Of a stretch of 64,000 bases of DNA, positions 1 to 64,000 are shown one piece after another. The position numbers were made by a program, and so were the translations under genes. The stretch spans positions 3,642 to 67,641 of the forward strand of contig JALONJ010000001.1 of assembly GCA_025455045.1 (NCBI GenBank), given 5' to 3'. The notes beneath the pieces were generated by a model. The model searched no databases. It was not told where the DNA came from and was given only the letters and a program-made list of their open reading frames with translations. The number at the start of each line of letters is the position of its first letter. Positions within the stretch are counted from its first letter, which is position 1. Origin of the DNA: Microscillaceae bacterium. Its GTDB lineage: Bacteria > Bacteroidota > Bacteroidia > Cytophagales > Microscillaceae.

Positions 1-105
1 AAAATTTTAATTGCCAGTTCAAAATTATACTAGATTAAGGTTTAAAAAAACTTTTTTAAAGTTTTTGATGTCCGAATGAGTTTATATGTAAGATAATTAT
101 TTTTT

Positions 106-134
106 GTTAAGTATCTGATTATCAATGTTTTATG
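106..134. repeat. Family-A palindromic repeat
   Basis: gttaagtatc TGATTATCA atgttttatg. Confidence 0.85.
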
Positions 135-420
135 AAAAATGTATTTTTTTCAATAAGCATTAAATTATTGACAATCAAGATTTTAAAGAATTTTTGGTGA
201 TTTTGTTTGTGAATCAATGGCTTGCCGTAAAAGGTCATTTTTGTCGTGGTGCTTGGCTAACTTATACCCAAATACGTGCCAGCTCCTTGATTTAGTCGGA
301 AAATATTTCGCAAAATTTGTCGCAATTGTTAATTTTCAGCTCGGAGTTTCGGGTTTTCTGGTTCTCGATTCAATAGGCTCAATCAGAAAGAGTTTTTTCC
401 GCAAAAACCACTCTACTAAA

Positions 421-452
421 CCTCGACAAAGTTTTAAACTTTGCCAAAGTTC
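421..452. repeat. Family-D hairpin (degenerate copy)
   Basis: cctcgacaaagttttaaactttgccaaagttc. Confidence 0.6.
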
Positions 453-506
453 AACACTCATCAATTTTGAGCATAGCTGACAATCAGATATTATACAAAA
501 TTATTT

Positions 507-535
507 TATAACTAATTGATTATCAAATAGTTATA
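507..535. repeat. Family-A palindromic repeat
   Basis: tataactaat TGATTATCA aatagttata. Confidence 0.9.
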
Positions 536-703
536 GAAATTAAAATTCCAATACCCTTGCTTGTGTCTTCACGGGCAAGCGCGCGCTCAAAAGCCGGAAA
601 ATCCAAAAGTATTTTACAACTAATTGAATACCAAATAGTTATGAAAAATTTGGATAGCTTCGCACTTTTTTAGGCAATAAAAGCTAATTCAGAAAATAAA
701 AAC

Positions 704-742
704 CATTTACGGACGCAGGTCAGAAGCCTGCGTTACGATGTG
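704..742 (-). repeat. Family-B GC-hairpin repeat (short copy)
   Basis: catttacggACGCAGGtcagaagCCTGCGTtacgatgtg. Confidence 0.7.
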
Positions 743-846
743 AAAAATATAAAAACTGCCATTCAAGTTAATTGAATGACAGTTTTTAAAATTTAGGATT
801 TTGATAAATTAAGTATTAAAGATATAACTCCTTGATTATAAATATT

Positions 847-1203
847 TTATCTCTCACGATAATAACTAAATCCAAACAAAAAAGCAAAAATAAAATGCGC
901 AACTCCGGGCGGATACGTGGTAGCCGGGTCGACCGAAGTAGTAAATTGCGCAATCCCAATCAATAAGTGAAAGATGGTAAAAACCAACAAACCCAAGACT
1001 AGGGTGTCGCGCTCGTGGGCTTTTTCCCAAACTTTGAGGCTATAAAACGCAATCGTAATTGCCCCAAAACCATACATTCGCACCATATACAAGAGTTTGG
1101 CATCGGCTCCGGCAAACAGCCCCACCGACTCGGGCGATAAAATAAATATAAGACCCACCCCTCCCTCAAAAAGCGCGTTGAGTAAAAGTATTGTCTGAAT
1201 CAT
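847..1203 (-). CDS. small integral membrane protein, about 4 TM helices, unknown function
   Basis: 118-aa ORF with ATG start; hydrophobic segments ILLLNALFEGGVGLIFIL, YGFGAITIAFYSL, LVLGLLVFTIFHLLIGI, HFIFAFLFGF; no family recognised by eye. Confidence 0.55.
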   Translation of the reverse strand: MIQTILLLNALFEGGVGLIFILSPESVGLFAGADAKLLYMVRMYGFGAITIAFYSLKVWEKAHERDTLVLGLLVFTIFHLLIGIAQFTTSVDPATTYPPGVAHFIFAFLFGFSYYRER

Positions 1204-1431
1204 TGTGATGATAGTTTATGATTAATACATAATTGCTTGCGAACATCTACCAAGCAGAAAAATTTATTTGATTGGGCTAATGTACTCACTATTTGTAAAT
1301 TATTTTTCAAATCAGCAAAAATTTAAAAAACAACCTACACTTCAGGTGATTGATAGGCTTTCAAAAACTCATTTATTGGCAACAACTCAGCAATGTTTTG
1401 CGCCTAGAGATTTTTTTTCTAGTAAAATAAC

Positions 1432-1460
1432 CGCAAATAATTGATTATCAGTTGTTTACG
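1432..1460. repeat. Family-A palindromic repeat
   Basis: cgcaaataat TGATTATCA gttgtttacg; flanked by ccgcaaat/atttgcgg inverted repeat. Confidence 0.85.
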
Positions 1461-1594
1461 AAACAATCAATTTGCGGTAAGCCTATCAAGAAAAATTTTT
1501 GCGAGATTTTTTTGAGAATTGAAAACCTTTTTCAACCTTTCACGGTTATATGATAGTATTACTATTAAAATCTTGTGGGTTTATTTTCAAAGCA

Positions 1595-1960
1595 ATGTTA
1601 AGATTATTTTTATTACATATTCTCATTCTCAATTTCTTGAACGTGTTGATTGTTTTTCCGATTTCAGGAAAACTAATCGGGCAATTCATTGCAATTGAAC
1701 AGAATATCAATCAAAATAATTTTTGGAAAACTTTGGGCGACATTGCTGAAGATGCTGCCGAAGAAACCACCGAAACCAAATCGCTACAGCCTAGCCGCAA
1801 GCGGATTGCTTTGCGTCAAGTTTTTGGTTCAGGTTTATTAGTCAATGTACTCAAATCCCCTTCCATTGACTTCCAAGCCATTCAAAGGCTGTTTTATATA
1901 AATCAAATCATTCCCAAACCGGAATATATCCTATTCCTCTTCCGCCTTACTCCTTTTTAG
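1595..1960 (+). CDS. hypothetical protein, possible N-terminal membrane anchor
   Basis: ORF 1550-1960; internal ATG at 1595 (MLRLFLLHILILNF...); composition looks coding and it is free of the intergenic repeat motifs; no recognisable domain. Confidence 0.3.
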   Translation: MLRLFLLHILILNFLNVLIVFPISGKLIGQFIAIEQNINQNNFWKTLGDIAEDAAEETTETKSLQPSRKRIALRQVFGSGLLVNVLKSPSIDFQAIQRLFYINQIIPKPEYILFLFRLTPF

Positions 1961-1998
1961 TTCAATTTTGTGGGTATATCAATACGATGGATAGTTTT

Positions 1999-2027
1999 CA
2001 TAAGTATTTGATAATCAATCAATTGAT
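1999..2027. repeat. Family-A palindromic repeat
   Basis: cataagtatt TGATAATCA atcaattgat. Confidence 0.85.
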
Positions 2028-2096
2028 TGTGATATATTGCCTCTAAAGGCAGTAGAGTATGTCATAACATTGTATAGACTATTGAGTGTCCAATAC

Positions 2097-2125
2097 TTTA
2101 AAGAGCTGATAATCAGGTATCAAAA
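2097..2125. repeat. Family-A palindromic repeat
   Basis: tttaaagagc TGATAATCA ggtatcaaaa. Confidence 0.8.
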
Positions 2126-2185
2126 GCCTCAAAATTAGCAAACTCTCCAATGCTTGATACAGCCTAAGCGAGTGAATCAAATATT

Positions 2186-2214
2186 TATAACTACTTGATT
2201 ATCAATTAGTTATA
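2186..2214. repeat. Family-A palindromic repeat
   Basis: tataactact TGATTATCA attagttata. Confidence 0.9.
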
Positions 2215-2329
2215 GTATGTACGTATTCACTCTGAATGATTGCCCTTTGTTACATTTCAATCCATAAATTTTTAAAATCTTATTGTATCATTTCGGAGGC
2301 AAATCCAAGCTTCCGAAATGATAAAATTA

Positions 2330-2358
2330 AGTAAATGCTTGATAATCAGGTATTTAAT
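2330..2358. repeat. Family-A palindromic repeat
   Basis: agtaaatgct TGATAATCA ggtatttaat. Confidence 0.85.
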
Positions 2359-2470
2359 TAAATTTTTTAAAAAAATCTACAAATCTATTTTTTTATTCAG
2401 AAGTAGTAAATCTATTATAATAAGTTAATAAAACTTTTAAACATATTTTTTTTTATAACACCTTATCGCA

Positions 2471-5400
2471 ATGATTGACAAAATCATAAAATTCAGTGTG
2501 CGGAATCCCCTTACCATTGCCATTTTCACTTTTATATTGGCGGCTTGGGGAGGCTATTCCTTGTATAATTTACCCATTGATGCCGTGCCAGATGTTACGA
2601 GCAATCAAGTAGATGTAATTACCTTAAGCCCCAGTTTGGCTTCTCTGGAAATTGAGCAGTTTATTACGGCACCTATCGAGATGTCAATGTCTAATTTGCC
2701 GGGCTTGGTGGAGATGCGCTCTATTTCCAAATTTGGTTTATCGGTCATAAAGTTGGTTTTTCGTGATGATGTAAATATATATTTGGCTCGCCAACAGGTT
2801 TTTGAACGTTTGGAAGCCGTGCAATCCGAAATTCCTGCCGAACTCGGCAAGCCTTATATGGGGCCGGTTTCGACGGGCTTGGGCGAGGTATTTCAATACT
2901 CCATTCGTGCCAAAGATCCCAAAGACAAGTCATTTACTCCTATGGAAATCCGAACTTTGCAAGATTGGGTTATCCGCAAACAACTCTTAGGCATTCCGGG
3001 TATAGCCGAAGTAAGTGGTTTTGGCGGCTACAAAAAAGAATATCAAGCCAAAATCAAATCCGACAGAATGAGAGCTTTGAACATTACGATTGATGATTTG
3101 TTCGAAGCCCTCAGCAAAGGCAACAGCAACACCGGCGGAGCTTATGTTGAAAAGAATAATAAAGCCTTCACTATCCGGGGTTTAGGCTTGGCTACTTCTT
3201 TGGAGGAGGTTGCCAATACCGTAGTCAAAGTGAATGACCGCGTACCGATTTTAGTCAAAGATGTCGCCGATGTCGAATTTGGCAACAGTATTCGCTATGG
3301 TGCAATGACCCAAGATGCTCAGGGTGAGGTAGTTGGGGGTGTCATTATGATGATGAAAGGCGAAAATGGTAGTGCTGTAATCGGGCGAATCAAAGAAAGA
3401 ATGAAAAAAATTGAGGCTTCTTTGCCCGAAGGTTTGGTGATTGAACCTTTTATCGACCGCGAAAAACTGGTTTCTAAGGCGATTTCTACCGTAAGAACTA
3501 ACTTGGTAGAAGGGGCAATTATTGTGGTCTTGGTGATTTTGTTGTTCTTGGGCAATTGGCGAGCCAGTTTGTTGGCGGCTTCGGTGATTCCGCTCTCGAT
3601 GTTGTTTGCTTTTGGTTTGATGCAACAATTTGGCGTAGTGGGTAATTTGATGAGCTTAGGGGCGATTGACTTTGGTTTATTGGTCGACCCTGCCATTATA
3701 GTCGTGGAGTCGGTGGTTTTGTTTTTGGCTTTGGCAATGGGTAAAAAAGCTAAAGGGCAAAAAATGACCTACCAAGAACGCCAAGAAGTAGTGATTTCGG
3801 CAACTGCCGAAGTAAAAAAATCGGTGATTTTTGGGGGATTGATTATTTTGATTGTCTATGTTCCTTTGATGACTTTATCGGGTATTGAAGGCAAAATGTT
3901 TATTCCAATGGCTAAAACCGTGAGTTTTGCCATTATGGGAGCTTTGTTATTAGCCATTACTTATATTCCAATGATGTGTGCTTTGGTCATCAAACCACCC
4001 AAATCAGCCCATCACGGGGGGATTTCGGAAATGATAGTCCAATTTTTATATAGATTATACAAACCCTTATTGGTTTTTGGCTTGCGTTACAAATTTGTGA
4101 TGGTGCTGTTGGCTTTTGGGGTGTTGTTTGCCGGAGGCATTGGTTTTAGTCGCATTGGTGGTGAGTTTATCCCCAAATTAGCCGAAGGCGATTTGGTCTT
4201 GGATATGAGTTTACCAATTGGAACTTCTTTGACCGAATCTATCCAATTGAGTGAAAAAATCCAAAAAGTATTACAAAAAGAATTTCCTGACGAAATTGAG
4301 CGCATTGTTTCCAAAATCGGTACGTCCGAAGTGCCGGTCGATCCGATGCCTTTGGAAGCCCAAGAGATTGTAGTGGTTTTGAAAGATAAAAAATACTGGA
4401 AAAAAGCCCACGACCAAGAAGCCTTAGTAGTGGAATTTGACAAGGTAATGAAGCAGTTTCCGGGTTTGATTTTGTCTATTCAACAACCCATCGAGAATCG
4501 GGTGAATGAAATGATGAGTGGGGCAAGAACCGATGTGGTGGTCAAATTATTTGGACCTAATTTGGATACTTTGGTCAAAAAAGGCAATCAAGTCATCAGC
4601 ATTGTCAAAACCATCCAAGGCGCAACCGATGTGCAAGAAAACAAAATATTTGGCTTACCGCAAATCAATATCAAATACAACCGCGAGCAAATGGCGGTTC
4701 ACGGCATCACAGTCGCGCAAATCAATCGCGCAATCAATGTAGCCTACGCGGGGGCGATTGCCGGAATTGTGTATGAAAACGACAAAAGATTTGATTTGAC
4801 CATTCGCCTCTCCAATGAAGACCGCGAAAAAGCCGAAGATTTGGGTAGTTTGAGTGTAAGTGATAAAGACGGGCTGCCCATTCCTTTGAATCAATTGGCT
4901 ACCATTACCGAAAATATCGGACCTTCGGAAATTGGTCACGAAGATTTGAAACGCCGAGCCAATATCGGCTTCAACGTGCGCGGGCGCGACCTCGAGTCCG
5001 TGGTAAAAGATGCAATGAAAGAAGTAAACCAAAAAGTATTGTTGCCGCCGGGCTATACCATTGAATTTGGTGGCGAGTTTGAAAACTACCGCCGCGCCAG
5101 CGAGCGTTTGGCGATTGTAGTGCCGATAGCTTTGCTCATTATTTTAGGTTTGTTATATGCCACTTTCGGCAATTTGAAAGATAGCTTATTAATCTATACC
5201 GTAGTGCCTTTGTCGGCAGTTGGGGGCGTATTTTCCTTATTGTTCCGAGATATGAATTTTAGTATTTCGGCGGGCGTTGGTTTTATTGCCCTGTTTGGGG
5301 TGGCGGTTTTGAATGGAATTTTGATTATCGGGCAAATTAGCAACTTGGAAAAACAAGGAATTAAAAATTTGAATCGACGAATTTTAATGGGGGTCAAAGA

Positions 5401-6826
5401 TAGATTTCGCCCGATTTTGATGACCTCAGCAGTGGCGGCTTTGGGCTTTTTGCCAATGGCTTTGTCCACGAGTGCGGGGGCAGAAGTGCAAAAACCTTTG
5501 GCGACCGTAGTAATTGGTGGTTTGTTTACTGCAATGGTGCTTACTTTATTGGTTTTGCCGGTCTTGTATGCCATTTTCAATCCTGCTAAACAAAATTCTA
5601 CGGCTGGTAAAGCCCCCCGATTAGCCAAAGCCATAGCGGTAATTGCCTTATTATTAATGACTTATCCATTGATGGCGCAAGAGCGAATTTCGGTCAATGA
5701 AGCCGTGAATCGAGCTTTGACTAAAAACCCCGAGATGAAATTAGCCGACCAAAAAATTCAAAAAGAGGTGGCTTTGCGTCCGGCAATGCTAAATTTGGAT
5801 AATCCCTCTCTGATTTTTGAAGCCCCGACCGGACGCGGACAACGCCCCGGCTTGATGCAAACTTTTCAATATCCGGGAGTTTATTCGGCGCAAATCAATG
5901 CCCAAAAAACTAGGGTCAATATGAGCGAAACCGAAAAGCAAATCAATCGCAATCAATTGGTTTATCGAGTCAAAACGACTTATACCGATTTGCAATTTTT
6001 GTTGGAAAAAGTGAAACTTTTGCGCGGGCAAGATTCGGTTTATTCGGATATTTTGCGGGTCAATGAAGTGCGTTACAAAGTAGGGCAAATCTCGAATTTG
6101 GAAAAAATCAATGGCGAATCACAATACAAAAAAATTCAATACAATCGCGCCCAAGCCGAAGCCGACTTACGCAATGCCAAGTATCAATTGAGTTATTTGT
6201 TGGGCAATCCTTCAGATACGGCTTTTTTGCCGGATGCAAAACTCAATCGACTTGCCCCACCTTTGTCGGTCAATGAAGCGGATACGACTTTATTTGAAAA
6301 TAATCCCTTGACTAATTTTAATCGCCAAACGAGGTTGTATAACCAACAATTGTTAAAAGCCGAAAGAAGAAGGCAGTTGCCGGGCTTGGCTTTAGGCTAT
6401 CTTGACCAAGGCGACACCCGCGAAGGGCAGGTTACGCCGGTGCAATACCGCTTACAATTTGGCATTACTTTACCGATTTGGTATTGGGTAAAAAGAGCCA
6501 ATATCAATGTCGCCAAAAAGAATGTGGAAATGGCGCAAACTCAAGCGCAAATCACCAATTATCAATTGGGTACTGAACTCTCGAAAGCCATTGCCGACTA
6601 CCGCCAAAATAACCAAAATTTGGAATATTTTGAAACGGTGGGCATCAAACAAGCCGAAGAAATTATCCGCGATTCGCGCGAAAATTATCGTTTGGGTACC
6701 ATTGGTTATTATGCTTATTTGCAAAATTTGGAATTGGCTTACCAAATCGAACTCAATTATTTGGAAAGTCTTAAAAAATATAATCAATCAATTATCAATA
6801 TCAATTATTTAAAAGGAACGCTTTAG
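2471..6826 (+). CDS. czcA: CusA/CzcA-family heavy-metal RND efflux permease fused in frame to a TolC/CzcC-like outer membrane factor domain
   Basis: 1451-aa uninterrupted ORF; N-terminal ~1040 aa look like CzcA/CusA (MIDKIIKFSVRNPLT..., RND 12-TM layout); aa ~1067-1451 are TolC-like (NPEMKLADQKIQ..., two repeat halves, C-terminal YLESLKKYNQS); the parts are joined by a signal-peptide-like segment RLAKAIAVIALLLMTYPLMAQ. Confidence 0.9.
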   Translation: MIDKIIKFSVRNPLTIAIFTFILAAWGGYSLYNLPIDAVPDVTSNQVDVITLSPSLASLEIEQFITAPIEMSMSNLPGLVEMRSISKFGLSVIKLVFRDDVNIYLARQQVFERLEAVQSEIPAELGKPYMGPVSTGLGEVFQYSIRAKDPKDKSFTPMEIRTLQDWVIRKQLLGIPGIAEVSGFGGYKKEYQAKIKSDRMRALNITIDDLFEALSKGNSNTGGAYVEKNNKAFTIRGLGLATSLEEVANTVVKVNDRVPILVKDVADVEFGNSIRYGAMTQDAQGEVVGGVIMMMKGENGSAVIGRIKERMKKIEASLPEGLVIEPFIDREKLVSKAISTVRTNLVEGAIIVVLVILLFLGNWRASLLAASVIPLSMLFAFGLMQQFGVVGNLMSLGAIDFGLLVDPAIIVVESVVLFLALAMGKKAKGQKMTYQERQEVVISATAEVKKSVIFGGLIILIVYVPLMTLSGIEGKMFIPMAKTVSFAIMGALLLAITYIPMMCALVIKPPKSAHHGGISEMIVQFLYRLYKPLLVFGLRYKFVMVLLAFGVLFAGGIGFSRIGGEFIPKLAEGDLVLDMSLPIGTSLTESIQLSEKIQKVLQKEFPDEIERIVSKIGTSEVPVDPMPLEAQEIVVVLKDKKYWKKAHDQEALVVEFDKVMKQFPGLILSIQQPIENRVNEMMSGARTDVVVKLFGPNLDTLVKKGNQVISIVKTIQGATDVQENKIFGLPQINIKYNREQMAVHGITVAQINRAINVAYAGAIAGIVYENDKRFDLTIRLSNEDREKAEDLGSLSVSDKDGLPIPLNQLATITENIGPSEIGHEDLKRRANIGFNVRGRDLESVVKDAMKEVNQKVLLPPGYTIEFGGEFENYRRASERLAIVVPIALLIILGLLYATFGNLKDSLLIYTVVPLSAVGGVFSLLFRDMNFSISAGVGFIALFGVAVLNGILIIGQISNLEKQGIKNLNRRILMGVKDRFRPILMTSAVAALGFLPMALSTSAGAEVQKPLATVVIGGLFTAMVLTLLVLPVLYAIFNPAKQNSTAGKAPRLAKAIAVIALLLMTYPLMAQERISVNEAVNRALTKNPEMKLADQKIQKEVALRPAMLNLDNPSLIFEAPTGRGQRPGLMQTFQYPGVYSAQINAQKTRVNMSETEKQINRNQLVYRVKTTYTDLQFLLEKVKLLRGQDSVYSDILRVNEVRYKVGQISNLEKINGESQYKKIQYNRAQAEADLRNAKYQLSYLLGNPSDTAFLPDAKLNRLAPPLSVNEADTTLFENNPLTNFNRQTRLYNQQLLKAERRRQLPGLALGYLDQGDTREGQVTPVQYRLQFGITLPIWYWVKRANINVAKKNVEMAQTQAQITNYQLGTELSKAIADYRQNNQNLEYFETVGIKQAEEIIRDSRENYRLGTIGYYAYLQNLELAYQIELNYLESLKKYNQSIININYLKGTL

Positions 6827-6933
6827 AAGCCCCCCAGCCCCCGAAGGGGGAGTAGGACTTGGTTTTTCTTTCATCTTGGACAGTGGCACAGAGTCCAAGA
6901 TAATTTCTAAAATTAGTAGAGAATCCAAAAAAT

Positions 6934-6962
6934 CATAAATAGTTGATAATCAAGTAATTATA
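6934..6962. repeat. Family-A palindromic repeat
   Basis: cataaatagt TGATAATCA agtaattata; inside the czc operon, 41 nt before the czcB ATG. Confidence 0.9.
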
Positions 6963-6993
6963 ATTAAATTAAATATTTTAAAAATATAAAAAA

Positions 6994-8205
6994 ATGAAAA
7001 CGAGAAAAGGAATTTTGTTTGTACTCGCCGCTATCATTTCCCTTGCGCTGATGGGCGGAATGTATGCCTGCTCAACCGGCAATGCTAAAGAAAAAAACAA
7101 AGAAGTGAAAGCCGAACCCAAAAAATCGGCGGTATTTACGATGACCAAAGACCAGTTGGGGGTAATGAATATTGCCTTTGCCCAACCCGAAAAGAAAGCC
7201 GTTGAATCATTTTTGTATTTGAATGGCAAAGTAAAAGCCTTGCCCAATTTGCAAGCTACCATTAGCAGTGATACCGATGGCAAAATTGAAGAAATATTTG
7301 TCCACGAAGGTAGTGCCGTAGCCAAAGGGCAGGCAATCATTACCCTCCGCAGTATGCACTTGATAGAATTACAAAATGACTATCTGACCGCCAAAAGCGA
7401 AATGGATTTTTTGGCAATTGAATACAAACGCCAACAAGAATTAAGACAAAACAACATTGGCGCATTGGCTGATTATCAGACCGTTAATGCCAAATATGAA
7501 GCCGCCCAAGGGCGCGAAAAAGCCATCCGCGCCAAATTGGAAATTTTAGGCGTGGACTTGAGTAATTTGCAAAATCCGGCTAAAGCCCAAATCACCCGCA
7601 AAATCATCATTCGCTCGCCCGTGAGTGGCTATGTGCATAAATTGCCGGTCAAAGTGGGTATGTTAGCCAGCCCCGAAACTATGTTAGCCGAAGTGGTGAA
7701 TGTTTCGGAATTACGGGCTGATTTGTTTGCCTACGACAAAGATTTGAGCCTGGTCAGCGAAGGACAAACCGTAGAATTGGATTTTGTAAATGAAAAAATC
7801 GCTCATTTGCAAGGCAAGGTAATTCATATCGAGCGAATGATTGATACCGAAACCAAAGCTACCAGTATTCACGTGCAGTTCAATACTTCGGGCAAAGAAA
7901 ACTTGGTTTTCCCCGGAATGAGTGTAAGAGCAATTTTGAAAGATGCTTCGCGCAACGAAATGGCTTATACCGTGCCAGCCGCTGCCCTTTTGCAAGATGA
8001 TGACTTTTTCTACGTGTATGCCACCGAAAACCCCAATAGTGCAAACATTCAATTGAAAAAACACAAAGTAAAAGTTGGCAAACGCAATGAAAAAATTGCC
8101 GAAATTGTGTTTCTTAACCCCGTTTCCGAAAAAAATCTGTTTGTAGCGCAAAACAATGTGATGATTATTGAAGCCGAGCGCAAAAAACAACAAGGGAATT
8201 TGTAG
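6994..8205 (+). CDS. czcB: efflux RND periplasmic adaptor subunit (membrane fusion protein, CzcB/HlyD family), lipoprotein
   Basis: 403 aa; lipobox-like LMGGMYAC; coiled-coil hairpin region (LQNDYLTAKSEMDF...KYEAAQGREKAIRAKLEILG); directly downstream of the RND pump. Confidence 0.85.
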   Translation: MKTRKGILFVLAAIISLALMGGMYACSTGNAKEKNKEVKAEPKKSAVFTMTKDQLGVMNIAFAQPEKKAVESFLYLNGKVKALPNLQATISSDTDGKIEEIFVHEGSAVAKGQAIITLRSMHLIELQNDYLTAKSEMDFLAIEYKRQQELRQNNIGALADYQTVNAKYEAAQGREKAIRAKLEILGVDLSNLQNPAKAQITRKIIIRSPVSGYVHKLPVKVGMLASPETMLAEVVNVSELRADLFAYDKDLSLVSEGQTVELDFVNEKIAHLQGKVIHIERMIDTETKATSIHVQFNTSGKENLVFPGMSVRAILKDASRNEMAYTVPAAALLQDDDFFYVYATENPNSANIQLKKHKVKVGKRNEKIAEIVFLNPVSEKNLFVAQNNVMIIEAERKKQQGNL

Positions 8206-8261
8206 GGTATAAAATTAAGAATTAAGTAATGAATTAATTATAAGATGTGCTGATGTGCTAA

Positions 8262-8290
8262 TGTAATACATTGATTATCAATTAATTCAT
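8262..8290. repeat. Family-A palindromic repeat
   Basis: tgtaatacat TGATTATCA attaattcat. Confidence 0.85.
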
Positions 8291-8357
8291 AAATTCAATT
8301 GTTTACTTTATTTTATTCTTGTTCCTAAGAATTAAGAATGGCTCTTTATTTCTTTTC

Positions 8358-8394
8358 AAAAAACTGTAATGCGGGCTTTAGCCTGCGCGCGTAG
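8358..8394 (+). repeat. Family-B GC-hairpin repeat (truncated copy)
   Basis: aaaaaactgtaatGCGGGCTttAGCCTGCgcgcgtag. Confidence 0.75.
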
Positions 8395-8441
8395 AAGCAA
8401 TAATTTCTGTTAACAATAGTTCGGACAGTTTCTAGTTATTT

Positions 8442-8470
8442 ACTAAGCATCTGATAATCAGTTAGTTACA
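8442..8470. repeat. Family-A palindromic repeat
   Basis: actaagcatc TGATAATCA gttagttaca. Confidence 0.9.
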
Positions 8471-8487
8471 TAAAACATTTAAAATAG

Positions 8488-8516
8488 CATAACTAGCTGA
8501 TAATCAATTACTTATA
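8488..8516. repeat. Family-A palindromic repeat
   Basis: cataactagc TGATAATCA attacttata. Confidence 0.9.
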
Positions 8517-8869
8517 AAAACTGTCCGAAGTATTGGTTAAGGAACGAAGAACTAAATAAAAAATCTCCACATCTCGATTAGGAATCAAAAAAAAATCTGT
8601 AAAGTTTTTGCTTTTCAGTGATTCAGGCTGAAAGAAGGTAGCTTAGCCGTTCTCTACTCAAAGTTAAGATTCCTCAGAGCCTCGCTTGGTAATTTCACCA
8701 AGCGATAGCTTGGCTCATTAATGGTCGGAATGACAAAAAAAATACTTTTCCTGTAATCCAAAATTCTAAAGATATTTTATTAGTCAAGTGAAAAAACCCG
8801 CACAAGGTGTCGAGCAGGCAGGACTTTTAGTTCTCGCTTGCTTTTTTTATGCTCAGCATAGGCTAAAAA

Positions 8870-8898
8870 TATAACTAACTGATTATCAGGCATTTGTA
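8870..8898. repeat. Family-A palindromic repeat
   Basis: tataactaac TGATTATCA ggcatttgta. Confidence 0.9.
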
Positions 8899-9013
8899 TA
8901 ATTTTTAATTCCTAATTCCCAGGGGAAGCTACCCCAACCTATTATTGCTAAACATAGAATGTGTCTCTTACGCATTTCCCAACCTGTCTAAAATAAACAT
9001 CAGTAGATTAGCA

Positions 9014-9042
9014 GCTAAACACTTGATAATCAAGTGTTTAAC
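9014..9042. repeat. Family-A palindromic repeat
   Basis: gctaaacact TGATAATCA agtgtttaac; near-perfect 23-nt palindrome; contains the coaE stop codon. Confidence 0.9.
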
Positions 9043-9641
9043 TCTCCCAAAAATCGTTGATGTAAAGCCAAAACTTGAGGAATTACCAATTGTTGGTCAT
9101 CATTATAGATTGCATAATGGGCGCGAGCAATTTTGTCATCTTCGGGCATTTGTTTTTGAATAATGGCTCCAATTTCTTCGGGTGTACGCTGAGGATCGCG
9201 TTGGCTTATCCGCTTGATTCTGAGGTCGATAGGTGCAAATACCGTAATGATTTTATCCATTGTCAAGTACCTGCCTGACTCAAACATCAAGGCTGCTTCA
9301 TTGAGCAAATAAGGATAGTTTTGGTGGTTTTGCACCCAATTTTGATAATCTTCACCCACGCGCGGATGCACCAAGCTATTCATCAATTTTACTTTGTCGC
9401 TATCATTAAACACTTGCGCTGCCAAATACGGTCTATTCAATTGATTGTCAGGCAAATACGATGCTTCGCCAAACTGGACTTTGATAGCTTCGCGCAAAGC
9501 TAAGTCATTGACCATTAGCCATTTAGCTCGGCTATCAGCCTCATAAATCGGTGCGCCTAACACCGCAAAAATTTTGCAGATGATGCTTTTACCGGAGCCT
9601 ATACCGCCGGTGATGCCAATGAGTAGGGGTTTAGGGGGCAT
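9030..9641 (-). CDS. coaE: dephospho-CoA kinase
   Basis: 203 aa; P-loop IGITGGIGSGKS at the N-terminus; typical CoaE length; conserved position after ybbR/yajC. Confidence 0.9.
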   Translation of the reverse strand: MPPKPLLIGITGGIGSGKSIICKIFAVLGAPIYEADSRAKWLMVNDLALREAIKVQFGEASYLPDNQLNRPYLAAQVFNDSDKVKLMNSLVHPRVGEDYQNWVQNHQNYPYLLNEAALMFESGRYLTMDKIITVFAPIDLRIKRISQRDPQRTPEEIGAIIQKQMPEDDKIARAHYAIYNDDQQLVIPQVLALHQRFLGELNT

Positions 9642-10647
9642 AATCTAATTTGATACGGCGTTTGAATTGAATGTTTTCTTCGGCTACCCACTCCGGCTTG
9701 CCTGCCAAAGTGAGGGCTACCGAGGAGTCTTGGGGGCTGAAAGTAGCAAAATCAGCCACAACCTTAAAGTCTTGCAAGCGGATTTTGCTGGTGTTTTCTT
9801 TGGCAAAGCTATAATTAATTTCCAAAAGGCGATGCTCGTTTTTGAGGAAGAATTTGCTCTGCGGCGGAAAATTTTTCAATTGGACAATAGTTGTATGCTT
9901 TTGTTGGGAAAATGTCTCAACCGCAAACTTAACCAGCACTTCATCAAAATTTTTTTTGATAAGCGAATGAGTATCTGCCGGAATAACAATCCGCAACATT
10001 TTTTCAAAATCGTCAGCAATTACCAAGCCCTGCACTGCCAAATAAAAAGGCGAAGGGAGGGCTTGAATCATTTTTTCGGGACCGGTAAAGGTGATTTTTT
10101 TGGGTTCAATTTGAATGTTTTGACGCACTCTATAGCCTTTAGCAAGGGGGATATTGGTGCTATCTAAGGCTATCTCGATGACTCGACTGGCTTTTTTGTC
10201 CATTACAATCGGAATGGTATCATTCAAAATTTCTTCTAGGCGTACTTCTTTGAGCATACTAGCCACATCGCGCCGCAATTGGGCAGCTAAAAGGTATCGT
10301 TTGAGGGGTTGTGTTTGGTTATCCAGCACATATTGAACAGGTTTGACCCGAACTCGGAAAATTTTGCGCAAAATTTGCCAGCCTGAACCTTTGACCCCAA
10401 TACGAATGGTAGAGGGCAAGGGCTTGAGTTCTACGTATTGCTCACGGTCGTAAATAAATTCGATAGGATAGCTGATAACCTCGGAGCGGTCTTTGGTCAA
10501 GGCATTGATAAACCATAGCCCAGTAGCCCCCACTAGGCAAACCAAAAACACTTGCACATCTTTGCGATTGAGATGCCATAAAAGATATGTCAAGCGATTG
10601 GTGGTTTTGCGCAGGCGGCGAGTATTTTTTTTAACTGTTTGCCCCAC
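9631..10647 (-). CDS. YbbR-like domain-containing protein
   Basis: 338 aa; N-terminal basic region plus one TM (VFLVCLVGATGLWFINAL); sits between yajC and coaE as in other Bacteroidota; overlaps coaE start by 11 nt. Confidence 0.55.
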   Translation of the reverse strand: MGQTVKKNTRRLRKTTNRLTYLLWHLNRKDVQVFLVCLVGATGLWFINALTKDRSEVISYPIEFIYDREQYVELKPLPSTIRIGVKGSGWQILRKIFRVRVKPVQYVLDNQTQPLKRYLLAAQLRRDVASMLKEVRLEEILNDTIPIVMDKKASRVIEIALDSTNIPLAKGYRVRQNIQIEPKKITFTGPEKMIQALPSPFYLAVQGLVIADDFEKMLRIVIPADTHSLIKKNFDEVLVKFAVETFSQQKHTTIVQLKNFPPQSKFFLKNEHRLLEINYSFAKENTSKIRLQDFKVVADFATFSPQDSSVALTLAGKPEWVAEENIQFKRRIKLDYAP

Positions 10648-10963
10648 TTTTTTGCACTCTTTGCGTGGATTCTACTGAGATGGCTATTTTGTCAAATACC
10701 AAACGAGTGCCTTTGTCAGCCTCCAAAGTAATCGTTTCGGCGTTGAGGGCAATGATTTTGCCGTGCATACCGCCAATCGTTACCACTTTGTCGCCCACTT
10801 TGAGATTATCTCTAAATTGTTGTTGTTGTTTTTGCTTACGTTGCTGAGGTAGTATCATAAACAAATAAAATATCAACAAAAAACCGCCAACCAAGATTAA
10901 TTGTGGCACAAACGAGTTGGCAGAGTTACTGCGGGCTTGTAGGAGTATAAATTCTAATAACAT
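10631..10963 (-). CDS. yajC: preprotein translocase subunit YajC
   Basis: 110 aa; single TM then LPQQRKQKQQQQFRDNLKVGDKVVTIGGMHGKI, a typical YajC signature. Confidence 0.9.
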   Translation of the reverse strand: MLLEFILLQARSNSANSFVPQLILVGGFLLIFYLFMILPQQRKQKQQQQFRDNLKVGDKVVTIGGMHGKIIALNAETITLEADKGTRLVFDKIAISVESTQRVQKSGANS

Positions 10964-11040
10964 AAATTAATGGAGTATAATAAAAGTTTTTTTTGTTTAT
11001 TCCGAATGGATAAATTTTATTTGACTCTTTACCTATTTTC

Positions 11041-11114
11041 AGGAAATGTTAGCTTTATTCTAAGTCTAAACCCATCTACGCGCGCAGGCTAGACAGACTG
11101 CGTTACAATTTCCT
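11041..11114 (-). repeat. Family-B GC-hairpin repeat, about 75-nt full copy
   Basis: aggaaatgttagc...tctaaaccc...acgcgcGCAGGCTagacAGACTGCgttacaatttcct. Confidence 0.8.
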
Positions 11115-11143
11115 TATAAAGATTTCGATAATCTTTTATTTTT

Positions 11144-11172
11144 TGTAACCAACTGATAATCAATTAGTTATG
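11144..11172. repeat. Family-A palindromic repeat
   Basis: tgtaaccaac TGATAATCA attagttatg. Confidence 0.9.
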
Positions 11173-11256
11173 AATAATCGGCAATTTTCAAATTCCTTAG
11201 CCAAAACCCTGTATGCGCAATGAGCAATACAAGGTTTTATAAAGGCAAATTATTAC

Positions 11257-11808
11257 TTATTTGCTGGGGTTTTTGAGCGGTCCGTTCATATTTGATATCG
11301 CATTTACAGTACCTTTGATGGTTAGTTCGGTTACAGAAGGGATGGTATTGGCATTAATCGATACGGTTTTGAGTTGTTGTCCGGTTTTACCGGCACTGTT
11401 GAACTCTACGCGCAACTCGCCTTCGGCATTGGGAGCAATCGGCTCTTTAGTCCACTCAGGTACAGTACAACCACAAGAAGCAGTCGCATTTTGAATGACT
11501 AGGGGAGTTTTGCCTACGTTTTTAAATTTAAAAATGTATTTTACAATTTGTCCTTCTTTGATTTCCCCAAAATCATATACGGTAGTTTCAAATTGAAATT
11601 TGGGCAAATCTTCTTCTTTGGTAGGAGTTGTTTGTTCATTAGCACCTTGGGCTGAGTTATCAGGGTTGGCTACTGATTGGGCAATTTTATCAGCTTTTTC
11701 GTCTTTGGTAGTTGACTCTTCACTTGTTTTATTATTACAAGCTACAAAAAATCCCATACTTAGAGCCAAAAATCCGATTTTTAGTTTTTTTATCCAGTTC
11801 TTTTCCAT
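11257..11808 (-). CDS. DUF1573 domain-containing lipoprotein
   Basis: 183 aa; lipobox SMGFFVAC; motif NATASCGCTVPEWTKEPI typical of DUF1573; conserved upstream neighbour of yajC. Confidence 0.8.
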   Translation of the reverse strand: MEKNWIKKLKIGFLALSMGFFVACNNKTSEESTTKDEKADKIAQSVANPDNSAQGANEQTTPTKEEDLPKFQFETTVYDFGEIKEGQIVKYIFKFKNVGKTPLVIQNATASCGCTVPEWTKEPIAPNAEGELRVEFNSAGKTGQQLKTVSINANTIPSVTELTIKGTVNAISNMNGPLKNPSK

Positions 11809-11990
11809 TGTTATTCGAATTTTTAATGATGGTTCTTAATAAATTTTTCAAAGATAAAGATTTGCACGCAAAAAATTGTAAATTAAAAATTTAATGTAAT
11901 AAAATGCCTTGGTAATGAGTTATTTTTTGAAGTTCTAAGGTTCTAAATCTTTACAAATCTTGTCAAAAGCCCAGTCCTTCAATCTTTCAG

Positions 11991-12947
11991 TCATTCATTT
12001 ACCACGCCCATATTATCAAATTTATCAATGCGTTGGCTGATACGCTCTTGGGGCGAGATTTTTTCCAAGTTATCAATTGTTTGCAAAATTGCTTGTTTTA
12101 CCGCCTGATAAGCACTTAATGGATCGGTGTGTGCGCCTCCCAAAGGCTCAGGTATGATTCCATCAATCAATTTGAACCCCAGCATATCTTGGGCGGTAAG
12201 TTTGAGGGCTTGCGCGGCTTGTTCTTTATAATCCCAGGTGCGCCATAGAATTGCCGAACAGTTTTCGGGCGAAATGACTGAGTACCAAGCATTTTCAAGC
12301 ATCAAAACTTGGTCGCCTACGGCGATACCCAATGCCCCCCCCGAAGCTCCTTCGCCAATGATGATACAAATAACCGGCACTTTGAGCTTAAACATTTCTT
12401 GAATATTGCGGGCAATGGCTTCGGCTTGTCCGCGTTGTTCGGCTTCAATGCCCGGAAACGCCCCCGGGGTATCAATCAAAGTAACGATGGGTTTGTTAAA
12501 TTTTTCGGCTATCTTCATCAATCGCAAGGCTTTGCGATAGCCTTCGGGGTTTGCCATACCAAAGTTGCGGAGTTGGCGTTGCTTGGTATTGCGCCCTTTT
12601 TGTTGCCCGACAAACATAATGCTTTTGCCTTCTATAGTACCCAAACCACCCACCATAGCGAGGTCATCGCTAAAATTGCGGTCGCCGTGTAGCTCAATAA
12701 ATTCATCACATATATTTTCAATATAATCTAGGGTATAAGGTCGGTCGGGGTGGCGCGAAAGCTGGACTTTTTGCCAGCGAGTCAGGTTTTGGTAAGTTTC
12801 TTTCTTGAGCTTCAGAATTTCGTCTTCCAAAGTCTTGATTGCCGTGCTGATGGCAGGATTCTGATTGTCATTAGCACCAAGTTGTGATTTCATCAGAGCC
12901 AATTTTTGCTCCAATTCAATGATGGGTTGTTCAAAATCCAAATTCAT
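11991..12947 (-). CDS. accA: acetyl-CoA carboxylase carboxyltransferase subunit alpha
   Basis: 318 aa; [34 protein letters not shown] and other AccA hallmark blocks. Confidence 0.92.
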
Positions 12948-13064
12948 TTTTGTTTATTTTGAGGCGAATTTAGTATTTTTATAGCTTCAATTCTCGAACT
13001 ATTTTGCCAAGTTTGGAGTTAATCATACATTTGGAATGAGGTTTGATTTAGGAAACAAATATTT

Positions 13065-13093
13065 TATAACTAATTGATTATCAATTTTTTATG
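13065..13093. repeat. Family-A palindromic repeat
   Basis: tataactaat TGATTATCA attttttatg; divergent accA/moeB spacer. Confidence 0.9.
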
Positions 13094-13177
13094 TAAAAAA
13101 CAATTCATTTCTTAATGATTCAAATTCCAAAAAGCAAGTTCCTTTGTTTAGCAAAGTGTGCAAAAATAAGAAAAAAA

Positions 13178-14308
13178 ATGATGTTTCGAGCAGAAGAGTA
13201 CCAAAGATATAATCGACATTTGATAATGCCCGAAGTAGGGCTTGCCGGACAAGCCAAGCTCCAACAAGCCAAAGTCTTGGTAGTAGGCGCGGGCGGCTTG
13301 GGCTGTCCGGTTTTACAATATTTGGCGGCGGCTGGAGTAGGCAATCTTGGCATTGTTGATGGCGACAAGATTGATATAAGTAATTTGCAAAGACAAATTT
13401 TATACACTACCGCCGAATTGGGGCAAAGCAAGGCTCGCGTGGCACAAACCAAAATACAAGCCCTCAATCCGCACGTGTATAGCCAAGCATTTGACACACA
13501 CTTGACCCGCGACAATGCCTTGAAAATCATTGCCGATTATGACTTGGTGGTGGACTGTACCGACAATTTTCCTACACGCTATCTTATTAATGATGCCTGT
13601 GTTATTTTGCAAAAAACCTTGATTTTTGGAGCTATTTACAAATTTGAGGGGCAAGTAAGTGTTTTTAATTTCCCTCTTAGCGAGCAAGAGCGCAGTGCCA
13701 CCTACCGTTGTTTGTTTCCCAAAATGCCCAACGCGGCAGAAGTTCCCAATTGTGCCGAAGCTGGCGTGATAGGGGTTTTGCCCGGCATTATTGGCACTTT
13801 GCAGGCAAATGAAGTTATCAAAATCATTGTGGGCTTGGGCGAACCTTTGGCAAATCAAATATGGTTGTTGGACGCGCTCACTTTGCAAAGCCGTAAAATC
13901 AAATTTAAACGGATACCTGAGCAAGCAAATATTAGCCAACTCACTGATTATCAGGAGGTTTGTATAACCTCTCCCAACAAAAACCCAATAAAGTCCATTA
14001 GCCCGCAAACCTTGCAAAGCGAATTGACTACGGGCAAGGATTGGCAAATTATAGATGTGCGCGAGGATTACGAGTTTGAAATATGCCATCTGCCCCAAGC
14101 CCAATTGATACCTTTGGGGCAAATTAGGCATCATATTGCCCAAATAGCCACTCATCAACCGGTAGTAGTTTATTGCCACCACGGTATGCGTAGTGCCAAA
14201 GCCATTCAAGAATTACAAAAAATCTACCCGTTTAACAACTTGTATAATTTGGCAGGCGGGATTCACGCTTGGGCTACCGAAGTGGATATTGAAATGATGA
14301 CTTATTAA
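13178..14308 (+). CDS. moeB: ThiF/MoeB-family adenylyltransferase with C-terminal rhodanese domain
   Basis: YQRYNRHLIMPEVGLAGQAKL, GAGGLGCP nucleotide-binding loop, CxxC-like region, C-terminal rhodanese (VVVYCHHGMRSAKA); ORF opens at 13115 but ATG 13178 (MMFRAEEY) gives the canonical N-terminus. Confidence 0.85.
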   Translation: MMFRAEEYQRYNRHLIMPEVGLAGQAKLQQAKVLVVGAGGLGCPVLQYLAAAGVGNLGIVDGDKIDISNLQRQILYTTAELGQSKARVAQTKIQALNPHVYSQAFDTHLTRDNALKIIADYDLVVDCTDNFPTRYLINDACVILQKTLIFGAIYKFEGQVSVFNFPLSEQERSATYRCLFPKMPNAAEVPNCAEAGVIGVLPGIIGTLQANEVIKIIVGLGEPLANQIWLLDALTLQSRKIKFKRIPEQANISQLTDYQEVCITSPNKNPIKSISPQTLQSELTTGKDWQIIDVREDYEFEICHLPQAQLIPLGQIRHHIAQIATHQPVVVYCHHGMRSAKAIQELQKIYPFNNLYNLAGGIHAWATEVDIEMMTY

Positions 14309-14349
14309 AATTGACCAGAAAATTTAAGTCTTTTTTGACTTAAAACCCT

Positions 14350-14550
14350 CATAAATAAAAAGCCTTCGACTTTTCCGGCTGTGCCGAGCCGATCGCCAAT
14401 AGACAAAAATTCAATGGCTATCTTCCTCTCGAATTTAAACAAAAAAATCAACTCAAAAATCATTTAAGTTTATTTTTTATAAATCTGATTATCAGATACT
14501 TACATTCTTGCTTTATCTCCAAGCTACAGCCTGGTTGTTTGAAGCGCACC
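14350..14550 (+). mobile_element. Family-F MITE-like element, diverged copy F5
   Basis: cataaataaaaagccttcgacttttccggctgtgccgagcc...(A core 14486)...cttacattcttgctttatctccaagctacagcc. Confidence 0.55.
14476..14504. repeat. Family-A palindromic repeat
   Basis: tttataaatc TGATTATCA gatacttaca. Confidence 0.9.
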
Positions 14551-14627
14551 ATAAACTTCATTTGTCAATCATCCCATAACCGATATTTGTAAGTATTTGA
14601 TTTTCAGTTATTTACCAAATCGGTTGT

Positions 14628-14836
14628 GGGAAGTCTTCCGAAGGGAGACTGCAAACCAATAATGAAACAGAATGTCTTGACATTCTAACTGCCTCAAGCG
14701 GTTTATAGGCGTGGGTGGCTGTAGGCTAGGGATAAGTTAAGAATGTAAGTATCTGATAATCAGGTGTTTATTATTGAATTTAGGCAACCAAAACCAGCTC
14801 GGCAAAGCCGGAAAGGTCGGATACCTTTTATTCATT
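14628..14836 (-). mobile_element. Family-F MITE-like element, reverse-oriented copy F6
   Basis: Reverse complement of the F1 layout: gaagtcttccgaagggagac...gcctcaagcggtttataggcgtgggtggctgtaggctagg...(A core 14754)...ctcggcaaagccggaaaggtcggataccttttattcatt. Confidence 0.65.
14744..14772. repeat. Family-A palindromic repeat
   Basis: tgtaagtatc TGATAATCA ggtgtttatt. Confidence 0.9.
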
Positions 14837-14926
14837 GTAGTGGCTTTCGAAATAGTCGGCACGAGTAAAATGCTCGCGCCAGTTTTTTTAGCTATTCACA
14901 ACCTTGCACGAGTGGTGGCAAAATTT

Positions 14927-15556
14927 TTAGAAAAAGAATTGCACTCCCAAACGAGGTGCGAATGAATCAACCCCCAAAGTAAAGGTAGATTCACGGTCGT
15001 TGTCCGAATTGCTATCCGTGTTTGGGTCAAACGAACGATAAGAAATACCTTCAAAAGATAGCTCAATTGCCCATTTTTTAGTCGGGAAAAAGGCAAATCC
15101 CGGTGAAAGTCCTAAGCCAAATGAGCGCGATTTGGATTCAACTGTAAAAGTTGCGCTACCCACCCGATCTTCAAATTTGCGATTGCCAAATCCAAATCCG
15201 ACTTGAAATTGGGCAAAGAAAAAGAAGTTTTCGCTAGTGAGGGGAACATAGTAGCGGGCAGCAGGGGCGATTATAAACAAGCCCCTAGTATCAGTAGCTG
15301 TGCCAACTCCCGGTATCAAGTCATTACGAGATTGTTCGTACCCTATGCCTAAACCGACACTAATTTTGTCGGTAACAAAATAACCAAAATTTGGCACTAG
15401 CGAAAAAGAGCTTACTTTTCTATCATTGTTATTGGTTTGGATAGTAGTGCTACTGATACCAAAACTACCACCCAAGTACATAGAGCCTTTTTCAATTTGA
15501 GCATTTGCCCAATCAAACACAACCATTGCTAAGATAATGAATGCGGTTTTTTTCAT
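14927..15556 (-). CDS. outer membrane beta-barrel protein (porin-family)
   Basis: Signal peptide MKKTAFIILAMVVFDWANAQ from ATG 15556; alternating beta-strand pattern; C-terminal aromatic residue (GVQFFF). Confidence 0.75.
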   Translation of the reverse strand: MKKTAFIILAMVVFDWANAQIEKGSMYLGGSFGISSTTIQTNNNDRKVSSFSLVPNFGYFVTDKISVGLGIGYEQSRNDLIPGVGTATDTRGLFIIAPAARYYVPLTSENFFFFAQFQVGFGFGNRKFEDRVGSATFTVESKSRSFGLGLSPGFAFFPTKKWAIELSFEGISYRSFDPNTDSNSDNDRESTFTLGVDSFAPRLGVQFFF

Positions 15557-15827
15557 AGTTTTTTTTATAAAGTGATAAAACTGATTCAAAAATAATTTTA
15601 TTGCCCCATTTAACTAAGTAATATTCGGAGTTTTGTGTAAATTTTGAGTTCATTCAACATCGGTTTAAATCGTGCAGGAAGCTCAAAATTAGGCTTACTT
15701 CTCTAGCAAGTGATAAGCAAGAATTAAACCTTTGTATCAGCAAATTTTCAAAAATCTAAGCAAAATCATAGTATATCAGCTAAATTCTCCCGAAAATTGT
15801 GATTGATTAAATTGTTTGGTTACAAAA

Positions 15828-16442
15828 ATGTCTAAAAAGGCTAAATTTAGTGATACACCCGAGCCCCTCATTTGGCAAGCCTTCAAAACCGGTGATGAAG
15901 AGGCATTTAATTATATTTTTAATCAATACGCGCGTTTTTTGTTCAATTATGGTGATAAAATTGCCCAAAATGAAGGCTTAGTTGAAGATTGCATTCAAGA
16001 GTTATTCATAGAATTGTGGGAGAAAAAAGCCAAATTGGGCGAGGTTCAGTCTATCAAATATTATTTGCTAAAATCTTTGCAACGCAAAATTTTACGCAAA
16101 TTGAACAAAAATCGAAAGATGCTGACCAACGAAGATTCTGACTTACTTTTCAATGACGATTTGATTGATTTTCCCTACGAAAATCATCTGATTCAATCCC
16201 AGACCAATCTCGAACAACAAGAAAAACTCCAAAAAGCCCTTGCTTTATTATCCGACCGGCAAAGGCAAGTCCTGTTTTTGAAATACTATGACCAATTGGA
16301 CTATGAAGAAATTGCGCGCGTGATGTCGATGAATGTCAAAGCAATTTATGATTTGATTTACCAAGCGATCAAATCACTCAAAAAAATCTTCAACAAGGGT
16401 TTACTTTTTATTTTTTATACAATTTTTTCTTTTTTCAATTAA
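15828..16442 (+). CDS. RNA polymerase ECF-type sigma-70 factor
   Basis: about 204 aa from ATG 15828; region 2 (FNYIFNQYARFLFNYG, VEDCIQELFIELWEK) and region 4 (LSDRQRQVLFLKYYDQLDYEEIARVM). Confidence 0.88.
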   Translation: MSKKAKFSDTPEPLIWQAFKTGDEEAFNYIFNQYARFLFNYGDKIAQNEGLVEDCIQELFIELWEKKAKLGEVQSIKYYLLKSLQRKILRKLNKNRKMLTNEDSDLLFNDDLIDFPYENHLIQSQTNLEQQEKLQKALALLSDRQRQVLFLKYYDQLDYEEIARVMSMNVKAIYDLIYQAIKSLKKIFNKGLLFIFYTIFSFFN

Positions 16443-16603
16443 ATCTCATAACTACCTCATAATCAAATAGTTATGATTATTCAATGCTACCTCGTGCTGA
16501 TTTTTGTAATTTTTTCAAGAAATTTTTAAATTTTTTTACCTTCGTCATACGAGATTTTCTATAGAATGGTCTCTTTAGAAATAAAAGGATTCATATTTTT
16601 TCT

Positions 16604-17671
16604 ATGGAAAATTACAACAAAAATTACCTCACTTTCACAGTCGAAGATTTTGCCACTGATGAATCTTTCCAACAATGGGTTTTTGCTGCCAATTCGGAAG
16701 CCGAAGCATTTTGGGAGGAATGGCTTAGGCAAAACCCCCAAAAATTGCCTCTGATTGAAGAAGCAAAAACTATGTTATTAACTTTAGGTTTTTCGCAAAC
16801 GTTTGTGGCTACCGAAAGAATCCAAAAAGTAAAACTTGCCATTGACCAATACATTCAAAATCAGCCGACTACTGTTCAGGTACGAACGCCCAAAACCAAT
16901 CGTTCAATTGCCTCAAAATCAAGGTATTATTATGGAATAGCCGCCTCAGTAGTGGGTATTTTGGCTTTGAGTTTTTTGATTTTTTATGTCCTACAAAAAC
17001 CAACATCGTTGGTTTATCAAACCGATTTTGGCGAAACCAAAGAAATTGTATTGCCCGATGGTAGCCAAGTGGTGCTTAATCCTCATTCCAAAATCACTTA
17101 TCAATTAACCCAACAAGCCCGGCAAGTTTGGCTCGATGGCGATGCACTTTTTAAGGTAAATAAAGTCTTAAATAACTCAAAATCAGGCACTTATCAGCCT
17201 TTTATAGTCTATGCCAAACACCTCAAAGTCAAAGTTTTGGGAACCGAATTTAATGTAAAATCGAGCCAACGCCAAACCGATGTGGTGCTTCACTCGGGCA
17301 AGGTTGAATTGTATTTGAATGACGCGCCCCAAAAACCTCACTACGTAATGAAACCCGGCGAACAAGCCATTTACACTAGCCAACAAGCCCAACTAAAGCT
17401 TAACCGGCTAGAAACCGAAAAACTAGACGCTTGGAAACAAAATAAATTGATTTTTGATGAATTGACTTTGCAAGAAATTGCCGCCATCATTCAAGAAAAA
17501 TATGGTTTGGAAATGGTTTTTGAAGACCCCACCCTAGCGCAAAAGAAATTTGTGGGAGCAGTTCCAAACGATAAAGTGGAAATGCTGTTTACCACCCTCA
17601 CCAAACTGTATGGAATTGAAATTGAAAAAAAGGGCAAACAAGTGATTTTGAAAAGTTGGCGTGAAGAATGA
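16604..17671 (+). CDS. FecR-family anti-sigma factor
   Basis: 355 aa; N-terminal cytoplasmic domain, one TM (YGIAASVVGILALSFLIFYVL), FecR domain (LPDGSQVVLNPHSKITY...VKVLGTEFNV) and C-terminal DUF4974-like part; follows the ECF sigma gene. Confidence 0.88.
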   Translation: MENYNKNYLTFTVEDFATDESFQQWVFAANSEAEAFWEEWLRQNPQKLPLIEEAKTMLLTLGFSQTFVATERIQKVKLAIDQYIQNQPTTVQVRTPKTNRSIASKSRYYYGIAASVVGILALSFLIFYVLQKPTSLVYQTDFGETKEIVLPDGSQVVLNPHSKITYQLTQQARQVWLDGDALFKVNKVLNNSKSGTYQPFIVYAKHLKVKVLGTEFNVKSSQRQTDVVLHSGKVELYLNDAPQKPHYVMKPGEQAIYTSQQAQLKLNRLETEKLDAWKQNKLIFDELTLQEIAAIIQEKYGLEMVFEDPTLAQKKFVGAVPNDKVEMLFTTLTKLYGIEIEKKGKQVILKSWREE

Positions 17672-17688
17672 TAATTTGATTTAAAAAA

Positions 17689-17717
17689 TGTAAGTCATTG
17701 ATAATCAGGTATTTATA
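17689..17717. repeat. Family-A palindromic repeat
   Basis: tgtaagtcat TGATAATCA ggtatttata. Confidence 0.9.
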
Positions 17718-17733
17718 AAATAATTTAGAAAAA

Positions 17734-17762
17734 TGTAACTAGCTGATTATCAGATACTTACC
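17734..17762. repeat. Family-A palindromic repeat
   Basis: tgtaactagc TGATTATCA gatacttacc. Confidence 0.9.
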
Positions 17763-17796
17763 AACAATATTTCGGGTATTTTTTATAAGTAATTGA

Positions 17797-17817
17797 CTGC
17801 ATTTCGCCCAAGACGAA
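17797..17817 (+). mobile_element. Family-K 21-nt remnant splitting a Family-A palindrome at its centre
   Basis: tataagtaatTGA [ctgcatttcgcccaagacgaa] TAATCAatgaattatg; removing the bracketed insert restores a canonical element. Confidence 0.6.
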
Positions 17818-17849
17818 TAATCAATGAATTATGATTTTCAAATAATTTA

Positions 17850-17878
17850 TATAACTCATTGATTATCAGATATTTAGC
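17850..17878. repeat. Family-A palindromic repeat
   Basis: tataactcat TGATTATCA gatatttagc. Confidence 0.9.
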
Positions 17879-17882
17879 CAAT

Positions 17883-18008
17883 AACTAGAAACCCGAAACT
17901 CGGAACTAGAAACCCGAAACCCGGAACTAGAAACCCGAAACCCGGAACTAGAAACCCGAAACTCGGAACTAGAAACCCGAAACTCGGAACTAGAAACCCG
18001 AAACTCGG
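17883..18008 (+). repeat. 21-bp tandem repeat x6 (AACTAGAAACCCGAAACTCGG; copies 2 and 3 have C instead of T at position 18)
   Basis: Six head-to-tail units read directly, followed by partial aacta; unit is related to the Family-C arm tctagttccgagtt; ends 65 nt before the susC-like ATG. Confidence 0.95.
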
Positions 18009-18073
18009 AACTATGGTAATAAAAATAGCAATTAAAAACTCTTACATAATTAATTATAAAACCAACAAGCAAT

Positions 18074-21000
18074 ATGTGGAAATATGTACTTATTAATCAA
18101 TTCAAAAACTTACCGCTTTTGATCGGTTTATTGGGTTTTAGCTCGTTCCAATTGTTTGCCCAACCGCCGTTGGTGGCTAACCAACTGACAGCCTCCAGCA
18201 AAACGAGGCTTTATCAAGAAAAAGCACAAAGCCGCACGCTCAAAACGGTATTGAGCGAGTTGGAAAATCGAATGAAGATTTCGGTTAGTTATGATTCGGA
18301 AACTATTCAAGGGAAAAATGTAGATGCAAACGTTTTAGATGCCCTCAATCGGGCAAAAGATGCCGAAACCTCATTGCGGATTTTATTAAATCCCTTCCAA
18401 TTAGATTTTGAAAAATTGGCAGAAAATTACTACGTAATTGTCAAAAGCCGCAAAAAAACCAAAATTCAAAAATTGGGTCGCAAAACCAATTTAGAATTAA
18501 TTGAAACCCCAAAAATCGACCGAAAATTACCCAGAAGTCTCAAAACTGAAATTTTAGAAAAAAACAATGTGTCCACCGAAACCACTCGAAGTATTAGTGG
18601 CACAGTCAAAGACTCCAAAGGTGAACCCATACCCGGTGTGGCTGTCATCGTCAAGAACACAATGGTAGGCACTACCACCGATATCAACGGTAAATATACA
18701 CTCAATGTACCCGAGGGTAGTAATGTACTGATTTTTTCGAGTGTGGGCTACCTCACCCAAGAAATAACCCTTGATGCCAATGCCGTGATTGATGTCGTAT
18801 TGCAAGATAATGTGGCTAACCTCCAAGAAATTGTGGTCATTGGCTATGGCACTGTCCAAAAAAGCGACTTAACCGGCTCGGTTGCTTCCTTAAAAAGTGA
18901 TGAAATCGTTAAAATCCCATCTTTCAACCCCCTACAGGCTTTGCAAGGCAAAATAGCGGGGGTACAAGTGAGCAGTAGCTCGGGCGCACCCGGCGAAGCC
19001 CCAGTAGTCCGCATTAGAGGAGTTGGTACTACCAATGATGCTTCGCCGCTCTATGTAGTAGATGGGGTTTTCGTGAACGATATTTCGTTTATTAGTCCAG
19101 CTGACATCGAGTCGATGGAGGTTTTGAAAGATGCCTCCTCTACGGCTATTTATGGCTCAAGAGGGGCTAATGGCGTAGTGATTGTTACCACTCGTCGAGG
19201 CAAAGAAGGCAAGACCCGCGTAGCCGTCAATGGCAGAGTAAGCCAACAAATTATTCCCCAAAAATTAGATTTGTTGAATGGGCGAGAGTTTGCTACCGTG
19301 GTCAATGAATTTGCTCCCGGCACATTCAATAACATTGATTTAGTGCCTAACATCGATTGGCAGTCGGAAATCTTTACTACTCCTGCCCCGATTTATGATT
19401 TTGATGTATCGTTTTCGGGGGGAAGCTCCCAAAATTCGTATTACGTAGGCATTGGTTATTTCAATCAAAAGGGGGTAGTTCCCAAATCATTTTATGACCG
19501 ATTGAATTTAAAATTGAATAATCGGTATTCCTTAACCTCCAAATTACAATTTGGACACGATATTACTGTATCTCGCTATACCCGCAAAAACGCCCCCAAT
19601 GTAGTGGCTACCGCCTACCGATCTTGGCCTACCGACCCGCCTCGCAATGCTGCCGGTCAGTTTTTGGCAGTACGCAATGCCGGCAATGCTTTGGCAGACT
19701 TGGAATATACCAACAATCGGACTGTCGGAGTACGCGCTGCCGGAAGCGTGTATGGTACGCTTACCATTTTGCGCGATTTTACTTTTAAAAGTAGTCTAGG
19801 TTTCGATGGTGACTTGTCCAAATCCGAATCATTTGCGCCCGTGTTTTTTGTTTCGCCAATTCAGCAAAACCCTACCAATGATTTGTTCAAGGCCAATAAC
19901 GAGGCTTTTACTTGGGTGTGGGAAAATACTTTGAACTATTTCAAAAAAATGGGCAATCATCAACTCGACGCTTTGCTAGGTTATACGATGCAAGAATCTA
20001 GGGCTGAATTTCTCAATGGGGGAATACAAAATCTCCTCCGCGAAGACCCAAGCCAATGGTATATCAATGCCGGAGATGTAACTACCCGCACGGTAGGCAA
20101 TAATGCCTTGGAGTGGGCAATGATTTCTTATTTGTTTAGAGCCAATTATAGTTTTAAAAGCAAATACCTTTTGACTTTTACGGGGCGAGTTGATCAGTCA
20201 TCGAGATTTGGGCGAAACAAGCGCACCAGTTTTTTTCCTTCGGTAGCCGCCGGTTGGAATATTTCGCAAGAGTCATTTATGCAATCGGTCAAAATGGTCG
20301 ATAACCTCAAGCTCCGAGCCAGTTATGGCGTTTTGGGTAATGATAAAATTGACCCCTATGCCCAGTTTGCTCGGGTCGGTAGTGTCGATGCCGTATTTGG
20401 TAATGCTTTGCAACCCGGGGCTACTTTGAGCAATTTGGGTAACCCAGATTTGGGATGGGAGAATACAGCGATGCTAGATATAGGCTTGGAAATTGGGCTA
20501 CTAAATAACCGCCTAACGGCAGAGTTTGATTACTTTCAAAGGGTTACAAGCGATATTTTGATTGCCTTGAATGTGCCGGGGCATGCGGGGATTGGCTTTG
20601 GTTCAAGAGTCCTCAGAAATGCCGCCAAAGTGAAAAATACCGGTTTAGAATTTAATATTAATTGGAATGACCAAATTGGCGAAGTGAAATACCAAATTGG
20701 CATTTTGGGCAATACCCTCCGTAATCGGGCTATCAATCTAGGTGGCAGTGAAAACAATATTTTTGATGGCAATTTAGGCAATGGGCAACAAGTGAGCCTT
20801 ACCCAAGCCGGACAACCTTTGGGGGCATTTTACGGCTATCAAGTAATCGGAGTTTTCCAAACTTTGGAGGAATTAAATCAATCGGCAAGATTGTCTTCTC
20901 AAGGAGTAGGTGATTTGCGATTTGCTGATTTGAATGGTGATGGCGTGATTACACCGGCAGGTGACCGCACTTTTATTGGTTCACCTATTCCTGATTTCAT

Positions 21001-21469
21001 CTATGGATTCAATTTAGGGGCTACCTATAAAAGCTTCAGTTTATCATTGGATTTTCAGGGGCAAATGGGCAATGAGATTTATAATGGCAAACAAGCCGTG
21101 CGTCCCGAGATATACAATTTTGAAGGCAGAGTGCGCAATCGCTGGACTGGACCCGGCACCAGCAATACCGAACCCCGCGCTACCGCTGAAGGAGCTAATT
21201 ATTCACCTTCCAATTATTTTATTGAAAATGGCTCTTTTTTGCGTTTGCGAAACATCTCTTTGAGCTACAATGTACCACAAAGTCTATTGGATAAACTAAA
21301 ACTCAGTACAGCCAAAATATATTTGAGTGGTACCAATGTATTTACGCTTACCCAATTTACCGGTTACTCGCCCGAAATTGGTAGTAATTCGCCCATTTCA
21401 GCCGGAATAGACCTAGGAATTTACCCAATTACAGCTATTTATTCAATTGGTTTTAATGTTGGATTTTAA
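18074..21469 (+). CDS. SusC/RagA-family TonB-linked outer membrane protein with N-terminal STN signalling domain
   Basis: 1131 aa; STN-like LKTVLSELENRMKISVSYDSE; carboxypeptidase-regulatory-like domain ISGTVKDSKGEPIPGVAVIVKNTMVGTTTDINGKYTL; plug (VVIGYGTVQKSDLTGSV); C-terminal beta-barrel ending in F. Confidence 0.93.
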   Translation: MWKYVLINQFKNLPLLIGLLGFSSFQLFAQPPLVANQLTASSKTRLYQEKAQSRTLKTVLSELENRMKISVSYDSETIQGKNVDANVLDALNRAKDAETSLRILLNPFQLDFEKLAENYYVIVKSRKKTKIQKLGRKTNLELIETPKIDRKLPRSLKTEILEKNNVSTETTRSISGTVKDSKGEPIPGVAVIVKNTMVGTTTDINGKYTLNVPEGSNVLIFSSVGYLTQEITLDANAVIDVVLQDNVANLQEIVVIGYGTVQKSDLTGSVASLKSDEIVKIPSFNPLQALQGKIAGVQVSSSSGAPGEAPVVRIRGVGTTNDASPLYVVDGVFVNDISFISPADIESMEVLKDASSTAIYGSRGANGVVIVTTRRGKEGKTRVAVNGRVSQQIIPQKLDLLNGREFATVVNEFAPGTFNNIDLVPNIDWQSEIFTTPAPIYDFDVSFSGGSSQNSYYVGIGYFNQKGVVPKSFYDRLNLKLNNRYSLTSKLQFGHDITVSRYTRKNAPNVVATAYRSWPTDPPRNAAGQFLAVRNAGNALADLEYTNNRTVGVRAAGSVYGTLTILRDFTFKSSLGFDGDLSKSESFAPVFFVSPIQQNPTNDLFKANNEAFTWVWENTLNYFKKMGNHQLDALLGYTMQESRAEFLNGGIQNLLREDPSQWYINAGDVTTRTVGNNALEWAMISYLFRANYSFKSKYLLTFTGRVDQSSRFGRNKRTSFFPSVAAGWNISQESFMQSVKMVDNLKLRASYGVLGNDKIDPYAQFARVGSVDAVFGNALQPGATLSNLGNPDLGWENTAMLDIGLEIGLLNNRLTAEFDYFQRVTSDILIALNVPGHAGIGFGSRVLRNAAKVKNTGLEFNINWNDQIGEVKYQIGILGNTLRNRAINLGGSENNIFDGNLGNGQQVSLTQAGQPLGAFYGYQVIGVFQTLEELNQSARLSSQGVGDLRFADLNGDGVITPAGDRTFIGSPIPDFIYGFNLGATYKSFSLSLDFQGQMGNEIYNGKQAVRPEIYNFEGRVRNRWTGPGTSNTEPRATAEGANYSPSNYFIENGSFLRLRNISLSYNVPQSLLDKLKLSTAKIYLSGTNVFTLTQFTGYSPEIGSNSPISAGIDLGIYPITAIYSIGFNVGF

Positions 21470-21481
21470 ATTCATAAGTAT

Positions 21482-22972
21482 ATGAAAATCAAGATTTTAA
21501 CAATATTATTTTCAGTTTTTTTGCTCACCGCTTGCCAAGATTTTTTGGAGCGACCTCCCCTTGGGGAATTGACCGAAGCTAATTTTTTTCAGACCGAAAG
21601 AGACGCGCTCTTGGCAACTAATGCCATTTACAACACTTTGCGTGAATGGTTTTTGAGTGGCGGTTTTCCGCTCATTGAGATTATGGGCGATGATGCTACC
21701 AAAGGAAGCAATCCAACCGATGCCCCGCAAGTGGCTACCTACGATAATTTCACCTTCAACCCTAGCCAAGACTTGATTTTGGGAATGTACTCAACCCTTT
21801 ATAAAGGAGTTAGACGCGCCAATGCGGTCATTGAAAGAGTGCCACCTATTGCGATGAACGAAACCCTCAAAAGACGTTTGATTGGCGAAGCTAGATTTTT
21901 GCGGGCTTATTTTTATTTTGATTTGGTCAGGGCTTTTGGCGATTTGCCCAAAGTAACTACTACTTTGCCATCATTAAAACTAGCCCGCTCGCCCAAAGCC
22001 GAAATTTATAATGAAATCATTATTCCTGATTTATTATTTGCCATCGAAAATTTGGTAGAAAGAAGTGAATACCCTGCCACCGATATAGGCAGAGCTACCA
22101 AAGGCGGGGCAAGAGGCTTATTATCAAGGGTTTATCTGTTTTTGGGTGATTTTGTCAATGCCGAAAAATACGCACTTGAAGTCATCAACTCGGGGCAATA
22201 TGCTTTAGAACCTGACTATCAAAAAGAAATGAGCGTAGAAGGCGAACACGGACCCGGCTCATTGTTTGAGATTAGTGCCGTTTCGCAGGAATTTGGACTC
22301 GGCGGCAATCAATTTGGCAATACTCAAGGCGTGCGCGGCTCGCCCGACAAGGGTTGGGGATTTTGCCGCCCTTCCTTCAATTATTTGACTTTTATGGGCT
22401 ATCAAGCTAGTCCTGACCCTCGTATGGATGCCTCCGTGATTTTTTTGGGGGAAATATTGAATGGGGAAGCCTTGTTGGGTGATGCCGGTACGCCCGACGT
22501 TACTTATGCCGACCCACCTACCAATAGCATTATCAGAGAAATTGAATGTTATAATCAAAAAGTATTTGTCCCGGGGGCTGGCTCGCTTAGCTCTTGGGGG
22601 CATAACCGCAGAATTGTCCGCTATGCCGATGTTTTGTTGATGGCAGCCGAGGCAATGAACGAAAACGGCAAATCTGCTCAAGCCCTGCCTTATCTCAACT
22701 TGGTAAGACAACGAGCTAACAATGCTAATCCGGGTTCGGTGCCGAATATTACTGAAACCAATCAAGCCCCCCTTCGCCAAATCATTTGGAATGAACGGCG
22801 TAGAGAATTGGCTCTGGAAGGTCACCGTTTTTGGGATTTGATTCGTACCAATCGGGCTTCGGCAGTCTTAGGAAGCCTCGGCTTTGTAGCCAACAAACAC
22901 GAGCTTTTGCCGATTCCACAAATCGAGATTGACTTGTCGGAAGGTACACTCAGTCAAAATCCAAATTGGTAA
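21482..22972 (+). CDS. RagB/SusD-family nutrient uptake outer membrane lipoprotein
   Basis: 496 aa; lipobox LLTAC; 12 nt downstream of the SusC-like gene; SusD-like blocks (GEARFLRAYFYFDLVRAFGDLP, ERRRELALEGHRFWDLIR). Confidence 0.92.
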   Translation: MKIKILTILFSVFLLTACQDFLERPPLGELTEANFFQTERDALLATNAIYNTLREWFLSGGFPLIEIMGDDATKGSNPTDAPQVATYDNFTFNPSQDLILGMYSTLYKGVRRANAVIERVPPIAMNETLKRRLIGEARFLRAYFYFDLVRAFGDLPKVTTTLPSLKLARSPKAEIYNEIIIPDLLFAIENLVERSEYPATDIGRATKGGARGLLSRVYLFLGDFVNAEKYALEVINSGQYALEPDYQKEMSVEGEHGPGSLFEISAVSQEFGLGGNQFGNTQGVRGSPDKGWGFCRPSFNYLTFMGYQASPDPRMDASVIFLGEILNGEALLGDAGTPDVTYADPPTNSIIREIECYNQKVFVPGAGSLSSWGHNRRIVRYADVLLMAAEAMNENGKSAQALPYLNLVRQRANNANPGSVPNITETNQAPLRQIIWNERRRELALEGHRFWDLIRTNRASAVLGSLGFVANKHELLPIPQIEIDLSEGTLSQNPNW

Positions 22973-22987
22973 AAATAATAGCTCAAG

Positions 22988-23030
22988 TAGTTTTTAGTTT
23001 CGGGTTTCTAGTTCCGAGTTATTAGTTATT
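22988..23030 (-). repeat. Family-C arm fragment
   Basis: tagtttttagtttcgggtttctagttccgagttattagttatt, reverse complement of the 21-bp tandem unit; just downstream of the SusD-like gene. Confidence 0.75.
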
Positions 23031-23045
23031 CTTGAAATATCTGAT

Positions 23046-23137
23046 TGCATTTCGCCCCCAAAACTGCGTTCTGTGGCACACAGAACGTAAATTGATTTAT
23101 CGGAAGACAGACTCAAGCGAAATCCGAATTGTTAAAA
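23046..23137 (+). mobile_element. Family-K 92-nt insert splitting a Family-A palindrome at its centre
   Basis: Left half-site gaaatatcTGAT (to 23045) and right half-site aATCAataaatta (from 23138) are separated by tgcatttcgccccc...cgttctgtg g cacagaacg...gcgaaatccgaattgttaaaaac. Confidence 0.65.
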
Positions 23138-23162
23138 ACAATCAATAAATTAAGTATTTAAA

Positions 23163-23191
23163 TATATAAACAACTGATAATCAATGAATTA
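23163..23191. repeat. Family-A palindromic repeat
   Basis: tataaacaac TGATAATCA atgaattata. Confidence 0.9.
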
Positions 23192-23259
23192 TAAAAAATA
23201 TTCCTACAGCCTTATAGTAGCAACCTTATGTTCAATTTATTAAACTAAATTTAAGTATT

Positions 23260-24504
23260 ATGCAAATCAAACAATTTTTTCTCAAAACCTTAGCTTGGGT
23301 AATGTTTCTTGCCCTCTTTACCGCTTGTAAAAAAGATGACCCCGAGCCAACTCCGCTTACCCTGGTGTCGCTCAGAGCCGGTACCATTGATTTGAATGGG
23401 GCAACGTCCGCTACCAATATTCCCGTAGGAACCAATATTGTGGCGGAGTTTTCTACCGAGGTAGATGATGCCAGCAAATCCGCTATTACGCTAACCCGCA
23501 CTACCGACAATGTAAATTTGGCTACTACCATTACCGTAAGTGGCAAAACTATTACTATTGCCCCTAATGAGATTTTTGGTACAGGTACTCCGTTTACCTT
23601 GCGATTTGGTAGTGCCTTACGCAGTACCGCCGGATTAACTTTGGGAACTAATACCGACCGTAGTTTTACCTCTGAGGGTACTTTTGCCGCTCCGGGCGCA
23701 TTTGCTCACTGGACATTTGAAGACAATGCCAATGACATTGTTGGTACGTATGACCCCACTGCCAATCAAATTGTGGCTATTACCTACGTAGCCGGACGCA
23801 AAGCCGCCGCCGGTAAAGCTGCTTCTTTTAACGGCACAACCAGTATCATTGAAATTTCAAATGGTAGTGGCTTGATGAATAACGGATCTTGGGCTTTGAG
23901 TCTCTGGGTAAAACCTAACTCTAGCTTAGGTAAAGGGCATTTTGTACTGGGCTTAGGTGGAGTTAATGGCTTTCAATTCGAGATTCCGGGCAATTATGAA
24001 AATTGTAAACTAGCGGCAAGCTACGCCCATACCAACCCAGCCGGAGCCGGCACTACTACCGAAGATTTGTGGGTAGATGCTACCGGCAATTTGGGCTGGC
24101 AGGGCTGGACTTTCTCCAAAGATTATGCCGGAGCTTTTGATGACCTCATCAAAGACCAGTGGGTAAATATGGTATTTGTGTACAATGCTACCGACAGAAC
24201 CGGTACCGCTTATGTGAATGGTGAAAGAGCCAAAGCCCAAGATTTTGACAACTGGCCGGCTGGCGACAACAAACGTTTTGTTACTGGCTTGCAATGGCAG
24301 GGAGCTTTGCCTTTAGTCGCCAATGAATTAGCCTTTGGTTTTATTCGCTCGCGCAATGGCACTTTATTCGCCGATACTGATTGGGGCGATTATGCCAAAC
24401 CGGGAGCCAATCACTTCCACGGGTTATTAGATGATGTGATTATTTACAAAAAAGCATTGACCCAAGCCGAAATTACTGCTATGTATAACTCTGGCAAACC
24501 TTAA
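23260..24504 (+). CDS. surface lipoprotein with N-terminal Ig-like (SbsA/Big_5-type) domain and C-terminal LamG/concanavalin-A-like lectin domain
   Basis: 414 aa; lipobox LFTAC; LamG-type C-terminus (SLWVKPNS..., HFHGLLDDVIIYKKALTQAEITAMYN); position expected for a PUL surface glycan-binding protein. Confidence 0.7.
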   Translation: MQIKQFFLKTLAWVMFLALFTACKKDDPEPTPLTLVSLRAGTIDLNGATSATNIPVGTNIVAEFSTEVDDASKSAITLTRTTDNVNLATTITVSGKTITIAPNEIFGTGTPFTLRFGSALRSTAGLTLGTNTDRSFTSEGTFAAPGAFAHWTFEDNANDIVGTYDPTANQIVAITYVAGRKAAAGKAASFNGTTSIIEISNGSGLMNNGSWALSLWVKPNSSLGKGHFVLGLGGVNGFQFEIPGNYENCKLAASYAHTNPAGAGTTTEDLWVDATGNLGWQGWTFSKDYAGAFDDLIKDQWVNMVFVYNATDRTGTAYVNGERAKAQDFDNWPAGDNKRFVTGLQWQGALPLVANELAFGFIRSRNGTLFADTDWGDYAKPGANHFHGLLDDVIIYKKALTQAEITAMYNSGKP

Positions 24505-24516
24505 TCATTAAACATT

Positions 24517-24548
24517 ATCAAGATGAGGCAAATTTGCCTTATCTTGAT
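24517..24548 (+). terminator. long hairpin after the LamG lipoprotein gene
   Basis: atcaagatgaggcaaa tttgccttatcttgat; 15 paired positions with one bulge; no clear T-run. Confidence 0.5.
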
Positions 24549-24571
24549 TATTTAAAAAAATAATAAAAACA

Positions 24572-24600
24572 CATAATTACTTGATAATCAATTAGTTGTG
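24572..24600. repeat. Family-A palindromic repeat
   Basis: cataattact TGATAATCA attagttgtg. Confidence 0.9.
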
Positions 24601-24633
24601 AAAATATTTTAAAAATTTGATTCTTACTTTTTT

Positions 24634-24709
24634 CAGGAAAATTGTAACGTGAGCTGTCTAGCCTGCGCGCGCAAGCGACTTTAGACCACTTCTAAGCTAA
24701 ATGATTCCT
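24634..24709 (+). repeat. Family-B GC-hairpin repeat, about 75-nt full copy
   Basis: caggaaaattgtaacgtGAGCTGtctaGCCTGCgcgcgcaagcgactttagaccacttctaagctaaatgattcct. Confidence 0.8.
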
Positions 24710-24772
24710 ATAAAATAGTGAGGAATCCTTTTCAATTCCGTAGTTATTCATTTATTTAAGCCTTAAAATTAT

Positions 24773-26758
24773 ATGACCAGATTGCAAATATGGCAGCTTA
24801 TTTTTACAATTGTTTTTATCAATTCCAATTGTAAAAAAGACTCTATTGTACCGCCACAAGTAGGTATTTTTCAAATCATCAGTGCTAGAGTCGGCACAAG
24901 CGACCTCATAGTCAATCAAACAATTGAAAACACCCCCATTGACCGCCCAATTGTGATAAGTTTTAACCAAAAACTCAATCGAAATTTGGTGGAGGCTAAT
25001 ATCAGCTTGCTTGATTCCGATAACAAAAAAGTAGCCATTGACCTGGCTTATTTAGACGAAGATAAAACCGTTTCGCTCACGCCAGCCGCCCCTTTAAATT
25101 TATTGGCAAATTATAAACTCTTGATTGACAATAAGCTACAAAGTGTTGAACAGGCGGTATTTCCGGGTATTCAGTTTCTATTCACAACTCAAGCCGGAGA
25201 GTTGGTTTTACAATCGTTGAATGCCAATAACATCAGTTTCTTGACCAACAATCGAGTCAATAATGTCAATCGAAATTTGCAAATCCAAGCTGTTTTTTCG
25301 CAAGCTCTTGACCCTCAAACGGTTAATAGTGAAAGTATTAGAATTTTACAAGGCTCAAATTTGATTGCCCTTACAATGCAACTTAGTACCGACAAAAAGA
25401 CCCTCAATATTCAATCGCTTGAACCTCTGCCCCATTTATATAAATATACCATTCGCCTTTCAGATGCCCTTACTACTCTCGATAAAAAATACAAATTTAA
25501 AGTATTTAGCAAATCCTTTGTAACTACAGTGGACGAAACTCCTAAGTTTCCCATCATTTCTGATGAAGCCTTATTGACTTTAATTCAACAACAAACTTTT
25601 AAATATTTCTGGGATTTTGCTCATCCGACTAGCGGTTTAGCCCGTGAGCGCAATACTTCAGGTGATGTGGTAACTTCGGGCGGCTCGGGTTTTGGCATTA
25701 TGAGTATGATTGTGGCGATTGAGCGGGGCTTTATCACCCGCCAACAAGGAATTGATAGATTGGAAAAAATTGTCAATTTTTTGGCAACCGCCGACCGATT
25801 TCACGGCGTTTGGTCACATTGGCTGAATGGGGCTACCGGCAAAGCCATTGCTTTTAGTGCCAAAGATGATGCTGCCGATTTAGTCGAGACTTCTTTTTTG
25901 ATGCAAGGTTTACTCACTTTTCGCCAATATTTGAACTCAAGCAATACTCAAGAAAAAACTCTGATTGACAAAATCAATCAACTTTGGCAAACCACCGAAT
26001 GGGATTGGCATACCCGTGGCGGGCAAGATGTATTGTATTGGCACTGGTCGCCCAGATTTGGTTGGGATATGAATTTTGCGATTCGAGGATTCAATGAATG
26101 TTTGATTACTTATTTTTTGGCGGCGGCTTCGCCTACCCATTCCATCAAGGCTTCGGTGTATCACGATGGCTGGGCAAAAAGCAGTTTTTTCAAAAATGGC
26201 AAGTCATTTTACAACATTACTTTACCACTAGGTTTCGATTTTGGCGGACCTTTGTTTTTTTCGCATTACTCATTCTTGGGTTTAAATCCCAAAAACCTAT
26301 CGGATACGTATGCCAATTATTGGACACAAAACGTAAATCATACGCTCATCAATCGAGCCTACTGTGTTGATAATCCCAAAAAATACGCTCTTTATAGTGC
26401 CAAATGTTGGGGTTTGACCGCCAGCGACAATCACATTGGGTATTCTGCCCACTCGCCTACCGAAGATTTAGGCGTAATCAGCCCTACGGCGGCGGTTTCG
26501 GCACTACCTTACACGCCCGAATACTCAATGGAAGCAATCAAATATTTTTATTATACCTTGGGCGATAGATTATGGGGGCAATATGGCTTTTATGATGCTT
26601 TTACGCCCGACGAGGGCTGGGTTGCCAGTTCTTATTTGGCAATTGACCAAGGACCAATTATTGTAATGATTGAAAACTATCGCACCGGTTTGCTCTGGAA
26701 TTTATTTATGTCTTGCCCCGAAGTAGCCAATGCCAAAACCAAATTGGGATTTAATTAA
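24773..26758 (+). CDS. glucoamylase-family (PF10091-like, GH144-like) putative beta-1,2-glucanase with N-terminal Ig-like domains
   Basis: 661 aa; lipobox-like FINSNC; catalytic part begins FKYFWDFAHPTSGLARERN...SGGSGFGIMSMIVAIERGFI; family assignment from memory of the conserved N-terminal block, not from an alignment. Confidence 0.65.
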   Translation: MTRLQIWQLIFTIVFINSNCKKDSIVPPQVGIFQIISARVGTSDLIVNQTIENTPIDRPIVISFNQKLNRNLVEANISLLDSDNKKVAIDLAYLDEDKTVSLTPAAPLNLLANYKLLIDNKLQSVEQAVFPGIQFLFTTQAGELVLQSLNANNISFLTNNRVNNVNRNLQIQAVFSQALDPQTVNSESIRILQGSNLIALTMQLSTDKKTLNIQSLEPLPHLYKYTIRLSDALTTLDKKYKFKVFSKSFVTTVDETPKFPIISDEALLTLIQQQTFKYFWDFAHPTSGLARERNTSGDVVTSGGSGFGIMSMIVAIERGFITRQQGIDRLEKIVNFLATADRFHGVWSHWLNGATGKAIAFSAKDDAADLVETSFLMQGLLTFRQYLNSSNTQEKTLIDKINQLWQTTEWDWHTRGGQDVLYWHWSPRFGWDMNFAIRGFNECLITYFLAAASPTHSIKASVYHDGWAKSSFFKNGKSFYNITLPLGFDFGGPLFFSHYSFLGLNPKNLSDTYANYWTQNVNHTLINRAYCVDNPKKYALYSAKCWGLTASDNHIGYSAHSPTEDLGVISPTAAVSALPYTPEYSMEAIKYFYYTLGDRLWGQYGFYDAFTPDEGWVASSYLAIDQGPIIVMIENYRTGLLWNLFMSCPEVANAKTKLGFN

Positions 26759-26760
26759 AA

Positions 26761-26790
26761 CAATAGTTCGTTGGTTTCTAGTTCCGAGTT
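26761..26790 (-). repeat. Family-C arm fragment
   Basis: caatagttcgttggtttctagttccgagtt. Confidence 0.75.
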
Positions 26791-26836
26791 GCTGTTGCCT
26801 GTGTCCTCACAGGCAACCAACTCAATCTATGCTTTT

Positions 26837-26869
26837 AACTTCGGCAAAGTTTAAAACTTTGCCGAAGTT
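26837..26869. repeat. Family-D perfect hairpin
   Basis: AACTTCGGCAAAGTTtaaAACTTTGCCGAAGTT. Confidence 0.9.
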
Positions 26870-26875
26870 TGGCGG

Positions 26876-26904
26876 ACTAACTCATTGATAATCAATTATT
26901 TACA
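26876..26904. repeat. Family-A palindromic repeat
   Basis: actaactcat TGATAATCA attatttaca. Confidence 0.9.
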
Positions 26905-27006
26905 TTTAAAATAAAATTGATTTTTCCCTAGCGAGGGCTCACCAGGGAAAAATCTCCTTACCCTTGTCTGTGTCCTCACAGGCAACCAACTCGAATCTAA
27001 GCTTTT

Positions 27007-27039
27007 AACTTCGGTAAAGTTTAAAACTTTGCCGAAGTT
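27007..27039. repeat. Family-D hairpin
   Basis: aacttcggtaaagtttaaaactttgccgaagtt (one mismatch). Confidence 0.9.
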
Positions 27040-27045
27040 TGGCAA

Positions 27046-27074
27046 GATAACTCATTGATAATCAATTATTTATA
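27046..27074. repeat. Family-A palindromic repeat
   Basis: gataactcat TGATAATCA attatttata; core ends 21 nt before the bglX ATG. Confidence 0.9.
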
Positions 27075-27085
27075 TTCAAATAAAA

Positions 27086-29335
27086 ATGAAAAAAGGTTTA
27101 ATCTTCGCTTTGATAAGTTTACTAATATTGGAACTCAAAAGCCAAACTTTAATCAAACAACCGTATCAACCAAGCCCCAAAGCCCTTGAATTTGTACAAA
27201 ACCTGATTCAAAAAATGACTTTGGAGGAAAAAATCGGGCAAATGACCCTCTTTACCAGCGACTGGGATGTAACCGGACCCACCATTCGCGCTAATTACCA
27301 AGCCGATATTCAAGCCGGTAAAGTAGGTTCAATTTTTAATGCTCATACGGCTGAATATACCCGCAAATTACAAAAAATTGCCGTCGAGCAAACCCGCCTC
27401 AAAATACCACTTTTGTTTGGTTATGATGTCATTCACGGGCATAAAACCATTTTTCCCAGTCCCTTAGCCGAGTCTTGCACTTGGGATATGGCTTTGATTG
27501 AAAAAAATGCCCATTATTCTGCCAAAGAAGCCGCCGCTTCGGGTTTGCATTGGATATTTAACCCAATGGTTGATGTTGCCCGCGACCCGCGCTGGGGGCG
27601 AGTATCCGAAGGCTCAGGCGAAGATACTTATTTGGGGAGTTTGATTGCCCAAGCCAAAGTCAAAGGCTATCAAGGCTCTAATTTGCAAGACCCATTTACA
27701 ATTTTGGCTTGTGTAAAACACTTTGCCGCCTATGGGGCTGCCCAAGCGGGGCGCGACTACCATACCGTAGATATGTCGGAGCGCGTATTGCGCGAAACGT
27801 ACCTGCCCCCTTACAAGGCGGCGATTGATGCCGGTTGCTTTTCGGTAATGACTTCTTTCAACGAATATGATGGCGTACCGGCAAGTGGTAATGCTTTTTT
27901 ATTACAAAAAATTTTGCGCCAAGAATGGAATTTTAAAGGTTTGGTAGTTACCGATTATACTTCAATGAATGAGATGGTAGCGCACGGCATTGTAGCCGAC
28001 GAAAAAGCCGCCGGTGAGCTTGCGCTCAATGCCGGAGTTGATTTGGATATGCAGGGCGCAGTATATTATAATTATTTGAAAAAAAGCCTTGCCGAAGGCA
28101 AAATCACCGAAAGGCAAATCAATGAAGCGGTCAAAAATGTGTTATTGGCAAAATATGAATTAGGCTTGTTTACTGACCCGTATCGCTATTCGGATGCAGC
28201 CCGAGAAAAAGCCACAATTTTTGCTCCCGAAATAATGAATCACGCACGGATAGCCGCCCAAAAATCCATTGTGTTGCTCAAAAACGAGCCTTTTCGGGGT
28301 AGAAAAATTCTGCCTTTAGCCAAAAACATTCAAAAAGTGGCACTTATTGGCCCTTTGGCAAATAATCAAGAAGATATGTTGGGTAATTGGCGCGCTGCCG
28401 GAGATATTTCCAAAGCAGTTACCATTTTGCAAGGTATCAAAGAAGCCCTAGGCAGCAATGCCGAAGTGAAATATGCCAAAGGCTGTGATTTTAAGGGTAA
28501 TGATACGCAGGGCTTTGAGGAAGCAATCGCCTTGGCAAAAAATGCCGAAGTAGTGATTTTGGCAATGGGCGAAAACCAAGCCCAAAGTGGCGAAGCCGCC
28601 AGTCGCTCCGACTTAGGACTGCCGGGTGTCCAACAACAATTGGTAGAAGCCATTTACAAGCTCGGCAAGCCAACGGTTATACTTTTGAGCAATGGCAGAC
28701 CCCTGACTATCAGTTGGTTAGCCGAAAACGCTCCGGCAATTCTCGAAACTTGGCATTTGGGAACAATGGCGGGCAAAGCAATTGCCGATGTTTTGTTTGG
28801 TGATTATAATCCCAGTGGCAAATTGACAATGACTTTTCCGAGGAGTGTCGGGCAAATTCCGATTTTTTATAATCCCAAAAATACTGGCAGACCCTTTAAT
28901 GCCCAAGACAAATACACCAGCAAATATTTGGATATTTCGAATGAACCTTTGTTTCCGTTTGGCTTTGGCTTGAGTTATACTGATTTTAGTTATCAAAATA
29001 TGAAATTAAATAAAAATCAACTGAAAGCGAATGATGAAATAGGGGTAAGCATTGAAGTAAAAAACATCGGCAATTTGGCAGGCGAAGAAATAGTGCAATT
29101 GTATGTGCAAGATTTGGTCGGCAGTGTTACGCGCCCCATCAAGGAATTGAAAGGATTTCAAAAAATATTATTACAAGCTGGTGAAACCAAAACGGTCAGT
29201 TTCAAACTCAAAACTCAAGATTTAGCATTTTATACTCAGGATATGAGTTTTAAGCCCGAAGCTGGAAAGTTTAAAGTAATGATTGGCACACATTCCAATT
29301 CTACCCAAGACCTGATTTTGGAGTTGGTGGATTGA
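27086..29335 (+). CDS. bglX: glycoside hydrolase family 3 beta-glucosidase (BglX-like)
   Basis: 749 aa; signal peptide; GH3 blocks (KIGQMTLF, GYDVIHGH, ARDPRWGRVSEGSGEDTYL, GLVVTDYTSM) and C-terminal fibronectin-like domain. Confidence 0.92.
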   Translation: MKKGLIFALISLLILELKSQTLIKQPYQPSPKALEFVQNLIQKMTLEEKIGQMTLFTSDWDVTGPTIRANYQADIQAGKVGSIFNAHTAEYTRKLQKIAVEQTRLKIPLLFGYDVIHGHKTIFPSPLAESCTWDMALIEKNAHYSAKEAAASGLHWIFNPMVDVARDPRWGRVSEGSGEDTYLGSLIAQAKVKGYQGSNLQDPFTILACVKHFAAYGAAQAGRDYHTVDMSERVLRETYLPPYKAAIDAGCFSVMTSFNEYDGVPASGNAFLLQKILRQEWNFKGLVVTDYTSMNEMVAHGIVADEKAAGELALNAGVDLDMQGAVYYNYLKKSLAEGKITERQINEAVKNVLLAKYELGLFTDPYRYSDAAREKATIFAPEIMNHARIAAQKSIVLLKNEPFRGRKILPLAKNIQKVALIGPLANNQEDMLGNWRAAGDISKAVTILQGIKEALGSNAEVKYAKGCDFKGNDTQGFEEAIALAKNAEVVILAMGENQAQSGEAASRSDLGLPGVQQQLVEAIYKLGKPTVILLSNGRPLTISWLAENAPAILETWHLGTMAGKAIADVLFGDYNPSGKLTMTFPRSVGQIPIFYNPKNTGRPFNAQDKYTSKYLDISNEPLFPFGFGLSYTDFSYQNMKLNKNQLKANDEIGVSIEVKNIGNLAGEEIVQLYVQDLVGSVTRPIKELKGFQKILLQAGETKTVSFKLKTQDLAFYTQDMSFKPEAGKFKVMIGTHSNSTQDLILELVD

Positions 29336-29490
29336 AGCAAGATAAATGAGTTGTGATAATTAAATTGATGTAAATATTTTAATAACTAACTCATTATCAG
29401 TTAGTTATTTTTTTAATGAATTGTTTTGATAAATATGCCCCATTCTTCTTAGCCCCCAAAAAGCGGGTCTTTCACCCAAAGATAAGAACC

Positions 29491-29519
29491 TGTAAGTAAT
29501 TGATAATCAAGTGGTTAAA
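29491..29519. repeat. Family-A palindromic repeat
   Basis: tgtaagtaat TGATAATCA agtggttaaa; flanked by aagaacctg/caggttctt. Confidence 0.9.
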
Positions 29520-29643
29520 AAACAGGTTCTTGGAAATCTTCAGACTAAGAAGCCCTATTTCGGTAGTCTCCGACTACCCTCCGCCAAAGGCGGATCACCC
29601 GCCACGCATTGCTAAAATCTAAGCAAATACACTCAATATAACG

Positions 29644-29870
29644 CACGATAAATGAATGAAAGGTCTCTGACCTTTCCGGCTTTGCCGAGCAGGTTTGGAT
29701 TGCCTAAAACGAATAATAAACACTTGATTATCAGCTACTTACATTCTTAGCCTATCGCCAAGCTACAGCCTACCACGCCATAAACCGCTTGAGGCGGTTA
29801 GAAGGTCAGAGACCTTCTTTTTCATTATTGGTTTGAAGTCTCCCTTCGGAAGACTTCAAACAACTAGGGG
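29644..29870 (+). mobile_element. Family-F MITE-like element, full copy F1 (227 nt)
   Basis: Left end cacgataaatgaatgaaaggtctctgacctttccggctttgccgagc; A core at centre; right end gaaggtcagagaccttctttttcatt (about 24/28 inverted match to left end) plus hairpin gtttgaagtctcccttcggaagacttcaaac. Confidence 0.7.
29715..29743. repeat. Family-A palindromic repeat
   Basis: aataaacact TGATTATCA gctacttaca; centre of Family-F copy F1. Confidence 0.9.
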
Positions 29871-30037
29871 CTAATCTTCAATAATGCCTTTCCAGAGCGT
29901 ATCACGTGAAATTTGCATACTCAAAGATAAGCATTTTTTCAATATTTGGAAAGATTTTTTTTACAACTAATTGATTACCAATCACTTATTCACTTTCTTT
30001 AAAACAAAAAACAAGCAGTTTTCACTACTTGTGTTTG

Positions 30038-30066
30038 TATAAAATTCTGATTATCATATACTTACA
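30038..30066. repeat. Family-A palindromic repeat
   Basis: tataaaattc TGATTATCA tatacttaca; start of truncated Family-F copy F2. Confidence 0.9.
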
Positions 30067-30186
30067 TTTATCTCTAGCCTACAGCTACTTACACCCATAA
30101 ACCGCTTGAGGCGGTTAGAATGTCCGAAGACATTCTTTTTCATTTATCGTTTTAAGTGTCCTAAGAACACTTAAAACAGCTTGGGG
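30039..30186 (+). mobile_element. Family-F MITE-like element, 5'-truncated copy F2
   Basis: Begins at the A core; ...cttacatttatctctagcctacagc...ataaaccgcttgaggcggttagaatgtccgaagacattctttttcattt... Confidence 0.6.
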
Positions 30187-30210
30187 TTAGCAAATCCGAA
30201 AGAGCTAAGA

Positions 30211-30429
30211 CATATAAATGAAAGGTCTCCGATCTTTCCGGCTTTGCCGAGCCGGTTTGGATTGCCTAAAATCAAAAATAAATACCTGATTATCAGCTAC
30301 TTACATTCTTAGCCTATCTCCAAGCTACAGCCTACCACGCTATAAACCGCTTGAAGCGGTTAGAAGGTCAGAGACCTTCTTTTTCATTGTTAGTTTGAAG
30401 TGTCCGTTGAACACTTCAAACAACAGGGG
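30211..30429 (+). mobile_element. Family-F MITE-like element, full copy F3 (219 nt)
   Basis: about 90% identical by eye to F1 over its length, including ccggctttgccgagc, the A core and gaaggtcagagaccttctttttcatt. Confidence 0.7.
30277..30305. repeat. Family-A palindromic repeat
   Basis: aataaatacc TGATTATCA gctacttaca; centre of Family-F copy F3. Confidence 0.9.
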
Positions 30430-30477
30430 CACGATAAATGAATGAAAGGTCTCCGACCTTTCCGGCTTTGCCGAGCC
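30430..30477 (+). mobile_element. Family-F left-end fragment F4
   Basis: cacgataaatgaatgaaaggtctccgacctttccggctttgccgagcc directly abutting F3. Confidence 0.6.
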
Positions 30478-30586
30478 GACCTCACTGTGCTAGATATGTA
30501 TTACTGTGCTAGGTTTCCAAACCTAGCACGAATTACTTGCACGTTTCCAACGTGCCTAGCGCGAGTACAAGCCAACTTAGAATATA

Positions 30587-30615
30587 GATAAATAATTGAT
30601 AATCAGATAATTAAC
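30587..30615. repeat. Family-A palindromic repeat
   Basis: gataaataat TGATAATCA gataattaac. Confidence 0.9.
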
Positions 30616-30646
30616 TAAAATAAAATACCTATTCTTTATTTTATTT

Positions 30647-30694
30647 CCCCTGTTGTGTCCAGCCTCCCTTCGGAAGACCGGACACAACTAGGGG
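30647..30694 (-). terminator. long hairpin about 23 nt downstream of the large histidine kinase stop codon
   Basis: cccctgttgtgtcc agcctcccttcggaagacc ggacacaactagggg; related to the Family-F terminal hairpin; no T-run. Confidence 0.4.
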
Positions 30695-30716
30695 CAATTC
30701 ATCATAAAAAACTTAT

Positions 30717-33700
30717 TTACTCCACCAAAGGTAACTCAATAAAAAAACTTGTGCCTATATCTTCTTCAGTCTCAAACCATATTCGCCCCCCGGCGTGTTC
30801 AATTCCGCGCTTCGATACTGCCAAACCAATGCCCGAACCACTGGATTTGGTGGTAAAATTGGGCATAAAAATCTTTTCCTGCGCATCGCGTGGCACACCC
30901 ACGCCATTGTCCTTGATTTCAATTTTGATTAAGCCTTCTATCTCATTGGTCAAATTAATCTCAATCGTGGGGCGGCGGTCTTCGGGGACGGCCTCAATGG
31001 CATTTTTGATTAAGTTGGTAAATATTCGCCCAATGAGTTTTTGGTCACCCCGTACATAAAACTTCCCGGCGGCAATATTGACCGTCAAATCCAGTTCATC
31101 ATTGCTATACAGACTTTGGCTATCGCGCAAAACCGCCGTAATTTCAAACCTTTCGCTGATAGGAATAGGCATTTTGGCAAACGAAGAAAAAGAAGTGGCA
31201 ATGTCGCTCAAGATTTCTACTTGGTTGAGCAAAGTTTCCAAAGAACGCTCAAACATCAAACGGACTTGTTCGCTTTGATTTTCCAGCCTTACATTCATCA
31301 TTTGCAAGGTGAGTTTCATTGGAGTAAGCGGGTTTTTGATTTCGTGGGCAACTTGCTGGGCAATTTCGCGCCAAGCTGATTCTTTTTGATTGCGCGCCAA
31401 ATCTTCTTTGCTTCGGTCAAGTTTTTTGAGCATTTTATTGTATTCTTCTACAAATAAGCCGATTTCATCTTTAGAATTCCATTCCAAAGGCTCATTGTAA
31501 TTATAAAAGGTGGTTTTTCGGATTTTTTGGGTTATCAAGCGTAAAGGAATGGTCAAAATTTGCGAAGCAAAATAAGAAAGTATGACAAAAACAATAAATA
31601 TGGAAGCAAAAATATTGATAATAGTAGATAAAACTTCGCGCAATTGCTTGTTTAATTCATAATTAGAATCAAAAAACGGAATACTTACAATGCCACTCAA
31701 TTGTACTCTGTCGGGATTAGAAAATTTAATGGGCACATACACCGATTGATATTGCAATTCGCCCGCCGATTCTTTGGCAGTTGCATAATTATTTTTTTGC
31801 CCTTTGATAACTTGCAAAGCCTCGGGGTTGAGATACGGCGAAAGCACGTCATTTTCATAAATAGCAGACTGGCTTGAGATGATTAAATAGCCACTCTCAT
31901 CAAAAATATTGATGTCCAACTCGGCATATTGAGCTATTTGCCCCAAATTTTGGGCTAGTTGTTCTTTGGAGGTTTTGTTGTCGCGGAAATTTGCCAAATA
32001 AGGGGCTAAATTACGGGCAATTCCTTCGGTTTTGAAGACAAAATCATCATTAAAATTTTGGCGATAGCTCGCACTCAAAATGCTCAAAGTAGTAATGCTC
32101 ACCGTAAACAAAGGCAAAAAGAAGGCAATATTCAAATAAAACTGAATACGGGTGGCAAAAGTAACCTGCACACCTTGCGTGCGTTGCCTCAAGCTATAAA
32201 TCACCAACCAAACTACTATCACCAAAACCAATAACAAAAACAGGAAGGCAAAATTTGAAAATATATCCTGCCAATCATAAATAGGCGATGACACCACTAC
32301 GCGCTTCTTAAAACCGCCCTGTACCGCCAAATGCTCAAAACCGGCGTGCGCAATGCCTTGCAAAAAAATAGCATCGAGGTCAAAAAGGCGATTTTTGAAA
32401 TTTTTGTCATAATTATAAGCCCCCACACTATATACCAAGAGGCTGTCTTCATAAATGGCATAGCTAAAGGCTTTGGTCTCGGGCGCGGGCAAGTAGTTCT
32501 TATCCACCAAAAGCTCAGGATATACATTGGTAGGTGTCGCTTTTTTTTGTTTTAAATCAATGATTAAATAACCCGGCAGATTAGCTTCCTCATTATCCAA
32601 TTTTACAAAAACCAAGTAGCGTTTTATCAAATTGACCCCGGGTTTGTCCACAAACCAAATTTCCTCATTGCCGGTATCATAAAATATTTTTTGGTAATTA
32701 TCGCGGTAGTAGGAATATGAGCCTTCGGTTTCGCTCTCCTGATTGATGGGCTTGCCATCATCTGCCTTAAATGTCAGAATTTGTACTTCGTATTTATCAA
32801 AATAATTGCCCAAATAATTTTTGCGAATTTTTTGTCTGATTTCACCACTTTTGTTTTGTAGCGTATCAAACAAGCCAATGATTTGGGGGTCTTTGCGAAT
32901 CAACTCAGTAGCTTGGCTCAATAAATTTTCGGCTAATTCATCGTTTTCGGGCAGTAGTCGATTGGCAAATCGGCGTTTTTCTTCAACACCTTTTTGTTTG
33001 CCAAAATTATAAATTGCATAAGTCCCCACGCCCGCGCACAACATTGCTCCCAAAAACAAATAAATAGAAGATAAGTAATTGAAACGATACAAATTTTTGG
33101 GTAATTTGAGCTGAAACAAACCCCAAAACACAATGCAATTTAGCAACAAAGGCAAAAACAAAGCCGGATAATAATAATATAAACTACTGATAATCAATAA
33201 ATTAATTAAAAAAAATAAACCAAACGCACGCAAAACTCGATGGGCATTGATTTGCAAAAATAAACGAATCAACAAGTGATGAATCAAAAAATAATATGCC
33301 GACAACAGCCCAAATATGAGCAAACCCATCAAATGGAAAAAATTGAAATCAATATTTCGGGTAATATCAATCTCGAGTCTCGAGTGAATAAAAATAAAAT
33401 TGAGTGTAATAAAATAGCTGATAATCAATCCATTAGATAAGACAATTACTACTATAGACCAAATGATTTTTTGGCTGTCAAGGTGTCGTATGACCATTCG
33501 GGTTACTCGAGCGCGCGGGAAGTACCGCAACGCATAATACACCCAAAACCCCAAAACCAATAAATGTAGAAGCAAATCACCAAGCGAATGTGTAAACCAA
33601 TAGTTGGGAAACCATTGTTGGTCAAAAATTTCCCATTGGGGCAAACCAAAAGCCCTTTGCCAAAGCCAAATCACCGCCCGTACACCCAACAAATATGCCA

Positions 33701-34442
33701 ACCAAAACACCAAACTTAGCTCGTAGTTTTTCTGTTTTTCGTAATACTTCGTCCAAATTCGGACTTGTAAGCCAATTGCCAGAAGCATAGGAATCAAAAA
33801 AAAGCCTAACAAGTAAAACTTTAATTGATTGACAGTCAATAATTTATCTTTGGGAATTAGACTAAACAAGTATTCTTGCGCGGGCGACCATACATCTAAA
33901 TCATTTTTTTGGGATTGGGTTTCGAGGGCAAACCGCGCCTCTTTAAAAATCTCAGGATTAAGCCCTGATTTCAAGTACGCATTTTCAACTTTGTACTTGC
34001 GATAGATGGGCAACAATGAAAAAATCTCCAAAGTATCATCGGGCAAGCTCACCTTTTGTCCGGCTACCACAAAATCACCAATTTTAAACTTACGAAAGCT
34101 AAACGGCTGATTATGAGGAAGTTCGGCATATTCCGGCACAAAATGATAATCGCTCCAGTACAATATTTTTTTATTCAAAAATATAAAATAAGGATATTTT
34201 GTGGGGTTTTTGCCGGTTTGGAAAGCCAACCAACCTTTTGCTTGCACTTTGCGCTGGATTTCGCGCGTATCGGTGTCCAAACGACTAAGTGCCTGCCGAA
34301 GTTGGGCTTGGACCGGCGCAATCAAAGTATCGCGGGTTTTGATTTGTTGATTGGGCAATAAAAAATAAACGGCAATCAGACCAATTAGCCCAACTAGCCC
34401 CAAAATTCCCATAAAATAGCGATTTGCAAACAGGTTTTTCAA
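30717..34442 (-). CDS. very large multi-pass membrane sensor histidine kinase (NtrY-like HisKA + HATPase_c)
   Basis: 1241 aa; N-terminal TM, ~200-aa extracytoplasmic segment, cluster of about 10 hydrophobic helices, second ~280-aa loop, HAMP-like region, H-box AQQVAHEIKNPLTPM, N/G boxes (NLIKNAIEAV, DNGVGVP, GSGIGLAV). Confidence 0.88.
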   Translation of the reverse strand: MKNLFANRYFMGILGLVGLIGLIAVYFLLPNQQIKTRDTLIAPVQAQLRQALSRLDTDTREIQRKVQAKGWLAFQTGKNPTKYPYFIFLNKKILYWSDYHFVPEYAELPHNQPFSFRKFKIGDFVVAGQKVSLPDDTLEIFSLLPIYRKYKVENAYLKSGLNPEIFKEARFALETQSQKNDLDVWSPAQEYLFSLIPKDKLLTVNQLKFYLLGFFLIPMLLAIGLQVRIWTKYYEKQKNYELSLVFWLAYLLGVRAVIWLWQRAFGLPQWEIFDQQWFPNYWFTHSLGDLLLHLLVLGFWVYYALRYFPRARVTRMVIRHLDSQKIIWSIVVIVLSNGLIISYFITLNFIFIHSRLEIDITRNIDFNFFHLMGLLIFGLLSAYYFLIHHLLIRLFLQINAHRVLRAFGLFFLINLLIISSLYYYYPALFLPLLLNCIVFWGLFQLKLPKNLYRFNYLSSIYLFLGAMLCAGVGTYAIYNFGKQKGVEEKRRFANRLLPENDELAENLLSQATELIRKDPQIIGLFDTLQNKSGEIRQKIRKNYLGNYFDKYEVQILTFKADDGKPINQESETEGSYSYYRDNYQKIFYDTGNEEIWFVDKPGVNLIKRYLVFVKLDNEEANLPGYLIIDLKQKKATPTNVYPELLVDKNYLPAPETKAFSYAIYEDSLLVYSVGAYNYDKNFKNRLFDLDAIFLQGIAHAGFEHLAVQGGFKKRVVVSSPIYDWQDIFSNFAFLFLLLVLVIVVWLVIYSLRQRTQGVQVTFATRIQFYLNIAFFLPLFTVSITTLSILSASYRQNFNDDFVFKTEGIARNLAPYLANFRDNKTSKEQLAQNLGQIAQYAELDINIFDESGYLIISSQSAIYENDVLSPYLNPEALQVIKGQKNNYATAKESAGELQYQSVYVPIKFSNPDRVQLSGIVSIPFFDSNYELNKQLREVLSTIINIFASIFIVFVILSYFASQILTIPLRLITQKIRKTTFYNYNEPLEWNSKDEIGLFVEEYNKMLKKLDRSKEDLARNQKESAWREIAQQVAHEIKNPLTPMKLTLQMMNVRLENQSEQVRLMFERSLETLLNQVEILSDIATSFSSFAKMPIPISERFEITAVLRDSQSLYSNDELDLTVNIAAGKFYVRGDQKLIGRIFTNLIKNAIEAVPEDRRPTIEINLTNEIEGLIKIEIKDNGVGVPRDAQEKIFMPNFTTKSSGSGIGLAVSKRGIEHAGGRIWFETEEDIGTSFFIELPLVE

Positions 34443-34552
34443 ATGATATGTCTCAAATTTTTAATTAAAATCCGCTTTACAAACATAATTACAAAAAGTT
34501 TGCAAAAAAATTTTCCAATGCCAAATCCCATCATTTAATTCTTGATTTTTTT

Positions 34553-34581
34553 GATAAATCTTTGATTATCAGAGATTTATA
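34553..34581. repeat. Family-A palindromic repeat
   Basis: gataaatctt TGATTATCA gagatttata. Confidence 0.9.
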
Positions 34582-34703
34582 TAATTCAGATTGTTGCCAA
34601 CTCATTCATAAATTGGCAATTCTCCTCCTCAATCTCAAACAAAAAAAACAAACTATACCTCCACGGTACTTTTTTTGGAATAAATAAGAAATCAACAATA
34701 ATT

Positions 34704-34732
34704 CATAAGTACCTGATAATCAAACCTTTATA
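34704..34732. repeat. Family-A palindromic repeat
   Basis: cataagtacc TGATAATCA aacctttata. Confidence 0.9.
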
Positions 34733-34891
34733 TATTTGACAAATTTTTCAAAGCCGATTTTTGGAATAAAATATAAGTTATTTTGGGTAATAAACTCGAA
34801 AATAATCAGGCTTTTACCTACATTTGGAATAAAATTGATAAATCAAGACAAAAAACATTCAACATATTAAAAATTAGGCTGTTGTATTGAT

Positions 34892-35440
34892 ATGGAATAT
34901 CTTAAGGAACTCAAGCAAATGCTGTCAATTAATAATCCGGTGATTGAGTATCAGGGGGTTATCAATCAAGAAGTAATCTTGAAAACTCTGAGCGAGCTGG
35001 AAAAATTGATGGATAGTTTTGGAGAAAAACTTAAGATTACGCGCAAAGCCTTTACTATCATTACCGAATGTTTGCAAAATATTGTCCGCTATTCCGACAA
35101 ATCCGACAACCCCCTCGCCCACCCTATCTTTATATTTGATCGCCAAGATACGCAATATGTCATAGCCTCGGGCAATTTGGTAAGCCAAGAAAAAGCGCAA
35201 AAGCTCCAAAACCGCTTACTCGAACTCAATCAACTCGATTGGTTGGGTATTCAAGAAGCCTATCGTGATGTAATTCGCAAAAATATGAAAGAAAAAGACC
35301 CCGAACGCGACCGCAATAGTGCCGGACTGGGTTTTATAGAAATGGCACGCAAATCAGAACAAAAATTCATTTTTAAAATAATGGAATTTGATGCTAATTG
35401 TAGTTATTTTTTGTTGGGAATCCGCATTTTGAAAGATTAA
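34892..35440 (+). CDS. SiaB-like / DUF6272 GHKL-fold protein kinase-like protein
   Basis: 182 aa; ITECLQNIVRYS and NSAGLGFIEMARKS resemble the N and G boxes of anti-sigma-type serine kinases; family recalled from memory. Confidence 0.55.
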   Translation: MEYLKELKQMLSINNPVIEYQGVINQEVILKTLSELEKLMDSFGEKLKITRKAFTIITECLQNIVRYSDKSDNPLAHPIFIFDRQDTQYVIASGNLVSQEKAQKLQNRLLELNQLDWLGIQEAYRDVIRKNMKEKDPERDRNSAGLGFIEMARKSEQKFIFKIMEFDANCSYFLLGIRILKD

Positions 35441-35516
35441 GGACTTCATTAAGCCCCTCACTCCTACCCTCCGACTATCAAACAGCTCAAGCAACTATGG
35501 TTTTTTGACCATTTTG

Positions 35517-35591
35517 AGGAAATTCTAGCTGATGCTAAACCTAGAACTTAGGTACGCGGGCAGGCTAGACAGCCTGCGCTACAATTATCCT
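35517..35591 (-). repeat. Family-B GC-hairpin repeat, about 75-nt full copy
   Basis: aggaaattctagctgatgctaaacctagaacttaggtacgcggGCAGGCTagacAGCCTGCgctacaattatcct. Confidence 0.8.
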
Positions 35592-35619
35592 GAAAAGTGG
35601 TAAAGAATCACAAACACAT

Positions 35620-35648
35620 CATAAGTATTTGATTATCAATCACTTACA
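35620..35648. repeat. Family-A palindromic repeat
   Basis: cataagtatt TGATTATCA atcacttaca. Confidence 0.9.
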
Positions 35649-35683
35649 AAAAATCAAGCTAAACAATAGGAAAAAGTATAAGT

Positions 35684-36430
35684 CTATTGCACATCTTTGG
35701 CACATCTAAAACCGATGCTAAAAGCGGCAGTTTCGGGTAGCGCGTAAGACCGCATTGAAGGGCGAAAAACCCTACTCGCGCCGGAGTTGGCAGAAGTAGC
35801 AGAGGCAGTACCGCCTTTGAGGGTTTTTTGGCGATTGAGTTCTTGTTTACGATAATAAGAATTTTGGTCGTAGCGGGTGTACCAATTATCACACCATTGC
35901 CAAAGCGCGCCTTCTAAGTTTTGCAAGCCCAATTTTTCGGCTTGGTGGGCGGCATATTCCAACTCAAATTCATTGGGCAGGCGTTTGCCCAGCCAATTGG
36001 CGTAGGCTTTGGCATCATTCCAACTCACCTGACGAACCGGCTCATCACCGGCTGCTTTGGGCTGATTGCGCCCTTGCGGGTACTCCCAGGTAGCCCCGGG
36101 AATAGTCATCCATTTGCCACTGGCTTCATCGTAGCTCATTCCTTCGCCTTTTTTTTCGGCATCGGTGATATAACGATTGATTTTGACAAATAATCGGAAC
36201 TGTGCCACCGTTACAGGATTTTTATCCAAATAAAAAGGCATCAAGTCGGTGCTAAATACGGGTTTTTCGTTGTCCAAGCCCTCATTAGAGCCTATTTTGG
36301 TACGTCCGCCTTTGAGCAATACCATATTTTCGGGAGTTTTGTCAGGGTTTTGGGCGGTAAGCGATTGATTATCAAGCAGATAAGAATTGAGAAACGTATA
36401 AATAATGAGGGTAATTCTAAACATTGGCAC
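35684..36430 (-). CDS. formylglycine-generating enzyme (SUMF1/FGE-sulfatase) family protein
   Basis: 248 aa; MVLLKGGRTKIGS, VSWNDAKAYANWLGKRLPNEFELEYAA, C-terminal IGFRCAKD; the N-terminal signal-like peptide overlaps a Family-A core at 36366, so the start is uncertain. Confidence 0.8.
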   Translation of the reverse strand: MPMFRITLIIYTFLNSYLLDNQSLTAQNPDKTPENMVLLKGGRTKIGSNEGLDNEKPVFSTDLMPFYLDKNPVTVAQFRLFVKINRYITDAEKKGEGMSYDEASGKWMTIPGATWEYPQGRNQPKAAGDEPVRQVSWNDAKAYANWLGKRLPNEFELEYAAHQAEKLGLQNLEGALWQWCDNWYTRYDQNSYYRKQELNRQKTLKGGTASATSANSGASRVFRPSMRSYALPETAAFSIGFRCAKDVQ

Positions 36431-36633
36431 TTTCGATTTTGCTTTATATCTTAGTTTTTACATTAATTTTAGTCAATACATTTTATTTGTCTATTTCCAA
36501 TGATGATTTTTTTATAAAAAGTAATGAATGAAAGATTTGAGGAAGAATTGGCTTTTTATTTTGTCAAAAAAGGATAACTTGTTTTGCCAACAAATTATCC
36601 TTTGCGCATAGAAAATGGTTTTTTGATAAATAT

Positions 36634-36653
36634 TTGACCGTGTCTGCCTCTAG
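36634..36653 (+). repeat. Family-H module inside a Family-A element
   Basis: TTGAccgtgtctgcctctag followed by TTGAtaatca. Confidence 0.75.
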
Positions 36654-36673
36654 TTGATAATCAAACAATTAGC
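36645..36673. repeat. Family-A palindromic repeat (left arm displaced by Family-H insert)
   Basis: tgcctctagt TGATAATCA aacaattagc. Confidence 0.85.
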
Positions 36674-36682
36674 AACCGGAGT

Positions 36683-37294
36683 TTATTCCAAATAACTGAC
36701 TTTTTGCCCCTGCTCGGCTACTTTAAATTGCGAAGCGGTAATTTTAGCCACAAAAGGCTCGGAGTAAAAAATAGTTTGGTCATTCATTTTGAGCTTGAAG
36801 CGAACTTCGGTAGCAAAGTTGCCCTTGAATTGCGGGGCTGTAAATAAAACCGAATGTTGAGCCGGCAAATCCAATGTACCAAAAGTAGCTCCCATTCCCC
36901 AATCAAAATTCCAATATTCAATTGGTTGCCACTTGCCTTGCGGATTTTTGGCTTCTTGAATCATAATCAAGCTACCGTCTTGAGTAGTTATTTTTTGGGC
37001 TTGCCCGGAAGTATTAATCAAATTAAAAATAGATAATTGCGAGCTTTGTTCCCCAACTTTGACAAATTTGAGCGTAATTTGGGAATTGTTATCAATGTTT
37101 TCCGCTTTTTTGAGGTCAAAATACTGATACCAAGCCGGAGCCATAGTCGCTTCGGAAGGCGCATTTTGTTTAAACCAACTGGGGGCGGGCGATTGTGCCA
37201 CTGTGGTTGGGGGAGTGTTTTTTACCGGAATTGTCAAAGCTCCCAACACCAAAATGCTGCCGGAAAAAAGCAAAACTTTTAGTTTTCTTTTCAT
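36683..37294 (-). CDS. hypothetical secreted protein
   Basis: ATG 37294 gives MKRKLKVLLFSGSILVLGALT signal peptide; about 203 aa, beta-rich; no recognised domain. Confidence 0.55.
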   Translation of the reverse strand: MKRKLKVLLFSGSILVLGALTIPVKNTPPTTVAQSPAPSWFKQNAPSEATMAPAWYQYFDLKKAENIDNNSQITLKFVKVGEQSSQLSIFNLINTSGQAQKITTQDGSLIMIQEAKNPQGKWQPIEYWNFDWGMGATFGTLDLPAQHSVLFTAPQFKGNFATEVRFKLKMNDQTIFYSEPFVAKITASQFKVAEQGQKVSYLE

Positions 37295-37863
37295 AAATCC
37301 TTTTTTTCTAGGATATTTAGTTTTTTGAATCAATCAATTTAGCAAATTTTACCCGCCTTATTCATTTGGCGAAACCAATCAAGCAACCCCAAAAATGATA
37401 GCCTTTCGACTATTACTTTAGGTTAAGTTTTGGGAAATAGAAGTGTTTGTAAAATAATACTGAATCTTTCTTTAGTACAAAACGAAAAAATCCACAATTT
37501 TATTTTCGGATAGTTTTGTATTTGAAAAAAATAGAGCAATTTAATTTTGAGATTACTTTGCTCAATCAATACAAATCTACTGCCAAAAATACTTTTCCGT
37601 TTATAAATAGTTTAACCAGAAAGATTGGGTATAGTTTTGAAAAACTTAAAGTTTTCAAGGTTTTTGTCTGGGCAAAGCTAGGTAATGTTGGGGGAAATTG
37701 CCAAACTTCCCAAAGAAAATTTTTTATTTTTTTTATTTTAAGCCACAAGCATTTGTTGGGTAAGGTAATTTTCGGCTGTTCCTTGTTTAAAGCTCTACAT
37801 TTAACGCAAATTTGAGTACTAGAATCAATCTTGCTCTATAAATAAGTTGGCAAGTATAGTCGA

Positions 37864-38562
37864 CTAAGCCTTTTTTTTGTCATTCAAAATGGACCTTTCG
37901 TCGCGCAAGAGTTCGCTCAAGAGAATCAGTCGTATCTCCAAAGCGAAAGTATTGAACAACAAAACCCCAAACGCCGGATGATTGGCAGTATGTTCGGTCT
38001 CAAAAGCTTGAAATCCTTTGGCAGTAATTTTCTTATCTTTGAATCGCACTTCGCCCAATGATTTGTTGGGTGCCAAGACTTTGAAATAGTTACCGTTTTT
38101 GATAATTTCATACGAAATTTGGTTATCGGGAGTATCGCTTATTTTGATTTTTCCGTCCTCGAAACTCACTTGCCAAAGTAGTTTCCCTTCTATATCGCGC
38201 AATTGGAGGGCTTTTTCGCTGTATTGGGTGGTAGCGATTACATCGCCTCTTTCATTGAAATATTGAGCTTTTTGCGGGGAATTAAATTGCCCGGTAATTG
38301 TATTTTTTTGCTCATTAAACTCCAATACTGCTTCGCGGGCGGTGAGCAAAATATGAGCAAACCAGTCGCTTTCGGTAGCGGTGGTGGTTTTGATAAGCCA
38401 CTGACGTTGGTTTTCTTGGGGGGCTGTACTTTTTTTGTTTCTTTCTTCGCCCAAACTGTATTGATTGTTTTCTTCTTTGCTTGGTTTAGGTTGGTTGCAA
38501 TGGGCAGTCAGTATCACCAGCCAAATCCATAACAACGGACGAATTTTTTTTTGAATATTCAT
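37864..38562 (-). CDS. hypothetical secreted protein or lipoprotein
   Basis: 232 aa; N-terminal LLWIWLVILTAHC; no recognised domain. Confidence 0.55.
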   Translation of the reverse strand: MNIQKKIRPLLWIWLVILTAHCNQPKPSKEENNQYSLGEERNKKSTAPQENQRQWLIKTTTATESDWFAHILLTAREAVLEFNEQKNTITGQFNSPQKAQYFNERGDVIATTQYSEKALQLRDIEGKLLWQVSFEDGKIKISDTPDNQISYEIIKNGNYFKVLAPNKSLGEVRFKDKKITAKGFQAFETEHTANHPAFGVLLFNTFALEIRLILLSELLRDERSILNDKKKA

Positions 38563-38662
38563 AAATTCTTGCTATACAAAAGTTTGATTTTGAGAGAAAT
38601 ATAAATTTAATTGCCTTGTAAACTACTGACCTTGAGAATTGACCATTAAAAATTAAAAATGG

Positions 38663-38691
38663 TCTAATCACTTGATTATCAATGATTTATA
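38663..38691. repeat. Family-A palindromic repeat
   Basis: tctaatcact TGATTATCA atgatttata. Confidence 0.85.
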
Positions 38692-38978
38692 TTTTTAAAG
38701 TATTATGTGATTTGTCGGCATTGCTCAATACTAGGCAAGCTACAAAGTAAGAAAAAACTTTTCAAGAAATCGTTTTTTAAGGGGGAAAATTCATCATCTT
38801 AAGTTAAAAGAGTGATTTTCAGGTACTTACCACCCCCAAAAAAAAATCCCCAAATTTTGGAAGTGATTTCTACTTAGAAAACTTAAAAAATCATCATTGC
38901 TTTATCTAAAATAAATTTGCAACTTTACAAATCAACAATTCTTTGTCAAGAATACTTCGGACCTTTTTTTGTAAGTAA

Positions 38979-38998
38979 TTGACTGGGTCTGCCTCTGG
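38979..38998 (+). repeat. Family-H module inside a Family-A element
   Basis: TTGActgggtctgcctctgg followed by TTGAtaatcc. Confidence 0.75.
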
Positions 38999-39048
38999 TT
39001 GATAATCCGCCAAAGGCGGGCAAGTTTTTAAGATGGGCTGATGTGCTA

Positions 39049-39077
39049 ATTAAAAACCTGATTATCAGGTATTTACA
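39049..39077. repeat. Family-A palindromic repeat
   Basis: attaaaaacc TGATTATCA ggtatttaca. Confidence 0.85.
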
Positions 39078-39214
39078 AAACACAAATTCTTAAGTTATTT
39101 TTTAATCGTTCCTTAGCAAATAACTCGGAACTGGAAACTATCCGAACTATTGTTTTTAAAAGATTACTCATTTTGATAAGTCATTGCATTTTCTTATAAT
39201 ATATATTTTTTTGA

Positions 39215-41164
39215 ATGAATAAATTGGGTTGGATATTGATTTTTTTGTTGATGCCTGCCACCGGTGGGTTAGCCCAACCACAAATTGATAGCCTCCAACA
39301 AGCCCTTAAAAAAAGTCAAAATCTATCAAGTAAATCGCTGATTATCAATCAAATAGCTTACGCTTACCGCGAAACCAACCCCAATGAAGCCCGTAAACAC
39401 GCCCACGAAGCCGAAGAAATAGCCCTTAAAAATAATTTGACCAAAGAGCTAGGCAAAATTTATGAAAATTTGGGCTGGATTTATTATCGAATGGGCGATG
39501 CCCACATTGCGCTGGAGTATAACCTCAAAGCCCTCAAATTCAATGAGTTATATCAAAATAAAACCGAGCTTTTGCATACTTACAATAATCTTGCGGCTAT
39601 TTATGTCGACCAAGCCAAGTTTGACTTGGGTTTAGAAAATCTTTTCAAAGCCCTCGAACTTGCCAATCAACTCAACTCAATTCGCGGCAAAAGCCGCACG
39701 CTCAACAATCTGGCTTACAATTATTTGACGCAAAAAAAACTAGACTCGGCTTTGTACTATGCGCAAATCTGCCTGCGATTTAGCCAAAATGTCAATTATC
39801 AAGAGTCGGTGGCTTTTGCGATGCGCAATTTGGGCGATATATATTTACTTAAAAAACAAAATCCCAAAGCTCGCAATTATTATCAACAAGGTTTGGTAAT
39901 TAGTCAAAAAACTCAATATAATTTTCTCATTGCCACGCTTACTACCTGCATCGGCGAAACTTATATTCCCGAAAACCCCACTACAGCCCTGCGCTATTTG
40001 CAAGAAGCGGTAATTTTAGCTAAAAAATACGGTTATCAAGAAGAATTGCCCTTCATTTATCAAAAAATCTCCGAAGTTGCCTTGCTTCAAAAAGATTTTG
40101 CTTTGGCGTATCGCTACAGTCAAATGTATGCCGAAATCAAAGATACACTTGCCAATTTTGAGCGTATCAAACAAATGGAATACCTGAACTACCAAGCCGA
40201 AAACATCAAGAAACAAAGCAAAATAGATTTATTAGCCAAAGATAGCCTCATCCAGACCGCCCAAATCAAGGCGCAACAAAGGCTCATTTGGATTGTAGTG
40301 ATTATTTTAATCTTGATTGTATTGCTTTTGGGACTAACGATGTATATCAACCGTTTGCGACAAAGAAATAACCTGATTTTACAACATCAAAAAAATGAAT
40401 TAGAACAAAAAAACGCCGAAATTTCACTCCAAAAAGAAGAAATCAAAAGTCAAGCCGAGCATTTGCAAGCGTTGAATGACCTGAAAAACAAACTTTTCTC
40501 CATTATCAGCCACGATTTGCGAACACCCATTGGCAGTATGAAAAATGTAATCTATTTGCTCGAGAATCGCTTCCTCAATCAAGAGGAGTTTTTCTCGATG
40601 GCGGGCGAATTGAAAAAAAATGTCGATTCTACTTTTTATACTCTCGACAATCTTTTGCAATGGGTGCTGACCCAAATGGAAGGAGTAAGTGTAAAACCTA
40701 CTTCTTTGAATATTTATACAATGGTGCAAAACAAATTGGATTTGTATGCCGAGTATATCCAAAGCAAAAAAATACGCGTCCACAACCAAATAACCGCCGA
40801 TGCTTACTTTTGGGCTGATTTTCAGCATATTGACTTGGTGTTAAGAAATTTAATTGGCAATGCGCTCAAATTTACCCCACGGGGTGGGCAAATCGAGATT
40901 AGTTATGTTGTCAGACCCAATGCAGGTGAGGTTTGGATAAAAGACTCAGGGGTGGGAATTTCGGATGATGATTTGACTAAATTGTTTCAAGTCAAACAAA
41001 ATATCAGCCGTTATGGTACCGACAATGAAAAAGGAACAGGCATTGGTCTCTTGCTTTGTAAGGAGTTTATTGAGCGCAATCAGGGCAAAATTTGGGCGGA
41101 AAGTAAGCTCAATGAAGGCAGTACTTTCAAATTTTGTTTGCCCACGCAAACAAGCAAAATCTAG
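39215..41164 (+). CDS. tetratricopeptide-repeat sensor histidine kinase
   Basis: 649 aa; signal peptide, about 7 TPR-like units (NLAAIYVDQAKFDLGLENLFKALEL...), one TM (LIWIVVIILILIVLLLGL), coiled coil, H-box FSIISHDLRTPIG, HATPase_c (LIGNALKFTP, DSGVGI, GTGIGLLLCKEF). Confidence 0.9.
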   Translation: MNKLGWILIFLLMPATGGLAQPQIDSLQQALKKSQNLSSKSLIINQIAYAYRETNPNEARKHAHEAEEIALKNNLTKELGKIYENLGWIYYRMGDAHIALEYNLKALKFNELYQNKTELLHTYNNLAAIYVDQAKFDLGLENLFKALELANQLNSIRGKSRTLNNLAYNYLTQKKLDSALYYAQICLRFSQNVNYQESVAFAMRNLGDIYLLKKQNPKARNYYQQGLVISQKTQYNFLIATLTTCIGETYIPENPTTALRYLQEAVILAKKYGYQEELPFIYQKISEVALLQKDFALAYRYSQMYAEIKDTLANFERIKQMEYLNYQAENIKKQSKIDLLAKDSLIQTAQIKAQQRLIWIVVIILILIVLLLGLTMYINRLRQRNNLILQHQKNELEQKNAEISLQKEEIKSQAEHLQALNDLKNKLFSIISHDLRTPIGSMKNVIYLLENRFLNQEEFFSMAGELKKNVDSTFYTLDNLLQWVLTQMEGVSVKPTSLNIYTMVQNKLDLYAEYIQSKKIRVHNQITADAYFWADFQHIDLVLRNLIGNALKFTPRGGQIEISYVVRPNAGEVWIKDSGVGISDDDLTKLFQVKQNISRYGTDNEKGTGIGLLLCKEFIERNQGKIWAESKLNEGSTFKFCLPTQTSKI

Positions 41165-41246
41165 CATTATTTGTTTATCAAAAATTTTAACCAAAAACTT
41201 ATTTCTGCGTAATTAATTATAAGCAATTAACTTACAAGTACAGGAT

Positions 41247-41753
41247 ATGAAAAAAAGTCTCATTTTATGGCTATTTATCGCTTCTTTTGGCTTCATTGGT
41301 GAAATTTTGGCGCAAGGTGGAGGCACCAAAGGGTCGGTTTCGGGCGGAACAAAAACCAATACTTATCAAAGTTCCAACGAGTTATTAACTACTTTGGGGG
41401 TTACAACTGCCCAAGGTATGTATATCACGTATGCAGCGATTGGTACACTCGCCGATGCCTACAGCAAGGGAGCTTATGAAAAGGATTTTGCTATTCAAAT
41501 GATTGGTGAATACGTAGCCCTTACCAATACCGTACACAAGCAATTGCAAAAACTATTGGACTCCAAAACCCTTGATGCTGCCGATACCAAGTTTATCAAA
41601 GATGTATTGCTTACTTATGGCTACTTGGAGTCCGAAGCCGGAGCTTATAAAAGCTATATGGAAACCGATGACTATCAGTATGTAACCAAATACAGCGAAA
41701 ATCGAGAAAAGGCTTGGGCAAAAATTTCGGAATTATTGGGTTTTAAAAAATAA
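41247..41753 (+). CDS. hypothetical secreted protein
   Basis: 168 aa; signal peptide MKKSLILWLFIASFGFIGEILAQ; helical; no recognised domain. Confidence 0.55.
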   Translation: MKKSLILWLFIASFGFIGEILAQGGGTKGSVSGGTKTNTYQSSNELLTTLGVTTAQGMYITYAAIGTLADAYSKGAYEKDFAIQMIGEYVALTNTVHKQLQKLLDSKTLDAADTKFIKDVLLTYGYLESEAGAYKSYMETDDYQYVTKYSENREKAWAKISELLGFKK

Positions 41754-41834
41754 TTACAAACGGTTTTGAGCGTGGTTTGTGGCTTTAACAGCCACGTTTG
41801 GGATATGTTTCTGTCTTATATCCAAAATTAAGTG

Positions 41835-41867
41835 AACTTCGGCAAAGTTTTAAACTTTGCCGAAGTT
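41835..41867. terminator. Family-D hairpin positioned as a bidirectional terminator between convergent genes
   Basis: AACTTCGGCAAAGTTttaAACTTTGCCGAAGTT between the 41247-41753 (+) gene and hupE-like gene (-); no flanking T-run. Confidence 0.5.
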
Positions 41868-41917
41868 GCGTAAAGCGGTTTTTGTCAAAAAAAATCACTT
41901 TTGATGGCGTATAAAAA

Positions 41918-42535
41918 TTATAAACCTTCGGGTTTCCAACCCAATTTATCCAACAACAACCAAACAGCCAGCACCGCCGCCACGCCCGACAAGGCATAAT
42001 TCCACCAATCGGCGCGCAAACGCAAAAGTTTTACGACCAAACTACCCAATAGCAAAACCATAATAACCACAATGATTTGCCCAATTTCAATCCCTACATT
42101 AAAAGCCAACAAACGCCAAGCAATTCCCTCAAGATTATTCCCAAACATATCGCGCAAAAAATTGGAAAAGGCAAAACCGTGAATAAAGCCAAATATTACC
42201 GCCAATCCATAACGCACATAAAGGCGTGAGCTTTGGTTAAATGACTGATTGCTAGGCTGTTCCCAAAAATTGAGTAAAGCTGTAATCAAAATAGTAATCG
42301 GAATAAGAGTCTCGATGAGGGCTTTGTCAAAACCCACCACTTGCAAAACTGCCAAAGCCAAAGTCAGGGAATGTCCGAGGGTAAATGCCGTGATCAAAAT
42401 CAAAATTTTGCGCCATTGAGCAAGCTGATAAATCGCCGAAAGTACTACAATAAACAAAATATGGTCAATACCCGAAAATTTTTTGTCAATAATATGCTCA
42501 AATCCAATTTGAAAAAAAGCTTGAAACTCTGTCAT
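41918..42535 (-). CDS. HupE/UreJ-family membrane protein (putative Ni/Co transporter)
   Basis: 205 aa; GFEHIIDKKFSGIDHILFIVVL and TLGHSLTLA match the HupE/UreJ_2 pattern as I remember it; 6 hydrophobic helices. Confidence 0.7.
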   Translation of the reverse strand: MTEFQAFFQIGFEHIIDKKFSGIDHILFIVVLSAIYQLAQWRKILILITAFTLGHSLTLALAVLQVVGFDKALIETLIPITILITALLNFWEQPSNQSFNQSSRLYVRYGLAVIFGFIHGFAFSNFLRDMFGNNLEGIAWRLLAFNVGIEIGQIIVVIMVLLLGSLVVKLLRLRADWWNYALSGVAAVLAVWLLLDKLGWKPEGL

Positions 42536-42637
42536 TTACACTTAAAAATTTAGATTTGTTGAGGTTGTATCAATGTCAAGAGAATGATTAACCGTACAAA
42601 GATACATCGCTTTCTATGATTAAAAAAATTATTATTT

Positions 42638-42666
42638 CTTAATTAATTGATAATCAGGGCTTTATA
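42638..42666. repeat. Family-A palindromic repeat
   Basis: cttaattaat TGATAATCA gggctttata. Confidence 0.85.
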
Positions 42667-42683
42667 AATTTATTTTAAAATTT

Positions 42684-42760
42684 CACGGAATATTGTAATG
42701 CAGGCTGTCTAGCCTGCCCCCGCAAATGTGTTTAGACTTGCGATAAAGTTAGACCTTCTT
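42684..42760 (+). repeat. Family-B GC-hairpin repeat, about 75-nt copy
   Basis: cacggaatattgtaatGCAGGCTgtctAGCCTGCccccgcaaatgtgtttagacttgcgataaagttagaccttctt. Confidence 0.75.
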
Positions 42761-42802
42761 AAAATGGGTAAAAAACCAAATTCATCTCGGAAGCGAATTT
42801 AT

Positions 42803-42831
42803 TATAAATACTTGATTATCAAGTACTTATA
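42803..42831. repeat. Family-A palindromic repeat
   Basis: tataaatact TGATTATCA agtacttata. Confidence 0.9.
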
Positions 42832-42981
42832 AAAACAAATATTTTTCAACTCACCCAGCGATTTATTCAAGCCTCATTTTTTACGCTTCATCTATTGAAA
42901 TACCCGCTTCTTCGGCAAACTGTGTTATTTGGTGAATCTGTGATTTAATTTTGATTCATCAATTTTAAATCATTTATAACA

Positions 42982-45357
42982 ATGAAAAATCTACTGCTAA
43001 CTTTTCTGGGAATTATCTTAGCCGGTCAACTGTTTGCCCAAACCCAAACAATTCGGGGGCAAATCATTGACCAACAGGCAAAATCGCCTTTGGCGGGGGC
43101 TACAGTGTTTATTCCTGATACTGAACCTTTGATTGGGGCTACTACCGATGCCGAAGGCTATTATGAACTCAAAAATGTGCCTTTGGGCAGGGTTGCAATC
43201 AAAATTTCGTATTTGGGTTACAAAGAACAATTTTTACCCAATATATTGGTCAATGCCGGCAAAGAAGTTTTATTAAATGTAGAGTTGGAAGAACAAATTT
43301 TGGCGGGAGCCGAAGTGGTGATTCGCGCCAATGCCGACAAAACCCAATTAAACAATGAATTTTCGGCGGTGAGTTCGCGGGGCTTCAGTCTCGAAGATGT
43401 AACGCGCTACGCCGGTAGCCGCAACGACCCCGCGCGGATGGCAACCAATTTTGCCGGAGTAAGTGGCGCAAATGATGCTCGTAACGATATTGTGATTCGG
43501 GGCAACTCGCCTACCGGTTTATTGTGGCGTTTGGAAGGTATTGATATTCCTTCGCCCAACCATTATGGCACTTTGGGAACTACGGGCGGTCCCGTAGGAA
43601 TGTTGAACAACAATGTATTGGCAAATTCCGATTTTATGACGGGTGCGTTTCCGGCAGAGTACGGCAATGCCAATGCGGGGGTTTTTGATATTAAAATGCG
43701 AACCGGCAACAATGCCAAGCAAGAACGATTGTTTCAAATCGGATTTGCCGGATTTGAAGCGGGTTTGGAAGGTCCGTTTAATAAAAACAGCAAAGCCACT
43801 TATTTGGTCAATTATCGCTATTCTACTTTGGCGGTGTTTAGTGCTTTGGGGATTCCCTTTGGTACGGGTACAGCAGTTCCCCAATACCAAGATATTTCTT
43901 TTAAAATAAACCTTCCCAGCCAAAAAATCGGTACATTTTCTATATTTGGTTTGGGAGGAACAAGTAAAATTGATTTATTGGGAAGCGATACCGAAAAACC
44001 TGACCCTCAAGATGCCTTTGGCGACATCAACGAAGACTCAAGATTCAAAGCCGGAATGGGCGTAGTGGGTGTATCGCACACCTATTTTTTCAACAAAAAC
44101 ACCTATTCTGAAATTACTTTGGCAGTATCGGGCAGTTACAATCGGGGCACCATTGATTCACTCACACGCAGTAGTGAAGGGCAAGTGATTGACCGAACTT
44201 ATGCGGCGGCACTTAATTTTAGTCAGCATAAATACAGCTTGCGAGCGCAAATCAACAAGAAATTTAATGCCCGCAACAGTGTAAATATCGGGATTTTGAC
44301 TGATTTTTTGAATGTCAATTTAGCCGACAGTTCTTTGAATCGAGATACGGGCAATTTTTTATTGCTGAGAGATTTTGCCGGAAGCAGTACTTTGTTCCAA
44401 GCTTATGCCCAATGGCAGCACCGCTTCAATGACAAACTGATTTTAAATTCGGGTTTGCATTATCAAATATTTGCCCTCAACAATTCGCAGGCAATTGAGC
44501 CACGCGTGGGTTTGAAATACCGATTCAATGACAAACAATCTTTGAGTTTGGGTTTGGGTTTGCATAGTCAATTACAACCTTTACAAACTTATTTTCAGGA
44601 AGTTAGCTTAAATAATGGGGCAAAATTTCGTTCCAACGAAAATTTAGGCTTTACACGCAGTATGCACTATGTATTGGCTTATGACAATGCCTTGAGCAAT
44701 GATTTTCGCCTCAAAGCCGAAGTGTATTATCAAAATATTTGGAATGCTGCCGTAGAACAAACTGCCTCATCTTTCTCGATGCTCAATGCCGGAGCCGGTT
44801 TTGGAATTCCCGATAAAAATTACTTGGTCAATGATGGCACGGGTTATAATTATGGACTTGAATTGACCTTGGAGAAATTTTTTAGTCAAAATTATTATTT
44901 CTTGTTTACGACTTCCGTTTTCAATTCAAAATACGAAGGTTCAGACAAAATTGAGCGCAACACAGCTTTTAATGGCAATTATGTGGTCAATTTGTTGGGA
45001 GGGCGGGAATTTAAAGTACGGGGGAAAAATGTCATATTTTTGGATACCAAATTCACCATAGCCGGTGGCAACCGCTACACACCCATTGATTTGAACGCCT
45101 CAATTGCCAATGGCTACGAAATATTAAGCGAAGCAGATGCTTTTTTGGAGCAATTTCCGACTTATATTCGTTGGGATATAAAAATGGGTTATCGCATCAA
45201 TCGCGCCAAACTTACCCACGAGTTTTTTGTGGATATTCAGAATATTAGCAACCAAAAAAATGTATTTATTCGCCGCTTCAATCGCACCACCCAAAGCATT
45301 ACCGATACTAACCAATTGGGCTTGTTTCCGGTGGTGCAATACCGGCTAACTTTCTGA
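42982..45357 (+). CDS. TonB-dependent receptor with carboxypeptidase-regulatory-like N-terminal domain
   Basis: 791 aa; signal peptide; IRGQIIDQQAKSPLAGATVFI...GYYELKNVPLGRVAIKISYLGY; plug (RNDIVIRGNSPTGLLWRLEGIDIP); beta-barrel ending YRLTF. Confidence 0.88.
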   Translation: MKNLLLTFLGIILAGQLFAQTQTIRGQIIDQQAKSPLAGATVFIPDTEPLIGATTDAEGYYELKNVPLGRVAIKISYLGYKEQFLPNILVNAGKEVLLNVELEEQILAGAEVVIRANADKTQLNNEFSAVSSRGFSLEDVTRYAGSRNDPARMATNFAGVSGANDARNDIVIRGNSPTGLLWRLEGIDIPSPNHYGTLGTTGGPVGMLNNNVLANSDFMTGAFPAEYGNANAGVFDIKMRTGNNAKQERLFQIGFAGFEAGLEGPFNKNSKATYLVNYRYSTLAVFSALGIPFGTGTAVPQYQDISFKINLPSQKIGTFSIFGLGGTSKIDLLGSDTEKPDPQDAFGDINEDSRFKAGMGVVGVSHTYFFNKNTYSEITLAVSGSYNRGTIDSLTRSSEGQVIDRTYAAALNFSQHKYSLRAQINKKFNARNSVNIGILTDFLNVNLADSSLNRDTGNFLLLRDFAGSSTLFQAYAQWQHRFNDKLILNSGLHYQIFALNNSQAIEPRVGLKYRFNDKQSLSLGLGLHSQLQPLQTYFQEVSLNNGAKFRSNENLGFTRSMHYVLAYDNALSNDFRLKAEVYYQNIWNAAVEQTASSFSMLNAGAGFGIPDKNYLVNDGTGYNYGLELTLEKFFSQNYYFLFTTSVFNSKYEGSDKIERNTAFNGNYVVNLLGGREFKVRGKNVIFLDTKFTIAGGNRYTPIDLNASIANGYEILSEADAFLEQFPTYIRWDIKMGYRINRAKLTHEFFVDIQNISNQKNVFIRRFNRTTQSITDTNQLGLFPVVQYRLTF

Positions 45358-45373
45358 TAATCAGATACTTACA
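45345..45373. repeat. Family-A palindromic repeat
   Basis: gctaactttc TGATAATCA gatacttaca; the TGA is the stop codon of the TonB-dependent receptor. Confidence 0.9.
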
Positions 45374-45412
45374 AAACCTCATCAAATTTTGATGAGGTTT
45401 ATTTTTTTTGTT
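45374..45412 (+). terminator. Rho-independent terminator after the TonB-dependent receptor gene
   Basis: aaacctcatcaaa t tttgatgaggttt followed by attttttttgtttttt. Confidence 0.85.
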
Positions 45413-45435
45413 TTTTAAAATTTTAAAGCCAAGAA

Positions 45436-46056
45436 TCATTTCTTTTTCTTTTTGCGCGTGCTAATCACAATTGCTCCACTTTTGGCAGTTTCGCCATACT
45501 TGGCTTGGGCTTCTTGGGGAAGCATATATTGGGAAGTTTTGATTTTTTTTGGGTCAATAAATTGCTCAGGGCTTAAATCAAACTTAGCAATAGAACCTAC
45601 CACCTCGTCATCAATTACTACCAACCAGTCAGCCGGAGGGGGCGGAGAATCTTCATACATAGCAAAGTTGATAGGCAAAAGCATATAAGTTTTTACTTTT
45701 CTGCCGTTTTGCTCGCCGGGCAGCCATTTTCCGGCGGCTTTGATTACGCGGATAGCTTCTTCTTCACAACCACCACCTATACCTTTTTGAACCTCAAAAT
45801 TAATCAAAGTACTATCGGTATTGACCACAAATTTGATGACAACCTTCCCATTGATGTTGGCATCTCGGGCTTCGGCGGGGTATCTGAGGTTTCGAGAAAT
45901 AAAATTATAAAAGGCTTGGCGACCCATTGCCGGTTCTGGAGCTTTGTCGAAAAAAAGTTCCAATTGGGTAGAATCTTGGCTGGGGGTCTGCCCAGAGGCG
46001 GTTAAAGTTCCCAAGCCTAAAAAAAATCCAAAAATTTTAAAAAAATTGAAATTCAT
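45436..46056 (-). CDS. TonB C-terminal domain-containing secreted protein
   Basis: 206 aa; signal peptide; FYNFISRNLRYPAEARDANINGKVVIKFVVNTDSTLINFEVQKGIGGGCEEEAIRVIK is a TonB_C-like fold; no N-terminal TM/Pro-rich TonB part. Confidence 0.7.
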   Translation of the reverse strand: MNFNFFKIFGFFLGLGTLTASGQTPSQDSTQLELFFDKAPEPAMGRQAFYNFISRNLRYPAEARDANINGKVVIKFVVNTDSTLINFEVQKGIGGGCEEEAIRVIKAAGKWLPGEQNGRKVKTYMLLPINFAMYEDSPPPPADWLVVIDDEVVGSIAKFDLSPEQFIDPKKIKTSQYMLPQEAQAKYGETAKSGAIVISTRKKKKK

Positions 46057-46636
46057 TTGATTTAGCTTTTGATTATGTTATATTTATGGGCAAAAATAAT
46101 ACTTTTTTCAATTATTTGTTTGCTTTTTTATCATTTTTAAAAGTATAGAAACTAATTTTACTTTGGCTCTTTCAATTTTTTGAACCACAAGTAGCCTAGA
46201 AAACATAGAAAAATACGATTTTAATCAAAAATTTGGTATCGCAAAATTCCTTTTTTTGAGAACTAAAAAGGTTCTTCAGCACTTTTCAGAAATCATCTCT
46301 TCGGAAATTTATCAATTTCAGCAAAAATACTTTTCCTGAAAAGTAGTGAAAAACCAACATATTCGAACACCAATTTTATTTTTTGATGTAAGGTTTGAAG
46401 CCAAATTAACAAGAATTAACAATTTATTATCCTAGTTTTTGTAACCTTTGGTGGGCTTTAAGGTGTATATGCAAAAAAACAAAAGATTTTTTTTTAGTAG
46501 ATGCAACTTTTAAAACCTAAAAAACATCTTTAAGACATACAACGCTTAAAGACAACAAATGAAAATTATTTTAAAAGCCTTGTAATGTTTTTCTGAGTTA
46601 TTCTACTTATACATAAAACCATAAAACAGAGATAAA

Positions 46637-46915
46637 ATGAAATCTATACCATATAACCCCACCAAAAATTTATTGAATATGGCTATCACTTTGTTTGCTT
46701 TAAATAACAAGCAAAAAGCTAGAAAACCCCAAGTTTACTGGGTCATTGACGAAAACGATTGCGACACTTCTTCGGTCATTATCAAATATTTTGATGAAAA
46801 TGATGCTTTATTACATCAGGAAGTCATTAGCGGCTTAACCAATGGGATTATGGACGAAGAAGTGGTGTTGCAATTGAATCAAACCAAAGAAAGAGTGATT
46901 AAAACAATGATTTAA
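46637..46915 (+). CDS. small hypothetical protein
   Basis: 92-aa ORF with ATG start in an otherwise ORF-poor 1.6-kb spacer; acidic, no hydrophobic segment; no recognised domain. Confidence 0.35.
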   Translation: MKSIPYNPTKNLLNMAITLFALNNKQKARKPQVYWVIDENDCDTSSVIIKYFDENDALLHQEVISGLTNGIMDEEVVLQLNQTKERVIKTMI

Positions 46916-47171
46916 TCGGTGATTTTTGAACAAATATCCGATTCCCTAAGCTCCAATTTGGTAAATAAATCCCGTCAATTTGCCCTTTACTCCTTCTGAG
47001 TCGCTTGCTGGTAATTTTATTCCTTATGATATATTCATTTTGCTTTGCGCAATCGCGGAGGCTCGGCTTCTAGTCCCATCTTATAAGCAAGTTGCGAAGC
47101 ACAGTTATTCAGAGCATTCTCAAAAAGATTTTTATTTCCCAAAATGAAACTTCTTTTTAAAGCTAAAAATT

Positions 47172-47200
47172 CGTAAACAATTGATTATCAATTACTTATA
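47172..47200. repeat. Family-A palindromic repeat
   Basis: cgtaaacaat TGATTATCA attacttata. Confidence 0.9.
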
Positions 47201-47350
47201 AAATAGGCATTGAATTGGCATAAATCAATTATAGAGATTAGAACTTAATGCATAGCTGGTTGAAGAATTTGAAAAAACCCCGTTTCCTTGATGAAGCGTG
47301 GTTTTTTTGTTTTGTGATTACTCAGCCTTTGAATCAACGAGGGTATTAAT

Positions 47351-47479
47351 CAATAGTTTGGACAGTTTCCGGTTTCTAGTTATTTGCTAAGTGCTTGATT
47401 ATCATATAGTTATAAAAAATATTTGAAATAGCATAACTAACAGATAATCAAGCACTTATAAAAAATGCCCGAAGTATTG
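47351..47479. mobile_element. Family-C composite element (129 nt), second copy
   Basis: caatagtttggacagtttccggtttctagttatttgctaag...(A core 47396)...aaaatatttgaaatag...(agataatca 47442)...aaaaatgcccgaagtattg. Confidence 0.7.
47386..47414. repeat. Family-A palindromic repeat
   Basis: gctaagtgct TGATTATCA tatagttata. Confidence 0.9.
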
Positions 47480-47592
47480 TTAATACAATGTGAATATTTT
47501 GGAATTTTGTATTTCTTTATGAAAACTTATTTCTAGAAACTACCCTAAGGAATGATTTAAAAATAAAGTAAACAATATCAATTATTAAATAA

Positions 47593-47612
47593 TTGACCGT
47601 GTCTGCCTCTGG
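47593..47612 (+). repeat. Family-H module inside a Family-A element
   Basis: TTGAccgtgtctgcctctgg followed by CTGAtaatca. Confidence 0.75.
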
Positions 47613-47632
47613 CTGATAATCAATGTATTACA
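47604..47632. repeat. Family-A palindromic repeat (left arm displaced by Family-H insert)
   Basis: tgcctctggc TGATAATCA atgtattaca. Confidence 0.85.
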
Positions 47633-47687
47633 ACTTGTCCGCCTCTGGTGGATCAGCACACCAGCACATTTTATAACTAACTCATTA

Positions 47688-48962
47688 CTAAAAATCAATA
47701 TCCCAAAAACCTACCGCGTGTTCAAGCGCAATTAAGGCATCAATATAATTTTTGAGGGCATCAAAATAAGCAAAATACACCTCATCGGCTTTGCGATGGC
47801 TCTCCGAAAGGTCAAGGAAAGAAGTTTCGCCTTTGGCATAGGATTGCGCTTCCCTACTCAAAACCCGGTCGGCTTGGGCAAGTAAGCCCTCATTCAAAAA
47901 AAGTTGGATTTGTTTGTGGGCAATTTGGTAAAGCAAATAAGCCTGACGAATCTCGGTTTCAATCATAATGGCGGTGGCTTGCACCAGCGTTTGCGCTTGT
48001 TGAATACTTTTTTGGGCGGCAACCAAATCGCCCTTGCGCCGATTCGACAACATCAACGGAAAACCTACCGTAGCCGTAATCGCGTGGTAAGCCGGAGTCG
48101 GACCTATTTCGTTGGTAGCCAGGGTATAATAATTGTTGCCCAAATCAAAAGTCAAATCACTCACCCGATTCGATTTTACCATTGCCAGCCCTTGCTCATT
48201 GATTTTTTCGCGTAGGCGCGCAACTTGCATTTCGGGGCGAATTTGGAGTGCCAATTGAGTCAAAGAATCTATTGCATAAGTTTGGTAAGGAATATTGATG
48301 TTGCCTTGTGCCACAATTCTTTGATTTTGAATTTGACTCAAAGGCAGTGCCAATGCCAGTGCCGAAGTAGCTACATCGGCTTCCGACTCATACAAATCGT
48401 CCAAAAGTTGCCCCATTTCTATTTTAAGCCGCAAAAGCTCAAGCTCGTCCATATCCTTAGACTTTTCTTTTTCTTCAAGCTCTTTACTTAGCAAAGTATA
48501 AGTGCGTTTTTCGCGGTCAAAAATATTTTGATGAATCAACAACTGTACATAGGCTTGGGTAGCTTCCAAGCGGAAGTTACGCAGGAGAATTTCAAAATTG
48601 GCTTGGGCTAAACCACTGTTGCTTTCGGCAAGTTGAATCCGATTGCGCCGTTTTTTACCCATTTCCACAGTTTGGGTAAAACCTGCGTAGAGCTGTTGTT
48701 GTAAGGCTTGATTGGTAATATCGCCCGACACATTGCCCATTGTAAAAGAAGGATTGGGGCGAATTTTGGCTAAACTGATTTGCGCATCGGCGATTGAAAC
48801 ATTGTATTCTTCAGCCAATAAATTCAGGTTGTTTTCAAGGGCTAGGTTGATAAACCGTTGATACCGCATCGGGTTAATATTGAGGGTATCCAAAGTGAGA
48901 TTTTGGGAAAAAAGCGCGCAAGAAAAAAATAAGCAACATAATAAATTTAAAGTTTTTTTCAT
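47688..48962 (-). CDS. TolC-family outer membrane efflux protein (orphan)
   Basis: 424 aa; signal peptide MKKTLNLLCCLFFSCALFSQ; two-repeat coiled-coil/beta architecture; no adjacent pump or adaptor genes. Confidence 0.85.
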   Translation of the reverse strand: MKKTLNLLCCLFFSCALFSQNLTLDTLNINPMRYQRFINLALENNLNLLAEEYNVSIADAQISLAKIRPNPSFTMGNVSGDITNQALQQQLYAGFTQTVEMGKKRRNRIQLAESNSGLAQANFEILLRNFRLEATQAYVQLLIHQNIFDREKRTYTLLSKELEEKEKSKDMDELELLRLKIEMGQLLDDLYESEADVATSALALALPLSQIQNQRIVAQGNINIPYQTYAIDSLTQLALQIRPEMQVARLREKINEQGLAMVKSNRVSDLTFDLGNNYYTLATNEIGPTPAYHAITATVGFPLMLSNRRKGDLVAAQKSIQQAQTLVQATAIMIETEIRQAYLLYQIAHKQIQLFLNEGLLAQADRVLSREAQSYAKGETSFLDLSESHRKADEVYFAYFDALKNYIDALIALEHAVGFWDIDF

Positions 48963-48988
48963 AAAATATTGATAATCAGGTTTTTATA
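48960..48988. repeat. Family-A palindromic repeat
   Basis: cataaaatat TGATAATCA ggtttttata; 7 nt from the TolC start codon. Confidence 0.9.
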
Positions 48989-49107
48989 TAAATTCATTTC
49001 AAGTCAATTTATTCAACAACTTCGACTAAAACTAAAGTTTGGATAGAGCAGTATTTCTTAAGATTTTTTTATAATTTTTCGGTTAATCAATTGATTTTCA
49101 AGTACTT

Positions 49108-49159
49108 AACTCAGAACTCAAAACTAGAAACTCAAACTAGAAACTAGAAACTCGGAACT
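49108..49159 (+). repeat. degenerate tandem array of Family-C arm units
   Basis: aactcagaactcaaaactagaaactcaaactagaaactagaaactcggaact; abuts the porin stop codon. Confidence 0.7.
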
Positions 49160-49876
49160 CTAATTAGCCGATTTTTGTATTTGAAAAAAAGCCCCCAAAT
49201 TAAAAGTAAGCACCAAAGCCGACTGTTTTTGGCGAGCGGCGTACAAAGCATTGGCTTTCATATTAAAATCCAAACTCCAGCGTTCATTCAATTGGTAATT
49301 ACAACCCACCACCGGGGCTACGCCAAAATTAGTATCATTGCCATTGATTTTTAAATTATTGTTTTCCAAAAAAGGGCGGAGATTAGCCGGAATGGGCTGT
49401 CCGGTTGCGGTTGATAATTTTAAGATAATTTCGCCCAAATCCAAGTCTTCAGTGTCATTGATATACATACCTAAATCAAGACCCAAATACGGGCGGATTT
49501 TCTCAGTCAAAATATAATATTCAAAGCCAATATTAATGGGGAAAAAATTTACCTTAGGGATTTCAATTTTATCTGTGCCAAGCTGATTTGCCAAGCGCAA
49601 CAGATCTGCGGTAGCTTGGCTCAAGCCCAACCTTAGAGCAAAATCGCCAATATCGCCGCCACTGCGCCCAAAAGCATAGAAGCCCACCCCGTTGGTCAGG
49701 GCAAAACGTGGCGAAATCTGGTATTTACCGGCAATTATTGCCCCAAAACCATTTTTGTTGATAGTTCCAAAATCGCCGGTGGGTATGGAATAGCCAAAAC
49801 TTGCCCCCAAACGCAGTTGAGCCGGTAAATTGCCAAACGTGAAACAAAAAATAAGAAATACAAAGATTTTCTTCAT
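49160..49876 (-). CDS. outer membrane beta-barrel protein (porin-family)
   Basis: 238 aa; signal peptide MKKIFVFLIFCFTFGNLPAQ; alternating beta pattern. Confidence 0.7.
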   Translation of the reverse strand: MKKIFVFLIFCFTFGNLPAQLRLGASFGYSIPTGDFGTINKNGFGAIIAGKYQISPRFALTNGVGFYAFGRSGGDIGDFALRLGLSQATADLLRLANQLGTDKIEIPKVNFFPINIGFEYYILTEKIRPYLGLDLGMYINDTEDLDLGEIILKLSTATGQPIPANLRPFLENNNLKINGNDTNFGVAPVVGCNYQLNERWSLDFNMKANALYAARQKQSALVLTFNLGAFFQIQKSAN

Positions 49877-50008
49877 TCGTAAAATTATTTAGATTGAAAA
49901 ATAAAGGTAAAAGAAATTTTTGATTCTTGATTCATTTGCAAAAAATGAAAAACTGAAAAATTAATAGCAATATCTTTGATTTTTTTTGAAAATAACTTCT
50001 AACAAACT

Positions 50009-50037
50009 GCTAAATCATTGATAATCAAATAATTATA
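50009..50037. repeat. Family-A palindromic repeat
   Basis: gctaaatcat TGATAATCA aataattata. Confidence 0.9.
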
Positions 50038-50161
50038 TGCAAGCACTTCAAATAGAACCCTCATAAATCAAACTAATCCGGCTCTAAGTAGTTAAGGTTT
50101 TATAACACAAAAACTAACAAGCCAAACAAAGGATTGCTTGAAGAACAATATTTTATTTTTG

Positions 50162-50190
50162 TATAAATTGCTGATAATCAACAATTTAAA
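50162..50190. repeat. Family-A palindromic repeat
   Basis: tataaattgc TGATAATCA acaatttaaa. Confidence 0.9.
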
Positions 50191-50250
50191 CCAATAACTA
50201 TTAAGAAGCAAAAAACAAAATTTGCTTTTTTTGTAAAAAAACTTACAACT

Positions 50251-50366
50251 TTGCGAGATTTTTAGCGCAATCATCTTCAAATTTATGATAAAGAATTTAG
50301 TAATTGTTTTGCGAGATTTTTAGCGCAATCATCTTCAAATTTATGATAAAGAATTTAGTAATTGTT
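50251..50366 (+). repeat. perfect 58-bp tandem duplication spanning the topA start codon
   Basis: ttgcgagatttttagcgcaatcatcttcaaatttATGataaagaatttagtaattgtt at 50251-50308 and identically at 50309-50366. Confidence 0.95.
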
Positions 50367-52895
50367 GAATCGCCCGCCAAGGCAAAAACCATTGAAGGCT
50401 ACCTCGGAAAAGACTTTACCGTCAAATCCAGCTATGGACACGTGCGCGATTTGCCCAAAAATAATGATGCCATTGATATAGATAACGATTTCAAACCCAA
50501 CTACGAAATCTCCGCCGATAAAAGACAACTTATCAGCGAACTCAAAAAACTCGTTAAAGATACCGAAACCGTGTGGCTGGCAACTGACGACGACCGCGAG
50601 GGCGAAGCCATCTCTTGGCACTTGCAAGAAGCCCTTGATTTGAAGGAAAAAGCTGTAAAGCGCATTGTTTTCCGCGAAATTACCAAAACCGCCATCCAAA
50701 AAGCCATTCAAAGTCCGCGCGATATTGATTATGATTTGGTCAATGCCCAGCAAGCCCGCCGCGTGCTTGACCGTTTGGTGGGTTTTGAGCTTTCGCCTTT
50801 GTTGTGGAAAAAAGTGAAAGCCGGACTTTCGGCAGGGCGAGTGCAGTCGGTAGCCGTAAGAATGATTGTGGAGCGCGAGCGCGAAATTGCCAAATTCACG
50901 CCCATAGCTTCGTTTCGCATTAGTGCCGAGTTTGGCTTAGAAAAAGGCAAAAAATTGATTGCCGAATTGCCCGAAAAAATTGAAAACCAAGCCGGCGCGC
51001 AAGACTTTTTGAACAAATGTATTGGCGCAGAGTTCAAAGTAAAAAACTTAGAAACCAAACCCGCCAAAAAATCGCCCGCCCCGCCTTTTACGACTTCTAC
51101 TTTGCAACAAGAAGCCAGTCGCAAGCTCCGTATGTCAGTTTCGCGCACTATGCGCCTAGCCCAAAACCTCTACGAAGCCGGTAAAATATCGTATATGCGT
51201 ACCGACTCGACCAACTTGTCGGAAGAAGCCATCGGCAAAGCCGCCGAAGCCATTGAAAATAACTATGGCAAAACGTATGTGCAAACTCGCCGCTTCAAAA
51301 CCAAAAATGAATCAGCCCAAGAAGCCCACGAAGCCATCCGCCCCACCGACTTCAATGCCAAAGTTGCCAGCCAAGACCGCGATGAACAACGCTTGTATGA
51401 ACTGATTTGGCAACGCGCCATTGCCTCGCAAATGGCTGATGCTCAGTTGGAAAGAACGACCGCCACCATTGGCATCAACCCGATTTTATACAATCAAAAT
51501 AATAAGCCGGTGGCGATGCCCGATTTGTTGGCAAAAGGCGAAGTAATCAAGTTTGATGGCTTTTTGAAAGTTTATCTCGAATCAACCGATGATGAGGAAG
51601 AAGAAGAAATGGGCAAAATGTTGCCCCCACTCACCATTGGGCAATTACTTGACCTAAATCAAATGCTGGCTACGGAGCGTTTTTCGCGTCCTTCTGCCCG
51701 TTTTACCGAGGCTAGTCTGGTCAAAGAACTCGAGGAGATGGGCATTGGTCGCCCCTCAACTTACGCGCCTACCATTTCCACGATTCAAGAGCGAGGTTAT
51801 ATTGTAAAAGAAGACCGCGAAGGCAAACCGCGCCCTTACCGCGAATTGGTTTTGGCAAATAACCAAATCCGTGAAACCCAAAAAACCGAAATAGTCGGCA
51901 CCGAAAAGGCTAAATTATTTCCGACCGATATTGCCGGCGTAGTCAATGATTTTTTGGTCAAGTACTTTGCCGATGTCATTGATTATCATTTTACTGCCAA
52001 TATTGAGGAGGAATTTGACAAAATCGCCGAAGGCAAAAAAGAATGGGTGGAGATGATTCGTAAGTTTTATGGCGGTTTTCACAACAAAGTCCAAGATACT
52101 ACCAAAGAAGCCGAAAGAGCCAGTGTAAACTCTACCCGTATTTTGGGCAAACACCCCGACAATGGCTTGCCGGTTTTGGCAATTTTGGGCAGATACGGAG
52201 GGTTTATTCAAATTGGTGAAACTACCGAAAATTCTAAAGAAAAACCGCCTCGCGCCAGTCTGCAAAAAAATCAACGCCTCGAGACGATTACACTAGCCGA
52301 AGCCTTGGAATTGTTCAAATTACCGCGCGAAGTGGGCGAGTTTGAAGACAAAGGTATGACTGTGGCAATTGGGCGATTTGGTCCATACATACGCCACGAT
52401 GGAAACTTCTATTCTTTGGGCAAAACTGATGACCCCTATAGCATTACCGAAGAACGTGCCATTGAAATCATTGAAGCCAAACGCCTGGCAGATTCCCAAA
52501 AATTGATTAAATCTTTTCCACAAAACCCTGATGTTCAGGTACTTAACGGCAGGTTTGGACCATATATCAAAGTGGGCAAAGAAAATATCAAAATTCCGAA
52601 AGGCAAAAAACCCGAAGACCTCACCTTGGAAGAGTGTTTGGAATTGGCAGAAGCCAAACCCGAAAAAGCCTCGGCTAAAACAAGTGTCAAAGCCGAAAAT
52701 ATCATTAAGAGTTTTGCCGAAAATGCCAATGTGCAAGTCTTGAATGGTCGGTATGGTCCTTATATCAAAATAGGCAAGGAAAACATCAAAATTCCCAAAG
52801 GCAAAAAAGCTGAAGACCTTACTTTGCAGGAATGTTTGGATTTGGCGGGTGGCAAAGTTGATAGTGGCAAGAAAAAAGTTTTTAAGAAAAAATAG
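50343..52895 (+). CDS. topA: DNA topoisomerase I
   Basis: MIKNLVIVESPAKAKTIEGYLG (Toprim) from ATG 50343; active-site region GKISYMRTDST; C-terminal repeated domains (VLNGRFGPYIKVGKENIKIPKGKK x2 plus a diverged copy); the TTG at 50304 in the ORF track lies inside a 58-bp duplication. Confidence 0.95.
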   Translation: MIKNLVIVESPAKAKTIEGYLGKDFTVKSSYGHVRDLPKNNDAIDIDNDFKPNYEISADKRQLISELKKLVKDTETVWLATDDDREGEAISWHLQEALDLKEKAVKRIVFREITKTAIQKAIQSPRDIDYDLVNAQQARRVLDRLVGFELSPLLWKKVKAGLSAGRVQSVAVRMIVEREREIAKFTPIASFRISAEFGLEKGKKLIAELPEKIENQAGAQDFLNKCIGAEFKVKNLETKPAKKSPAPPFTTSTLQQEASRKLRMSVSRTMRLAQNLYEAGKISYMRTDSTNLSEEAIGKAAEAIENNYGKTYVQTRRFKTKNESAQEAHEAIRPTDFNAKVASQDRDEQRLYELIWQRAIASQMADAQLERTTATIGINPILYNQNNKPVAMPDLLAKGEVIKFDGFLKVYLESTDDEEEEEMGKMLPPLTIGQLLDLNQMLATERFSRPSARFTEASLVKELEEMGIGRPSTYAPTISTIQERGYIVKEDREGKPRPYRELVLANNQIRETQKTEIVGTEKAKLFPTDIAGVVNDFLVKYFADVIDYHFTANIEEEFDKIAEGKKEWVEMIRKFYGGFHNKVQDTTKEAERASVNSTRILGKHPDNGLPVLAILGRYGGFIQIGETTENSKEKPPRASLQKNQRLETITLAEALELFKLPREVGEFEDKGMTVAIGRFGPYIRHDGNFYSLGKTDDPYSITEERAIEIIEAKRLADSQKLIKSFPQNPDVQVLNGRFGPYIKVGKENIKIPKGKKPEDLTLEECLELAEAKPEKASAKTSVKAENIIKSFAENANVQVLNGRYGPYIKIGKENIKIPKGKKAEDLTLQECLDLAGGKVDSGKKKVFKKK

Positions 52896-52998
52896 GCTCT
52901 GTCGTTAATTTGGTTAATTCATAGTAATTTTTCAAGATTATTTAAACCCTAAGGGTTTGGACTCAAGCCCCAAATTAACGATTGAACCCAAAAGTAGT

Positions 52999-53027
52999 TT
53001 TAATTCCTTGATAATCAAGCATTTATT
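52999..53027. repeat. Family-A palindromic repeat
   Basis: tttaattcct TGATAATCA agcatttatt. Confidence 0.85.
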
Positions 53028-53028
53028 C

Positions 53029-53058
53029 AAAAGCAGTAAGTTCAAACTCACTGCTTTT
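53029..53058. terminator. hairpin between convergent topA and kinase-like genes (bidirectional terminator candidate)
   Basis: aaaagcagtaag ttcaaa ctcactgctttt; A-run and T-run flanks. Confidence 0.7.
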
Positions 53059-53090
53059 GTAGCTTAAGACCTTGCAGATACTGCAACGGC

Positions 53091-54530
53091 TTATTTTTTC
53101 TTAGGCGTTATCAGCCAAGGAATTACCAAATCTTTGCCTTCAAAAAATACCGGCTGCGGTTCTTCGCCGGGTTTGGGCGGCTTAGGATATAATTGATTGA
53201 CTTCTTTGAGAATCAAAGGGCTAATATTAAATTTTGCGCCTATTTGTTCAATTGTTTCATTACGTTGAACTTTATATATTTGGCGAATTTTAATTTTAAT
53301 TCCGTCTTTAGGTTTTAATTTCACATTACCTCTAAAGTTGTTCCATTTTTTAATACTATCCAAAGGAGTGTAATAACGCCGAGCAATTTTTTCAAGATTT
53401 TCGCCTCTTGATACCCGATGAAAATAATTTTCAATAGTATCGCGCCTTGTGAGTCCAAAAATTCGCACGCTATCCTCCATTGCTTTTTTGGCTTGAGCTT
53501 TGGCTATCGAGTCTTGCATAAACCGAATTCTTTGGGTATTTTTGAGGTCAAATAAGATTTCGCTATCGGCACTCCGCGAAGGCAAAAAGTACCAAAAAAG
53601 CATCAAAATCAGCACTCCGGTCAAGCCAAGCAAAGCATAAAGCGGTAGGTTGAAAAACTTGGCTTCTATCGGGATTGTTTCAACATTGGTTTCGGGCAGT
53701 TTGACTTCGTTGGGTAGGGTAAATTGCTTGACCACCGCGAGTGCATTGCGAAAATCCTCGCAGGTTTGATAGCGGTCTGCCGGATTTTTGATGGTTGCTT
53801 TTTGAATAATTGCTTGCATTTCGGGCGAAGTCATAGGATAAAACTGCTCAGTAGGAGGCAACGTTTCATTCGTAATTTTGTATTGAATTTCGCCCAAATT
53901 GAAGCCCTGATAAGGGTTTTTGCCGGTAATCATCATAAACAAAACCACCCCCAGCGCATACACATCGGCGCGTTGATTGACCGATTTGTTGCCAATTTGC
54001 TCCGGGCTTAAGAAGCTAACCGTCTCTTTATCAGCATTTTGCAAGGCTTTGGCAGCATAAAATTTATTGAGAGCCAAATCCAAGATTTTGATATTTTCAT
54101 CTTCATCTATCCAAATATTGTGCGGATTTATGGCTCCGTTCATTACTCCGTGGCGATGCGCCCAGATAAACGCATCTAAAATCTTAAGCATCAATACTCG
54201 GGCTTTTTCTGCCGGAATTGGTCCACTGACTTGTTGGATATAATTTGCCAAACTTTGCCCTTTGAGGTGTTCAAATACCAAATAAAAATCATCACCTGCT
54301 TCATAAAAATCATATAAAGTAATGATATTGGGGTGTTGAAGCATTGCCAAGCGACGAATATCTTGCACCAACTCGGCTTTTTCGGCAGGTTCGGGCAAAG
54401 TCTTAAGGGCTTTGACCGTTACCTTTTTGGAAAATTGGGTATGGGTAGCCAAAAAAGAGCGGAAGAGGCTGTTTTCTTCCGTAAAATTTTCAATCTTATA
54501 ATTTAATATTTTTTCCCCAGTCATCAACAA
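53091..54530 (-). CDS. membrane-anchored Ser/Thr protein kinase-like protein (predicted pseudokinase) with two extracytoplasmic LysM domains
   Basis: 479 aa; kinase fold blocks (VTVKALK, LQHPNIITLYDFY, SPEQ, ADVYALGVVLFMMITG) but no GxGxxG and NGA in place of HRD; TM LYALLGLTGVLILMLFWYFL; LysM repeats (YFHRVSRGENLEKIARRYYTPLDSIKKWN; IYKVQRNETIEQIGAKFNISPLILKEVN). Confidence 0.85.
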   Translation of the reverse strand: MLMTGEKILNYKIENFTEENSLFRSFLATHTQFSKKVTVKALKTLPEPAEKAELVQDIRRLAMLQHPNIITLYDFYEAGDDFYLVFEHLKGQSLANYIQQVSGPIPAEKARVLMLKILDAFIWAHRHGVMNGAINPHNIWIDEDENIKILDLALNKFYAAKALQNADKETVSFLSPEQIGNKSVNQRADVYALGVVLFMMITGKNPYQGFNLGEIQYKITNETLPPTEQFYPMTSPEMQAIIQKATIKNPADRYQTCEDFRNALAVVKQFTLPNEVKLPETNVETIPIEAKFFNLPLYALLGLTGVLILMLFWYFLPSRSADSEILFDLKNTQRIRFMQDSIAKAQAKKAMEDSVRIFGLTRRDTIENYFHRVSRGENLEKIARRYYTPLDSIKKWNNFRGNVKLKPKDGIKIKIRQIYKVQRNETIEQIGAKFNISPLILKEVNQLYPKPPKPGEEPQPVFFEGKDLVIPWLITPKKK

Positions 54531-54623
54531 TACAAGGTTTAAATCAGGGGCAAAACTACCACATTTTTTTGAGGGAACAATTAAATAGGAATGAGTTAAT
54601 TATAAAATGTGCTAGTTTGCTGA

Positions 54624-54652
54624 TGCAATACACTGATTATCAATTAATTATA
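54624..54652. repeat. Family-A palindromic repeat
   Basis: tgcaatacac TGATTATCA attaattata. Confidence 0.85.
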
Positions 54653-54736
54653 TAAATTAATTTGTCCAACTTATTTTTAATTCATTCCATGTTTGCTAAA
54701 CTCTATAAGTTTGTTAAAAGGTTGCAACATTTTTCA

Positions 54737-54765
54737 CACAATGAATTGATTATCAATATTTTGTA
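54737..54765. repeat. Family-A palindromic repeat
   Basis: cacaatgaat TGATTATCA atattttgta. Confidence 0.85.
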
Positions 54766-54853
54766 AGAATTAACTCATCAAAAATAAAACAAACAAAAAG
54801 CCGCCAAAGAAAACAGTTTTCTTTGACGGCTTTGTCAAAATTATTTTTTGGGT

Positions 54854-55837
54854 TTATTGGTTTTTTAGGACAATAAAAGTCTGGGTCTTTTTCTCCTCTG
54901 TACCACTGGTATCAAAGGCTAAGGGCGAATAATTTTTGGGCAATAAAGCCGAACTTACGCCATTTTTTGCCAAAAAATCACTGATTTTTTGGGCTTTGGT
55001 GGCTGAGGCATCTTGATGTTCGCTATCAGGGGTCTCGCTGGCAATCATCACACTTACATTTTTATGATTGACCAATACATCAGCCAATACTTCTAGGGCT
55101 TTTTTGCCTATGTCATTCAAATTCAAGGACTTATCAAACCAAGCCTCATCACCCAAAGCCAGCAAAGTCTGGTTTTCAAGGGTTTTGATTTGCAATTCAT
55201 TTTCCTTAAAATTCTCGAGCAAATTTTTCAACTGCTCCGAGAGTTTTTGTGCCGACAGCCGCGCGGTTTCACTGATAGGATTCTGAGGGGCTGCTTCAGT
55301 ATTTGGACTTTTAAGTATCTGATTATTAAGCACTTGCGAATTTGGAGCATTTTGCAAATCAGGATTTGGGTTGGTCTGTGGGCTGGTATAAATCCCGTTG
55401 GAATTAGATATACTGGGATTGATTTGCCCATTTGGTTTGACTTGTTGTGCCAAATAACGTACTTCTTGATTTTTGGCTTCCAAATTTTGGCGATGCAAAT
55501 TGGCTTCCTGAGAGCTGTTTTTTGCCAATTGGTCATATTCACTGACCAAACGCGTGTATTCGGTTTGCCATTTGCCTACAATTTCGTTGAGGCTATCTTG
55601 TTGTTGGCGCATTTTATACTCAAGGCGTGCGTTTTCAGTTCTTAGCTGTTGAATCTGATTTTGCAAATAAACCATTTCGCTGCGAGCTTTGTCCAATTGC
55701 ATATCTTTGCCCCGCCCCGCAAGTTCAGTTTCTTGAGCTTGCGACATTGCGGACTGATATTTTTTTGAACTTACACAAGCCCCCAGCCAAAAAGTGCCAC
55801 TAAGTAAGATAATAATTTTAATGCGTAAATTTTTCAT
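54854..55837 (-). CDS. coiled-coil lipoprotein with degenerate OmpA/MotB-like C-terminal domain
   Basis: ATG 55837 gives MKNLRIKIIILLSGTFWLGAC lipobox; long coiled coil; low-complexity N/P/Q linker; C-terminal ALEVLADVLVNHKNVSVMIASETPD...ATKAQKISDFLAKNGV resembles OmpA_C. Confidence 0.6.
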   Translation of the reverse strand: MKNLRIKIIILLSGTFWLGACVSSKKYQSAMSQAQETELAGRGKDMQLDKARSEMVYLQNQIQQLRTENARLEYKMRQQQDSLNEIVGKWQTEYTRLVSEYDQLAKNSSQEANLHRQNLEAKNQEVRYLAQQVKPNGQINPSISNSNGIYTSPQTNPNPDLQNAPNSQVLNNQILKSPNTEAAPQNPISETARLSAQKLSEQLKNLLENFKENELQIKTLENQTLLALGDEAWFDKSLNLNDIGKKALEVLADVLVNHKNVSVMIASETPDSEHQDASATKAQKISDFLAKNGVSSALLPKNYSPLAFDTSGTEEKKTQTFIVLKNQ

Positions 55838-55841
55838 AATG

Positions 55842-55870
55842 TATAAACGGTTGATTATCAGCATTTCATC
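55842..55870. repeat. Family-A palindromic repeat
   Basis: tataaacggt TGATTATCA gcatttcatc; 14 nt from the lipoprotein start codon at 55837. Confidence 0.85.
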
Positions 55871-55989
55871 TATCAAATTAACGACAAAATAGCAAATTTT
55901 GTACTATTTTGGAAAAAATCTTATAACTCGCAGTTCAAGGAAGGGTTATTATAAGTAGATAAAGTTCTTAGCAAAAGAATTGGCAACAA

Positions 55990-56018
55990 TATAAGTATCT
56001 GATTATCAATTGATTACA
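55990..56018. repeat. Family-A palindromic repeat
   Basis: tataagtatc TGATTATCA attgattaca. Confidence 0.9.
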
Positions 56019-56209
56019 AATTTAATCAATGATTTTATTTCTTATCAGCTTCAAAAAACTATTTCTCTGGTTTTTCTAATTTTTTGTTAAAAATAACACC
56101 CATCGGTTATTTTCAGCGTTATTAAGATGATTTAGCAGTTTTAAACTTGCAAAGCGATTATATTTCGTTTATTTTAGTAAATTAATTGGATTTGGAAAAT
56201 TAATTTTTA

Positions 56210-56238
56210 TATAATAATTTGATAATCAAATAGTTATA
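56210..56238. repeat. Family-A palindromic repeat
   Basis: tataataatt TGATAATCA aatagttata. Confidence 0.9.
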
Positions 56239-56387
56239 AAAAAATATTCATTTCAGTCAAAATTTTAGGATAATAAAATTAACTCAAATTTTTGTTGGGA
56301 ATCATTGCTCGTCAATCCATAATTATTAGGCAATTTTATCCATCAAAAAAAACAATTTGCGCAATCATTTAATTTCCACAAGCCCCC

Positions 56388-58469
56388 ATGAAAAAAGTAA
56401 TTTATTGGCTGCCTTTATTGATTCTACCGGCTCTGGTTTGGAGTTTTACCCAAAACAATCCCTTCAAAACCCGAAGCGATGCCCGGCTCGATTTTGCTTA
56501 TACGCTGTCGGACACTTCTTTGCTCAAACCAATGGAAGTACATCCCAACAAAGCGATGATTTTGAGCAATATTATGCGCTATCATTATAGCCGCAAATCT
56601 ATCAATGATGAAGTATCAACGGCAATGTTTGATGCTTATCTGAAATCATTGGACAATGGCAAGGTTTATTTTTTAGCTTCTGATGTTGAGAAATTTAATA
56701 AATATCGTTTTGAACTCGATAATTTGACTACTGAAGGCAATGTAAGCATTGCTTTTGATATTTTTAATGTCTATAAACAACGTGTATTGGAGAGAATTGA
56801 CAAAATATTGGCAAATTTGAACCAAAACTATGACTTTTCTACCGATGAATACCTCGAGACCGACCGCGACAAAGCCAATTGGGCAAAAAATATCGGCGAA
56901 TTGGACGAGTATTGGCGCAAATACCTCAAAAGCCAAGCCCTTAGCCTCAAATTGAGCAATAAAAAACCCGACGAAATCAATCAAACGCTCAAAAAACGCT
57001 ATGAGCGTTATCGCAAAACTATCACGCAAATCAACAGTGAAGACGTATTTCAAACCTATATGAACGCCCTCACCGAAACGTTTGACCCACATACCAACTA
57101 CTTTTCGCCGGTATCGGCTGCCAATTTCAATATGAATATGAAAAAGTCGTTTGAAGGAATTGGTGCCAGATTACAAACTCAAGACGACTATACTGTCATC
57201 AATGAAGTGATGCCCGGCGGACCGGCTTTCAAAGGCAAAGAACTCAAAAAAGGTGATAAAATCATTGCGGTAGCTCAGGGCGATGAAGGCGATTTTGAAG
57301 ATGTAATCGGCTGGCGGATTGATGATGTAGTGAGCTTGATTCGCGGACAAAAAGGCACAACTGTTCGCCTCAAAATAGTACCCGCCAACTCGGGCGCAGA
57401 AGCCCCGCCGTTAGTAATTCGCTTGGTGCGGGATAAAATAAAAATTGAAGATGAATCGGCTACCAAAAAAATCGTTTCTGTCAATTTAGATGGTAAAGAA
57501 TACAAAATGGGCGTAATTGAAATACCCTCATTCTACCTCGACTTCAAAGATTACCAAAGCGGTAATCCCGACTACAAAAGCACGAGTGGCGATGTGCGCA
57601 AATTGATAAAAGAATTGCAAGCCGAAAAAATAGACGGTTTGATGATTGACTTGCGCAACAATGGCGGCGGCTCTTTGAAGGAAGCCATTGACCTTACCGG
57701 CTTATTTATCAAAAAAGGACCGGTGGTACAAGTTCGCAATACCAAAGGCGAAATTGACATTGATGAAGACACCAATCCCGATATTGTCTATGAAGGACCT
57801 TTGGCGGTATTGGTCAATAGTTTTAGTGCTTCAGCCTCCGAAATTTTTGCCGGAGCCATTCAAGATTACAAACGCGGGCTGATATTGGGCGAACAAACTT
57901 ATGGCAAAGGCACAGTGCAAAGCCCCATTGATTTGGCACAATATCTCAAAAACGGTGATCAAAACCAAGGGCAAATTAACCTTACCTTATCTAAGTTTTA
58001 TCGGGTAAACGGGAGTAGCACCCAAAACAAAGGTGTAATTCCTGATGTGGTTTTTCCGGCTCTCTACGACCGTAGCGAAGTAAGCGAAGCCGCCGAGCGC
58101 GCCGCCTTGCCTTGGGACGAAATCAAATCCTCCAATTTTGATAAAGTAAATATGATAAACGCTGATATGGTTGATAAATTGAATAAATTTTATCAAAAAC
58201 AGCTAAAAAATGATGAAGATTTGAAAAAAACCGTTCGTGATATTGAAGAATTCAAATCTCTTCGCAAAAAAACCAAAATCTCGTTGCAAGAAACCAAACG
58301 CCGCCAAGAAATGGCAGAAATAGAGAAAAAACAAGCCGAGCGCAAAAAATTAGAAGGAGTTGAAGAAGATGATGAGCCTAGCGAAGCGCAACCCGAACCC
58401 AAAAAAGACAAAGATACATTTCTCAAAATAGCTCTCGACTTGTTGGCAGAAATGGGAAAGAAAAAATAA
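56388..58469 (+). CDS. carboxy-terminal processing (tail-specific) protease, peptidase S41 family
   Basis: 693 aa; PDZ region (FEGIGARLQTQDDYTVINEVMPGGPA), S41 catalytic blocks (DLRNNGGGSL, NSFSASASEIFAGAIQDY, TYGKGTVQ); lysine/glutamate-rich tail. Confidence 0.9.
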   Translation: MKKVIYWLPLLILPALVWSFTQNNPFKTRSDARLDFAYTLSDTSLLKPMEVHPNKAMILSNIMRYHYSRKSINDEVSTAMFDAYLKSLDNGKVYFLASDVEKFNKYRFELDNLTTEGNVSIAFDIFNVYKQRVLERIDKILANLNQNYDFSTDEYLETDRDKANWAKNIGELDEYWRKYLKSQALSLKLSNKKPDEINQTLKKRYERYRKTITQINSEDVFQTYMNALTETFDPHTNYFSPVSAANFNMNMKKSFEGIGARLQTQDDYTVINEVMPGGPAFKGKELKKGDKIIAVAQGDEGDFEDVIGWRIDDVVSLIRGQKGTTVRLKIVPANSGAEAPPLVIRLVRDKIKIEDESATKKIVSVNLDGKEYKMGVIEIPSFYLDFKDYQSGNPDYKSTSGDVRKLIKELQAEKIDGLMIDLRNNGGGSLKEAIDLTGLFIKKGPVVQVRNTKGEIDIDEDTNPDIVYEGPLAVLVNSFSASASEIFAGAIQDYKRGLILGEQTYGKGTVQSPIDLAQYLKNGDQNQGQINLTLSKFYRVNGSSTQNKGVIPDVVFPALYDRSEVSEAAERAALPWDEIKSSNFDKVNMINADMVDKLNKFYQKQLKNDEDLKKTVRDIEEFKSLRKKTKISLQETKRRQEMAEIEKKQAERKKLEGVEEDDEPSEAQPEPKKDKDTFLKIALDLLAEMGKKK

Positions 58470-58482
58470 ATAGATAGAACGA

Positions 58483-58511
58483 GGTAATCATCTGATAATC
58501 AAGGTTTTACT
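58483..58511. repeat. Family-A palindromic repeat
   Basis: ggtaatcatc TGATAATCA aggttttact. Confidence 0.8.
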
Positions 58512-58526
58512 TCCCTCCTACTCACC

Positions 58527-58560
58527 CAAAAACCACCTTAGCTGAAGCAAGGTGGTTTTT
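58527..58560 (+). terminator. Rho-independent terminator after the S41 protease gene
   Basis: aaaaaccacctt agctgaagc aaggtggttttt. Confidence 0.8.
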
Positions 58561-58835
58561 GAAAAAATATATTGTTATTATATAATTTATTTTAAAAATA
58601 ATTATCAAAATAATCAATTTTCAAATTTGACCTTGGCGTAGATTTGCGCAACTGATATTTGGTAGCTTAAAACAGTCAAATCTTCTTCCGGCTTTTGCAA
58701 AATAGTGAGTATTCATTGGTTATTGGCATTTTTTATATAGCTCTCGGAGCTGATTTCAGTTTGCCCCCACTGAAACAAGCCTCTGGCTTTCCTCCGCGAA
58801 GTGGAGTAAGGTTTGGACTGAGCGTCCCGCCTTCC

Positions 58836-58912
58836 TCCGCCTCAAGCGGAGTATAGGCGTGGGTGGCTAGATGCAAAGAGACAGCTAAGTACTTGATAAT
58901 CAAGTGATTATA
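58836..58912 (-). mobile_element. Family-F internal fragment
   Basis: ctccgcctcaagcggagtataggcgtgggtggctag...(A core 58894); matches 14690-14772. Confidence 0.5.
58884..58912. repeat. Family-A palindromic repeat
   Basis: gctaagtact TGATAATCA agtgattata. Confidence 0.9.
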
Positions 58913-59080
58913 TAACTAAAAATGAGCCAAAAGTATCATTGAGCCATTATGATAAGTAGTATTTTGGGCGTGCTGCTGCCATCGATTAGGTAACTAAGTA
59001 TCTGATAGTCAGCCTATTAGTTGATAGTATCTTTCGGAATAGTTGGCACGAGCCAGAGTCTTGCGCGAGTGGGGGGGGGT

Positions 59081-59148
59081 AGAAGCTCAGAGACCTTTTG
59101 TTTCATTTATTGTGTCCAATTGCCCTTTGGAAGACTGGACAGAACAGG
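59081..59148 (+). mobile_element. Family-F right-end fragment
   Basis: agaagctcagagaccttttgtttcatttattgtgtccaattgccctttggaagactggacagaacagg; matches the F1 right end. Confidence 0.5.
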
Positions 59149-59228
59149 AGTATTTAAAAATTATCAAACAAACGCTTAACTAATTGACCATTAAATAGTT
59201 ATAAAAATATCATTTAGAAAATCTTGCA

Positions 59229-60374
59229 ATGCACTACGACTATATTTTGGCAGGGGCGGGTTGCGCCGGTTTGAGCCTGGCTTATCGCCTCAATCAACAC
59301 CCCGAGCTAAGGCAGAAAAAAATTTTAGTTCTGGACAAAAACCTCAAAAATCAAAATGACCGAACTTGGTGTTTTTGGGTACAGGGTTCTACCCCTTTTG
59401 ATGCCATTGCTCACAAAACTTGGGACAATATTTGGTTTCATCACGCCGCCTTTTCCCAAAAATTTAATCTTGCGCCGTATCGCTACCAAATGATTCGCGG
59501 CTTAGATTTTTATGAATTTGTGTTGAATGATTTGTCCCAAAACCCTCATATCACTATTCAATGGGGCAACATTGCCAATCTCCAAAGTCAAGCTCAAGTA
59601 GCCAGCTTAGAGCTTGATAATCAGGCTATTACCGCCGATTGGATATTCAACAGCCTGCCCCCGACAATGCCCGAAAAACGCCCCAATTTTCATTATTATT
59701 TGCAACATTTCAAGGGTTGGGTGGTCGAGACTCCGCAAGCCTTTTTTGATGACTCGACGGCTACTTTTATGGATTTTCGCATACCCCAGCAAAGCGGCGA
59801 AGCTCGTTTTTTTTACGTGTTGCCCACTTCGCCCACGCGAGCTTTGGTAGAGTTTACAGTATTTTCCGAAAATTTATTGCCCGAGGCACAATACGACGAA
59901 GAATTGAAAAAGTATTTTCAAACATTCTTGCAACTATCTGATTATCAAATAGTTGAGCAAGAATTTGGAATTATTCCAATGTACGATACTTCGTTTGCTA
60001 CCCGACACAGTCCTCGTATTCTCAACATTGGCATTACCGGCGGACGTGCCAAAGCCAGCACCGGTTATACGTTTATGAATATTCAAAAACAAAGCGACCG
60101 AATCATTGCCTCTTTGCTCAACAATCAGCACCCTTTTTATACTGAATCAGCTTGGCATCGCTTTCAATTGTATGATAGTATGCTTCTCAATGTCTTAAAA
60201 AACCACCGTAAACTTGCCGCCGATGTATTTCGGATAATGTTTGAACGGCATCCGCTACCCCGGATATGGCGTTTTTTGGACGAAAAATCCAATTTTTGGG
60301 AAGAACTCCAAATTATGGCTTCGATGCCTCCCCTACCCTTTTTGCAAGCCCTGCCACAGGTTTTGTGGCGATGA
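59229..60374 (+). CDS. crtY: lycopene cyclase family protein
   Basis: 381 aa; N-terminal FAD fold YDYILAGAGCAGLSLAYRL; EQEFGIIPM and GITGGRAKASTGYTF blocks typical of CrtY/CrtL. Confidence 0.8.
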   Translation: MHYDYILAGAGCAGLSLAYRLNQHPELRQKKILVLDKNLKNQNDRTWCFWVQGSTPFDAIAHKTWDNIWFHHAAFSQKFNLAPYRYQMIRGLDFYEFVLNDLSQNPHITIQWGNIANLQSQAQVASLELDNQAITADWIFNSLPPTMPEKRPNFHYYLQHFKGWVVETPQAFFDDSTATFMDFRIPQQSGEARFFYVLPTSPTRALVEFTVFSENLLPEAQYDEELKKYFQTFLQLSDYQIVEQEFGIIPMYDTSFATRHSPRILNIGITGGRAKASTGYTFMNIQKQSDRIIASLLNNQHPFYTESAWHRFQLYDSMLLNVLKNHRKLAADVFRIMFERHPLPRIWRFLDEKSNFWEELQIMASMPPLPFLQALPQVLWR

Positions 60375-60552
60375 TTTTATTGTATTGAGCAGTCACACTG
60401 AATAAATTTGTCATTTTTTCAAAAATCACAATATTTCGTAGAGATTTTTTTATGGGTTGTGTATGGTCTTTGGCAGATTTCCAAGTCCTGACAATGTTTT
60501 ATATTTATTTGGATAAGTATTTGATTTCCAAATACTTACTTTTTAGCGCAAA

Positions 60553-60581
60553 CTTGCCTCCGCCTTGGGCGGACAGGCAAG
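60553..60581. terminator. GC-rich hairpin downstream of crtY
   Basis: cttgcctccgcc ttg ggcggacaggcaag followed by an A-run then a T-run. Confidence 0.55.
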
Positions 60582-60771
60582 GGCTTAAAAAAAAATTTTT
60601 GAATTACTGATTAATGTTATTATATAAATTATTTTAATAAAATTATAAATAAAAAATAAAATAATGAATCCAATTTTTTCTCGCTCGTTGTCGATTTCCA
60701 TTTTTAGGAATAATTGCAAAATAAAGTAAACTTTTTAAAAACATAATCAATTGAAAATCAGGCAATTAAAC

Positions 60772-60827
60772 AATTCCTAATTCCCAATTATTAATTCCTA
60801 ATTCCTGATTCCTGATTCCTTATTCTC
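60772..60827 (+). repeat. 7-nt tandem repeat x8 (consensus AATTCCT)
   Basis: aattcct aattccc aattatt aattcct aattcct gattcct gattcct tattctc. Confidence 0.85.
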
Positions 60828-60957
60828 ATTGTTTTAGTTATTTTTGAAACTTATCATTAATTTGCCCTTGATTTGTAAACAATTCGATTTTAATTTTTTT
60901 TTCTATAAAAATTGTCTTGTCAAATTCCAATTTTCAATTCCTAAATTTTGTTAAATA

Positions 60958-62742
60958 ATGGAACCGATTACAGGCTTAGATGCTACTTTTTTATATACCG
61001 AAACCGCCAATAGCCCAATGCACGTGGGCAGTGTGGCGGTGATAGAAGGCTCTTTAAATTTTGAAGACTTTAGGCAGGTTTTGCTCTCGCGCTTGCATTT
61101 AATCCCCAAATTGCGCCAAAAGCTGGTCCAAGTTCCCTTTAATATAGACTATCCTTATTGGGCTGATGACCCCAATTTTGATATTGATATGCACCTTCAG
61201 CATATTGCACTGCCTCAGCCCGGCAGTTGGAAAGAGTTGCGCAATACTGCCTCGAGTATTATGAGCGAACATCTCGACCGCTCGCGCCCCTTGTGGTCAA
61301 TTACTTTTGTCGAGGGCTTGAATAATATTCCGCAGGTTCCGGCAGGTTCGGTGGCTTTGATAGCCAAAATTCACCACGTAGCCATCGATGGAATGGCGGG
61401 CGCAGGTTTGTTGAGCTTGATTTTTGATTTTAGCCCCAAGCCGGCAAAGTTGCCCGCGCCCAAACCTTACGAACCAAAACCCTTTCCTGACCAGTTTTCG
61501 TTGATTTATAACAGTACGATGAGCTTTTTGTCTAAGCCCCTCAGACTGCCACAAGTCTTATCTGATGCGGTTTCGACTACTTTCAAACTGGGTTTTATGA
61601 ATCAAGCTCAAAATATTAAGTTGCCGATTGCGCCCTTTACGGCACCCCCCAGTGTTTTGAATCGAATTATCTCTCCACGAAGAAAATGGAATACGGCAAT
61701 CTTGTCGCTCGATCGCGTAAAAGCCCTCAAAGATGCGATGGACACTACGCTGAATGATGTGATTTTAGCAATTTGTTCGGGAGCTTTGCGGCGATATTTG
61801 TTAGAAAAAAAGAAATTGCCTTTAAAACCCTTGGTGGGAATGGTGCCAATCTCGACGCGAACTCCGGCAGAAAACCGTGATTTGGGCAATCAGATTTCTT
61901 CTATGCTGGTGCAATTGCCCACCCATATCGAAGACCCGATAGAACGCCTTGAGACTGTCCACGAAAATACCATTCGCGGCAAAATCTATCAACAGGCTTT
62001 GGGCGCAAAAACCCTCGCCAAACTTGCCGAAGCTGTTCCGTTTGGCATTGCCAATCAAGCGGCGCAATTGTACTCGCAATATCAAATCGCCGAAATGCAC
62101 AATCCCGTTTTTAATGTAACGATTACCAATGTACCGGGTCCGCAAATGCCTTTGTATATCAATGGGCATAAATTGCTCTCGGTAATGGGTATGGCACCTA
62201 TTATTGATGGGATGGGCTTGATAATCACTATATTCAGTTATAATGGCTTGATAACTGTCAGCCCTACCTCTGATGCCAATACGATGCCCGATATTGATGT
62301 ATTTACACGCTACTTGCGCGAATCGGCAAATGAGTTGGAAGCCGCTATCCAAAAACACCTAGCCGAAAAAGAATTGAAAAATCCCGAAGAGCCTCAAGAA
62401 TCACAAATAGATAAGCTCTTTGAGATGCTCAAAAACTTGCTCAAAAACAATGCCGAGCAAATACCGGCAAATAGCGGAGTTTTTCAGCTCGAAATTCAAA
62501 ATAAAAATACGCATTATTGGAAAATTGACTTGCGAAAATCGCCCGGTATCTTGAAAAAAGAAGAAGCCACCAAGCCCGATGTAAGCCTCAAAATCAAAGA
62601 AGAACACTTGAGCAGACTTTTGCAAGGTGAATTTGGCTGGGAAACGGCTTATGTGCAAGGTAGGCTGAACTTGGAAGGCGACAAAAACAAACTCAAGAAT
62701 CTTGATGCGATGTTTGCCAAAACCTTGGCAACCAATGCTTGA
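60958..62742 (+). CDS. wax ester synthase/diacylglycerol acyltransferase (WS/DGAT) with C-terminal SCP2 sterol-carrier-like domain
   Basis: 594 aa; LDATFLYTETANSPMHVG, active-site HHVAIDGMAG (HHxxxDG), NVPGPQMPLY; last ~100 aa (FQLEIQNK...AYVQGRLNLEGDKNKLKNLDAMF) look like SCP2. Confidence 0.85.
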   Translation: MEPITGLDATFLYTETANSPMHVGSVAVIEGSLNFEDFRQVLLSRLHLIPKLRQKLVQVPFNIDYPYWADDPNFDIDMHLQHIALPQPGSWKELRNTASSIMSEHLDRSRPLWSITFVEGLNNIPQVPAGSVALIAKIHHVAIDGMAGAGLLSLIFDFSPKPAKLPAPKPYEPKPFPDQFSLIYNSTMSFLSKPLRLPQVLSDAVSTTFKLGFMNQAQNIKLPIAPFTAPPSVLNRIISPRRKWNTAILSLDRVKALKDAMDTTLNDVILAICSGALRRYLLEKKKLPLKPLVGMVPISTRTPAENRDLGNQISSMLVQLPTHIEDPIERLETVHENTIRGKIYQQALGAKTLAKLAEAVPFGIANQAAQLYSQYQIAEMHNPVFNVTITNVPGPQMPLYINGHKLLSVMGMAPIIDGMGLIITIFSYNGLITVSPTSDANTMPDIDVFTRYLRESANELEAAIQKHLAEKELKNPEEPQESQIDKLFEMLKNLLKNNAEQIPANSGVFQLEIQNKNTHYWKIDLRKSPGILKKEEATKPDVSLKIKEEHLSRLLQGEFGWETAYVQGRLNLEGDKNKLKNLDAMFAKTLATNA

Positions 62743-62756
62743 TTGGAATGATAATG

Positions 62757-62788
62757 CAAGCGTCCGATTTCAAAAAATCGGACGCTTG
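62757..62788. terminator. hairpin terminator between the convergent WS/DGAT and M3 peptidase genes
   Basis: caagcgtccgattt caaaaaa tcggacgcttg followed by ttggtttct. Confidence 0.75.
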
Positions 62789-62854
62789 TTGGTTTCTATA
62801 AGTTTATAAATGATTTTAAATAAATATAAATATCTTATAATCCTCCAAAGGCGG

Positions 62855-62941
62855 GGTGCATTTCAAATTTACGCGTTTCTATTGCCTCACCCTAGCCCTC
62901 TCCAAAGGAGAGGGTTATAGGTAGTAAATTTGAAATGCACC
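62855..62941. mobile_element. 87-bp MITE (Family M) with perfect 17-bp terminal inverted repeats and 10-bp target-site duplication
   Basis: TIRs GGTGCATTTCAAATTTA (62855-62871) and TAAATTTGAAATGCACC (62925-62941); flanking direct repeats CCAAAGGCGG at 62845-62854 and 62942-62951; internal hairpin ccctctcc aaa ggagaggg. Confidence 0.8.
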
Positions 62942-62984
62942 CCAAAGGCGGACACAAGCAAATAGTTATGAAAAATGATCTTCA

Positions 62985-64000
62985 CTATTTAATCAATCCC
63001 GTCTTCTTCAACAAAGCCTCTGGAGCGGGTTCTTTGCCTCGAAAACGTTTGTAAAGAGTCATTGGGGGTTCGCTTCCGCCTTTTGCCAAAATATGGTTTT
63101 TGAAAGATTGGGCAGTAGCGGTATCAAACATTCCTTTCTCTTGAAACAGCTCAAAAGCATCGGCTTCCAGTACTTCTGCCCATTTGTAGCTGTAATAACC
63201 TGCCGCATAGCCCCCGCTAAAAATATGGGTAAATGAAGTACTCATATTTGTACCTTCCCAAGTCGGGAAAAGGGCAGTTTCAGCCATTGTGGCATTTTCA
63301 AATTGGGCTACATCGGCGATGTTTTGCGGGTTTTGGGCGTGCCAAGCCATATCTAATTTACCAAAGCTGATTTGCCTAACTGTCTGATAACCAGACATAT
63401 AATTGGCTGAGTCTTTGATTTTTTGGATTAATTCTGCCGGAATCGGCTCATTGGTTTCATAATGACGAGCAAACAAATCCAAAGATTCTTTTTCATACGC
63501 CCAGTTTTCAAAAAATTGCGAAGGCAATTCCACAAAATCCCAATAAACATTCGTTCCCGAAAGGCTCTCGTATTGGCAATCTGCCAACATTCCGTGGAGG
63601 GCGTGACCAAATTCGTGAAAAAAAGTAGTTACTTCATTAAAAGTCAATAAACTAGGCTTGGTAGGCGTGGACTTGGTAAAATTGCATACAATCGAGATAT
63701 GCGGGCGGTGGTTGATGCCATTTTCCTTTTTTTGTCCGCGAAACGAAGTCATCCAAGCCCCGCCTTGCTTACCGGCACGAGGGAAGAAATCGGCATATAA
63801 TACCGCAATATGCTCATTATCAGCACTTTGCACTTCATAAGCGATTACTTCGGGGTGATAAACGGCAATATCTTTGCGCTCAACAAACTTCAAATTGTAG
63901 AGTTTTTCGCTTACTTTAAAGATACCTTCAATGACATTTTCCAGTTTGAAATACGGTTTCAAGATTTCATCATCAATATTGAATTTTTCTTTTTTCAATT
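62985..64000 (-). CDS. dcp: M3-family metallopeptidase (peptidyl-dipeptidase Dcp / oligopeptidase A-like), 5' end beyond the window
   Basis: C-terminal about 338 aa; zinc motif HEFGHALH; the M3 fold places this motif about 460 aa into the protein, so the N-terminal half lies past 64000. Confidence 0.85.
   Translation of the reverse strand, partial: LKKEKFNIDDEILKPYFKLENVIEGIFKVSEKLYNLKFVERKDIAVYHPEVIAYEVQSADNEHIAVLYADFFPRAGKQGGAWMTSFRGQKKENGINHRPHISIVCNFTKSTPTKPSLLTFNEVTTFFHEFGHALHGMLADCQYESLSGTNVYWDFVELPSQFFENWAYEKESLDLFARHYETNEPIPAELIQKIKDSANYMSGYQTVRQISFGKLDMAWHAQNPQNIADVAQFENATMAETALFPTWEGTNMSTSFTHIFSGGYAAGYYSYKWAEVLEADAFELFQEKGMFDTATAQSFKNHILAKGGSEPPMTLYKRFRGKEPAPEALLKKTGLIK

Follow-up and report, generated by a model that had tools for sequence, protein, structure and literature searches.

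A dyad-symmetric 25-bp motif amplified between the genes of a Microscillaceae bacterium is a candidate site for an IHF/HU-family protein

Results

Copies of the motif along the window

The window analyzed here is a 64,000-nucleotide stretch of a Microscillaceae genome (contig JALONJ010000001.1, positions 3,642 to 67,641), whose genes include an AcrB-HlyD operon, coaE, the divergent pair accA and moeB, a gene of 791 amino acids and an open reading frame (ORF) of 381 amino acids. A palindromic motif recurs along it. Copies are given below by their position in the window, with no strand assigned, each followed by its score in bits against a position weight matrix (PWM) made from the motif copies.

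The first eight copies are TAAGTATCTGATTATCAATGTTTTA (108-132, 26.7), TAACTAATTGATTATCAAATAGTTA (509-533, 33.1), TAACTCCTTGATTATAAATATTTTA (825-849, 18.6), CAAATAATTGATTATCAGTTGTTTA (1434-1458, 28.5), TAAGTATTTGATAATCAATCAATTG (2001-2025, 24.6), TAAAGAGCTGATAATCAGGTATCAA (2099-2123, 17.4), TAACTACTTGATTATCAATTAGTTA (2188-2212, 34.0) and TAAATGCTTGATAATCAGGTATTTA (2332-2356, 28.0). The next, TAAATAGTTGATAATCAAGTAATTA (6936-6960, 31.5), lies within a spacer of the AcrB-HlyD operon, and is followed by TAATACATTGATTATCAATTAATTC (8264-8288, 22.2) and by two copies 46 nt apart, TAAGCATCTGATAATCAGTTAGTTA (8444-8468, 29.0) and TAACTAGCTGATAATCAATTACTTA (8490-8514, 32.0), that belong to a 108-nt composite (8428-8535). 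Beyond TAACTAACTGATTATCAGGCATTTG (8872-8896, 30.8), the copy TAAACACTTGATAATCAAGTGTTTA (9016-9040, 27.7) overlaps the end of coaE, a minus-strand gene whose stop codon is the copy's TCA. After TAACCAACTGATAATCAATTAGTTA (11146-11170, 31.6), the divergent accA/moeB spacer holds TAACTAATTGATTATCAATTTTTTA (13067-13091, 30.8), and a weak copy, CAACTCACTGATTATCAGGAGGTTT (13937-13961, 16.8), falls within moeB.

Further along are TATAAATCTGATTATCAGATACTTA (14478-14502, 25.0), TAAGTATTTGATTTTCAGTTATTTA (14590-14614, 24.5), TAAGTATCTGATAATCAGGTGTTTA (14746-14770, 30.1), TAACTACCTCATAATCAAATAGTTA (16449-16473, 23.6), TAAGTCATTGATAATCAGGTATTTA (17691-17715, 32.8), TAACTAGCTGATTATCAGATACTTA (17736-17760, 31.6), TAACTCATTGATTATCAGATATTTA (17852-17876, 30.4), TAAACAACTGATAATCAATGAATTA (23167-23191, 30.6), TAATTACTTGATAATCAATTAGTTG (24574-24598, 29.2), TAACTCATTGATAATCAATTATTTA at both 26878-26902 (29.8) and 27048-27072 (31.9), TAACTAACTCATTATCAGTTAGTTA (29383-29407, 22.4), TAAGTAATTGATAATCAAGTGGTTA (29493-29517, 31.1), TAAACACTTGATTATCAGCTACTTA (29717-29741, 29.8), CAACTAATTGATTACCAATCACTTA (29964-29988, 21.1), TAAAATTCTGATTATCATATACTTA (30040-30064, 23.1), TAAATACCTGATTATCAGCTACTTA (30279-30303, 31.4), TAAATAATTGATAATCAGATAATTA (30589-30613, 29.8), TAAACTACTGATAATCAATAAATTA (33180-33204, 23.1), AAAATAGCTGATAATCAATCCATTA (33411-33435, 18.8), TAAATCTTTGATTATCAGAGATTTA (34555-34579, 29.3), TAAGTACCTGATAATCAAACCTTTA (34706-34730, 28.4), TAAGTATTTGATTATCAATCACTTA (35622-35646, 30.7) and TAAGCGATTGATTATCAAGCAGATA (36358-36382, 23.0). 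At 36627-36671 the motif is split, its parts TAAATATTTGA and TAATCAAACAATTA (the latter scoring 18.0) being separated by the 20-nt insert CCGTGTCTGCCTCTAGTTGA; the same arrangement, also assigned to repeat family D14, recurs at 47586-47630, where CCGTGTCTGCCTCTGGCTGA (20 nt) parts TAAATAATTGA from TAATCAATGTATTA (right part 17.1).

Between these two split copies lie TAATCACTTGATTATCAATGATTTA (38665-38689, 29.7), TAAAAACCTGATTATCAGGTATTTA (39051-39075, 29.1), TAAATCGCTGATTATCAATCAAATA (39331-39355, 22.4), TAATTAATTGATAATCAGGGCTTTA (42640-42664, 27.1), TAAATACTTGATTATCAAGTACTTA (42805-42829, 34.1), TAACTTTCTGATAATCAGATACTTA (45347-45371, 28.1), whose TGA serves as stop codon for the 791-amino-acid gene, TAAACAATTGATTATCAATTACTTA (47174-47198, 31.4), and a second pair spaced by 46 nt in a composite at 47372-47479, with TAAGTGCTTGATTATCATATAGTTA (47388-47412, 25.9) and then TAACTAACAGATAATCAAGCACTTA (47434-47458, 23.9). 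The remainder comprises TAAAATATTGATAATCAGGTTTTTA (48962-48986, 26.3), TAATCAATTGATTTTCAAGTACTTA (49084-49108, 19.6), TAAATCATTGATAATCAAATAATTA (50011-50035, 29.5), TAAATTGCTGATAATCAACAATTTA (50164-50188, 25.3), TAATTCCTTGATAATCAAGCATTTA (53001-53025, 27.7), CAATACACTGATTATCAATTAATTA (54626-54650, 26.9), CAATGAATTGATTATCAATATTTTG (54739-54763, 20.1), the degenerate TAAGTATCTGATTATTAAGCACTTG (55312-55336, 18.7), TAAACGGTTGATTATCAGCATTTCA (55844-55868, 18.3), TAAGTATCTGATTATCAATTGATTA (55992-56016, 31.0), TAATAATTTGATAATCAAATAGTTA (56212-56236, 29.5), TAATCATCTGATAATCAAGGTTTTA (58485-58509, 25.3), TAAGTACTTGATAATCAAGTGATTA (58886-58910, 30.3), two copies within the 381-amino-acid ORF, of which TTAGAGCTTGATAATCAGGCTATTA (59607-59631, 18.9) is weak and CAACTATCTGATTATCAAATAGTTG (59931-59955, 25.6) is not so marked, and TAATCAATTGAAAATCAGGCAATTA (60744-60768, 19.7).

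Spacers hold 3-5 copies per kb whatever the orientation of their flanking genes (divergent 3.2, convergent 4.8, tandem 3.6), against 0.08 in coding sequence. Placement is independent of gene orientation, as originally claimed, and also of promoters. The accompanying statement that almost every intergenic region is occupied was slightly generous, 27 of 34 spacers in the window having at least one copy. Overall, non-coding DNA has a copy every 200-300 bp, or about one in 250 bases. Density rises roughly in proportion to spacer length and peaks in long convergent spacers, a pattern that tolerated junk would also produce.

Anatomy of the motif

The 62 exact matches to the core TGATWATCA that the original prediction counted were all recovered where it had placed them, whereas dinucleotide shuffles of the 64-kb window average 0.78 and never exceed 3. 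Its central base is A in 32 cores and T in 30, never G or C, and spacing is strict: TGAT and ATCA separated by 0 or by 2 to 7 nucleotides give only 0-6 matches each in the window. Eleven of 13 further cores described as having one mismatch do so; the other two, at 625 and 60522, each have good arms but two mismatches in the core.

The symmetry of the proposed consensus stands, although its 29-nt extent does not: the informative element is a 25-nt dyad running from -12 to +12, TAA-n-TA-n-Y-TGAT-W-ATCA-R-n-TA-n-TTA, and beyond it the T/A at ±13 and ±14 adds no more than 0.15-0.23 bits. Nor are both of the positions flanking the core free, the adjoining one being constrained to Y in the left arm and R in the right. 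Positions ±9 and ±6 hold 0.02-0.15 bits, beside positions of 1-2.3 bits. With up to three mismatches the 25-mer is matched 65 times in the window (0.02 expected), and the PWM finds 83 matches at the 12-bit and 68 at the 16-bit threshold used for copy counts, with no matches in shuffled sequence. The motif can equally be written as two inverted half-sites, W-ATCA-R-n-TA-n-TTA, that have the central A/T in common; perfect half-sites number 51 versus 0.65 expected, and almost all fall within full palindromes.

Comparison of relatives points to conservation position by position. In relative L168, whose AccA is 89% identical, a site occupies the same place in the diverged accA/moeB spacer and differs from the window's only at n, W and the weak TA, and in two Pedobacter species the motif differs at Y, W and n only. 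Change between orthologous copies is thus confined to degenerate or weakly conserved positions. The two arm scores of real sites are weakly anticorrelated (rho -0.32, p 0.04).

Protein site, hairpin or mobile repeat

A base-paired hairpin was rejected, since symmetric degenerate positions vary independently. At ±5 the pairs in the window copies are T-A (22), C-A (14), T-G (11) and C-G (11); pairing at ±9, ±13 and ±14 is like that of shuffles, and ±6 has a mild excess (27 versus 17 expected). Across 83 sites taken from other genomes of Bacteroidota and 108 from viruses, neither ±5 nor ±6 has a pairing excess; ±9 has one in the genome sites (z=3.0) and none in the viral sites. The double C/G at ±5 is not favoured either (3 of 83 genome and 8 of 108 viral sites). 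Apart from the mild ±6 excess in the window, then, the claimed lack of compensatory covariation is borne out. Hairpin prediction gives weak folds only (median -3.3 kcal/mol for 33 nt). Some residual probability attaches to a palindrome-making process, or structure, behind the motif, because arm-swapped chimeras fold slightly less well than real copies (-3.1 versus -3.9 kcal/mol, z about 3) and because of the mild covariation at ±6. All tests run nevertheless support the originally preferred reading, a symmetric signal for a dimeric protein, and the motif's pattern of variation, its exact spacing and the pairing of its half-sites into palindromes support its behaving as a protein site on duplex DNA rather than as a base-paired structure.

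A copy-and-paste repeat was likewise rejected, and there is no support for the suggestion that each copy joins two abutted terminal repeats from a mobile element. The n positions are almost information-free, target-site duplications were found at none of the motif boundaries, and the 64-kb window has no transposase, RAYT or integrase gene, in agreement with the original prediction. Because the n positions are near random, the copies are not derived from a single master sequence.

Distribution in Bacteroidota, viruses and mobile elements

The motif is not confined to the window. Its phylum-wide range, its use by phages and integrative elements, and the half-site identity discussed below all lie beyond the original prediction. 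At least 86 genome loci match the 25-mer, virtually all of them in Bacteroidota and drawn from all classes, as do at least 120 viral contigs, where composition-matched scrambled palindromes gave 1 and 3. The exact 25-mer occurs throughout Bacteroidota at about one per 290 kb. The amplification specific to this Microscillaceae lineage is roughly 300-fold; several copies are also present at some Arcicella, Bernardetiaceae and Saprospiraceae loci.

The crAssphage copy is located in the spacer preceding repL, between two 34-nt direct repeats and an AT-rich tract, and a predicted origin has been reported in that spacer (PMC10983915). At the mnmE stop codon of six Bacteroidales genomes, the att junction of a tyrosine-integrase element carries the motif too. 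There the host/element junction falls within the motif, as would be expected of a recombinase core site no less than of an accessory bending site. In many viral contigs the motif is found in modules for replication and recombination. Origins, att junctions and such modules are classical settings for integration host factor (IHF).

Discussion

The half-site is identical to the Escherichia coli IHF consensus WATCAR-N4-TTR in each of its nine specified positions, R degeneracies included. In an IHF site, WATCAA begins close to the centre and TTR follows 4 bp later, with 9 bp separating the two steps where prolines intercalate (PMC1874591); the T mutated in the TTR element (H'44A) is 6 bp from the nearest kink (PMC5829579). 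On this geometry the W at the centre would fall on the dyad, with kinks at A|R and at Y|T. Bacteroides has an IHF/HU-family host factor for integration, BHFa (PMC6606824).

Our best explanation, which we consider about evenly poised between right and wrong, is that a homodimeric architectural protein of the IHF/HU family binds the motif as a symmetric site of high affinity, and that this Microscillaceae lineage, like a few others, has amplified the site massively. Which protein binds and that the DNA bends are inferred, as are the purpose of the amplification and how it came about. Each copy would be a 25-bp dyad-symmetric site on double-stranded DNA, and the candidate binder a Bacteroidota counterpart of IHF, an abundant homodimer of the BHFa kind. 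Counting against it, no HU/IHF gene was found near any copy in 2.4 Mb of loci examined, and gene neighbourhood therefore singles out no particular protein. The dimer would be centred on the dyad, with the proline at the tip of each of its two beta-arms intercalating at an A|R step (±4.5, 9 bp apart); the arms would read ATCA in the minor groove, and the protein body would clamp the A/T-rich flanks and the TTA from ±10 to ±12, forcing the DNA into a sharp U-turn.

A few sites are present in most Bacteroidota and in their phages and integrative elements, at places that would call for an architectural bend: replication origins, att sites and gene ends, for example. In the Microscillaceae lineage the site has multiplied until one occurs every 200-300 bp or so of non-coding sequence; nearly every spacer would therefore hold one or several strong bends, and these might serve nucleoid compaction, or a topological or transcriptional barrier between genes.

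No published description of the 25-base palindrome was found in the searchable literature, nor any documented case of a palindromic, double-consensus IHF site. Among known systems, uptake sequences, to which the motif had been likened, do not resemble it, and the likeness to REP/BIME elements extends to density and location only. Counting against the IHF/HU reading, the Fur box has the same 9-bp core at its centre. Classical IHF sites, too, are unlike the motif: they are asymmetric and read by a heterodimer, whereas the motif described here is palindromic, and it carries TA at ±7 and ±8, where the E. coli IHF consensus has none.

A 25-bp palindrome repeated between genes

The nine-nucleotide core TGATWATCA occurs 62 times in the window, exactly the count given in the original prediction, against a mean of 0.78 and a maximum of three in dinucleotide-preserving shuffles. 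Its central position is A in 32 copies and T in 30, never G or C, and the TGAT and ATCA arms are found at any other spacing just 0 to 6 times. Alignment of the 62 copies yields a 25-nucleotide dyad, TAA-n-TA-n-Y-TGAT-W-ATCA-R-n-TA-n-TTA (written out as TAACTAATTGATTATCAATTAGTTA), with positions numbered here from -12 to +12 around the central W. Each position carries 0.65-2.3 bits of information at ±1 to ±5 and ±10 to ±12, about 0.4 bits at ±7 and ±8, and almost none at ±6 and ±9. Read outward from the centre, a half-site runs W, A, T, C, A, R (A in 36 copies, G in 22), n, T, A, n, T, T and A (53 copies, with G in 6), and is mirrored on the other arm; the flanks are weakly T-rich on the left and weakly A-rich on the right, with at most 0.4 bits, all A/T, beyond ±12.

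At three or fewer mismatches the 25-mer has 65 matches in the window where 0.02 are expected, and with a weight matrix derived from the copies, 83 sites score at least 12 bits and 68 at least 16, whereas shuffled sequence gives no hit. Perfect half-sites number 51 (0.65 expected), nearly all within full palindromes at a single spacing, while pairwise identity among the copies is just 71-84%. The initial observation is confirmed, with one correction at its margin: of thirteen additional cores described as having one mismatch, eleven are as claimed and two carry two.

On a conservative gene map, at least one copy lies in 27 of the 34 spacers, whatever the function of the gene, and long spacers hold up to seven. 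The density is 4.8 copies per kb in convergent spacers, 3.6 in tandem and 3.2 in divergent ones, and 0.08 in coding sequence. The AccA encoded in the window shows 100% identity to a protein listed by NCBI under uncultured Microscillaceae bacterium. The genes of the window include SusC/SusD, an AcrB-type pump, TopA and TonB; the pump, an AcrB-type RND protein, occupies residues 5-1036 of a single 1451-aa open reading frame (2471-6826) whose residues 1076-1245 form an outer-membrane efflux protein domain. Within the window the copies keep no preferred distance to start or stop codons.

A promoter element was rejected as a candidate, given the lack of a fixed start-codon distance and of any positional relation to the Bacteroidota -7 box TAnnTTTG. 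So was a DNA uptake sequence, a non-palindromic, oriented word common in genes, whereas the motif is palindromic and nearly restricted to spacers (0.08 per kb of coding sequence versus 3-5). Each strand of the motif carries TAA and TGA, in two frames, and at least two of the three frames per strand are closed in 61 of 65 copies, all six in only 10; the 45-fold depletion in coding sequence is only partly explained by stop codons, which were rejected as the whole reason for the intergenic restriction.

Duplex site or hairpin

A palindrome that often abuts stop codons could act as a hairpin in RNA or single-stranded DNA, serving as a terminator, a 3'-UTR stabiliser or a processing site. In one phage the motif stands between a stop codon and a sequence that by eye resembles an intrinsic terminator, and is therefore probably transcribed; real copies also fold slightly better than arm-swapped chimeras (-3.9 versus -3.1 kcal/mol, z about 3), a small excess that may reflect how some copies arise. 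Yet the predicted hairpin (33 nt) is weak, with a stem of nearly all A-T pairs, a median folding energy of -3.3 kcal/mol and a value of 0 in 10% of copies, and its arms vary independently. At ±5 the copies in the window combine T-A 22 times, C-A 14 times, and T-G and C-G 11 times each, and pairing at ±9, ±13 and ±14 is as in shuffles, with a mild excess at ±6 only. Independence at ±5 and ±6 is also seen in 108 viral-contig sites and in 83 sites of other genomes, with a double C/G at ±5 if anything avoided; an excess of pairing at ±9 in the genome set (z=3.0) is absent from the viral set. Apart from the mild ±6 excess in the window, neither ±5 nor ±6 thus shows compensatory covariation in any of the three independent data sets, in agreement with the original prediction. 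The T-rich 5' and A-rich 3' flanks, present on both strands, are the reverse of those of a terminator, copies are equally frequent in divergent promoter spacers, and Rfam at its gathering threshold has no match in the window and ten further loci. We consider a hairpin function extremely improbable. The intrinsic terminator in its usual form, a G+C-rich hairpin followed by a T run, was rejected on the single G-C pair per arm and the A-rich 3' flank on both strands.

The independence of the arms, the feeble hairpins, the pairing of half-sites at one exact spacing and an information profile that swings from about 0 to over 1 bit from position to position together argue for a duplex site read by a symmetric dimer, and support the dimeric protein site that was preferred from the outset.

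Mobile-element readings

The alternating profile also argues against neutral decay from a master element, and with it against the idea, first raised as an alternative, that the palindrome is a pair of abutted terminal repeats: the copies have no master-copy signature and no target duplication, and no transposase is present in the window. A broader form of this explanation takes the motif as a selfish miniature palindrome of the REP/RAYT or MITE type, spread by a transposase encoded elsewhere in the genome. It is indeed a high-copy extragenic palindrome, densest in long convergent spacers and slightly more self-complementary than expected, some copies lie inside larger duplicated units, and three pairs 45-46 nt apart recall REP doublets. 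Bacteroidetes have RAYT subclasses of their own, whose REPs are of 'atypical' structure (PMC6006769). However, direct repeats of 2-6 nt at boundaries from ±10 to ±26 are no commoner than in shuffles, leaving no boundary with a target-site duplication, and n positions that are near random beside near-invariant neighbors cannot result from neutral decay of a master copy. Searches of the window found no transposase, RAYT or integrase, as originally stated, and neither a transposase nor a HuH...Y (Y1/RAYT) signature was found in the window or in about 2.4 Mb (2.37 Mb) of motif-bearing loci. In REP/RAYT repeats the stem begins with a conserved tetranucleotide, GTAG or CGTC; the motif has neither head, and its flanks beyond ±12 are A/T only. 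Finally, the arms are independent, the hairpins are feeble, and the same motif is conserved between orthologous spacers and occurs at low copy number in every class of the phylum. We regard a selfish origin as quite doubtful. Among its specific forms, a MITE or abutted IS ends were rejected for want of target-site duplication and of uniform decay from a master, and a REP/RAYT stable stem-loop on the folding energies and the independence of the arms at degenerate positions.

Several other repeats were noted in the window. A roughly palindromic composite unit of 108 nt (8428-8535 and 47372-47479, 83% identical) contains two motif copies 45-46 nt apart, a spacing that recurs at 17703/17748 (17691-17760). 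At 36627-36671, 38972-39016 and 47586-47630 the motif is apparently interrupted behind its TGA by a 20-nt insert consisting of CCGTGTCTGCCTCTRGY and a second TGA, which could be a small motif-targeting element or a variant with half-sites two helical turns apart. A second dispersed repeat, the strong G+C-containing palindrome AACTTCGGCAAAGTTTAAAACTTTGCCGAAGTT, is found at 419-451, 26837-26869, 27007-27039 and 41835-41867 (88-100% identical), and two of its copies directly adjoin motif copies. A family of about 200 nt in long convergent spacers (29647-29846, 30209-30408 and 14342-14532, the two long copies being 91% identical) holds a motif copy and a G+C-rich hairpin (GGTCTCTGACC...CCGGCTTTGCCGAGC), and may be a small RNA gene or a MITE. 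A short sequence resembling GTGCTGATGTGCTAAT lies immediately left of three motif copies (8245-8262, 39030-39050 and 54605-54625), and about seven tandem copies of the 21-nt repeat AACTAGAAACCCGAAACTCGG (17883-18029) lie just upstream of a SusC-like gene and downstream of three motif copies.

Distribution and conservation

Confinement to the window, which would have counted against a general signal, was not found. With one genome per species scanned, the strict 25-mer is present in at least 86 genome loci, and among the matches listed virtually all are from Bacteroidota, with every class represented (Saprospiraceae, Chitinophagaceae, Sphingobacteriales, Cytophagales, Flavobacteriales and Bacteroidales); two matching contigs are labelled Rhodobacterales MAGs, a doubtful label because their G+C content is 31-38%. 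Among IMG/VR viral contigs at least 120 contain the strict 25-mer, compared with 1 and 3 for two composition-matched scrambled palindromes. The searchable literature yielded no description of the motif, the core and 11-mers matching only Fur boxes, primers and unrelated items.

The window has 68 hits of 16 bits or more in 64 kb. In 575 kb around accA from 80 other Bacteroidota, metagenome loci at most 77% identical that serve as a density background only, there are two, or about one per 290 kb. High density recurs in some other lineages: a relative with 79% AccA identity has about one hit per kb at a 10-bit threshold and 14 of at least 16 bits in 21 kb, and at 12 bits or more there are 9 in 6 kb of an Arcicella contig and 4 per 5-8 kb at some loci of Bernardetiaceae and Saprospiraceae. 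In viral contigs the motif is found at the ends of SSB, exonuclease, DNA-methyltransferase-neighboring and capsid-like genes. A looser related palindrome, TAAGTCGTTGA-nn-ATCAA-n5-TTA, occurs in repeated pairs 42 nt apart in one viral contig (L178, for example 551-593, 888-930 and 2069-2111) and in seven copies within 1.7 kb at another locus (L256).

Individual copies could be compared in a few orthologous spacers. In two Pedobacter species the motif follows just after the stop codon of mnmG, and the 25 nucleotides differ at Y, W and one n, with the sequence diverging past about +15. The window and its closest relative (AccA 89% identical), for which only contigs of 1-2.5 kb are available, have in common a copy that precedes moeB by about 100 nt and accA by about 130 nt; the rest of this spacer aligns poorly, and the two versions of the motif differ solely at n, W and the weakly conserved TA. 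At 79% AccA identity this copy is lost and others are present nearby instead, and a search for further spacers around TonB found no close homologue. Scores of the two arms of real sites are weakly anticorrelated (rho -0.32, p 0.04), as predicted by selection on total affinity and not by joint decay with age. These cases are few, and all point toward purifying selection on the specified positions.

Attachment junctions and predicted replication origins

In several genomes the motif lies next to mnmE or mnmG. In loci from six Bacteroidales genera (L011, L016, L044, L051, L062 and L074) it overlaps the mnmE stop codon, where host DNA meets an element that is nearly identical from locus to locus and codes for a tyrosine integrase (Arm-DNA-bind_5 domain), two HTH_17 proteins and SIR2-like/HerA-like cargo; several of these contigs end shortly after the junction. 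The left arm of the motif varies with the host and the right arm, the element's own, is constant, which places the junction of this tyrosine-integrase element within the motif (for example L062:5157-5181). At a further locus a different element abuts the motif after mnmE (L069:7741-7765).

Both elements would fit a motif that is itself the core site of a tyrosine recombinase, with two 9-nt arms around a 7-bp overlap, GATWATC, and chromosomal copies as targets or relics. But a chromosome with thousands of sites able to recombine with one another would be scrambled, the symmetric overlap would give no directionality, and copies with core mismatches are retained; the motif is also found in a predicted replication origin and at many phage gene ends with no integrase nearby. 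A recombinase core is, in our view, very unlikely.

The origin in question is that of prototypical crAssphage, in which a copy with one mismatch, TAACTTATTGATAATCAAGTAATTA, lies upstream of repL (gp88), with two 34-nt direct repeats on one side and an AT-rich tract on the other (viral locus L292:974-1140; BK010471.1, about 95,930-96,090). A replication origin has been predicted directly upstream of crAssphage repL (PMC10983915). The repL spacer has the layout of an iteron-type origin. Integration sites and origins are the classical places of integration host factor action. A host factor of the IHF/HU family, BHFa, has been reported for CTnDOT integration in Bacteroides (PMC6606824).

A general link to oriC and DnaA was rejected, DnaA boxes occurring near the motif at 0.44 versus 0.34 per kb with no overall enrichment. 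One genomic locus has four DnaA-box-like 9-mers no more than 300 nt from the motif (L041:1914-2220), the only such cluster among the loci, and in another a perfect DnaA box, TGTGGATAA, lies 30 nt from it (L055:640-690); these two sites may be chromosomal origins.

A candidate IHF-type site and its binder

The consensus of E. coli IHF is WATCAR-N4-TTR, and each half of the motif, read from the center outward as W-ATCA-R-nnnn-TT-A, agrees with it at all nine specified positions, degeneracies included. The geometry fits as well. In an IHF site WATCAA begins near the center, TTR follows four bp further on, and two proline-intercalation steps, usually ApA, lie nine bp apart in mid-site (PMC1874591); the TTR-element T that is mutated in H'44A lies six bp from the nearest kink (PMC5829579). 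In the motif, 9 bp separate the Y|T step (-5/-4) from the A|R step (+4/+5), and the T at +11 is six bp from the latter. The kinks would thus fall at these two steps, with W on the dyad. The asymmetry of IHF sites, which have the consensus on one half and an A-tract on the other and are bound by an alpha/beta heterodimer, is absent from this strict palindrome, so an IHF-type reading needs a homodimer and the motif is at most a symmetric variant of the family; on the match of sequence and geometry, it is what a fully symmetric IHF site would be predicted to look like. No HU or IHF gene adjacent to copies was found in the 2.4 Mb of loci by tblastn with approximate E. coli IHF-alpha, IHF-beta and HU-alpha queries.

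With moderate confidence, we propose that the motif is a symmetric high-affinity site for an architectural protein of the IHF/HU family in Bacteroidota, probably co-opted by phages and integrative elements and multiplied to thousands of copies in a few lineages, including that of the window. The most plausible role of closely spaced sharp bends in almost all spacers would be to compact the DNA or to insulate neighboring genes.

All evidence for a selected duplex site read by a dimer would equally fit the operator of some other binder conserved across Bacteroidota, such as an undescribed nucleoid protein, a Fur-like metalloregulator or a global regulator of the ribbon-helix-helix or HTH type; copies in spacers would then serve for repression or as roadblocks. 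A small gene 56 nt downstream of the motif in one phage family looks HTH-like by eye, with no confirmation from Pfam or PHROGs, and the core TGATAATCA is the center of the 19-bp Fur box GATAATGATAATCATTATC. The Fur box as such, three GATAAT hexamers upstream of iron-regulated genes, was rejected: only the central 9 bp agree, the motif having TA instead of AT at -8/-7 and Y instead of A at -5. One site per 250 bp of spacer, beside unrelated genes and in convergent spacers, is no regulon, and phage-specific repressors would not have one operator in common across a phylum. In HTH dimers the half-sites center about 10 bp apart; a footprint of 25 bp whose conserved blocks lie at ±2.5, ±7.5 and ±11 is not typical of them. 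A binder of this other kind therefore seems unlikely, if less so than a structural or mobile origin.

The IHF/HU-type reading can be extended, tentatively, to a possible homodimeric, sequence-specific IHF-like protein of Bacteroidota with a 25-bp palindromic high-affinity site, of which several Cytophagales/Saprospirales lineages would independently have installed thousands, about one per 250 bp of every spacer. The spacers would then be selected arrays of protein-induced U-turns, a positioned, insulator-like layer of chromosome architecture not known from any bacterium, and phages and integrative elements would copy the site for their origins and att sites.

Bacteroidota are central to gut and environmental microbiology, and their nucleoid proteins are almost unstudied. 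If the IHF/HU-type reading is true, the recognition sequence of their integration-host-factor equivalent is in hand, along with a means of predicting, from sequence, the replication origins and att sites of their phages, crAssphage included, and of their integrative elements. A bending-protein site could then itself become a selected genome-wide repeat, a route to 'repetitive extragenic palindromes' other than RAYT-driven REPs. Whatever the binder, this is a phylum-wide 25-bp signal of about 30 bits.

Comparison with known systems

The Fur box has the same central 9 bp and a dyad centered on one A/T, but the motif differs from it in the flanks at ±5, ±7 and ±8, in a genomic spread that is not that of a regulon, and in its presence in phage replication modules. 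REP and REPIN sequences with their RAYT (TnpA-REP) partners are likewise extragenic, palindromic, high-copy and sometimes in close pairs; unlike them, the motif has no GTAG/CGTC head, no stable or covarying stem and no RAYT found with it, and its copies are identical only at protein-like contact positions.

With the IHF sites of Enterobacteria, such as lambda H', the motif has in common the nine consensus positions, the 9-bp kink spacing, A/T-rich flanks, and use at an att junction and a predicted replication origin. As a candidate site, it differs from them in forming a perfect dyad of two overlapping inverted consensus elements that implies a homodimer, in an extra conserved TA at ±7 and ±8, and in being Bacteroidota-specific, with more than one copy per kb in some lineages. 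The RIP/RIB elements of E. coli (BIMEs with an IHF site) and the Correia elements of Neisseria are dispersed intergenic repeats that carry the site of a nucleoid bending protein, in both cases as a passenger in a longer repeat that is copied whole, made of REP palindromes in the first and a MITE with inverted repeats and a TA duplication in the second. In the motif, by contrast, the protein-site-like palindrome is the entire element, with free n positions and no duplication, and we class it among repeats made of putative nucleoid-protein binding sites.

Follow-up and report, generated by a model that had tools for sequence, protein, structure and literature searches.

The susC Locus and the fecR–susC Spacer

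The window, meaning the whole 64,000-nucleotide stretch of DNA that was analyzed, contains a PUL with the components of known ECF sigma/anti-sigma/SusC systems in the same gene order, namely the sigma factor, a FecR-like protein, a SusC protein with an N-terminal extension, a SusD protein, and lastly glycoside hydrolases (Table 1). The DNA comes from a JGI metagenome contig (sample 3300037462); its topoisomerase I shares 73% identity with the best named matches, from Microscillaceae MAGs, which places the organism among the uncultured Cytophagales. The genes downstream of SusD encode a Big_5/LamG protein, a PF10091 "glucoamylase-like" hydrolase, and a GH3 enzyme. In an earlier reading of this DNA (the original prediction), the transporter was described as an STN-domain SusC-like protein. 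The SusC assignment was confirmed by the match to TIGR04056, but the STN domain was not, because the corresponding match in the N-terminal extension was weak (E = 0.041; 14 bits against a cut-off of 28.4). The spacer between fecR and susC contains three palindromic units and an array of 21-bp tandem repeats. The original prediction located the array in the interval from the anti-sigma gene to susC, with its end 65 nt short of the ATG. The coordinates agree: 65 nt separate the end of copy 6 (18008) from the start of the susC-like ORF (18074).

Table 1. Genes, spacer features, and related repeat modules in the window
Feature	Position	Strand	Description
ECF-type sigma factor gene	15816–16442	+	Sigma70_r2/r4_2; TIGR02937, 79 bits (cut-off 42.9); JGI start 15828
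FecR-type anti-sigma (transmembrane sensor) gene	16604–17671	+	FecR PF04773 and FecR_C PF16344
Palindromic unit 1	17691–17720	.	TAAGTCATTGATAATCAGGTATTTA; right after fecR stop; families D2/D4
Palindromic unit 2	17736–17765	.	TAACTAGCTGATTATCAGATACTTA; families D3–D5; TGATWATCA core at 17744
Palindromic unit 3	17852–17881	.	TAACTCATTGATTATCAGATATTTAG; left neighbor of array; family D4
Linker	17874–17882	+	TTAGCCAAT (family consensus TTAGCAAAT); also at 39113, 47382(-), 8438(-)
Six 21-bp units	17883–18008	+	AACTAGA-AACCCGA-AACTCGG each; units 2 and 3 with C at position 18
Terminal sequence	18009–18016	+	AACTATGG; partial seventh unit (AACTA), also the family closing motif (consensus AACTATTG)
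ATG-proximal leader	18029–18073	+	Common to window and closest relative L002 (alignment)
SusC/RagA-type TonB-dependent transporter	18074–21469	+	TIGR04056 residues 173–1131; 172-aa N-terminal extension
SusD-like gene	21482–22972	+	PF07980, PF14322
Inverted partial copy	22990–23045	-	Half palindrome (ATCAGATATTT), then AATAACTAAT AACTCGG AACTAGA AACCCGA AACTAAA; heptamers 22990–23027
Family member	8414–8473	-	Palindromic unit + TTAGTAAAT + AACTAGA + AACTGTCCG + AACTATTG; heptamers 8414–8437; between convergent genes
Family member	26761–26790	-	AACTCGG AACTAGA AACCAACG AACTATTG; just past PF10091 hydrolase stop, antisense
Family member	39113–39152	+	TTAGCAAAT AACTCGG AACTGGA AACTATCCG AACTATTG; heptamers 39122–39152; 63 nt upstream of TPR histidine kinase gene
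Family member	47351–47417	-	Palindromic unit + TTAGCAAAT + AACTAGA AACCGGA AACTGTCCA AACTATTG; heptamers 47351–47381
Second-longest AAC-phased heptamer tract	49108–49162	+	About 8 heptamers

A 21-bp Array Built from Heptamers

Tandem Repeats Finder identified a 21-bp unit in the interval 17883–18013 (6.2 copies, 98% matches, score 248; consensus AACTAGAAACCCGAAACTCGG), and the period-7 alternative for the same interval (18.6 copies) reached only 72% matches. A pattern search located six in-phase unit starts, at 17883, 17904, 17925, 17946, 17967, and 17988, and found one mismatch each in copies 2 and 3, where C replaces T at unit position 18. Both the six in-phase copies and the two variant positions had been described correctly in the original prediction. 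The search returned eight unit matches in the observed sequence and none in 100 shuffles; the 21-bp repeat is real and far above chance. At the level of the sub-repeat, the spacer contains 19 successive in-phase AACNNNR heptamers, arranged head to tail. The 5-nt sequence AACTA bounds the 21-bp unit on both sides: it opens the unit and also opens the sequence past copy 6.

The possibility that the array is coding sequence was rejected. Within the unit, two plus-strand frames are free of stop codons, but the plus-strand frame shared with susC meets a TAA codon at 18017. The minus-strand ORF at 17866–18072, which is not called as a gene in the source annotation, translates to SSEFRV/SSGFRV repeats and is a mere translation of the array, as had been proposed.

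The Array Belongs to a Dispersed Mosaic Element

The array was also predicted to have been amplified from part of a repeat family dispersed in this DNA, and comparison with the other members in the window bears this out. The element consists of an AT-rich palindrome (TAAnnnnnTGATWATCAnnnnnTTA), a linker (TTAGCAAAT), two to eight AACNNGR heptamers, and the closing motif AACTATTG. The window contains 62 TGATWATCA cores, against 0.78 expected, and repeat families D1–D18; the palindromes lie mainly in intergenic DNA. AAC-phased heptamer modules are found at no fewer than six other intergenic sites. The closing motif is common to four other modules, three of which also carry the linker, and the full combination of palindrome, linker, heptamers, and closing motif recurs at 8414, 17852, 39113, and 47351. 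When the array is collapsed to one unit (TTAGCCAAT AACTAGA AACCCGA AACT-CGG AACTATGG), it aligns column for column with four to five members from the window. Some members lie in sense orientation upstream of genes (17883 and 39113), some are antisense and past stop codons (22990 and 26761), and one lies between convergent genes (8414). Heptamer modules are found past stops or in antisense as often as upstream of genes, which indicates that the unit is not promoter-specific. No RAYT-type (TnpA_REP) transposase was found among the scanned ORFs of the window, and neither TIRs nor TSDs were evident by eye around the copies in the window. Another palindromic unit is followed by a RATTCCT heptamer tract of 7.7 copies at 60772–60825.

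The copy number of the array could be a product of assembly if a loop in the de Bruijn graph was run an arbitrary or minimal number of times. The periodic stretch of 131 bp is barely longer than 127, the largest k-mer in common metagenome assemblers and the usual JGI metaSPAdes setting, and identical proteins are encoded on a pair of contigs (70,046 and 72,121 bp). However, owing to the C variants in units 2 and 3, no 127-mer occurs twice in the array, and the T-only portion is just 68 bp. These interior variants speak for a resolved and against a collapsed array, and the existence of family members with two to eight heptamers shows that tracts of this type are genuine. An assembly origin of the copy number is thus very unlikely.

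The Array Is Missing from Orthologous Loci

Three orthologous lineages, the only ones in the protein collection searched, were available for comparison (L002/L003, L004/L005, and L006). In L004/L005 (SusC 74% identical, downstream enzymes 87–92%) the fecR–susC spacer is only 22 nt long, and in L006 (SusC 73%) it is 40 nt; each contains one AT-rich palindrome, with the cores TGATAATCA and TGATTATCA, respectively. The closest relative is L002/L003 (SusC 92%, SusD 94%; TopA from the same sample 96%), which has a spacer of 445 nt with the same flanks as the window and a different insert. The first ~210 nt of the two spacers align, through palindromic unit 3, as do the last ~45 nt before the ATG, and an unrelated nested GC-rich hairpin element occupies exactly the position of the array. 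In the alignment, a palindrome immediately follows the fecR stop at all four loci. The array was not found at any of the three orthologous lineages; AAC tracts are absent from ~66 kb of DNA from the relatives, all of which do have the palindromic unit. By this comparison, the array is a lineage-specific occupant of a hypervariable site. Family members have anywhere from 2 to 19 heptamers and no relative has the array, which shows that the tract is evolutionarily labile.

Its absence from the orthologues and the presence of another element in L002 indicate that the array does not belong to the conserved sigma/anti-sigma/SusC system. In this respect the locus differs from the ECF sigma/anti-sigma/SusC trans-envelope signaling PULs of Bacteroidota; orthologous PULs have spacers of 22–40 nt. 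A 22-nt spacer cannot hold a promoter and a leader, so susC in these relatives is presumably transcribed from within or upstream of fecR. FecR is less conserved than SusC in each comparison (71, 70, and 50% identity against 92, 74, and 73%), and the nearest FecR in a homologue search was 71% identical. A mosaic or recombination breakpoint at the spacer was considered and rejected, since FecR is fast-evolving in every comparison. Elsewhere on the same contig there is another recent duplication, a perfect 58-bp pair at the start of topA that is single-copy in relatives at 96% and 93%.

No Recognizable Promoter in the Array

The original prediction assigned the ECF-sigma-dependent promoter of susC to the site of the array. 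The orthologous spacers of 22–40 nt, which contain a palindrome only, and the different element in L002 argue against the array as part of a promoter, and the motif searches likewise spoke against it. Sigma-70-like sites showed no excess over shuffles in or after the array. The Bacteroidetes promoter consensus is TTG...TAnnTTTG; a scan with it produced no convincing pair and just one-mismatch sites, 290–424 nt upstream of the susC ATG. An ECF-like motif (AAC-N15-18-CGT) had no match in 17560–18080, and the region upstream of the sigma gene has no motif in common with the susC spacer.

A related proposal is that the array is a putative DNA-binding platform, in which GGAAC or GAAAC every 7 bp would serve as multiple -35-like sites or decoys for the cognate ECF sigma factor, or as iteron-like sites for a different regulator. 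ECF promoters typically have a -35 element that contains AAC, and the exact 21-bp phasing corresponds to two helical turns. Plasmid iterons are direct repeats of 17–22 bp at origins of replication and resemble the array in unit length and head-to-tail phasing. They differ from it in context: the array lies in a chromosomal PUL and its unit comes from a dispersed heptamer family; its neighbors are PUL and housekeeping genes, and neither a rep gene nor a plasmid context was seen. The -10-like CGT is missing at 15–18 nt from any AAC, the orthologues have the same sigma/anti-sigma/SusC trio without the array, and the heptamers also occur past stop codons, in antisense, and in unrelated phyla. A DNA-binding function for the array is extremely unlikely.

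AAC-Heptamer Tracts in Other Phyla

A 17-mer from the array (AACYCGGAACTAGAAAC) was scanned over one genome per GTDB species and matched at least 63 loci. Since ~140 matches to a 17-mer were estimated to occur by chance in 596 Gb, the number of matches carries no meaning by itself, but their context is far from chance. Of the 63 loci listed, 43 belong to tracts with at least four in-phase AAC positions. The loci come from MAGs labeled as Pyrinomonadaceae and other Acidobacteriota, Candidatus Binatia, Anaerolineae and Chloroflexia (Chloroflexota), Nitrospira, Cytophagales, Cyclobacteriaceae, Bacteroidales, Elusimicrobiota, Verrucomicrobia, and Armatimonadota. Many tracts fill the spacers between codirectional genes to within a few nucleotides, and several 8-kb loci contain four to eight of them. 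An inverted GTT tract lies within 200 nt upstream of the AAC tract at 25 loci and downstream only at none (among the matches listed). Six tested examples fold to hairpins, mostly with stems of 25–35 bp (z -4.3 to -8.6); these hairpin forms consist of inverted tracts, and obvious TSDs were not seen. Among unidirectional tracts in the matches listed that abut a downstream start codon, nine have the AAC sense and three the other, a weak bias. A phage origin was rejected, as all 12 matches of the 17-mer in viral contigs fall in coding sequence and none in tracts.

Neither the window nor the tracts at 20 further loci matched an Rfam 15 family at or near the gathering score. When the threshold was relaxed for the spacer (17600–18200), chance-level miRNA and snoRNA matches (E > 1) appeared on palindromic units 1 and 2 and none on the array; an Acido-Lenti-1 match in one of the other loci (L036) lies ~750 nt away from its tract. 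Literature searches gave nothing relevant, either on the heptamer strings themselves or on repeats of this unit length in Acidobacteria or Chloroflexi.

The AAC-phased tracts (AACTCGG, AACTAGA, AACTCGA, and others) may form an undescribed cross-phylum class of intergenic sequences, of which the susC array, together with its inverted partner past susD, would be a recently acquired, hyper-expanded member acting on the susCD transcript. This combined proposal is unlikely to hold; if it were true, it would imply a shared factor that recognizes or generates the tracts, for example a protein that binds RNA, processing machinery of the RNase III type, or an enzyme from a mobile element. The wider value of the tracts lies in their occurrence, also as long hairpins with a fixed order of arms, in many unrelated phyla and with no match in Rfam or the literature searched, and the class is open to a census and to partner-protein linkage by computation alone.

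An Inverted Copy Downstream of susD

Past the susD stop there is an inverted partial copy of the element. Its segment at 22996–23020, which begins 24 nt from the stop, matches the array exactly, in reverse complement, over 25 nt, and the match is unique in the window. The copy was not found after susD in L002, L004, or L006. It is the closest relative of the array in the window, so one of the two was probably derived from the other. An RNA duplex that brackets susCD, or recombination between the copies, is conceivable. No recombinase or invertase was found near the inverted pair among the ORFs scanned.

These observations bear on a putative cis-acting role of the tract in RNA, where it would either bind a single-strand RNA-binding protein, one per heptamer, as has been suggested for TAACTGA repeats, or pair with the GUU tract past susD. 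In the latter case, a duplex of ~25 bp might bracket the susCD mRNA for RNase III processing or stabilization. The partner is missing together with the array in all relatives, and inverted heptamer tracts in other phyla form the hairpins described above. RNA of the array itself folds to -30.4 kcal/mol, compared with -16.8 kcal/mol in shuffles (z -5); its centroid structure is nearly open, and its self-complementary tetramer cores are CUAG and CCGA/UCGG. Binding by S1, Csp, or CsrA was proposed by MacGregor for comparable repeats (PMC4679880). The best-studied functional case is the (ATCTTTC)n tract of the hmw genes in H. influenzae, which sets the level of expression: it is transcribed and pairs with an adjacent G-rich arm, and RNase III cleaves the resulting hairpin (PMC12721329).

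The susC array differs from the hmw tract in that it has no proximal complementary arm: its partner lies 5 kb away. Furthermore, the hairpins in other phyla have the GTT tract first, whereas the susCD pair has the reverse order. Duplex energy was set aside as a test of pairing between the array and the post-susD copy, since other tiles score nearly as well and the partner is not singled out. The bias of unidirectional tracts toward the AAC sense at start codons agrees with an RNA-level role but is small, and the array lies 58–65 nt from the ATG instead of adjoining it. A role as an RNA-level cis element is therefore quite unlikely.

Origin of the Array

The array probably arose by slippage, as a recent amplification within a mosaic repeat of the REP/BIME kind that had invaded the susC leader. 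In the sequence of events that we propose, the original fecR–susC spacer would have consisted of a stop codon, a palindrome, and the ATG (22–40 nt), and copies of the element would have colonized it. A 21-bp segment of three heptamers, flanked by the 5-nt direct repeat AACTA, may then have been duplicated by slipped-strand mispairing or unequal exchange, and later rounds would have produced the six copies. The direct repeat is the microhomology expected of a first slipped-strand duplication, and the order of variants (T-C-C-T-T-T) would fit later block duplications, of which it may be a record. Since neither the array nor the sequence that follows it contains a recognizable promoter, and the ancestral spacer leaves no room for one, the array is most likely transcribed, either in a long susC leader or in a sigma-fecR-susC transcript. 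Any effect on expression would then be a by-product of leader length or structure and not of a designed promoter array. We infer that slippage generated the array, that transcription passes through it, and that it is neutral. The tract is intrinsically unstable on an evolutionary timescale. A striking repeat need not mean regulatory design, and the three orthologous loci point to recent insertion and amplification.

Several observations sit less easily with neutral amplification. The lineage-specific 25-nt inverted copy past susD is hard to call a coincidence and hints at an interaction at the RNA or DNA level, and the recurrence of the heptamers as tracts and hairpins in distant phyla suggests a shared constraint or factor rather than random slippage. 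Near-perfect units 65 nt from the ATG of a surface transporter would be equally expected of a selected contingency locus. Such a putative contingency or "rheostat" locus, as the original prediction had suggested, would tune or switch susC or the whole PUL through slippage of the 21-bp unit or the heptamer, which could alter the promoter-gene spacing or the length of the leader. The 98% identity of the tandem tract, its position before an outer-membrane transporter gene, and the lability of tract length across family members and between relatives are consistent with this proposal. The tract in the 5'UTR of hmw1A/hmw2A from H. influenzae provides a precedent: it too is heptamer-based and precedes the start codon of a surface-protein gene, and its copy number, which ranges from 11 to 63, sets the expression level (PMC12721329). 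In hmw, however, the copies are perfect 7-nt units with documented variation, whereas the susC array has six copies of 21 bp. Scans with FecR and with a DNA pattern over a collection of metagenome contigs that apparently lacks the relevant samples found no second allele of the locus. With a 21-bp unit and a degenerate 7-nt sub-repeat, slippage would be much rarer than in classical tracts, which have units of 1–7 nt in many near-perfect copies. The tract type is also found at sites without any controllable gene, no promoter was recognized upstream of or inside the array, and the host is an environmental Cytophagales rather than a host-adapted pathogen. The contingency explanation is therefore unlikely; if copy number does vary in populations, the locus would be a rare case of repeat-tuned PUL expression in environmental Bacteroidota.

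Relationship to Known Repeats

The mosaic repeat in which amplification probably took place resembles enterobacterial REP/BIME elements, which are dispersed, imperfect intergenic palindromes that form mosaics with short conserved motifs, occur as several units per spacer, and vary between close relatives. The sequences are unrelated, and the element described here differs from REP/BIME in having an AT-rich palindrome with a 1-nt center and a slippage-prone heptamer tract.

Among the long simple-sequence repeats of prokaryotes, those with heptanucleotide units are the commonest class (Mrazek 2007, as cited in PMC4679880). Intergenic TAACTGA repeats upstream of start codons were described in Beggiatoaceae, Cyanobacteria, and five Bacteroidetes (MacGregor 2015, PMC4679880). 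Long arrays occur in a few Bacteroidetes (Gramella, Aequorivita, and Elizabethkingia), and for Gramella and Aequorivita the spacers of close relatives are shorter and repeat-free; a posttranscriptional role was proposed for these repeats (PMC4679880). [quoted passage not shown] It differs from the TAACTGA repeats in its AACNNGR heptamers (AACTAGA, AACCCGA, and AACTCGG), in its amplified unit, a 21-bp triplet of differing heptamers, and in its distance of 58–65 nt from the ATG, which the TAACTGA repeats adjoin. In addition, the tract at susC is a module of a larger dispersed element with a palindromic unit. The array is thus an AACNNGR-type addition to a known kind of sequence, the intergenic heptamer-based tandem repeats.

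Repeats bracketing susC-susD

The pre-susC element recurs as a partial, inverted copy 24 nt past the susD stop codon. A 25-nt stretch of this copy matches the heptamer array's reverse complement exactly, so complementary tracts flank susC-susD on both sides; both element copies are missing from all relatives. At the exact array site, the closest relative (L002, L003) has a nested hairpin element of ~190 nt with a GC-rich core (gttcggtgtgcc...ggcacaccgaac), and a related hairpin, gttctgtggcacacagaac, is located 3' of susD in the window. The window also holds a larger dispersed repeat family, whose 130–200-nt copies (85–98% identity) contain GC-rich hairpins, e.g., GGTCTCCGACC and GAAGTCTCCCTTCGGAAGACTTC.

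An AT-rich palindromic unit, TAAnnnnnTGATWATCAnnnnnTTA, is found at 62 window sites (0.78 expected), or ~1 per kb, and is almost exclusively intergenic. The unit is also present in the relatives' loci (L002–L006 and L083–L085). One copy immediately follows the fecR stop codon in all four orthologous loci, and in the orthologous locus L004 this copy overlaps the susC start codon. Candidate roles include a REP-like element, a processing site, or a regulator site.

Heptamer tracts in other phyla

AAC-phased tracts built from the array's units (AACTCGG, AACTAGA, and AACTCGA) were observed in GTDB MAGs of many phyla (L008–L069), with eight within 8 kb in one locus (L021). Inverted tract pairs are frequent in these loci and their order is fixed, with the GTT tract first (25 vs. 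0 among the matches listed). The pairs fold into hairpins, mostly of 25–35 bp, and gene spacers are filled by such hairpins. The tracts in MAGs matched no Rfam family and had no counterpart in the literature searched.

Divergence and cargo of the PUL

Comparison of the window with L002 gave 71% identity for the FecR anti-sigma factor, 88% for sigma, 92% for SusC, and 94% for SusD. From sequence comparisons with L002, L004, and L006, FecR evidently changes far faster than its neighbors. In L004, SusC, SusD, and FecR are far more diverged from the window (70–81%) than the downstream enzymes (87–92%). The cargo encodes a Big_5/LamG protein, a PF10091 "putative glucoamylase" family hydrolase, and a GH3 enzyme, which suggests a β-glucan utilization locus, possibly for β-1,2-glucan; this putative assignment is based on PF10091/GH144.

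Other features of the window

One 1451-aa ORF joins a full AcrB-type RND transporter to outer-membrane-factor (OEP) repeats, an unusual fusion unless it reflects a frameshift-free assembly artefact. The topA start codon, together with the 36 nt upstream of it, lies within a perfect 58-bp tandem duplication. The sequence is single-copy in relatives L084 and L083 (TopA identity 96% and 93%), and the duplication is a second very recent one, in tandem, on the array's contig. An unrelated second heptamer tract (RATTCCT, 7.7 copies) lies directly 3' of a degenerate palindromic unit, with the gene at 60958 following ~130 nt downstream.

Coordinates of features in the window and in related loci
Feature	Location	Detail
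RND-OEP ORF	window 2471-6826	RND, residues 5-1036; OEP, from residue 1076
fecR	window 16604-17671	
Pre-susC element	window 17865-17920	
Post-susD copy	window 22990-23045	inverted
gttctgtggcacacagaac hairpin	window, about 23078-23096	
PUL cargo	window 23260-29335	
Palindromic unit	window 13075, 17699, 17744, 17860, 23175, 27056	examples
Larger repeat family	window 14342-14836, 29643-30476, 59074-59145	direct and inverted
topA duplication	window 50250-50366	
RATTCCT tract	window 60772-60825	
Nested hairpin element	L002:2330-2520; L003:1-140	
AAC-phased tracts	L022:7113-7213; L053:1954-2035; L009:4759-4871	examples

Follow-up and report, generated by a model that had tools for sequence, protein, structure and literature searches.

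Two small non-coding inserts split an abundant intergenic dyad motif at the same position in an uncultured Bacteroidota

Insertion at fixed positions within REP sequences is known for IS elements of five families (PMC1525189). REP dimers also occur in the middle of longer palindromes, as described for GTAG-15 in Anabaena variabilis, GTAG-23 in Thermomicrobium roseum and CGTC-1 in Halothiobacillus neapolitanus (PMC3733652). Transposases of the IS200/IS605 family bind subterminal hairpins of 20-25 nt and cleave beside the target tetranucleotide that flanks the left end of the element, and the Bacteroidetes possess Y1 HUH subclasses of their own with hairpin repeats (PMC6006769).

Here we analyzed a 64-kb stretch of DNA (the window) from an uncultured Bacteroidota. 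It is a housekeeping region with 39% G+C, also represented by a JGI metagenome contig and by a 72-kb NCBI MAG contig of the same sequence. The window carries an abundant dyad with the 27-bp consensus TAAnTAnY-TGAT-W-ATCA-RnTAnTTA, which we call motif A. Two copies of A are split between TGAT and WATCA, and both inserts, K21 and K94, begin with TGCATTTCGCCC. The features of the two loci are as follows, with the evidence for each in brackets.

17784-17797, + strand: left half of the split A at locus 1 (tataagtaatTGAc), with C as the last base where the paralogues have T (alignment)
17798-17818, + strand: K21, the short insert (TGCATTTCGCCCaagacgaat, identical to TGCATTTCGCCCAAGACGAAT) (sequence, 12-mer, alignment)
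17819-17833, + strand: right half of the split A at locus 1 (aATCAatgaattatg) (arm matrix, alignment)
23034-23045, + strand: left half of the split A at locus 2 (gaaatatcTGAT), which is A_b of composite c3 described below (sequence, flank matching, alignment)
23046-23139, + strand: K94, the long insert, comprising the 5′ 12-mer, a 21-nt hairpin, an imperfect internal inverted repeat and a 14-nt tail (the nhmmer match of the composite breaks exactly at 23045/23140)
23046-23057, + strand: 5′ 12-mer TGCATTTCGCCC of K94, common to K21 (exact match)
23067-23087, + strand: hairpin CGTTCTGTG-GCA-CACAGAACG with a 9-bp stem, or 11 pairs if extended to 23065-23089 (folding, terminator scan)
23117-23125, + strand: GCGAAATCC, the imperfect inverted partner (8/9) of GCATTTCGC at 23047-23055, located 14 nt inside the right end and not terminal
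23140-23152, + strand: right half of the split A at locus 2 (aATCAataaatta) (arm matrix, alignment)

A first-pass annotation of this DNA had described locus 1 as an A copy split at the same position by a 21-nt insert with the same first 12 nt, and the locus reads as described. At locus 2 the proposed insert start and split half-sites were correct, but the insert had been given as 92 nt (23046-23137), omitting the final AC of what is a 94-nt segment. Likewise, the 9-bp-stem hairpin is real, but its span of 23067-23085 has to be extended to 23087. The imperfect inverted match GCGAAATCC near the other end is present.

The closest counterparts share the arrangement of these loci only in part. The REP-targeting IS elements (IS1397 and ISKpn1 of the IS3 family; IS621, ISPpu9, ISPpu10 and ISPa11 of the IS110 family) resemble K in occupying a fixed position in a high-copy intergenic dyad whose broken halves flank the insert, and those of the IS110 group, like K, produce no target duplication (PMC1525189). 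In contrast, REP-targeting elements measure 1-2 kb and carry their own transposase, whereas K is non-coding and only 21 or 94 nt long; REPs are GC-rich stem-loops, whereas A is AT-rich and not a stable hairpin; IS3-type inserters generate a 3-4-bp target duplication that K lacks; and the published cases comprise 4-10 of 4-10 copies as compared to two K insertions (PMC1525189). With respect to IS1397 and ISKpn1 in particular, K shows neither the TG...CA terminal inverted repeats, as its right partner lies 14 nt inside the end, nor the duplication. The nested REP dimers are similar to K in that a small hairpin repeat is found at the centre of another palindromic repeat, and in T. roseum hundreds of target palindromes are unoccupied, as is the case for A (PMC3733652). 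However, nested REPs are high-copy, carry a GTAG or CGTC tag and usually form dimers, whereas K has a single untagged hairpin that occurs once in the window (PMC3733652).

The two K loci flank a SusC/SusD pair located downstream of genes for an ECF sigma factor and a FecR-type anti-sigma factor. The FecR-SusC spacer (17672-18073) has a length of 402 nt, as compared to 22-40 nt in related species (L002:6532-6571, L004:1137-1158), and the whole excess is made up of stacked small repeats, namely four A motifs, K21 and a tandem array. A sister strain (L031/L032, with SusD in the 90% cluster) has a different spacer at locus 1, and the FecR-SusC spacer of L031 contains different repeats. GC skew of the window is close to zero and therefore uninformative on replication-strand bias. 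Locus 2 has the same sequence in the JGI assembly and in a Logan assembly made independently, and hence is not an assembly artefact; locus 1 is identical in the JGI contig. The sole difference between the window and the JGI contig over 21 kb is the copy number of a tandem repeat near 27058. There, at approximately 26790-27085, a unit of about 175 nt is present twice in the window and three times in the JGI contig (L037). This unit holds an A motif, a CCTGTGTCCTCACAGG hairpin and a AACTTCGGCAAAG...CTTTGCCGAAGTT hairpin, and the extra copy in the JGI contig has a mutated A core (TGGTAATCA).

We then characterized the interrupted motif. The 64-kb window contains 62 TGATWATCA cores where 0.78 are expected from shuffled sequences, corresponding to a density of about one per kb. 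Approximately 50 of the 62 (about 80%) are intergenic and almost every spacer has at least one (examples are the sites at 2009, 8452, 17699, 23175 and 56220). TGAT and ATCA are separated by exactly one base in all 62 cores, and a matrix built from the 124 arms gave TAAnTAnY-TGAT as the half-site consensus. The density of A is similar in three related genomes (L002, L004 and L031, with SusD 81-90% identical); four more distant Bacteroidota loci have 0 or 1 core each. Judged from these comparisons, A is conserved across a genus-level group of uncultured Bacteroidota. The variable arm positions display almost no covariation, and a typical A copy folds as DNA with -0.7 kcal/mol (z +0.6), no better than shuffles. 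The weak covariation together with the lack of hairpin stability indicates that A is a dyad-symmetric site rather than a REP-like hairpin, which also weakens models of insertion into a hairpin loop. It looks like a putative binding site of an abundant dimeric protein rather than a REP. The core corresponds to the centre of a Fur box, and a literature search with the TGATAATCA string returned Fur-box papers only, yet the copy number rules out a Fur regulon.

The window also contains variants of A. Palindromes with normal arms and altered cores are found at 60510-60540 (TGATTTCCA) and 14590-14612 (TGATTTTCA), and the first of these precedes a GC-rich hairpin and T-run (60556-60600) similar to an intrinsic terminator. 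A second kind of interrupted A occurs at 36635-36663, 47594-47622 and 38980-39008 (n=3). It is composed of the left arm with TGA, 17 nt of the form C[CT]G[TG]GTCTGCCTCT[AG]G[TC], and TGATAATCA with the right arm; the copy at 38980-39008 has TGATAATCC at 39000-39008 in place of TGATAATCA. The junction of this second kind is that of K21 (after TGA, with C as the first inserted base), but TGA is repeated. A sequence related to the 17-nt segment, GTCYGCCTCTGG, is located in direct orientation at 47637 and inverted at 39011-39025. The 17-nt inserts may belong to a GC-rich hairpin family interleaved with A.

To return to the two K loci, the junctions in K orientation read TGA(T/c) / TGCATTTCG... / AATCA in both cases, with the left junctions TGAT/TGCATTT at 23042-23052 and TGAc/TGCATTT at 17794-17804. 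Alignment with the paralogues showed that no core bases are duplicated or missing at either junction, and thus there is no target-site duplication. The exact 12-mer TGCATTTCGCCC occurs twice in the window, both times at a split-A junction, where about 0.008 occurrences are expected for a given 12-mer in 128 kb. The right half-sites score 12.4 and 13.8 bits with the 124-arm matrix, within the range of true arms, and the left arm of locus 2 has a single mismatch, G for the conserved T at -8.

The flanks of the split motifs were compared with those of other A copies. Within the window, the intact A at 17860 has the flank that is most similar to the left-arm flank of locus 2, and the best window-wide matches to the flanks of K21 are both flanks of the intact A at 8498. 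Alignment and nhmmer further showed that both split A's sit in an A-doublet composite of about 110 nt, in which A_a, a 36-nt spacer, A_b and AATAACTAGAAAC come in this order, and a 21-nt tandem array often adjoins the latter. We aligned six copies, four from the window and two from a related species (L004).

17772-17914, + strand: composite c1, with K21 in A_a; the A_b core at 17860-17868 is intact and is followed by the 21-nt array at 17883-18013 (alignment, nhmmer)
8420-8527, - strand: composite c2, whose two A's are intact and which provides a paralogous empty site for K21 and for K94 alike (alignment, nhmmer, flank matching)
22996-23204, - strand: composite c3, with K94 in A_b; the A_a core at 23175-23183 is intact (alignment, nhmmer)
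47363-47471, - strand: composite c4, uninterrupted at both A's, one core being degenerate (TGATTATCT); second paralogous empty site (alignment, nhmmer)
L004:9950-10077: uninterrupted composite copy (alignment)
L004:12511-12596: uninterrupted composite copy (alignment)

Among the six composites, A_a is interrupted in c1 only and A_b in c3 only, and relative to the composite K21 is inserted forward and K94 in reverse. Since they involve different A's and opposite orientations, the two loci did not arise by copying of a single K-bearing unit. The intact composite copies at both positions represent paralogous empty sites and provide the strongest support for nested insertion. K21 and K94 are thus very probably secondary insertions into A, and the two insertion events were probably independent. 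The proposal of a site-specific nested insertion made in the first-pass annotation is borne out by the composite alignment and nhmmer as far as a secondary insertion at the same A-core position without target duplication is concerned, while a mobile family K, targeting of palindromes, insertion into hairpin loops and an IS200/IS605 origin are not established. Its counter-scenario, a single diverged repeat variant without empty-site counterparts, conflicts with the same composites.

A comparison of strains revealed no orthologous empty site. The sister strain L031 lacks the whole block of about 200 nt at locus 2, relatives at 81-85% identity were too diverged, and for the other proteins of the window the collection contained no strain variants beyond more distant relatives. 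As regards the 21-nt array of the composite, the copy at 17883-18013 (AACTAGAAACCCGAAACTCGG, 6.2 copies, 98% matches) lies on the A_b side, a short inverted remnant is present at 22989-23027 directly left of the K94 locus, and array fragments (gtttctagttattt) flank the A's at 8452 and 47396.

Next, we analyzed the composition of the inserts. K94 is 94 nt long, has no ORF and, by the similarities of its parts, represents a mosaic. The hairpin measures 21 nt and begins at a distance of 21 nt from the left end, with z-scores for the K94 fold between -2.3 and -2.75. K21 and K94 have their first 12 nt in common, or 17 when a 2-nt difference in a C-run is allowed, and the tail of K21 (AAGACGAAT) resembles the K94-internal AAGCGAAAT. 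The 3′ ends differ (..CGAAT vs ..TTAAAAAC), and with two copies only no conserved right end can be defined. Near the right end of K94 there is nothing comparable to a second subterminal hairpin, and K21 has no hairpin. Rfam returned nothing at the gathering threshold in the window or related loci; a sub-threshold match to the Lst thermometer (22.9 bits vs a gathering score of 126) was regarded as noise. On the + strand the K94 hairpin is terminator-like in the scan, with 11 pairs and a T-rich tail, so that it may alter read-through from susD into the next gene.

We searched for an enzyme and for further copies. We checked 46 ORFs of the window against Pfam and found no transposase or recombinase among them, and neither tnpA, tnpB nor RAYT is present in the window; the full-length tnpA/tnpB element with K ends envisaged by the first-pass annotation thus has no candidate among these ORFs. 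A metagenome scan with an A arm plus the 12-mer (TANNTGAYTGCATTTCGCCC) gave 8 chance matches and is a weak negative, as the source contig was not among them. A viral scan with TGAYTGCATTTCGCCC gave 17 chance matches, and plasmid BLAST of K94 no match. In all the sequence searched K has two copies only, and their common part is the 5′ 12-17 nt.

The hairpin itself is found elsewhere. The 21-mer CGTTCTGTGGCACACAGAACG occurs exactly in four MAGs of different Bacteroidota families, assigned to Spirosomataceae, Sphingobacteriales, Roseivirgaceae and Cytophagales.

L033:1060-1080: exact copy of CGTTCTGTGGCACACAGAACG, with an extra hairpin copy at L033:68
L034:1440-1460: exact copy
L035:2493-2513: exact copy, with extra hairpin copies at L035:3844/3885
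L036:246-266: exact copy, with an extra hairpin copy at L036:149

These four loci have only the 21-mer in common, their flanks and neighbouring genes being unrelated. Three of them (L033, L035 and L036) contain further degenerate, direct or inverted hairpin copies within a few kb, arranged as singlets, direct pairs and inverted pairs. Based on this distribution, the 21-nt palindrome appears to be a widespread REP-like dispersed hairpin family in Bacteroidota. It was not found in Rfam or in the REP literature consulted, and a literature search with the hairpin string returned nothing relevant. The 64-kb window has a single copy even with up to 4 mismatches allowed, so the hairpin is not a high-copy family in the source genome. 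The 5′ flank of the hairpin foot differs in all 7 aligned copies, and a conserved tetranucleotide of the GTAG/CGTC type is absent. We rejected a role as cis-regulatory site of a polysaccharide-utilisation locus, because in the four other genomes it is found next to unrelated housekeeping genes.

In the sister strain, the FecR-SusC spacer of L031 contains a homologue of the K core (L031:2420-2495) without A half-sites or TGAT alongside. Identity to the K core is 88% over 34 nt (L031:2440-2472), with weaker similarity on either side. In addition, the 15-mer TTGCATTTCGCCCCC (T, the 12-mer and CC) agrees at 13/15 positions with L031:2420-2434 read as the reverse complement, a segment 3 nt upstream of the core, and no other segment of the L031 locus reaches 12/15. 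The homologue is located inside a 186-nt MITE (L031:2335-2520) with 25-bp terminal inverted repeats (TTGGTTCTTCACAACTTTTCAGGAA). The first-pass annotation had stated that K copies away from split half-sites would speak against insertion, and this is partly the case, the only other K-core homologue being in a MITE and not in A. Besides G/C-run hairpins, the L031 MITE also contains part of the 21-nt hairpin in inverted orientation, and the same MITE family is represented in the window by a short member with a different 40-nt interior (46270-46355) and a solo-end-like sequence (35581-35610). The 3′ tail of K94 was tested as a degenerate terminal repeat of this family and showed no significant similarity (p 0.28-0.46).

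As the overall explanation we tentatively propose that K is a small non-coding insert which entered A at least twice and was moved in trans by a HUH-type transposase. K would land between TGAT and WATCA, immediately 3′ of TGAT in K orientation, and would be mobilised as single-stranded DNA by a HUH tyrosine transposase of IS200/IS605 or RAYT type encoded elsewhere. TGAT would act as the target tetranucleotide on the left flank, and the transposase would bind the hairpin that lies 21 nt inside the left end. The palindromic core, with TGAT on both strands and with about a third of the intergenic TGAT, would make A the usual landing place, and K21 would be a truncated or decayed copy no longer able to move.

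That the enzyme is of the HUH type is in itself doubtful. A Y1 HUH enzyme is favoured because K is like IS200/IS605 in the type of junction, in the lack of a duplication and in how large the hairpin is and where it lies, and because the Bacteroidetes have Y1 HUH subclasses. The likelihood is kept low because a right-end hairpin is missing, the 3′ ends differ and the window has no transposase. IS200/IS605 elements such as IS608 and ISDra2, whose left-end targets are TTAC and TTGAT respectively, resemble K in having no terminal inverted repeats and no duplication, a left end that abuts a short target and a hairpin about 20 nt inside. Unlike these elements, which have similar subterminal hairpins of 20-25 nt at both ends, K has no matching right-end hairpin, no conserved right terminus and no nearby tnpA/tnpB, and one of the two copies has no hairpin at all. 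TGAT as a left-end target is weak, with n=2 and C as the last base in one copy. The REP/RAYT systems (REPIN), including the Bacteroidetes Y1 HUH subclasses 2.4 and 2.6, likewise involve a dispersed intergenic repeat, as the K hairpin is in other Bacteroidota, but K has no conserved guide tetranucleotide, is low-copy in the source genome and no RAYT gene was seen in the window (PMC6006769).

We also asked how specific the target is. Intergenic TGAT/ATCA sites number 281, and 100 of these belong to A cores. If TGAT alone were the target and genic insertions were selected against, both inserts would be found in A cores with p of about 0.14, and therefore specific recognition of the whole palindrome is not demonstrated. 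It is a long shot that A constitutes a genome-wide landing pad for a still-active single-strand or RNA-guided insertion system cutting at the centre of the dyad, with K94 and K21 as its first visible products. If so, the system could be reconstituted after discovery of its enzyme in the complete genome.

The best of the other explanations is templated repair, in which a break at or near the centre of A leaves a 3′ end in ...TGAT that primes on a donor preceded by TGAT, copies 21 or 94 nt and is rejoined. Repair explains the fixed 5′ start and the variable 3′ end equally well as transposition and does so without a mobile element. It agrees with the similarity of the two copies over the 5′ 12-17 nt only, the differing 3′ ends, the lack of a target duplication, the absence of a transposase from the window and the different arrangement of the K94 modules in L031, which includes an inverted 15-mer. 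The three further A's with a 17-nt GC-rich segment after TGA can be added to this list, as two of them have a related sequence at a distance of a few tens of nt. However, A is not a stable hairpin or cruciform (its folding energy is like that of shuffles), so it offers no obvious cause for a break at the centre. Moreover, we found no TGAT-preceded donor apart from the two loci themselves, and both junctions are exact to the base on either side, an unusual outcome for filler-DNA repair. Overall, we consider repair unlikely.

Gene conversion and an IS110-type origin are weaker alternatives than templated repair. In the former, one insertion would have been followed by ectopic gene conversion between A-doublet composites, with K21 as a partial tract or the result of a later deletion. 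Both K-bearing A's belong to the same composite family of about 110 nt, which offers more homology than a lone 25-bp motif, and the two loci resemble each other fairly well in their right flanks, with rank 4 of 124 A flanks. Against this, the left flanks rank 39 of 124 and are no more alike than random A flanks, and with A_a paired to inverted A_b only the palindromic arms of about 13 bp would be available to rely on. Conversion is thus quite improbable.

An IS110/IS1111-type origin would make K a non-autonomous derivative that targets the A core by means of a DEDD recombinase and a bridge RNA, on the model of IS621, ISPpu9 and ISPa11 in REPs. Precise insertion at one phosphodiester of a repeated, palindromic target without duplication is as expected for this family, the imperfect inverted repeat of K94 is subterminal rather than terminal, and IS110 is the commonest family among REP-targeting IS elements (PMC1525189). 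On the other hand, neither recombinase gene nor bridge RNA is seen, 94 nt being too short for the latter, and the two copies have no common right end. All this makes such an origin very unlikely, and we know of no established miniature derivatives of the IS110/IS1111 family. K94 also has neither the terminal inverted repeats nor the target-site duplication of MITEs moved by DDE transposases. Since K fails the defining features of each family considered, we do not file it under any of them.

Finally, the idea that the long form is ancestral, A being an internal-deletion derivative with a K interior, draws on the resemblance of K21 to K94 minus its interior and on the end-to-end complementarity kept by both, but this idea, like coincidence or assembly error, can be practically dismissed, because random deletions would not yield the one-base spacing of 62 cores, orthologous and paralogous composites (two of them in a different species) are uninterrupted, three assemblies agree and chance does not explain the same 12-mer at the same junction twice.

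Taken together, the insertion of one repeat in another at these loci is real, small-scale and of a kind already known from other bacteria. The case differs from the known nested insertions in its host phylum, in the AT-rich target that forms no hairpin and in the very small non-coding insert. With two copies and no enzyme, it is a modest and descriptive finding. The stacking of small repeats explains large differences in intergenic spacers between close strains, such as the FecR-SusC spacer with 402 vs 22-40 nt. If K, as tentatively proposed, is truly mobile, its defined target (TGAT/WATCA) and defined hairpin would offer a means of finding the enzyme responsible. Nested site-specific insertion into abundant intergenic repeats, so far documented mainly in Proteobacteria and Cyanobacteria, would then also take place in Cytophagales-like Bacteroidota.

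Follow-up and report, generated by a model that had tools for sequence, protein, structure and literature searches.

The window analysed here is a stretch of 64,000 nucleotides (C418:3642-67641) from the genome of an uncultured freshwater Bacteroidota (6.8 Mb, 697 contigs, 38.5% G+C). A WS/DGAT-SCP2 acyltransferase gene and an M3 peptidase gene converge there on a spacer of 242 bp, within which we found a MITE. Since it lies between convergent genes and downstream of a terminator-like hairpin, this insertion is probably neutral. The features of the locus, together with one related repeat copy elsewhere in the window, are as follows.

60958-62742, WS/DGAT-SCP2 acyltransferase gene, convergent with the M3 peptidase gene
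62757-62789, terminator-like hairpin, upstream of the MITE
62833-62853, plus strand, left half of a host repeat (...CTTATAATCCTCCAAAGGCG); the consensus of this repeat family is TTGAtAATCCTCCAAAGGCGGACACGGTCAg.tA.TTA
62846-62853, no strand, left copy of the target-site duplication, CAAAGGCG, 8 bp
62854-62942, no strand, MITE of 89 bp; identity to the 88-bp consensus of the family, 97.7%
62854-62872, plus strand, left TIR, GGGTGCATTTCAAATTTAC, 19 bp, with GCG as its next three bases, a triplet shared with the IRR of the likely partner IS
62896-62914, no strand, central hairpin, CCCTCTCC-AAA-GGAGAGGG; the consensus loop of the family is GAA
62924-62942, minus strand, right TIR, exact reverse complement of the left TIR
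62943-62950, no strand, right copy of the target-site duplication, CAAAGGCG, 8 bp
62951-62972, plus strand, right half of the host repeat (GACACAAGCAAATAGTTATG...), separated from the left half by the MITE
from 62985, minus strand, M3 peptidase gene, convergent with the WS/DGAT-SCP2 gene
39000-39025, plus strand, uninterrupted, diverged copy of the host repeat, named the empty-site paralogue in the original prediction

Boundaries, copy number and target duplications of the element

The original prediction had described an element of 87 bp with 17-bp TIRs and a 10-bp target duplication. All the strings on which this description was based were confirmed in place, namely GGTGCATTTCAAATTTA at 62855-62871 with its reverse complement at 62925-62941, the hairpin at 62896-62914, and the direct repeat CCAAAGGCGG at 62845-62854 and 62942-62951. 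Comparison with the rest of the family changed all three lengths. The 87-bp core was preceded by G in 262 of 274 copies and followed by C in 266 of them. Because these outer bases are conserved and one further inner base is paired, the MITE is 89 bp long and its TIRs are 19 bp long; they are perfect in the window copy, and the 19-bp TIRs are conserved across the 274 copies. The bases lying next inward of the right TIR are TAC; the corresponding triplet in the IRL of the IS described below as the likely partner is the similar TAT. The duplication was shortened to 8 bp. The target in the window reads c-CAAAGGCG-g, and its flanking C and G mimic the terminal C and G of the MITE, so that a 10-bp repeat is apparent; at the 87-bp boundaries, a duplication of at least 10 bp was present in only 3 of the 274 copies. 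The window copy alone cannot separate duplications of 8, 9, and 10 bp, whereas the family does.

The element has no coding capacity, as 89 bp leaves no room for an ORF, and the window contains no transposase gene near it, as had been noted earlier. When folded as RNA, the MITE formed one long hairpin of -48.4 kcal/mol (z = -9.8).

Subsequently, the family was counted over the whole genome. The exact 17-mer of the TIR occurred 398 times, and with up to two mismatches there were 331 left-type and 328 right-type termini. When termini 80-92 bp apart were paired, a minimum of 274 full copies was obtained from the 6.8 Mb of sequence, mostly with a core of 86-87 bp, and these were dispersed over hundreds of contigs. 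Their alignment yielded the 88-bp consensus, to which the copies had a median identity of 94%; 16 were at least 98% identical to it and 111 were 95-98% identical. The two orientations were represented without bias (144 versus 130).

Target duplications were then examined at the ends of the 89-bp element. Exact duplications of 8 bp were found at 157 copies and of 9 bp at 50 copies, that is, at 207 of 274 together, while random re-pairing of the flanks gave a chance level of 0.76 per 274. When one mismatch was allowed, the number rose to 242 of 274. The targets were AT-rich, with a mean G+C content of 27% across the 8-bp duplications. Only 11 of 248 reconstructed empty sites were located inside ORFs of at least 120 aa, compared with 435 of 600 random positions, and the insertions are thus almost wholly intergenic. 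The element is a genuine MITE, one of about 300 copies in this genome.

The same data bear on the explanation that the element is a REP/BIME-like repeat, a functional RNA, or a regulatory hairpin, with a RAYT-type enzyme or recombination, and not DDE transposition, as its means of spread. Its very stable fold and its confinement to intergenic DNA would suit such a repeat, and the genome is rich in other small palindromic repeats. REP-type elements, however, make no target duplications, whereas exact ones of 8 or 9 bp flank three quarters of the copies here. In addition, the MITE termini match those of a DDE IS, both orientations are present, and an Rfam search with the MITE returned no family near threshold. 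We regard this explanation as very improbable.

Empty sites in the interrupted repeats

The family of the interrupted host repeat is large, and other copies lie in the window at 22098, 29584, and 39010. In some of its copies an inverted arm, TGACCGTGTCTGCCTCTGG, lies upstream and gives an imperfect stem of 19 bp that includes one G-T and one C-A pair; the repeat may be another MITE or a structured element.

The string CCAAAGGCGG belongs to this second, dispersed repeat; it occurs 5 times in the window, against 0.3 expected, and has 232 matches genome-wide, 231 of which have full flanks. When the MITE and one duplication were removed, the remaining sequence read ...CTTATAATCCTCCAAAGGCGGACACAAGCAAATAGTTATG..., which is a copy of this second repeat. 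Furthermore, the junction 19-mer ATCCTCCAAAGGCGGACAC, which spans the insertion point, was intact at 88 other sites of the genome. The insertion of a MITE into a repeat module, as originally proposed, was therefore borne out for an element that is itself multicopy. The accompanying appeal to an empty-site paralogue was likewise upheld in principle. Judged by comparison of sequences, the reasoning stands at the level of paralogues (a "related empty site" argument) and is carried by the 88 intact junctions; the copy at 39000, which had been put forward for it, is only a diverged relative.

These paralogous junctions are the only empty sites available as evidence for mobility of the MITE. No orthologous empty site was found, as a JGI contig of the same organism and a Logan contig (SRR12684587) both carry the MITE, and homologues of the neighbouring WS/DGAT gene (89% and 78% identity) are followed by other genes and show no synteny. 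Neither a polymorphic MITE insertion nor a circle junction was seen in the assembled contigs compared.

The likely partner insertion sequence

The original prediction had suggested searching for an IS that shares the termini of the element, and such an IS was found, with ends identical to those of the MITE at 17-18 of 19 positions. Outside the short copies, TIR-like ends occurred at five contig ends of the genome (C318, C146, C232, C614, and C523). C318 and C146 carry GGGTGCAATTCAAATTTACTATGA (IS end A) 98 bp from the contig edge, and C232 and C614 end in GGGTGTAATTCAAATTTACGCGC (IS end B); each of the two ends is identical over 98 bp and is present at two contig ends. Pairing of these four contig ends by their duplications gave no match. 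In C523, the IS end GGGTGCAATTCAAAATTACTATGA is followed by an ORF, corresponding to a transposase N-terminus, that runs off the contig.

An identity search with this 70-aa ORF of C523 revealed a full IS of 1316 bp on a contig, L047, from the same JGI sample. Its termini are GGGTGCAATTCAAAATTACTATGA (IRL) and GGGTGTAATTCAAAATTACGCGC (IRR), and it is identical to C523 throughout its first 409 bp. The flanks of this copy were only 81-91% identical to the genome of the window; hence, its host is a related species within the same community. A tandem duplication affects the left IS end at C523:383-434, where GGTGCAATTCAAAATTACTATGATA is present twice head to tail; this sequence is single in the otherwise identical L047 copy.

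The L047 element contains orfA, encoding 70 aa, and downstream of it an ORF of 290 aa in the -1 frame, and this frame stays open upstream as far as the slip site. An A9 run marks the overlap of the two frames in L047 (895-903) and in C523, and in two relatives the -1 frame change falls on the A8 run CGAAAAAAAAG (L033, about 277-284; L040, about 459-466). The A8-A9 run matches the programmed -1 frameshift proposed for the ISMich2 group, and a frameshift is accordingly predicted here.

The fused transposase of 383 aa was compared with family profiles, among which ISKra4 (NF033572) was by far the best (E 4e-53), at 181 bits against a cut-off of 205. Relatives in L033, L040, L037, and a plasmid of Chondrinema litorale received the same assignment, and Pfam PF06782 (UPF0236) is present in many homologues from a large protein collection. 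With only the N-terminal 104 aa as the query, no NCBIfam family was hit and Pfam gave no meaningful match. Clean duplications of 8 bp flank two full-length relatives, one in L040 (TTACAATG) and the other in L038 (TTGGTTTA). The full-length IS contigs L033, L037, L047, and L050 had no matching duplication, and these may be chimeric repeat assemblies. The terminal C is conserved in the inverted repeats of the IS, which end in ...CACCC.

Guerillot et al. (2014, PMC3942029) divided the p-MULT 4 transposases into ISAzba1, ISMich2, and ISKra4 lineages. They described all ISMich2 elements as simple IS whose two-ORF transposase is restored by a conserved -1 frameshift, and they reported for p-MULT elements inverted repeats whose length is 18-39 bp and whose terminal cytosine is conserved, together with direct repeats of 8 or 9 bp (PMC3942029). 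The partner IS shares with the ISMich2 group (PMC3942029) a length of about 1.3 kb, two ORFs with a predicted -1 frameshift, inverted repeats within the 18-39-bp range with a terminal C, and duplications of 8 or 9 bp. It differs in that its transposase scores under the NCBIfam cut-off, and the likeness is to the description of the group; the window element, moreover, is non-coding. On the basis of the shared features and the best HMM match, the partner is likely to be an IS of the ISMich2 group within the ISKra4 family as defined by ISfinder.

A search of the binned genome with the NF033572 profile found no intact transposase gene. In the JGI assemblies, IS of this kind form separate contigs of 1.2-1.7 kb, and the shortest contigs of the genome assembly are about 2.5 kb, with none below. 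The transposase is likely missing from the bin because repeat contigs of about 1.3 kb fall under this 2.5-kb cut-off. As for other genomes, the matches of the IS end in 40 related genomes were all weak, AT-rich, and due to chance, the transposase N-terminus had no match in 24 other genomes of the same family, and an exact 32-mer of the IS end had no match in metagenome contigs.

We then compared the ends of the MITE with those of the IS. The right TIR is identical to IS end A at 18 of 19 positions and the left TIR to IS end B at 17 of 19. Closer still is the full-length IS in L038, the IRR of which is identical to the left MITE end at 21 of 22 positions. This element begins with GGGTGCATTTCAAATTG, in which the first 16 nt are identical to the MITE, as are 20-21 of the first 22. 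The three bases just inside the ends are GCG (IRR) and TAT (IRL) in the IS, mirrored by GCG and TAC in the MITE, and beyond position 22 or so the similarity is weak. Given the terminal identity and these mirrored bases, the MITE can be read as an internal-deletion derivative of the IS or as a passenger that shares its termini. Taken together, we infer, with a probability of about 0.85, that the MITE is a non-autonomous element which arose by internal deletion from an ISKra4/ISMich2-type IS of about 1.3 kb and is mobilised by it in trans.

The match of the termini is close and not exact, which leaves room for a real MITE mobilised by some other family that makes 8-bp duplications (IS256 proper, ISL3, IS1595, IS66, IS6, or IS1), the ISKra4-type likeness being coincidental or ancestral. 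No transposase gene with exactly the MITE termini was found, the IS ends differing from them at one or two of 19 positions, and many IS contigs are missing from a bin with a minimum contig of about 2.5 kb. Against this, the scan of the genome for TIR-like ends with up to two mismatches gave the ISKra4-type ends as the sole coding partner; the L038 relative shares nearly all of its terminal 22 nt with the MITE, and full-length relatives make the same 8-bp duplication. We therefore consider mobilisation by another family improbable.

Somewhat less improbable, though still unlikely, is that the family is extinct, the MITE being a fossil that is no longer mobile in a lineage with no active transposase. 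The duplicated IRL in C523 would fit such decay, as would a median divergence from the consensus of 6% and the failure to find an empty orthologous site or a polymorphism in two other assemblies of the locus. It is opposed by the 16 copies at 98% identity or more and the 111 at 95-98%, by the 76% of copies with a perfect duplication, and by IS ends that are identical over 98 bp, each at two contig ends; the division of the transposase between two frames is the normal state of the family (PMC3942029) and not a sign of decay.

Transposition mode, related elements and insertions into the hairpin

The original prediction had taken the parallel with the uninterrupted module as evidence of cut-and-paste transposition, a claim that found no support in the sequence, and relatives of the partner (IS256, ISLre2, and TnGBS) use circular intermediates (PMC3942029). 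Such intermediates are known or suspected across the p-MULT families and have been reported or inferred for the Mutator-like (IS256-related) superfamily (PMC3942029). By analogy with IS256, ISLre2, and TnGBS (PMC3942029), copy-out/paste-in via a circular intermediate would be expected here, and a replicative mode fits better with about 300 copies of the MITE. In the mechanism that we propose, -1 ribosomal frameshifting on the A8-A9 run would produce an OrfA-OrfB fusion as the transposase of the IS. This protein would bind TIRs of about 19 bp, GGGTG(C/T)A(A/T)TTCAAA(T/A)TTAC, and the MITE, having kept these TIRs, could be mobilised in trans. The element would be copied out as a circle and then integrated with a stagger of 8 bp, sometimes 9 bp, mostly into AT-rich intergenic DNA.

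In its general features the family resembles Correia, RUP, Nezha, and MITEAba12, which are likewise short, high-copy, intergenic elements with TIRs and target duplications that are mobilised in trans by a cognate IS. These differ from the present family in their parent families and in the length of the duplication, which is TA for Correia and RUP and 9 bp for MITEAba12. Within the Cytophagales, MITECca01 of Cardinium (PMC9769881) is also located mainly in intergenic regions or within other mobile elements. Its parent is ISCca4 of the IS982 family and its host is an endosymbiont (PMC9769881), whereas the parent here would be of the ISKra4/ISMich2 type and the host is free-living with a large genome. 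Guerillot et al. 2014 (PMC3942029) make no mention of MITEs, and neither ISKra4 nor IS256 appears in a review of prokaryotic MITEs from 2024; a full-text literature search for the TIR sequence gave no match. The MITE family appears not to have been described so far.

Among named relatives, the TopA protein of this genome matched those of Microscillaceae MAGs best, at 73% identity. Eight diverged copies of the MITE, with 76-87% identity, were found in a Cytophagales MAG, GFS_3895. A copy in an Arcicella sp. MAG (isolate Prado083) was considered as an independent occurrence and rejected. It is the sole MITE copy in that MAG, and its 6015-bp contig (JALONS010000337.1) is 100% identical to C482 and equal to it in length; hence, it represents the same contig binned twice and not horizontal spread, the contig probably being mis-binned in the Arcicella MAG.

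A second transposon was noticed during the analysis of the central hairpin. Its termini, CTAATCTCCCTACAGAA, were found at 83 ends, and it inserts into the apical loop of CCCTCTCC-NNN-GGAGAGGG hairpins with duplications of 9-11 bp that span the loop. Many of these landing hairpins are the central hairpins of MITE copies, the window copy not being among them. The copy at C513:635-2284 is 1650 bp long and encodes an IS4-family transposase of 464 aa (NF033590, 292 bits). Short derivatives of 137-274 bp also occur, and most ends lie about 95 bp from contig edges. Besides the C513 copy, examples of the insertions, all outside the window, are C323:4195-4447, C585:13757-13997, and C587:1965-2224. IS1397 and ISKpn1 similarly insert near the apex of small palindromic repeats (REP loops). 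IS1397 belongs to the IS3 family and makes duplications of 3-4 bp, whereas the element here is of the IS4 family and makes duplications of 9-11 bp.

Tentatively, and with somewhat less than even confidence, we put these elements forward as the first described MITE family of the ISMich2 group (p-MULT 4), present in about 300 copies in an uncultured Microscillaceae-like bacterium, with a hairpin that serves as the preferred landing pad of an IS4-family element. If this is true, they would form a two-tier nested transposon system and a natural set of substrates for end recognition by p-MULT transposases, and the little-studied ISMich2 group would gain a high-copy non-autonomous derivative. The target preference can be read from the 207 exact duplications, namely AT-rich DNA with 8 bp used more often than 9 bp. 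The MITE, its probable parent IS, and the IS4-family element also explain many contig breaks and part of the repeat mosaic, and probably the missing transposase genes. The practical value is for annotation of this genome, and there is no bearing on open questions of wider reach.

Two minor observations were made in the contigs of other genomes. In a scan with the 18-mer of the TIR, most of the matches listed were single and unrelated. Among them, the 18-mer GGTGCATTTCAAATTTAC was found inside a conserved block (GCACCCAACTTGCGTGAATGGGTGCATTTCAAATTTACATATAAAG...) at no fewer than eight gut-Clostridia loci (L014, L018, L019, L020, L024, L025, L027, and L030), from Lachnospiraceae, Ruminococcaceae, and other Clostridiales. 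The boundaries of this block are unlike those of the MITE, and it possibly represents one end of a mobile element that is unrelated or related only very distantly. The other case is a lone 20-bp terminus, GGTAAATTTGAAATGCACCC, located between two copies of CCCAAAAC in a Roseivirgaceae MAG (CAYNOT010000008.1; L026:1319-1354). This resembles a solo TIR with an intact 8-bp duplication and may be a deletion remnant or a footprint.
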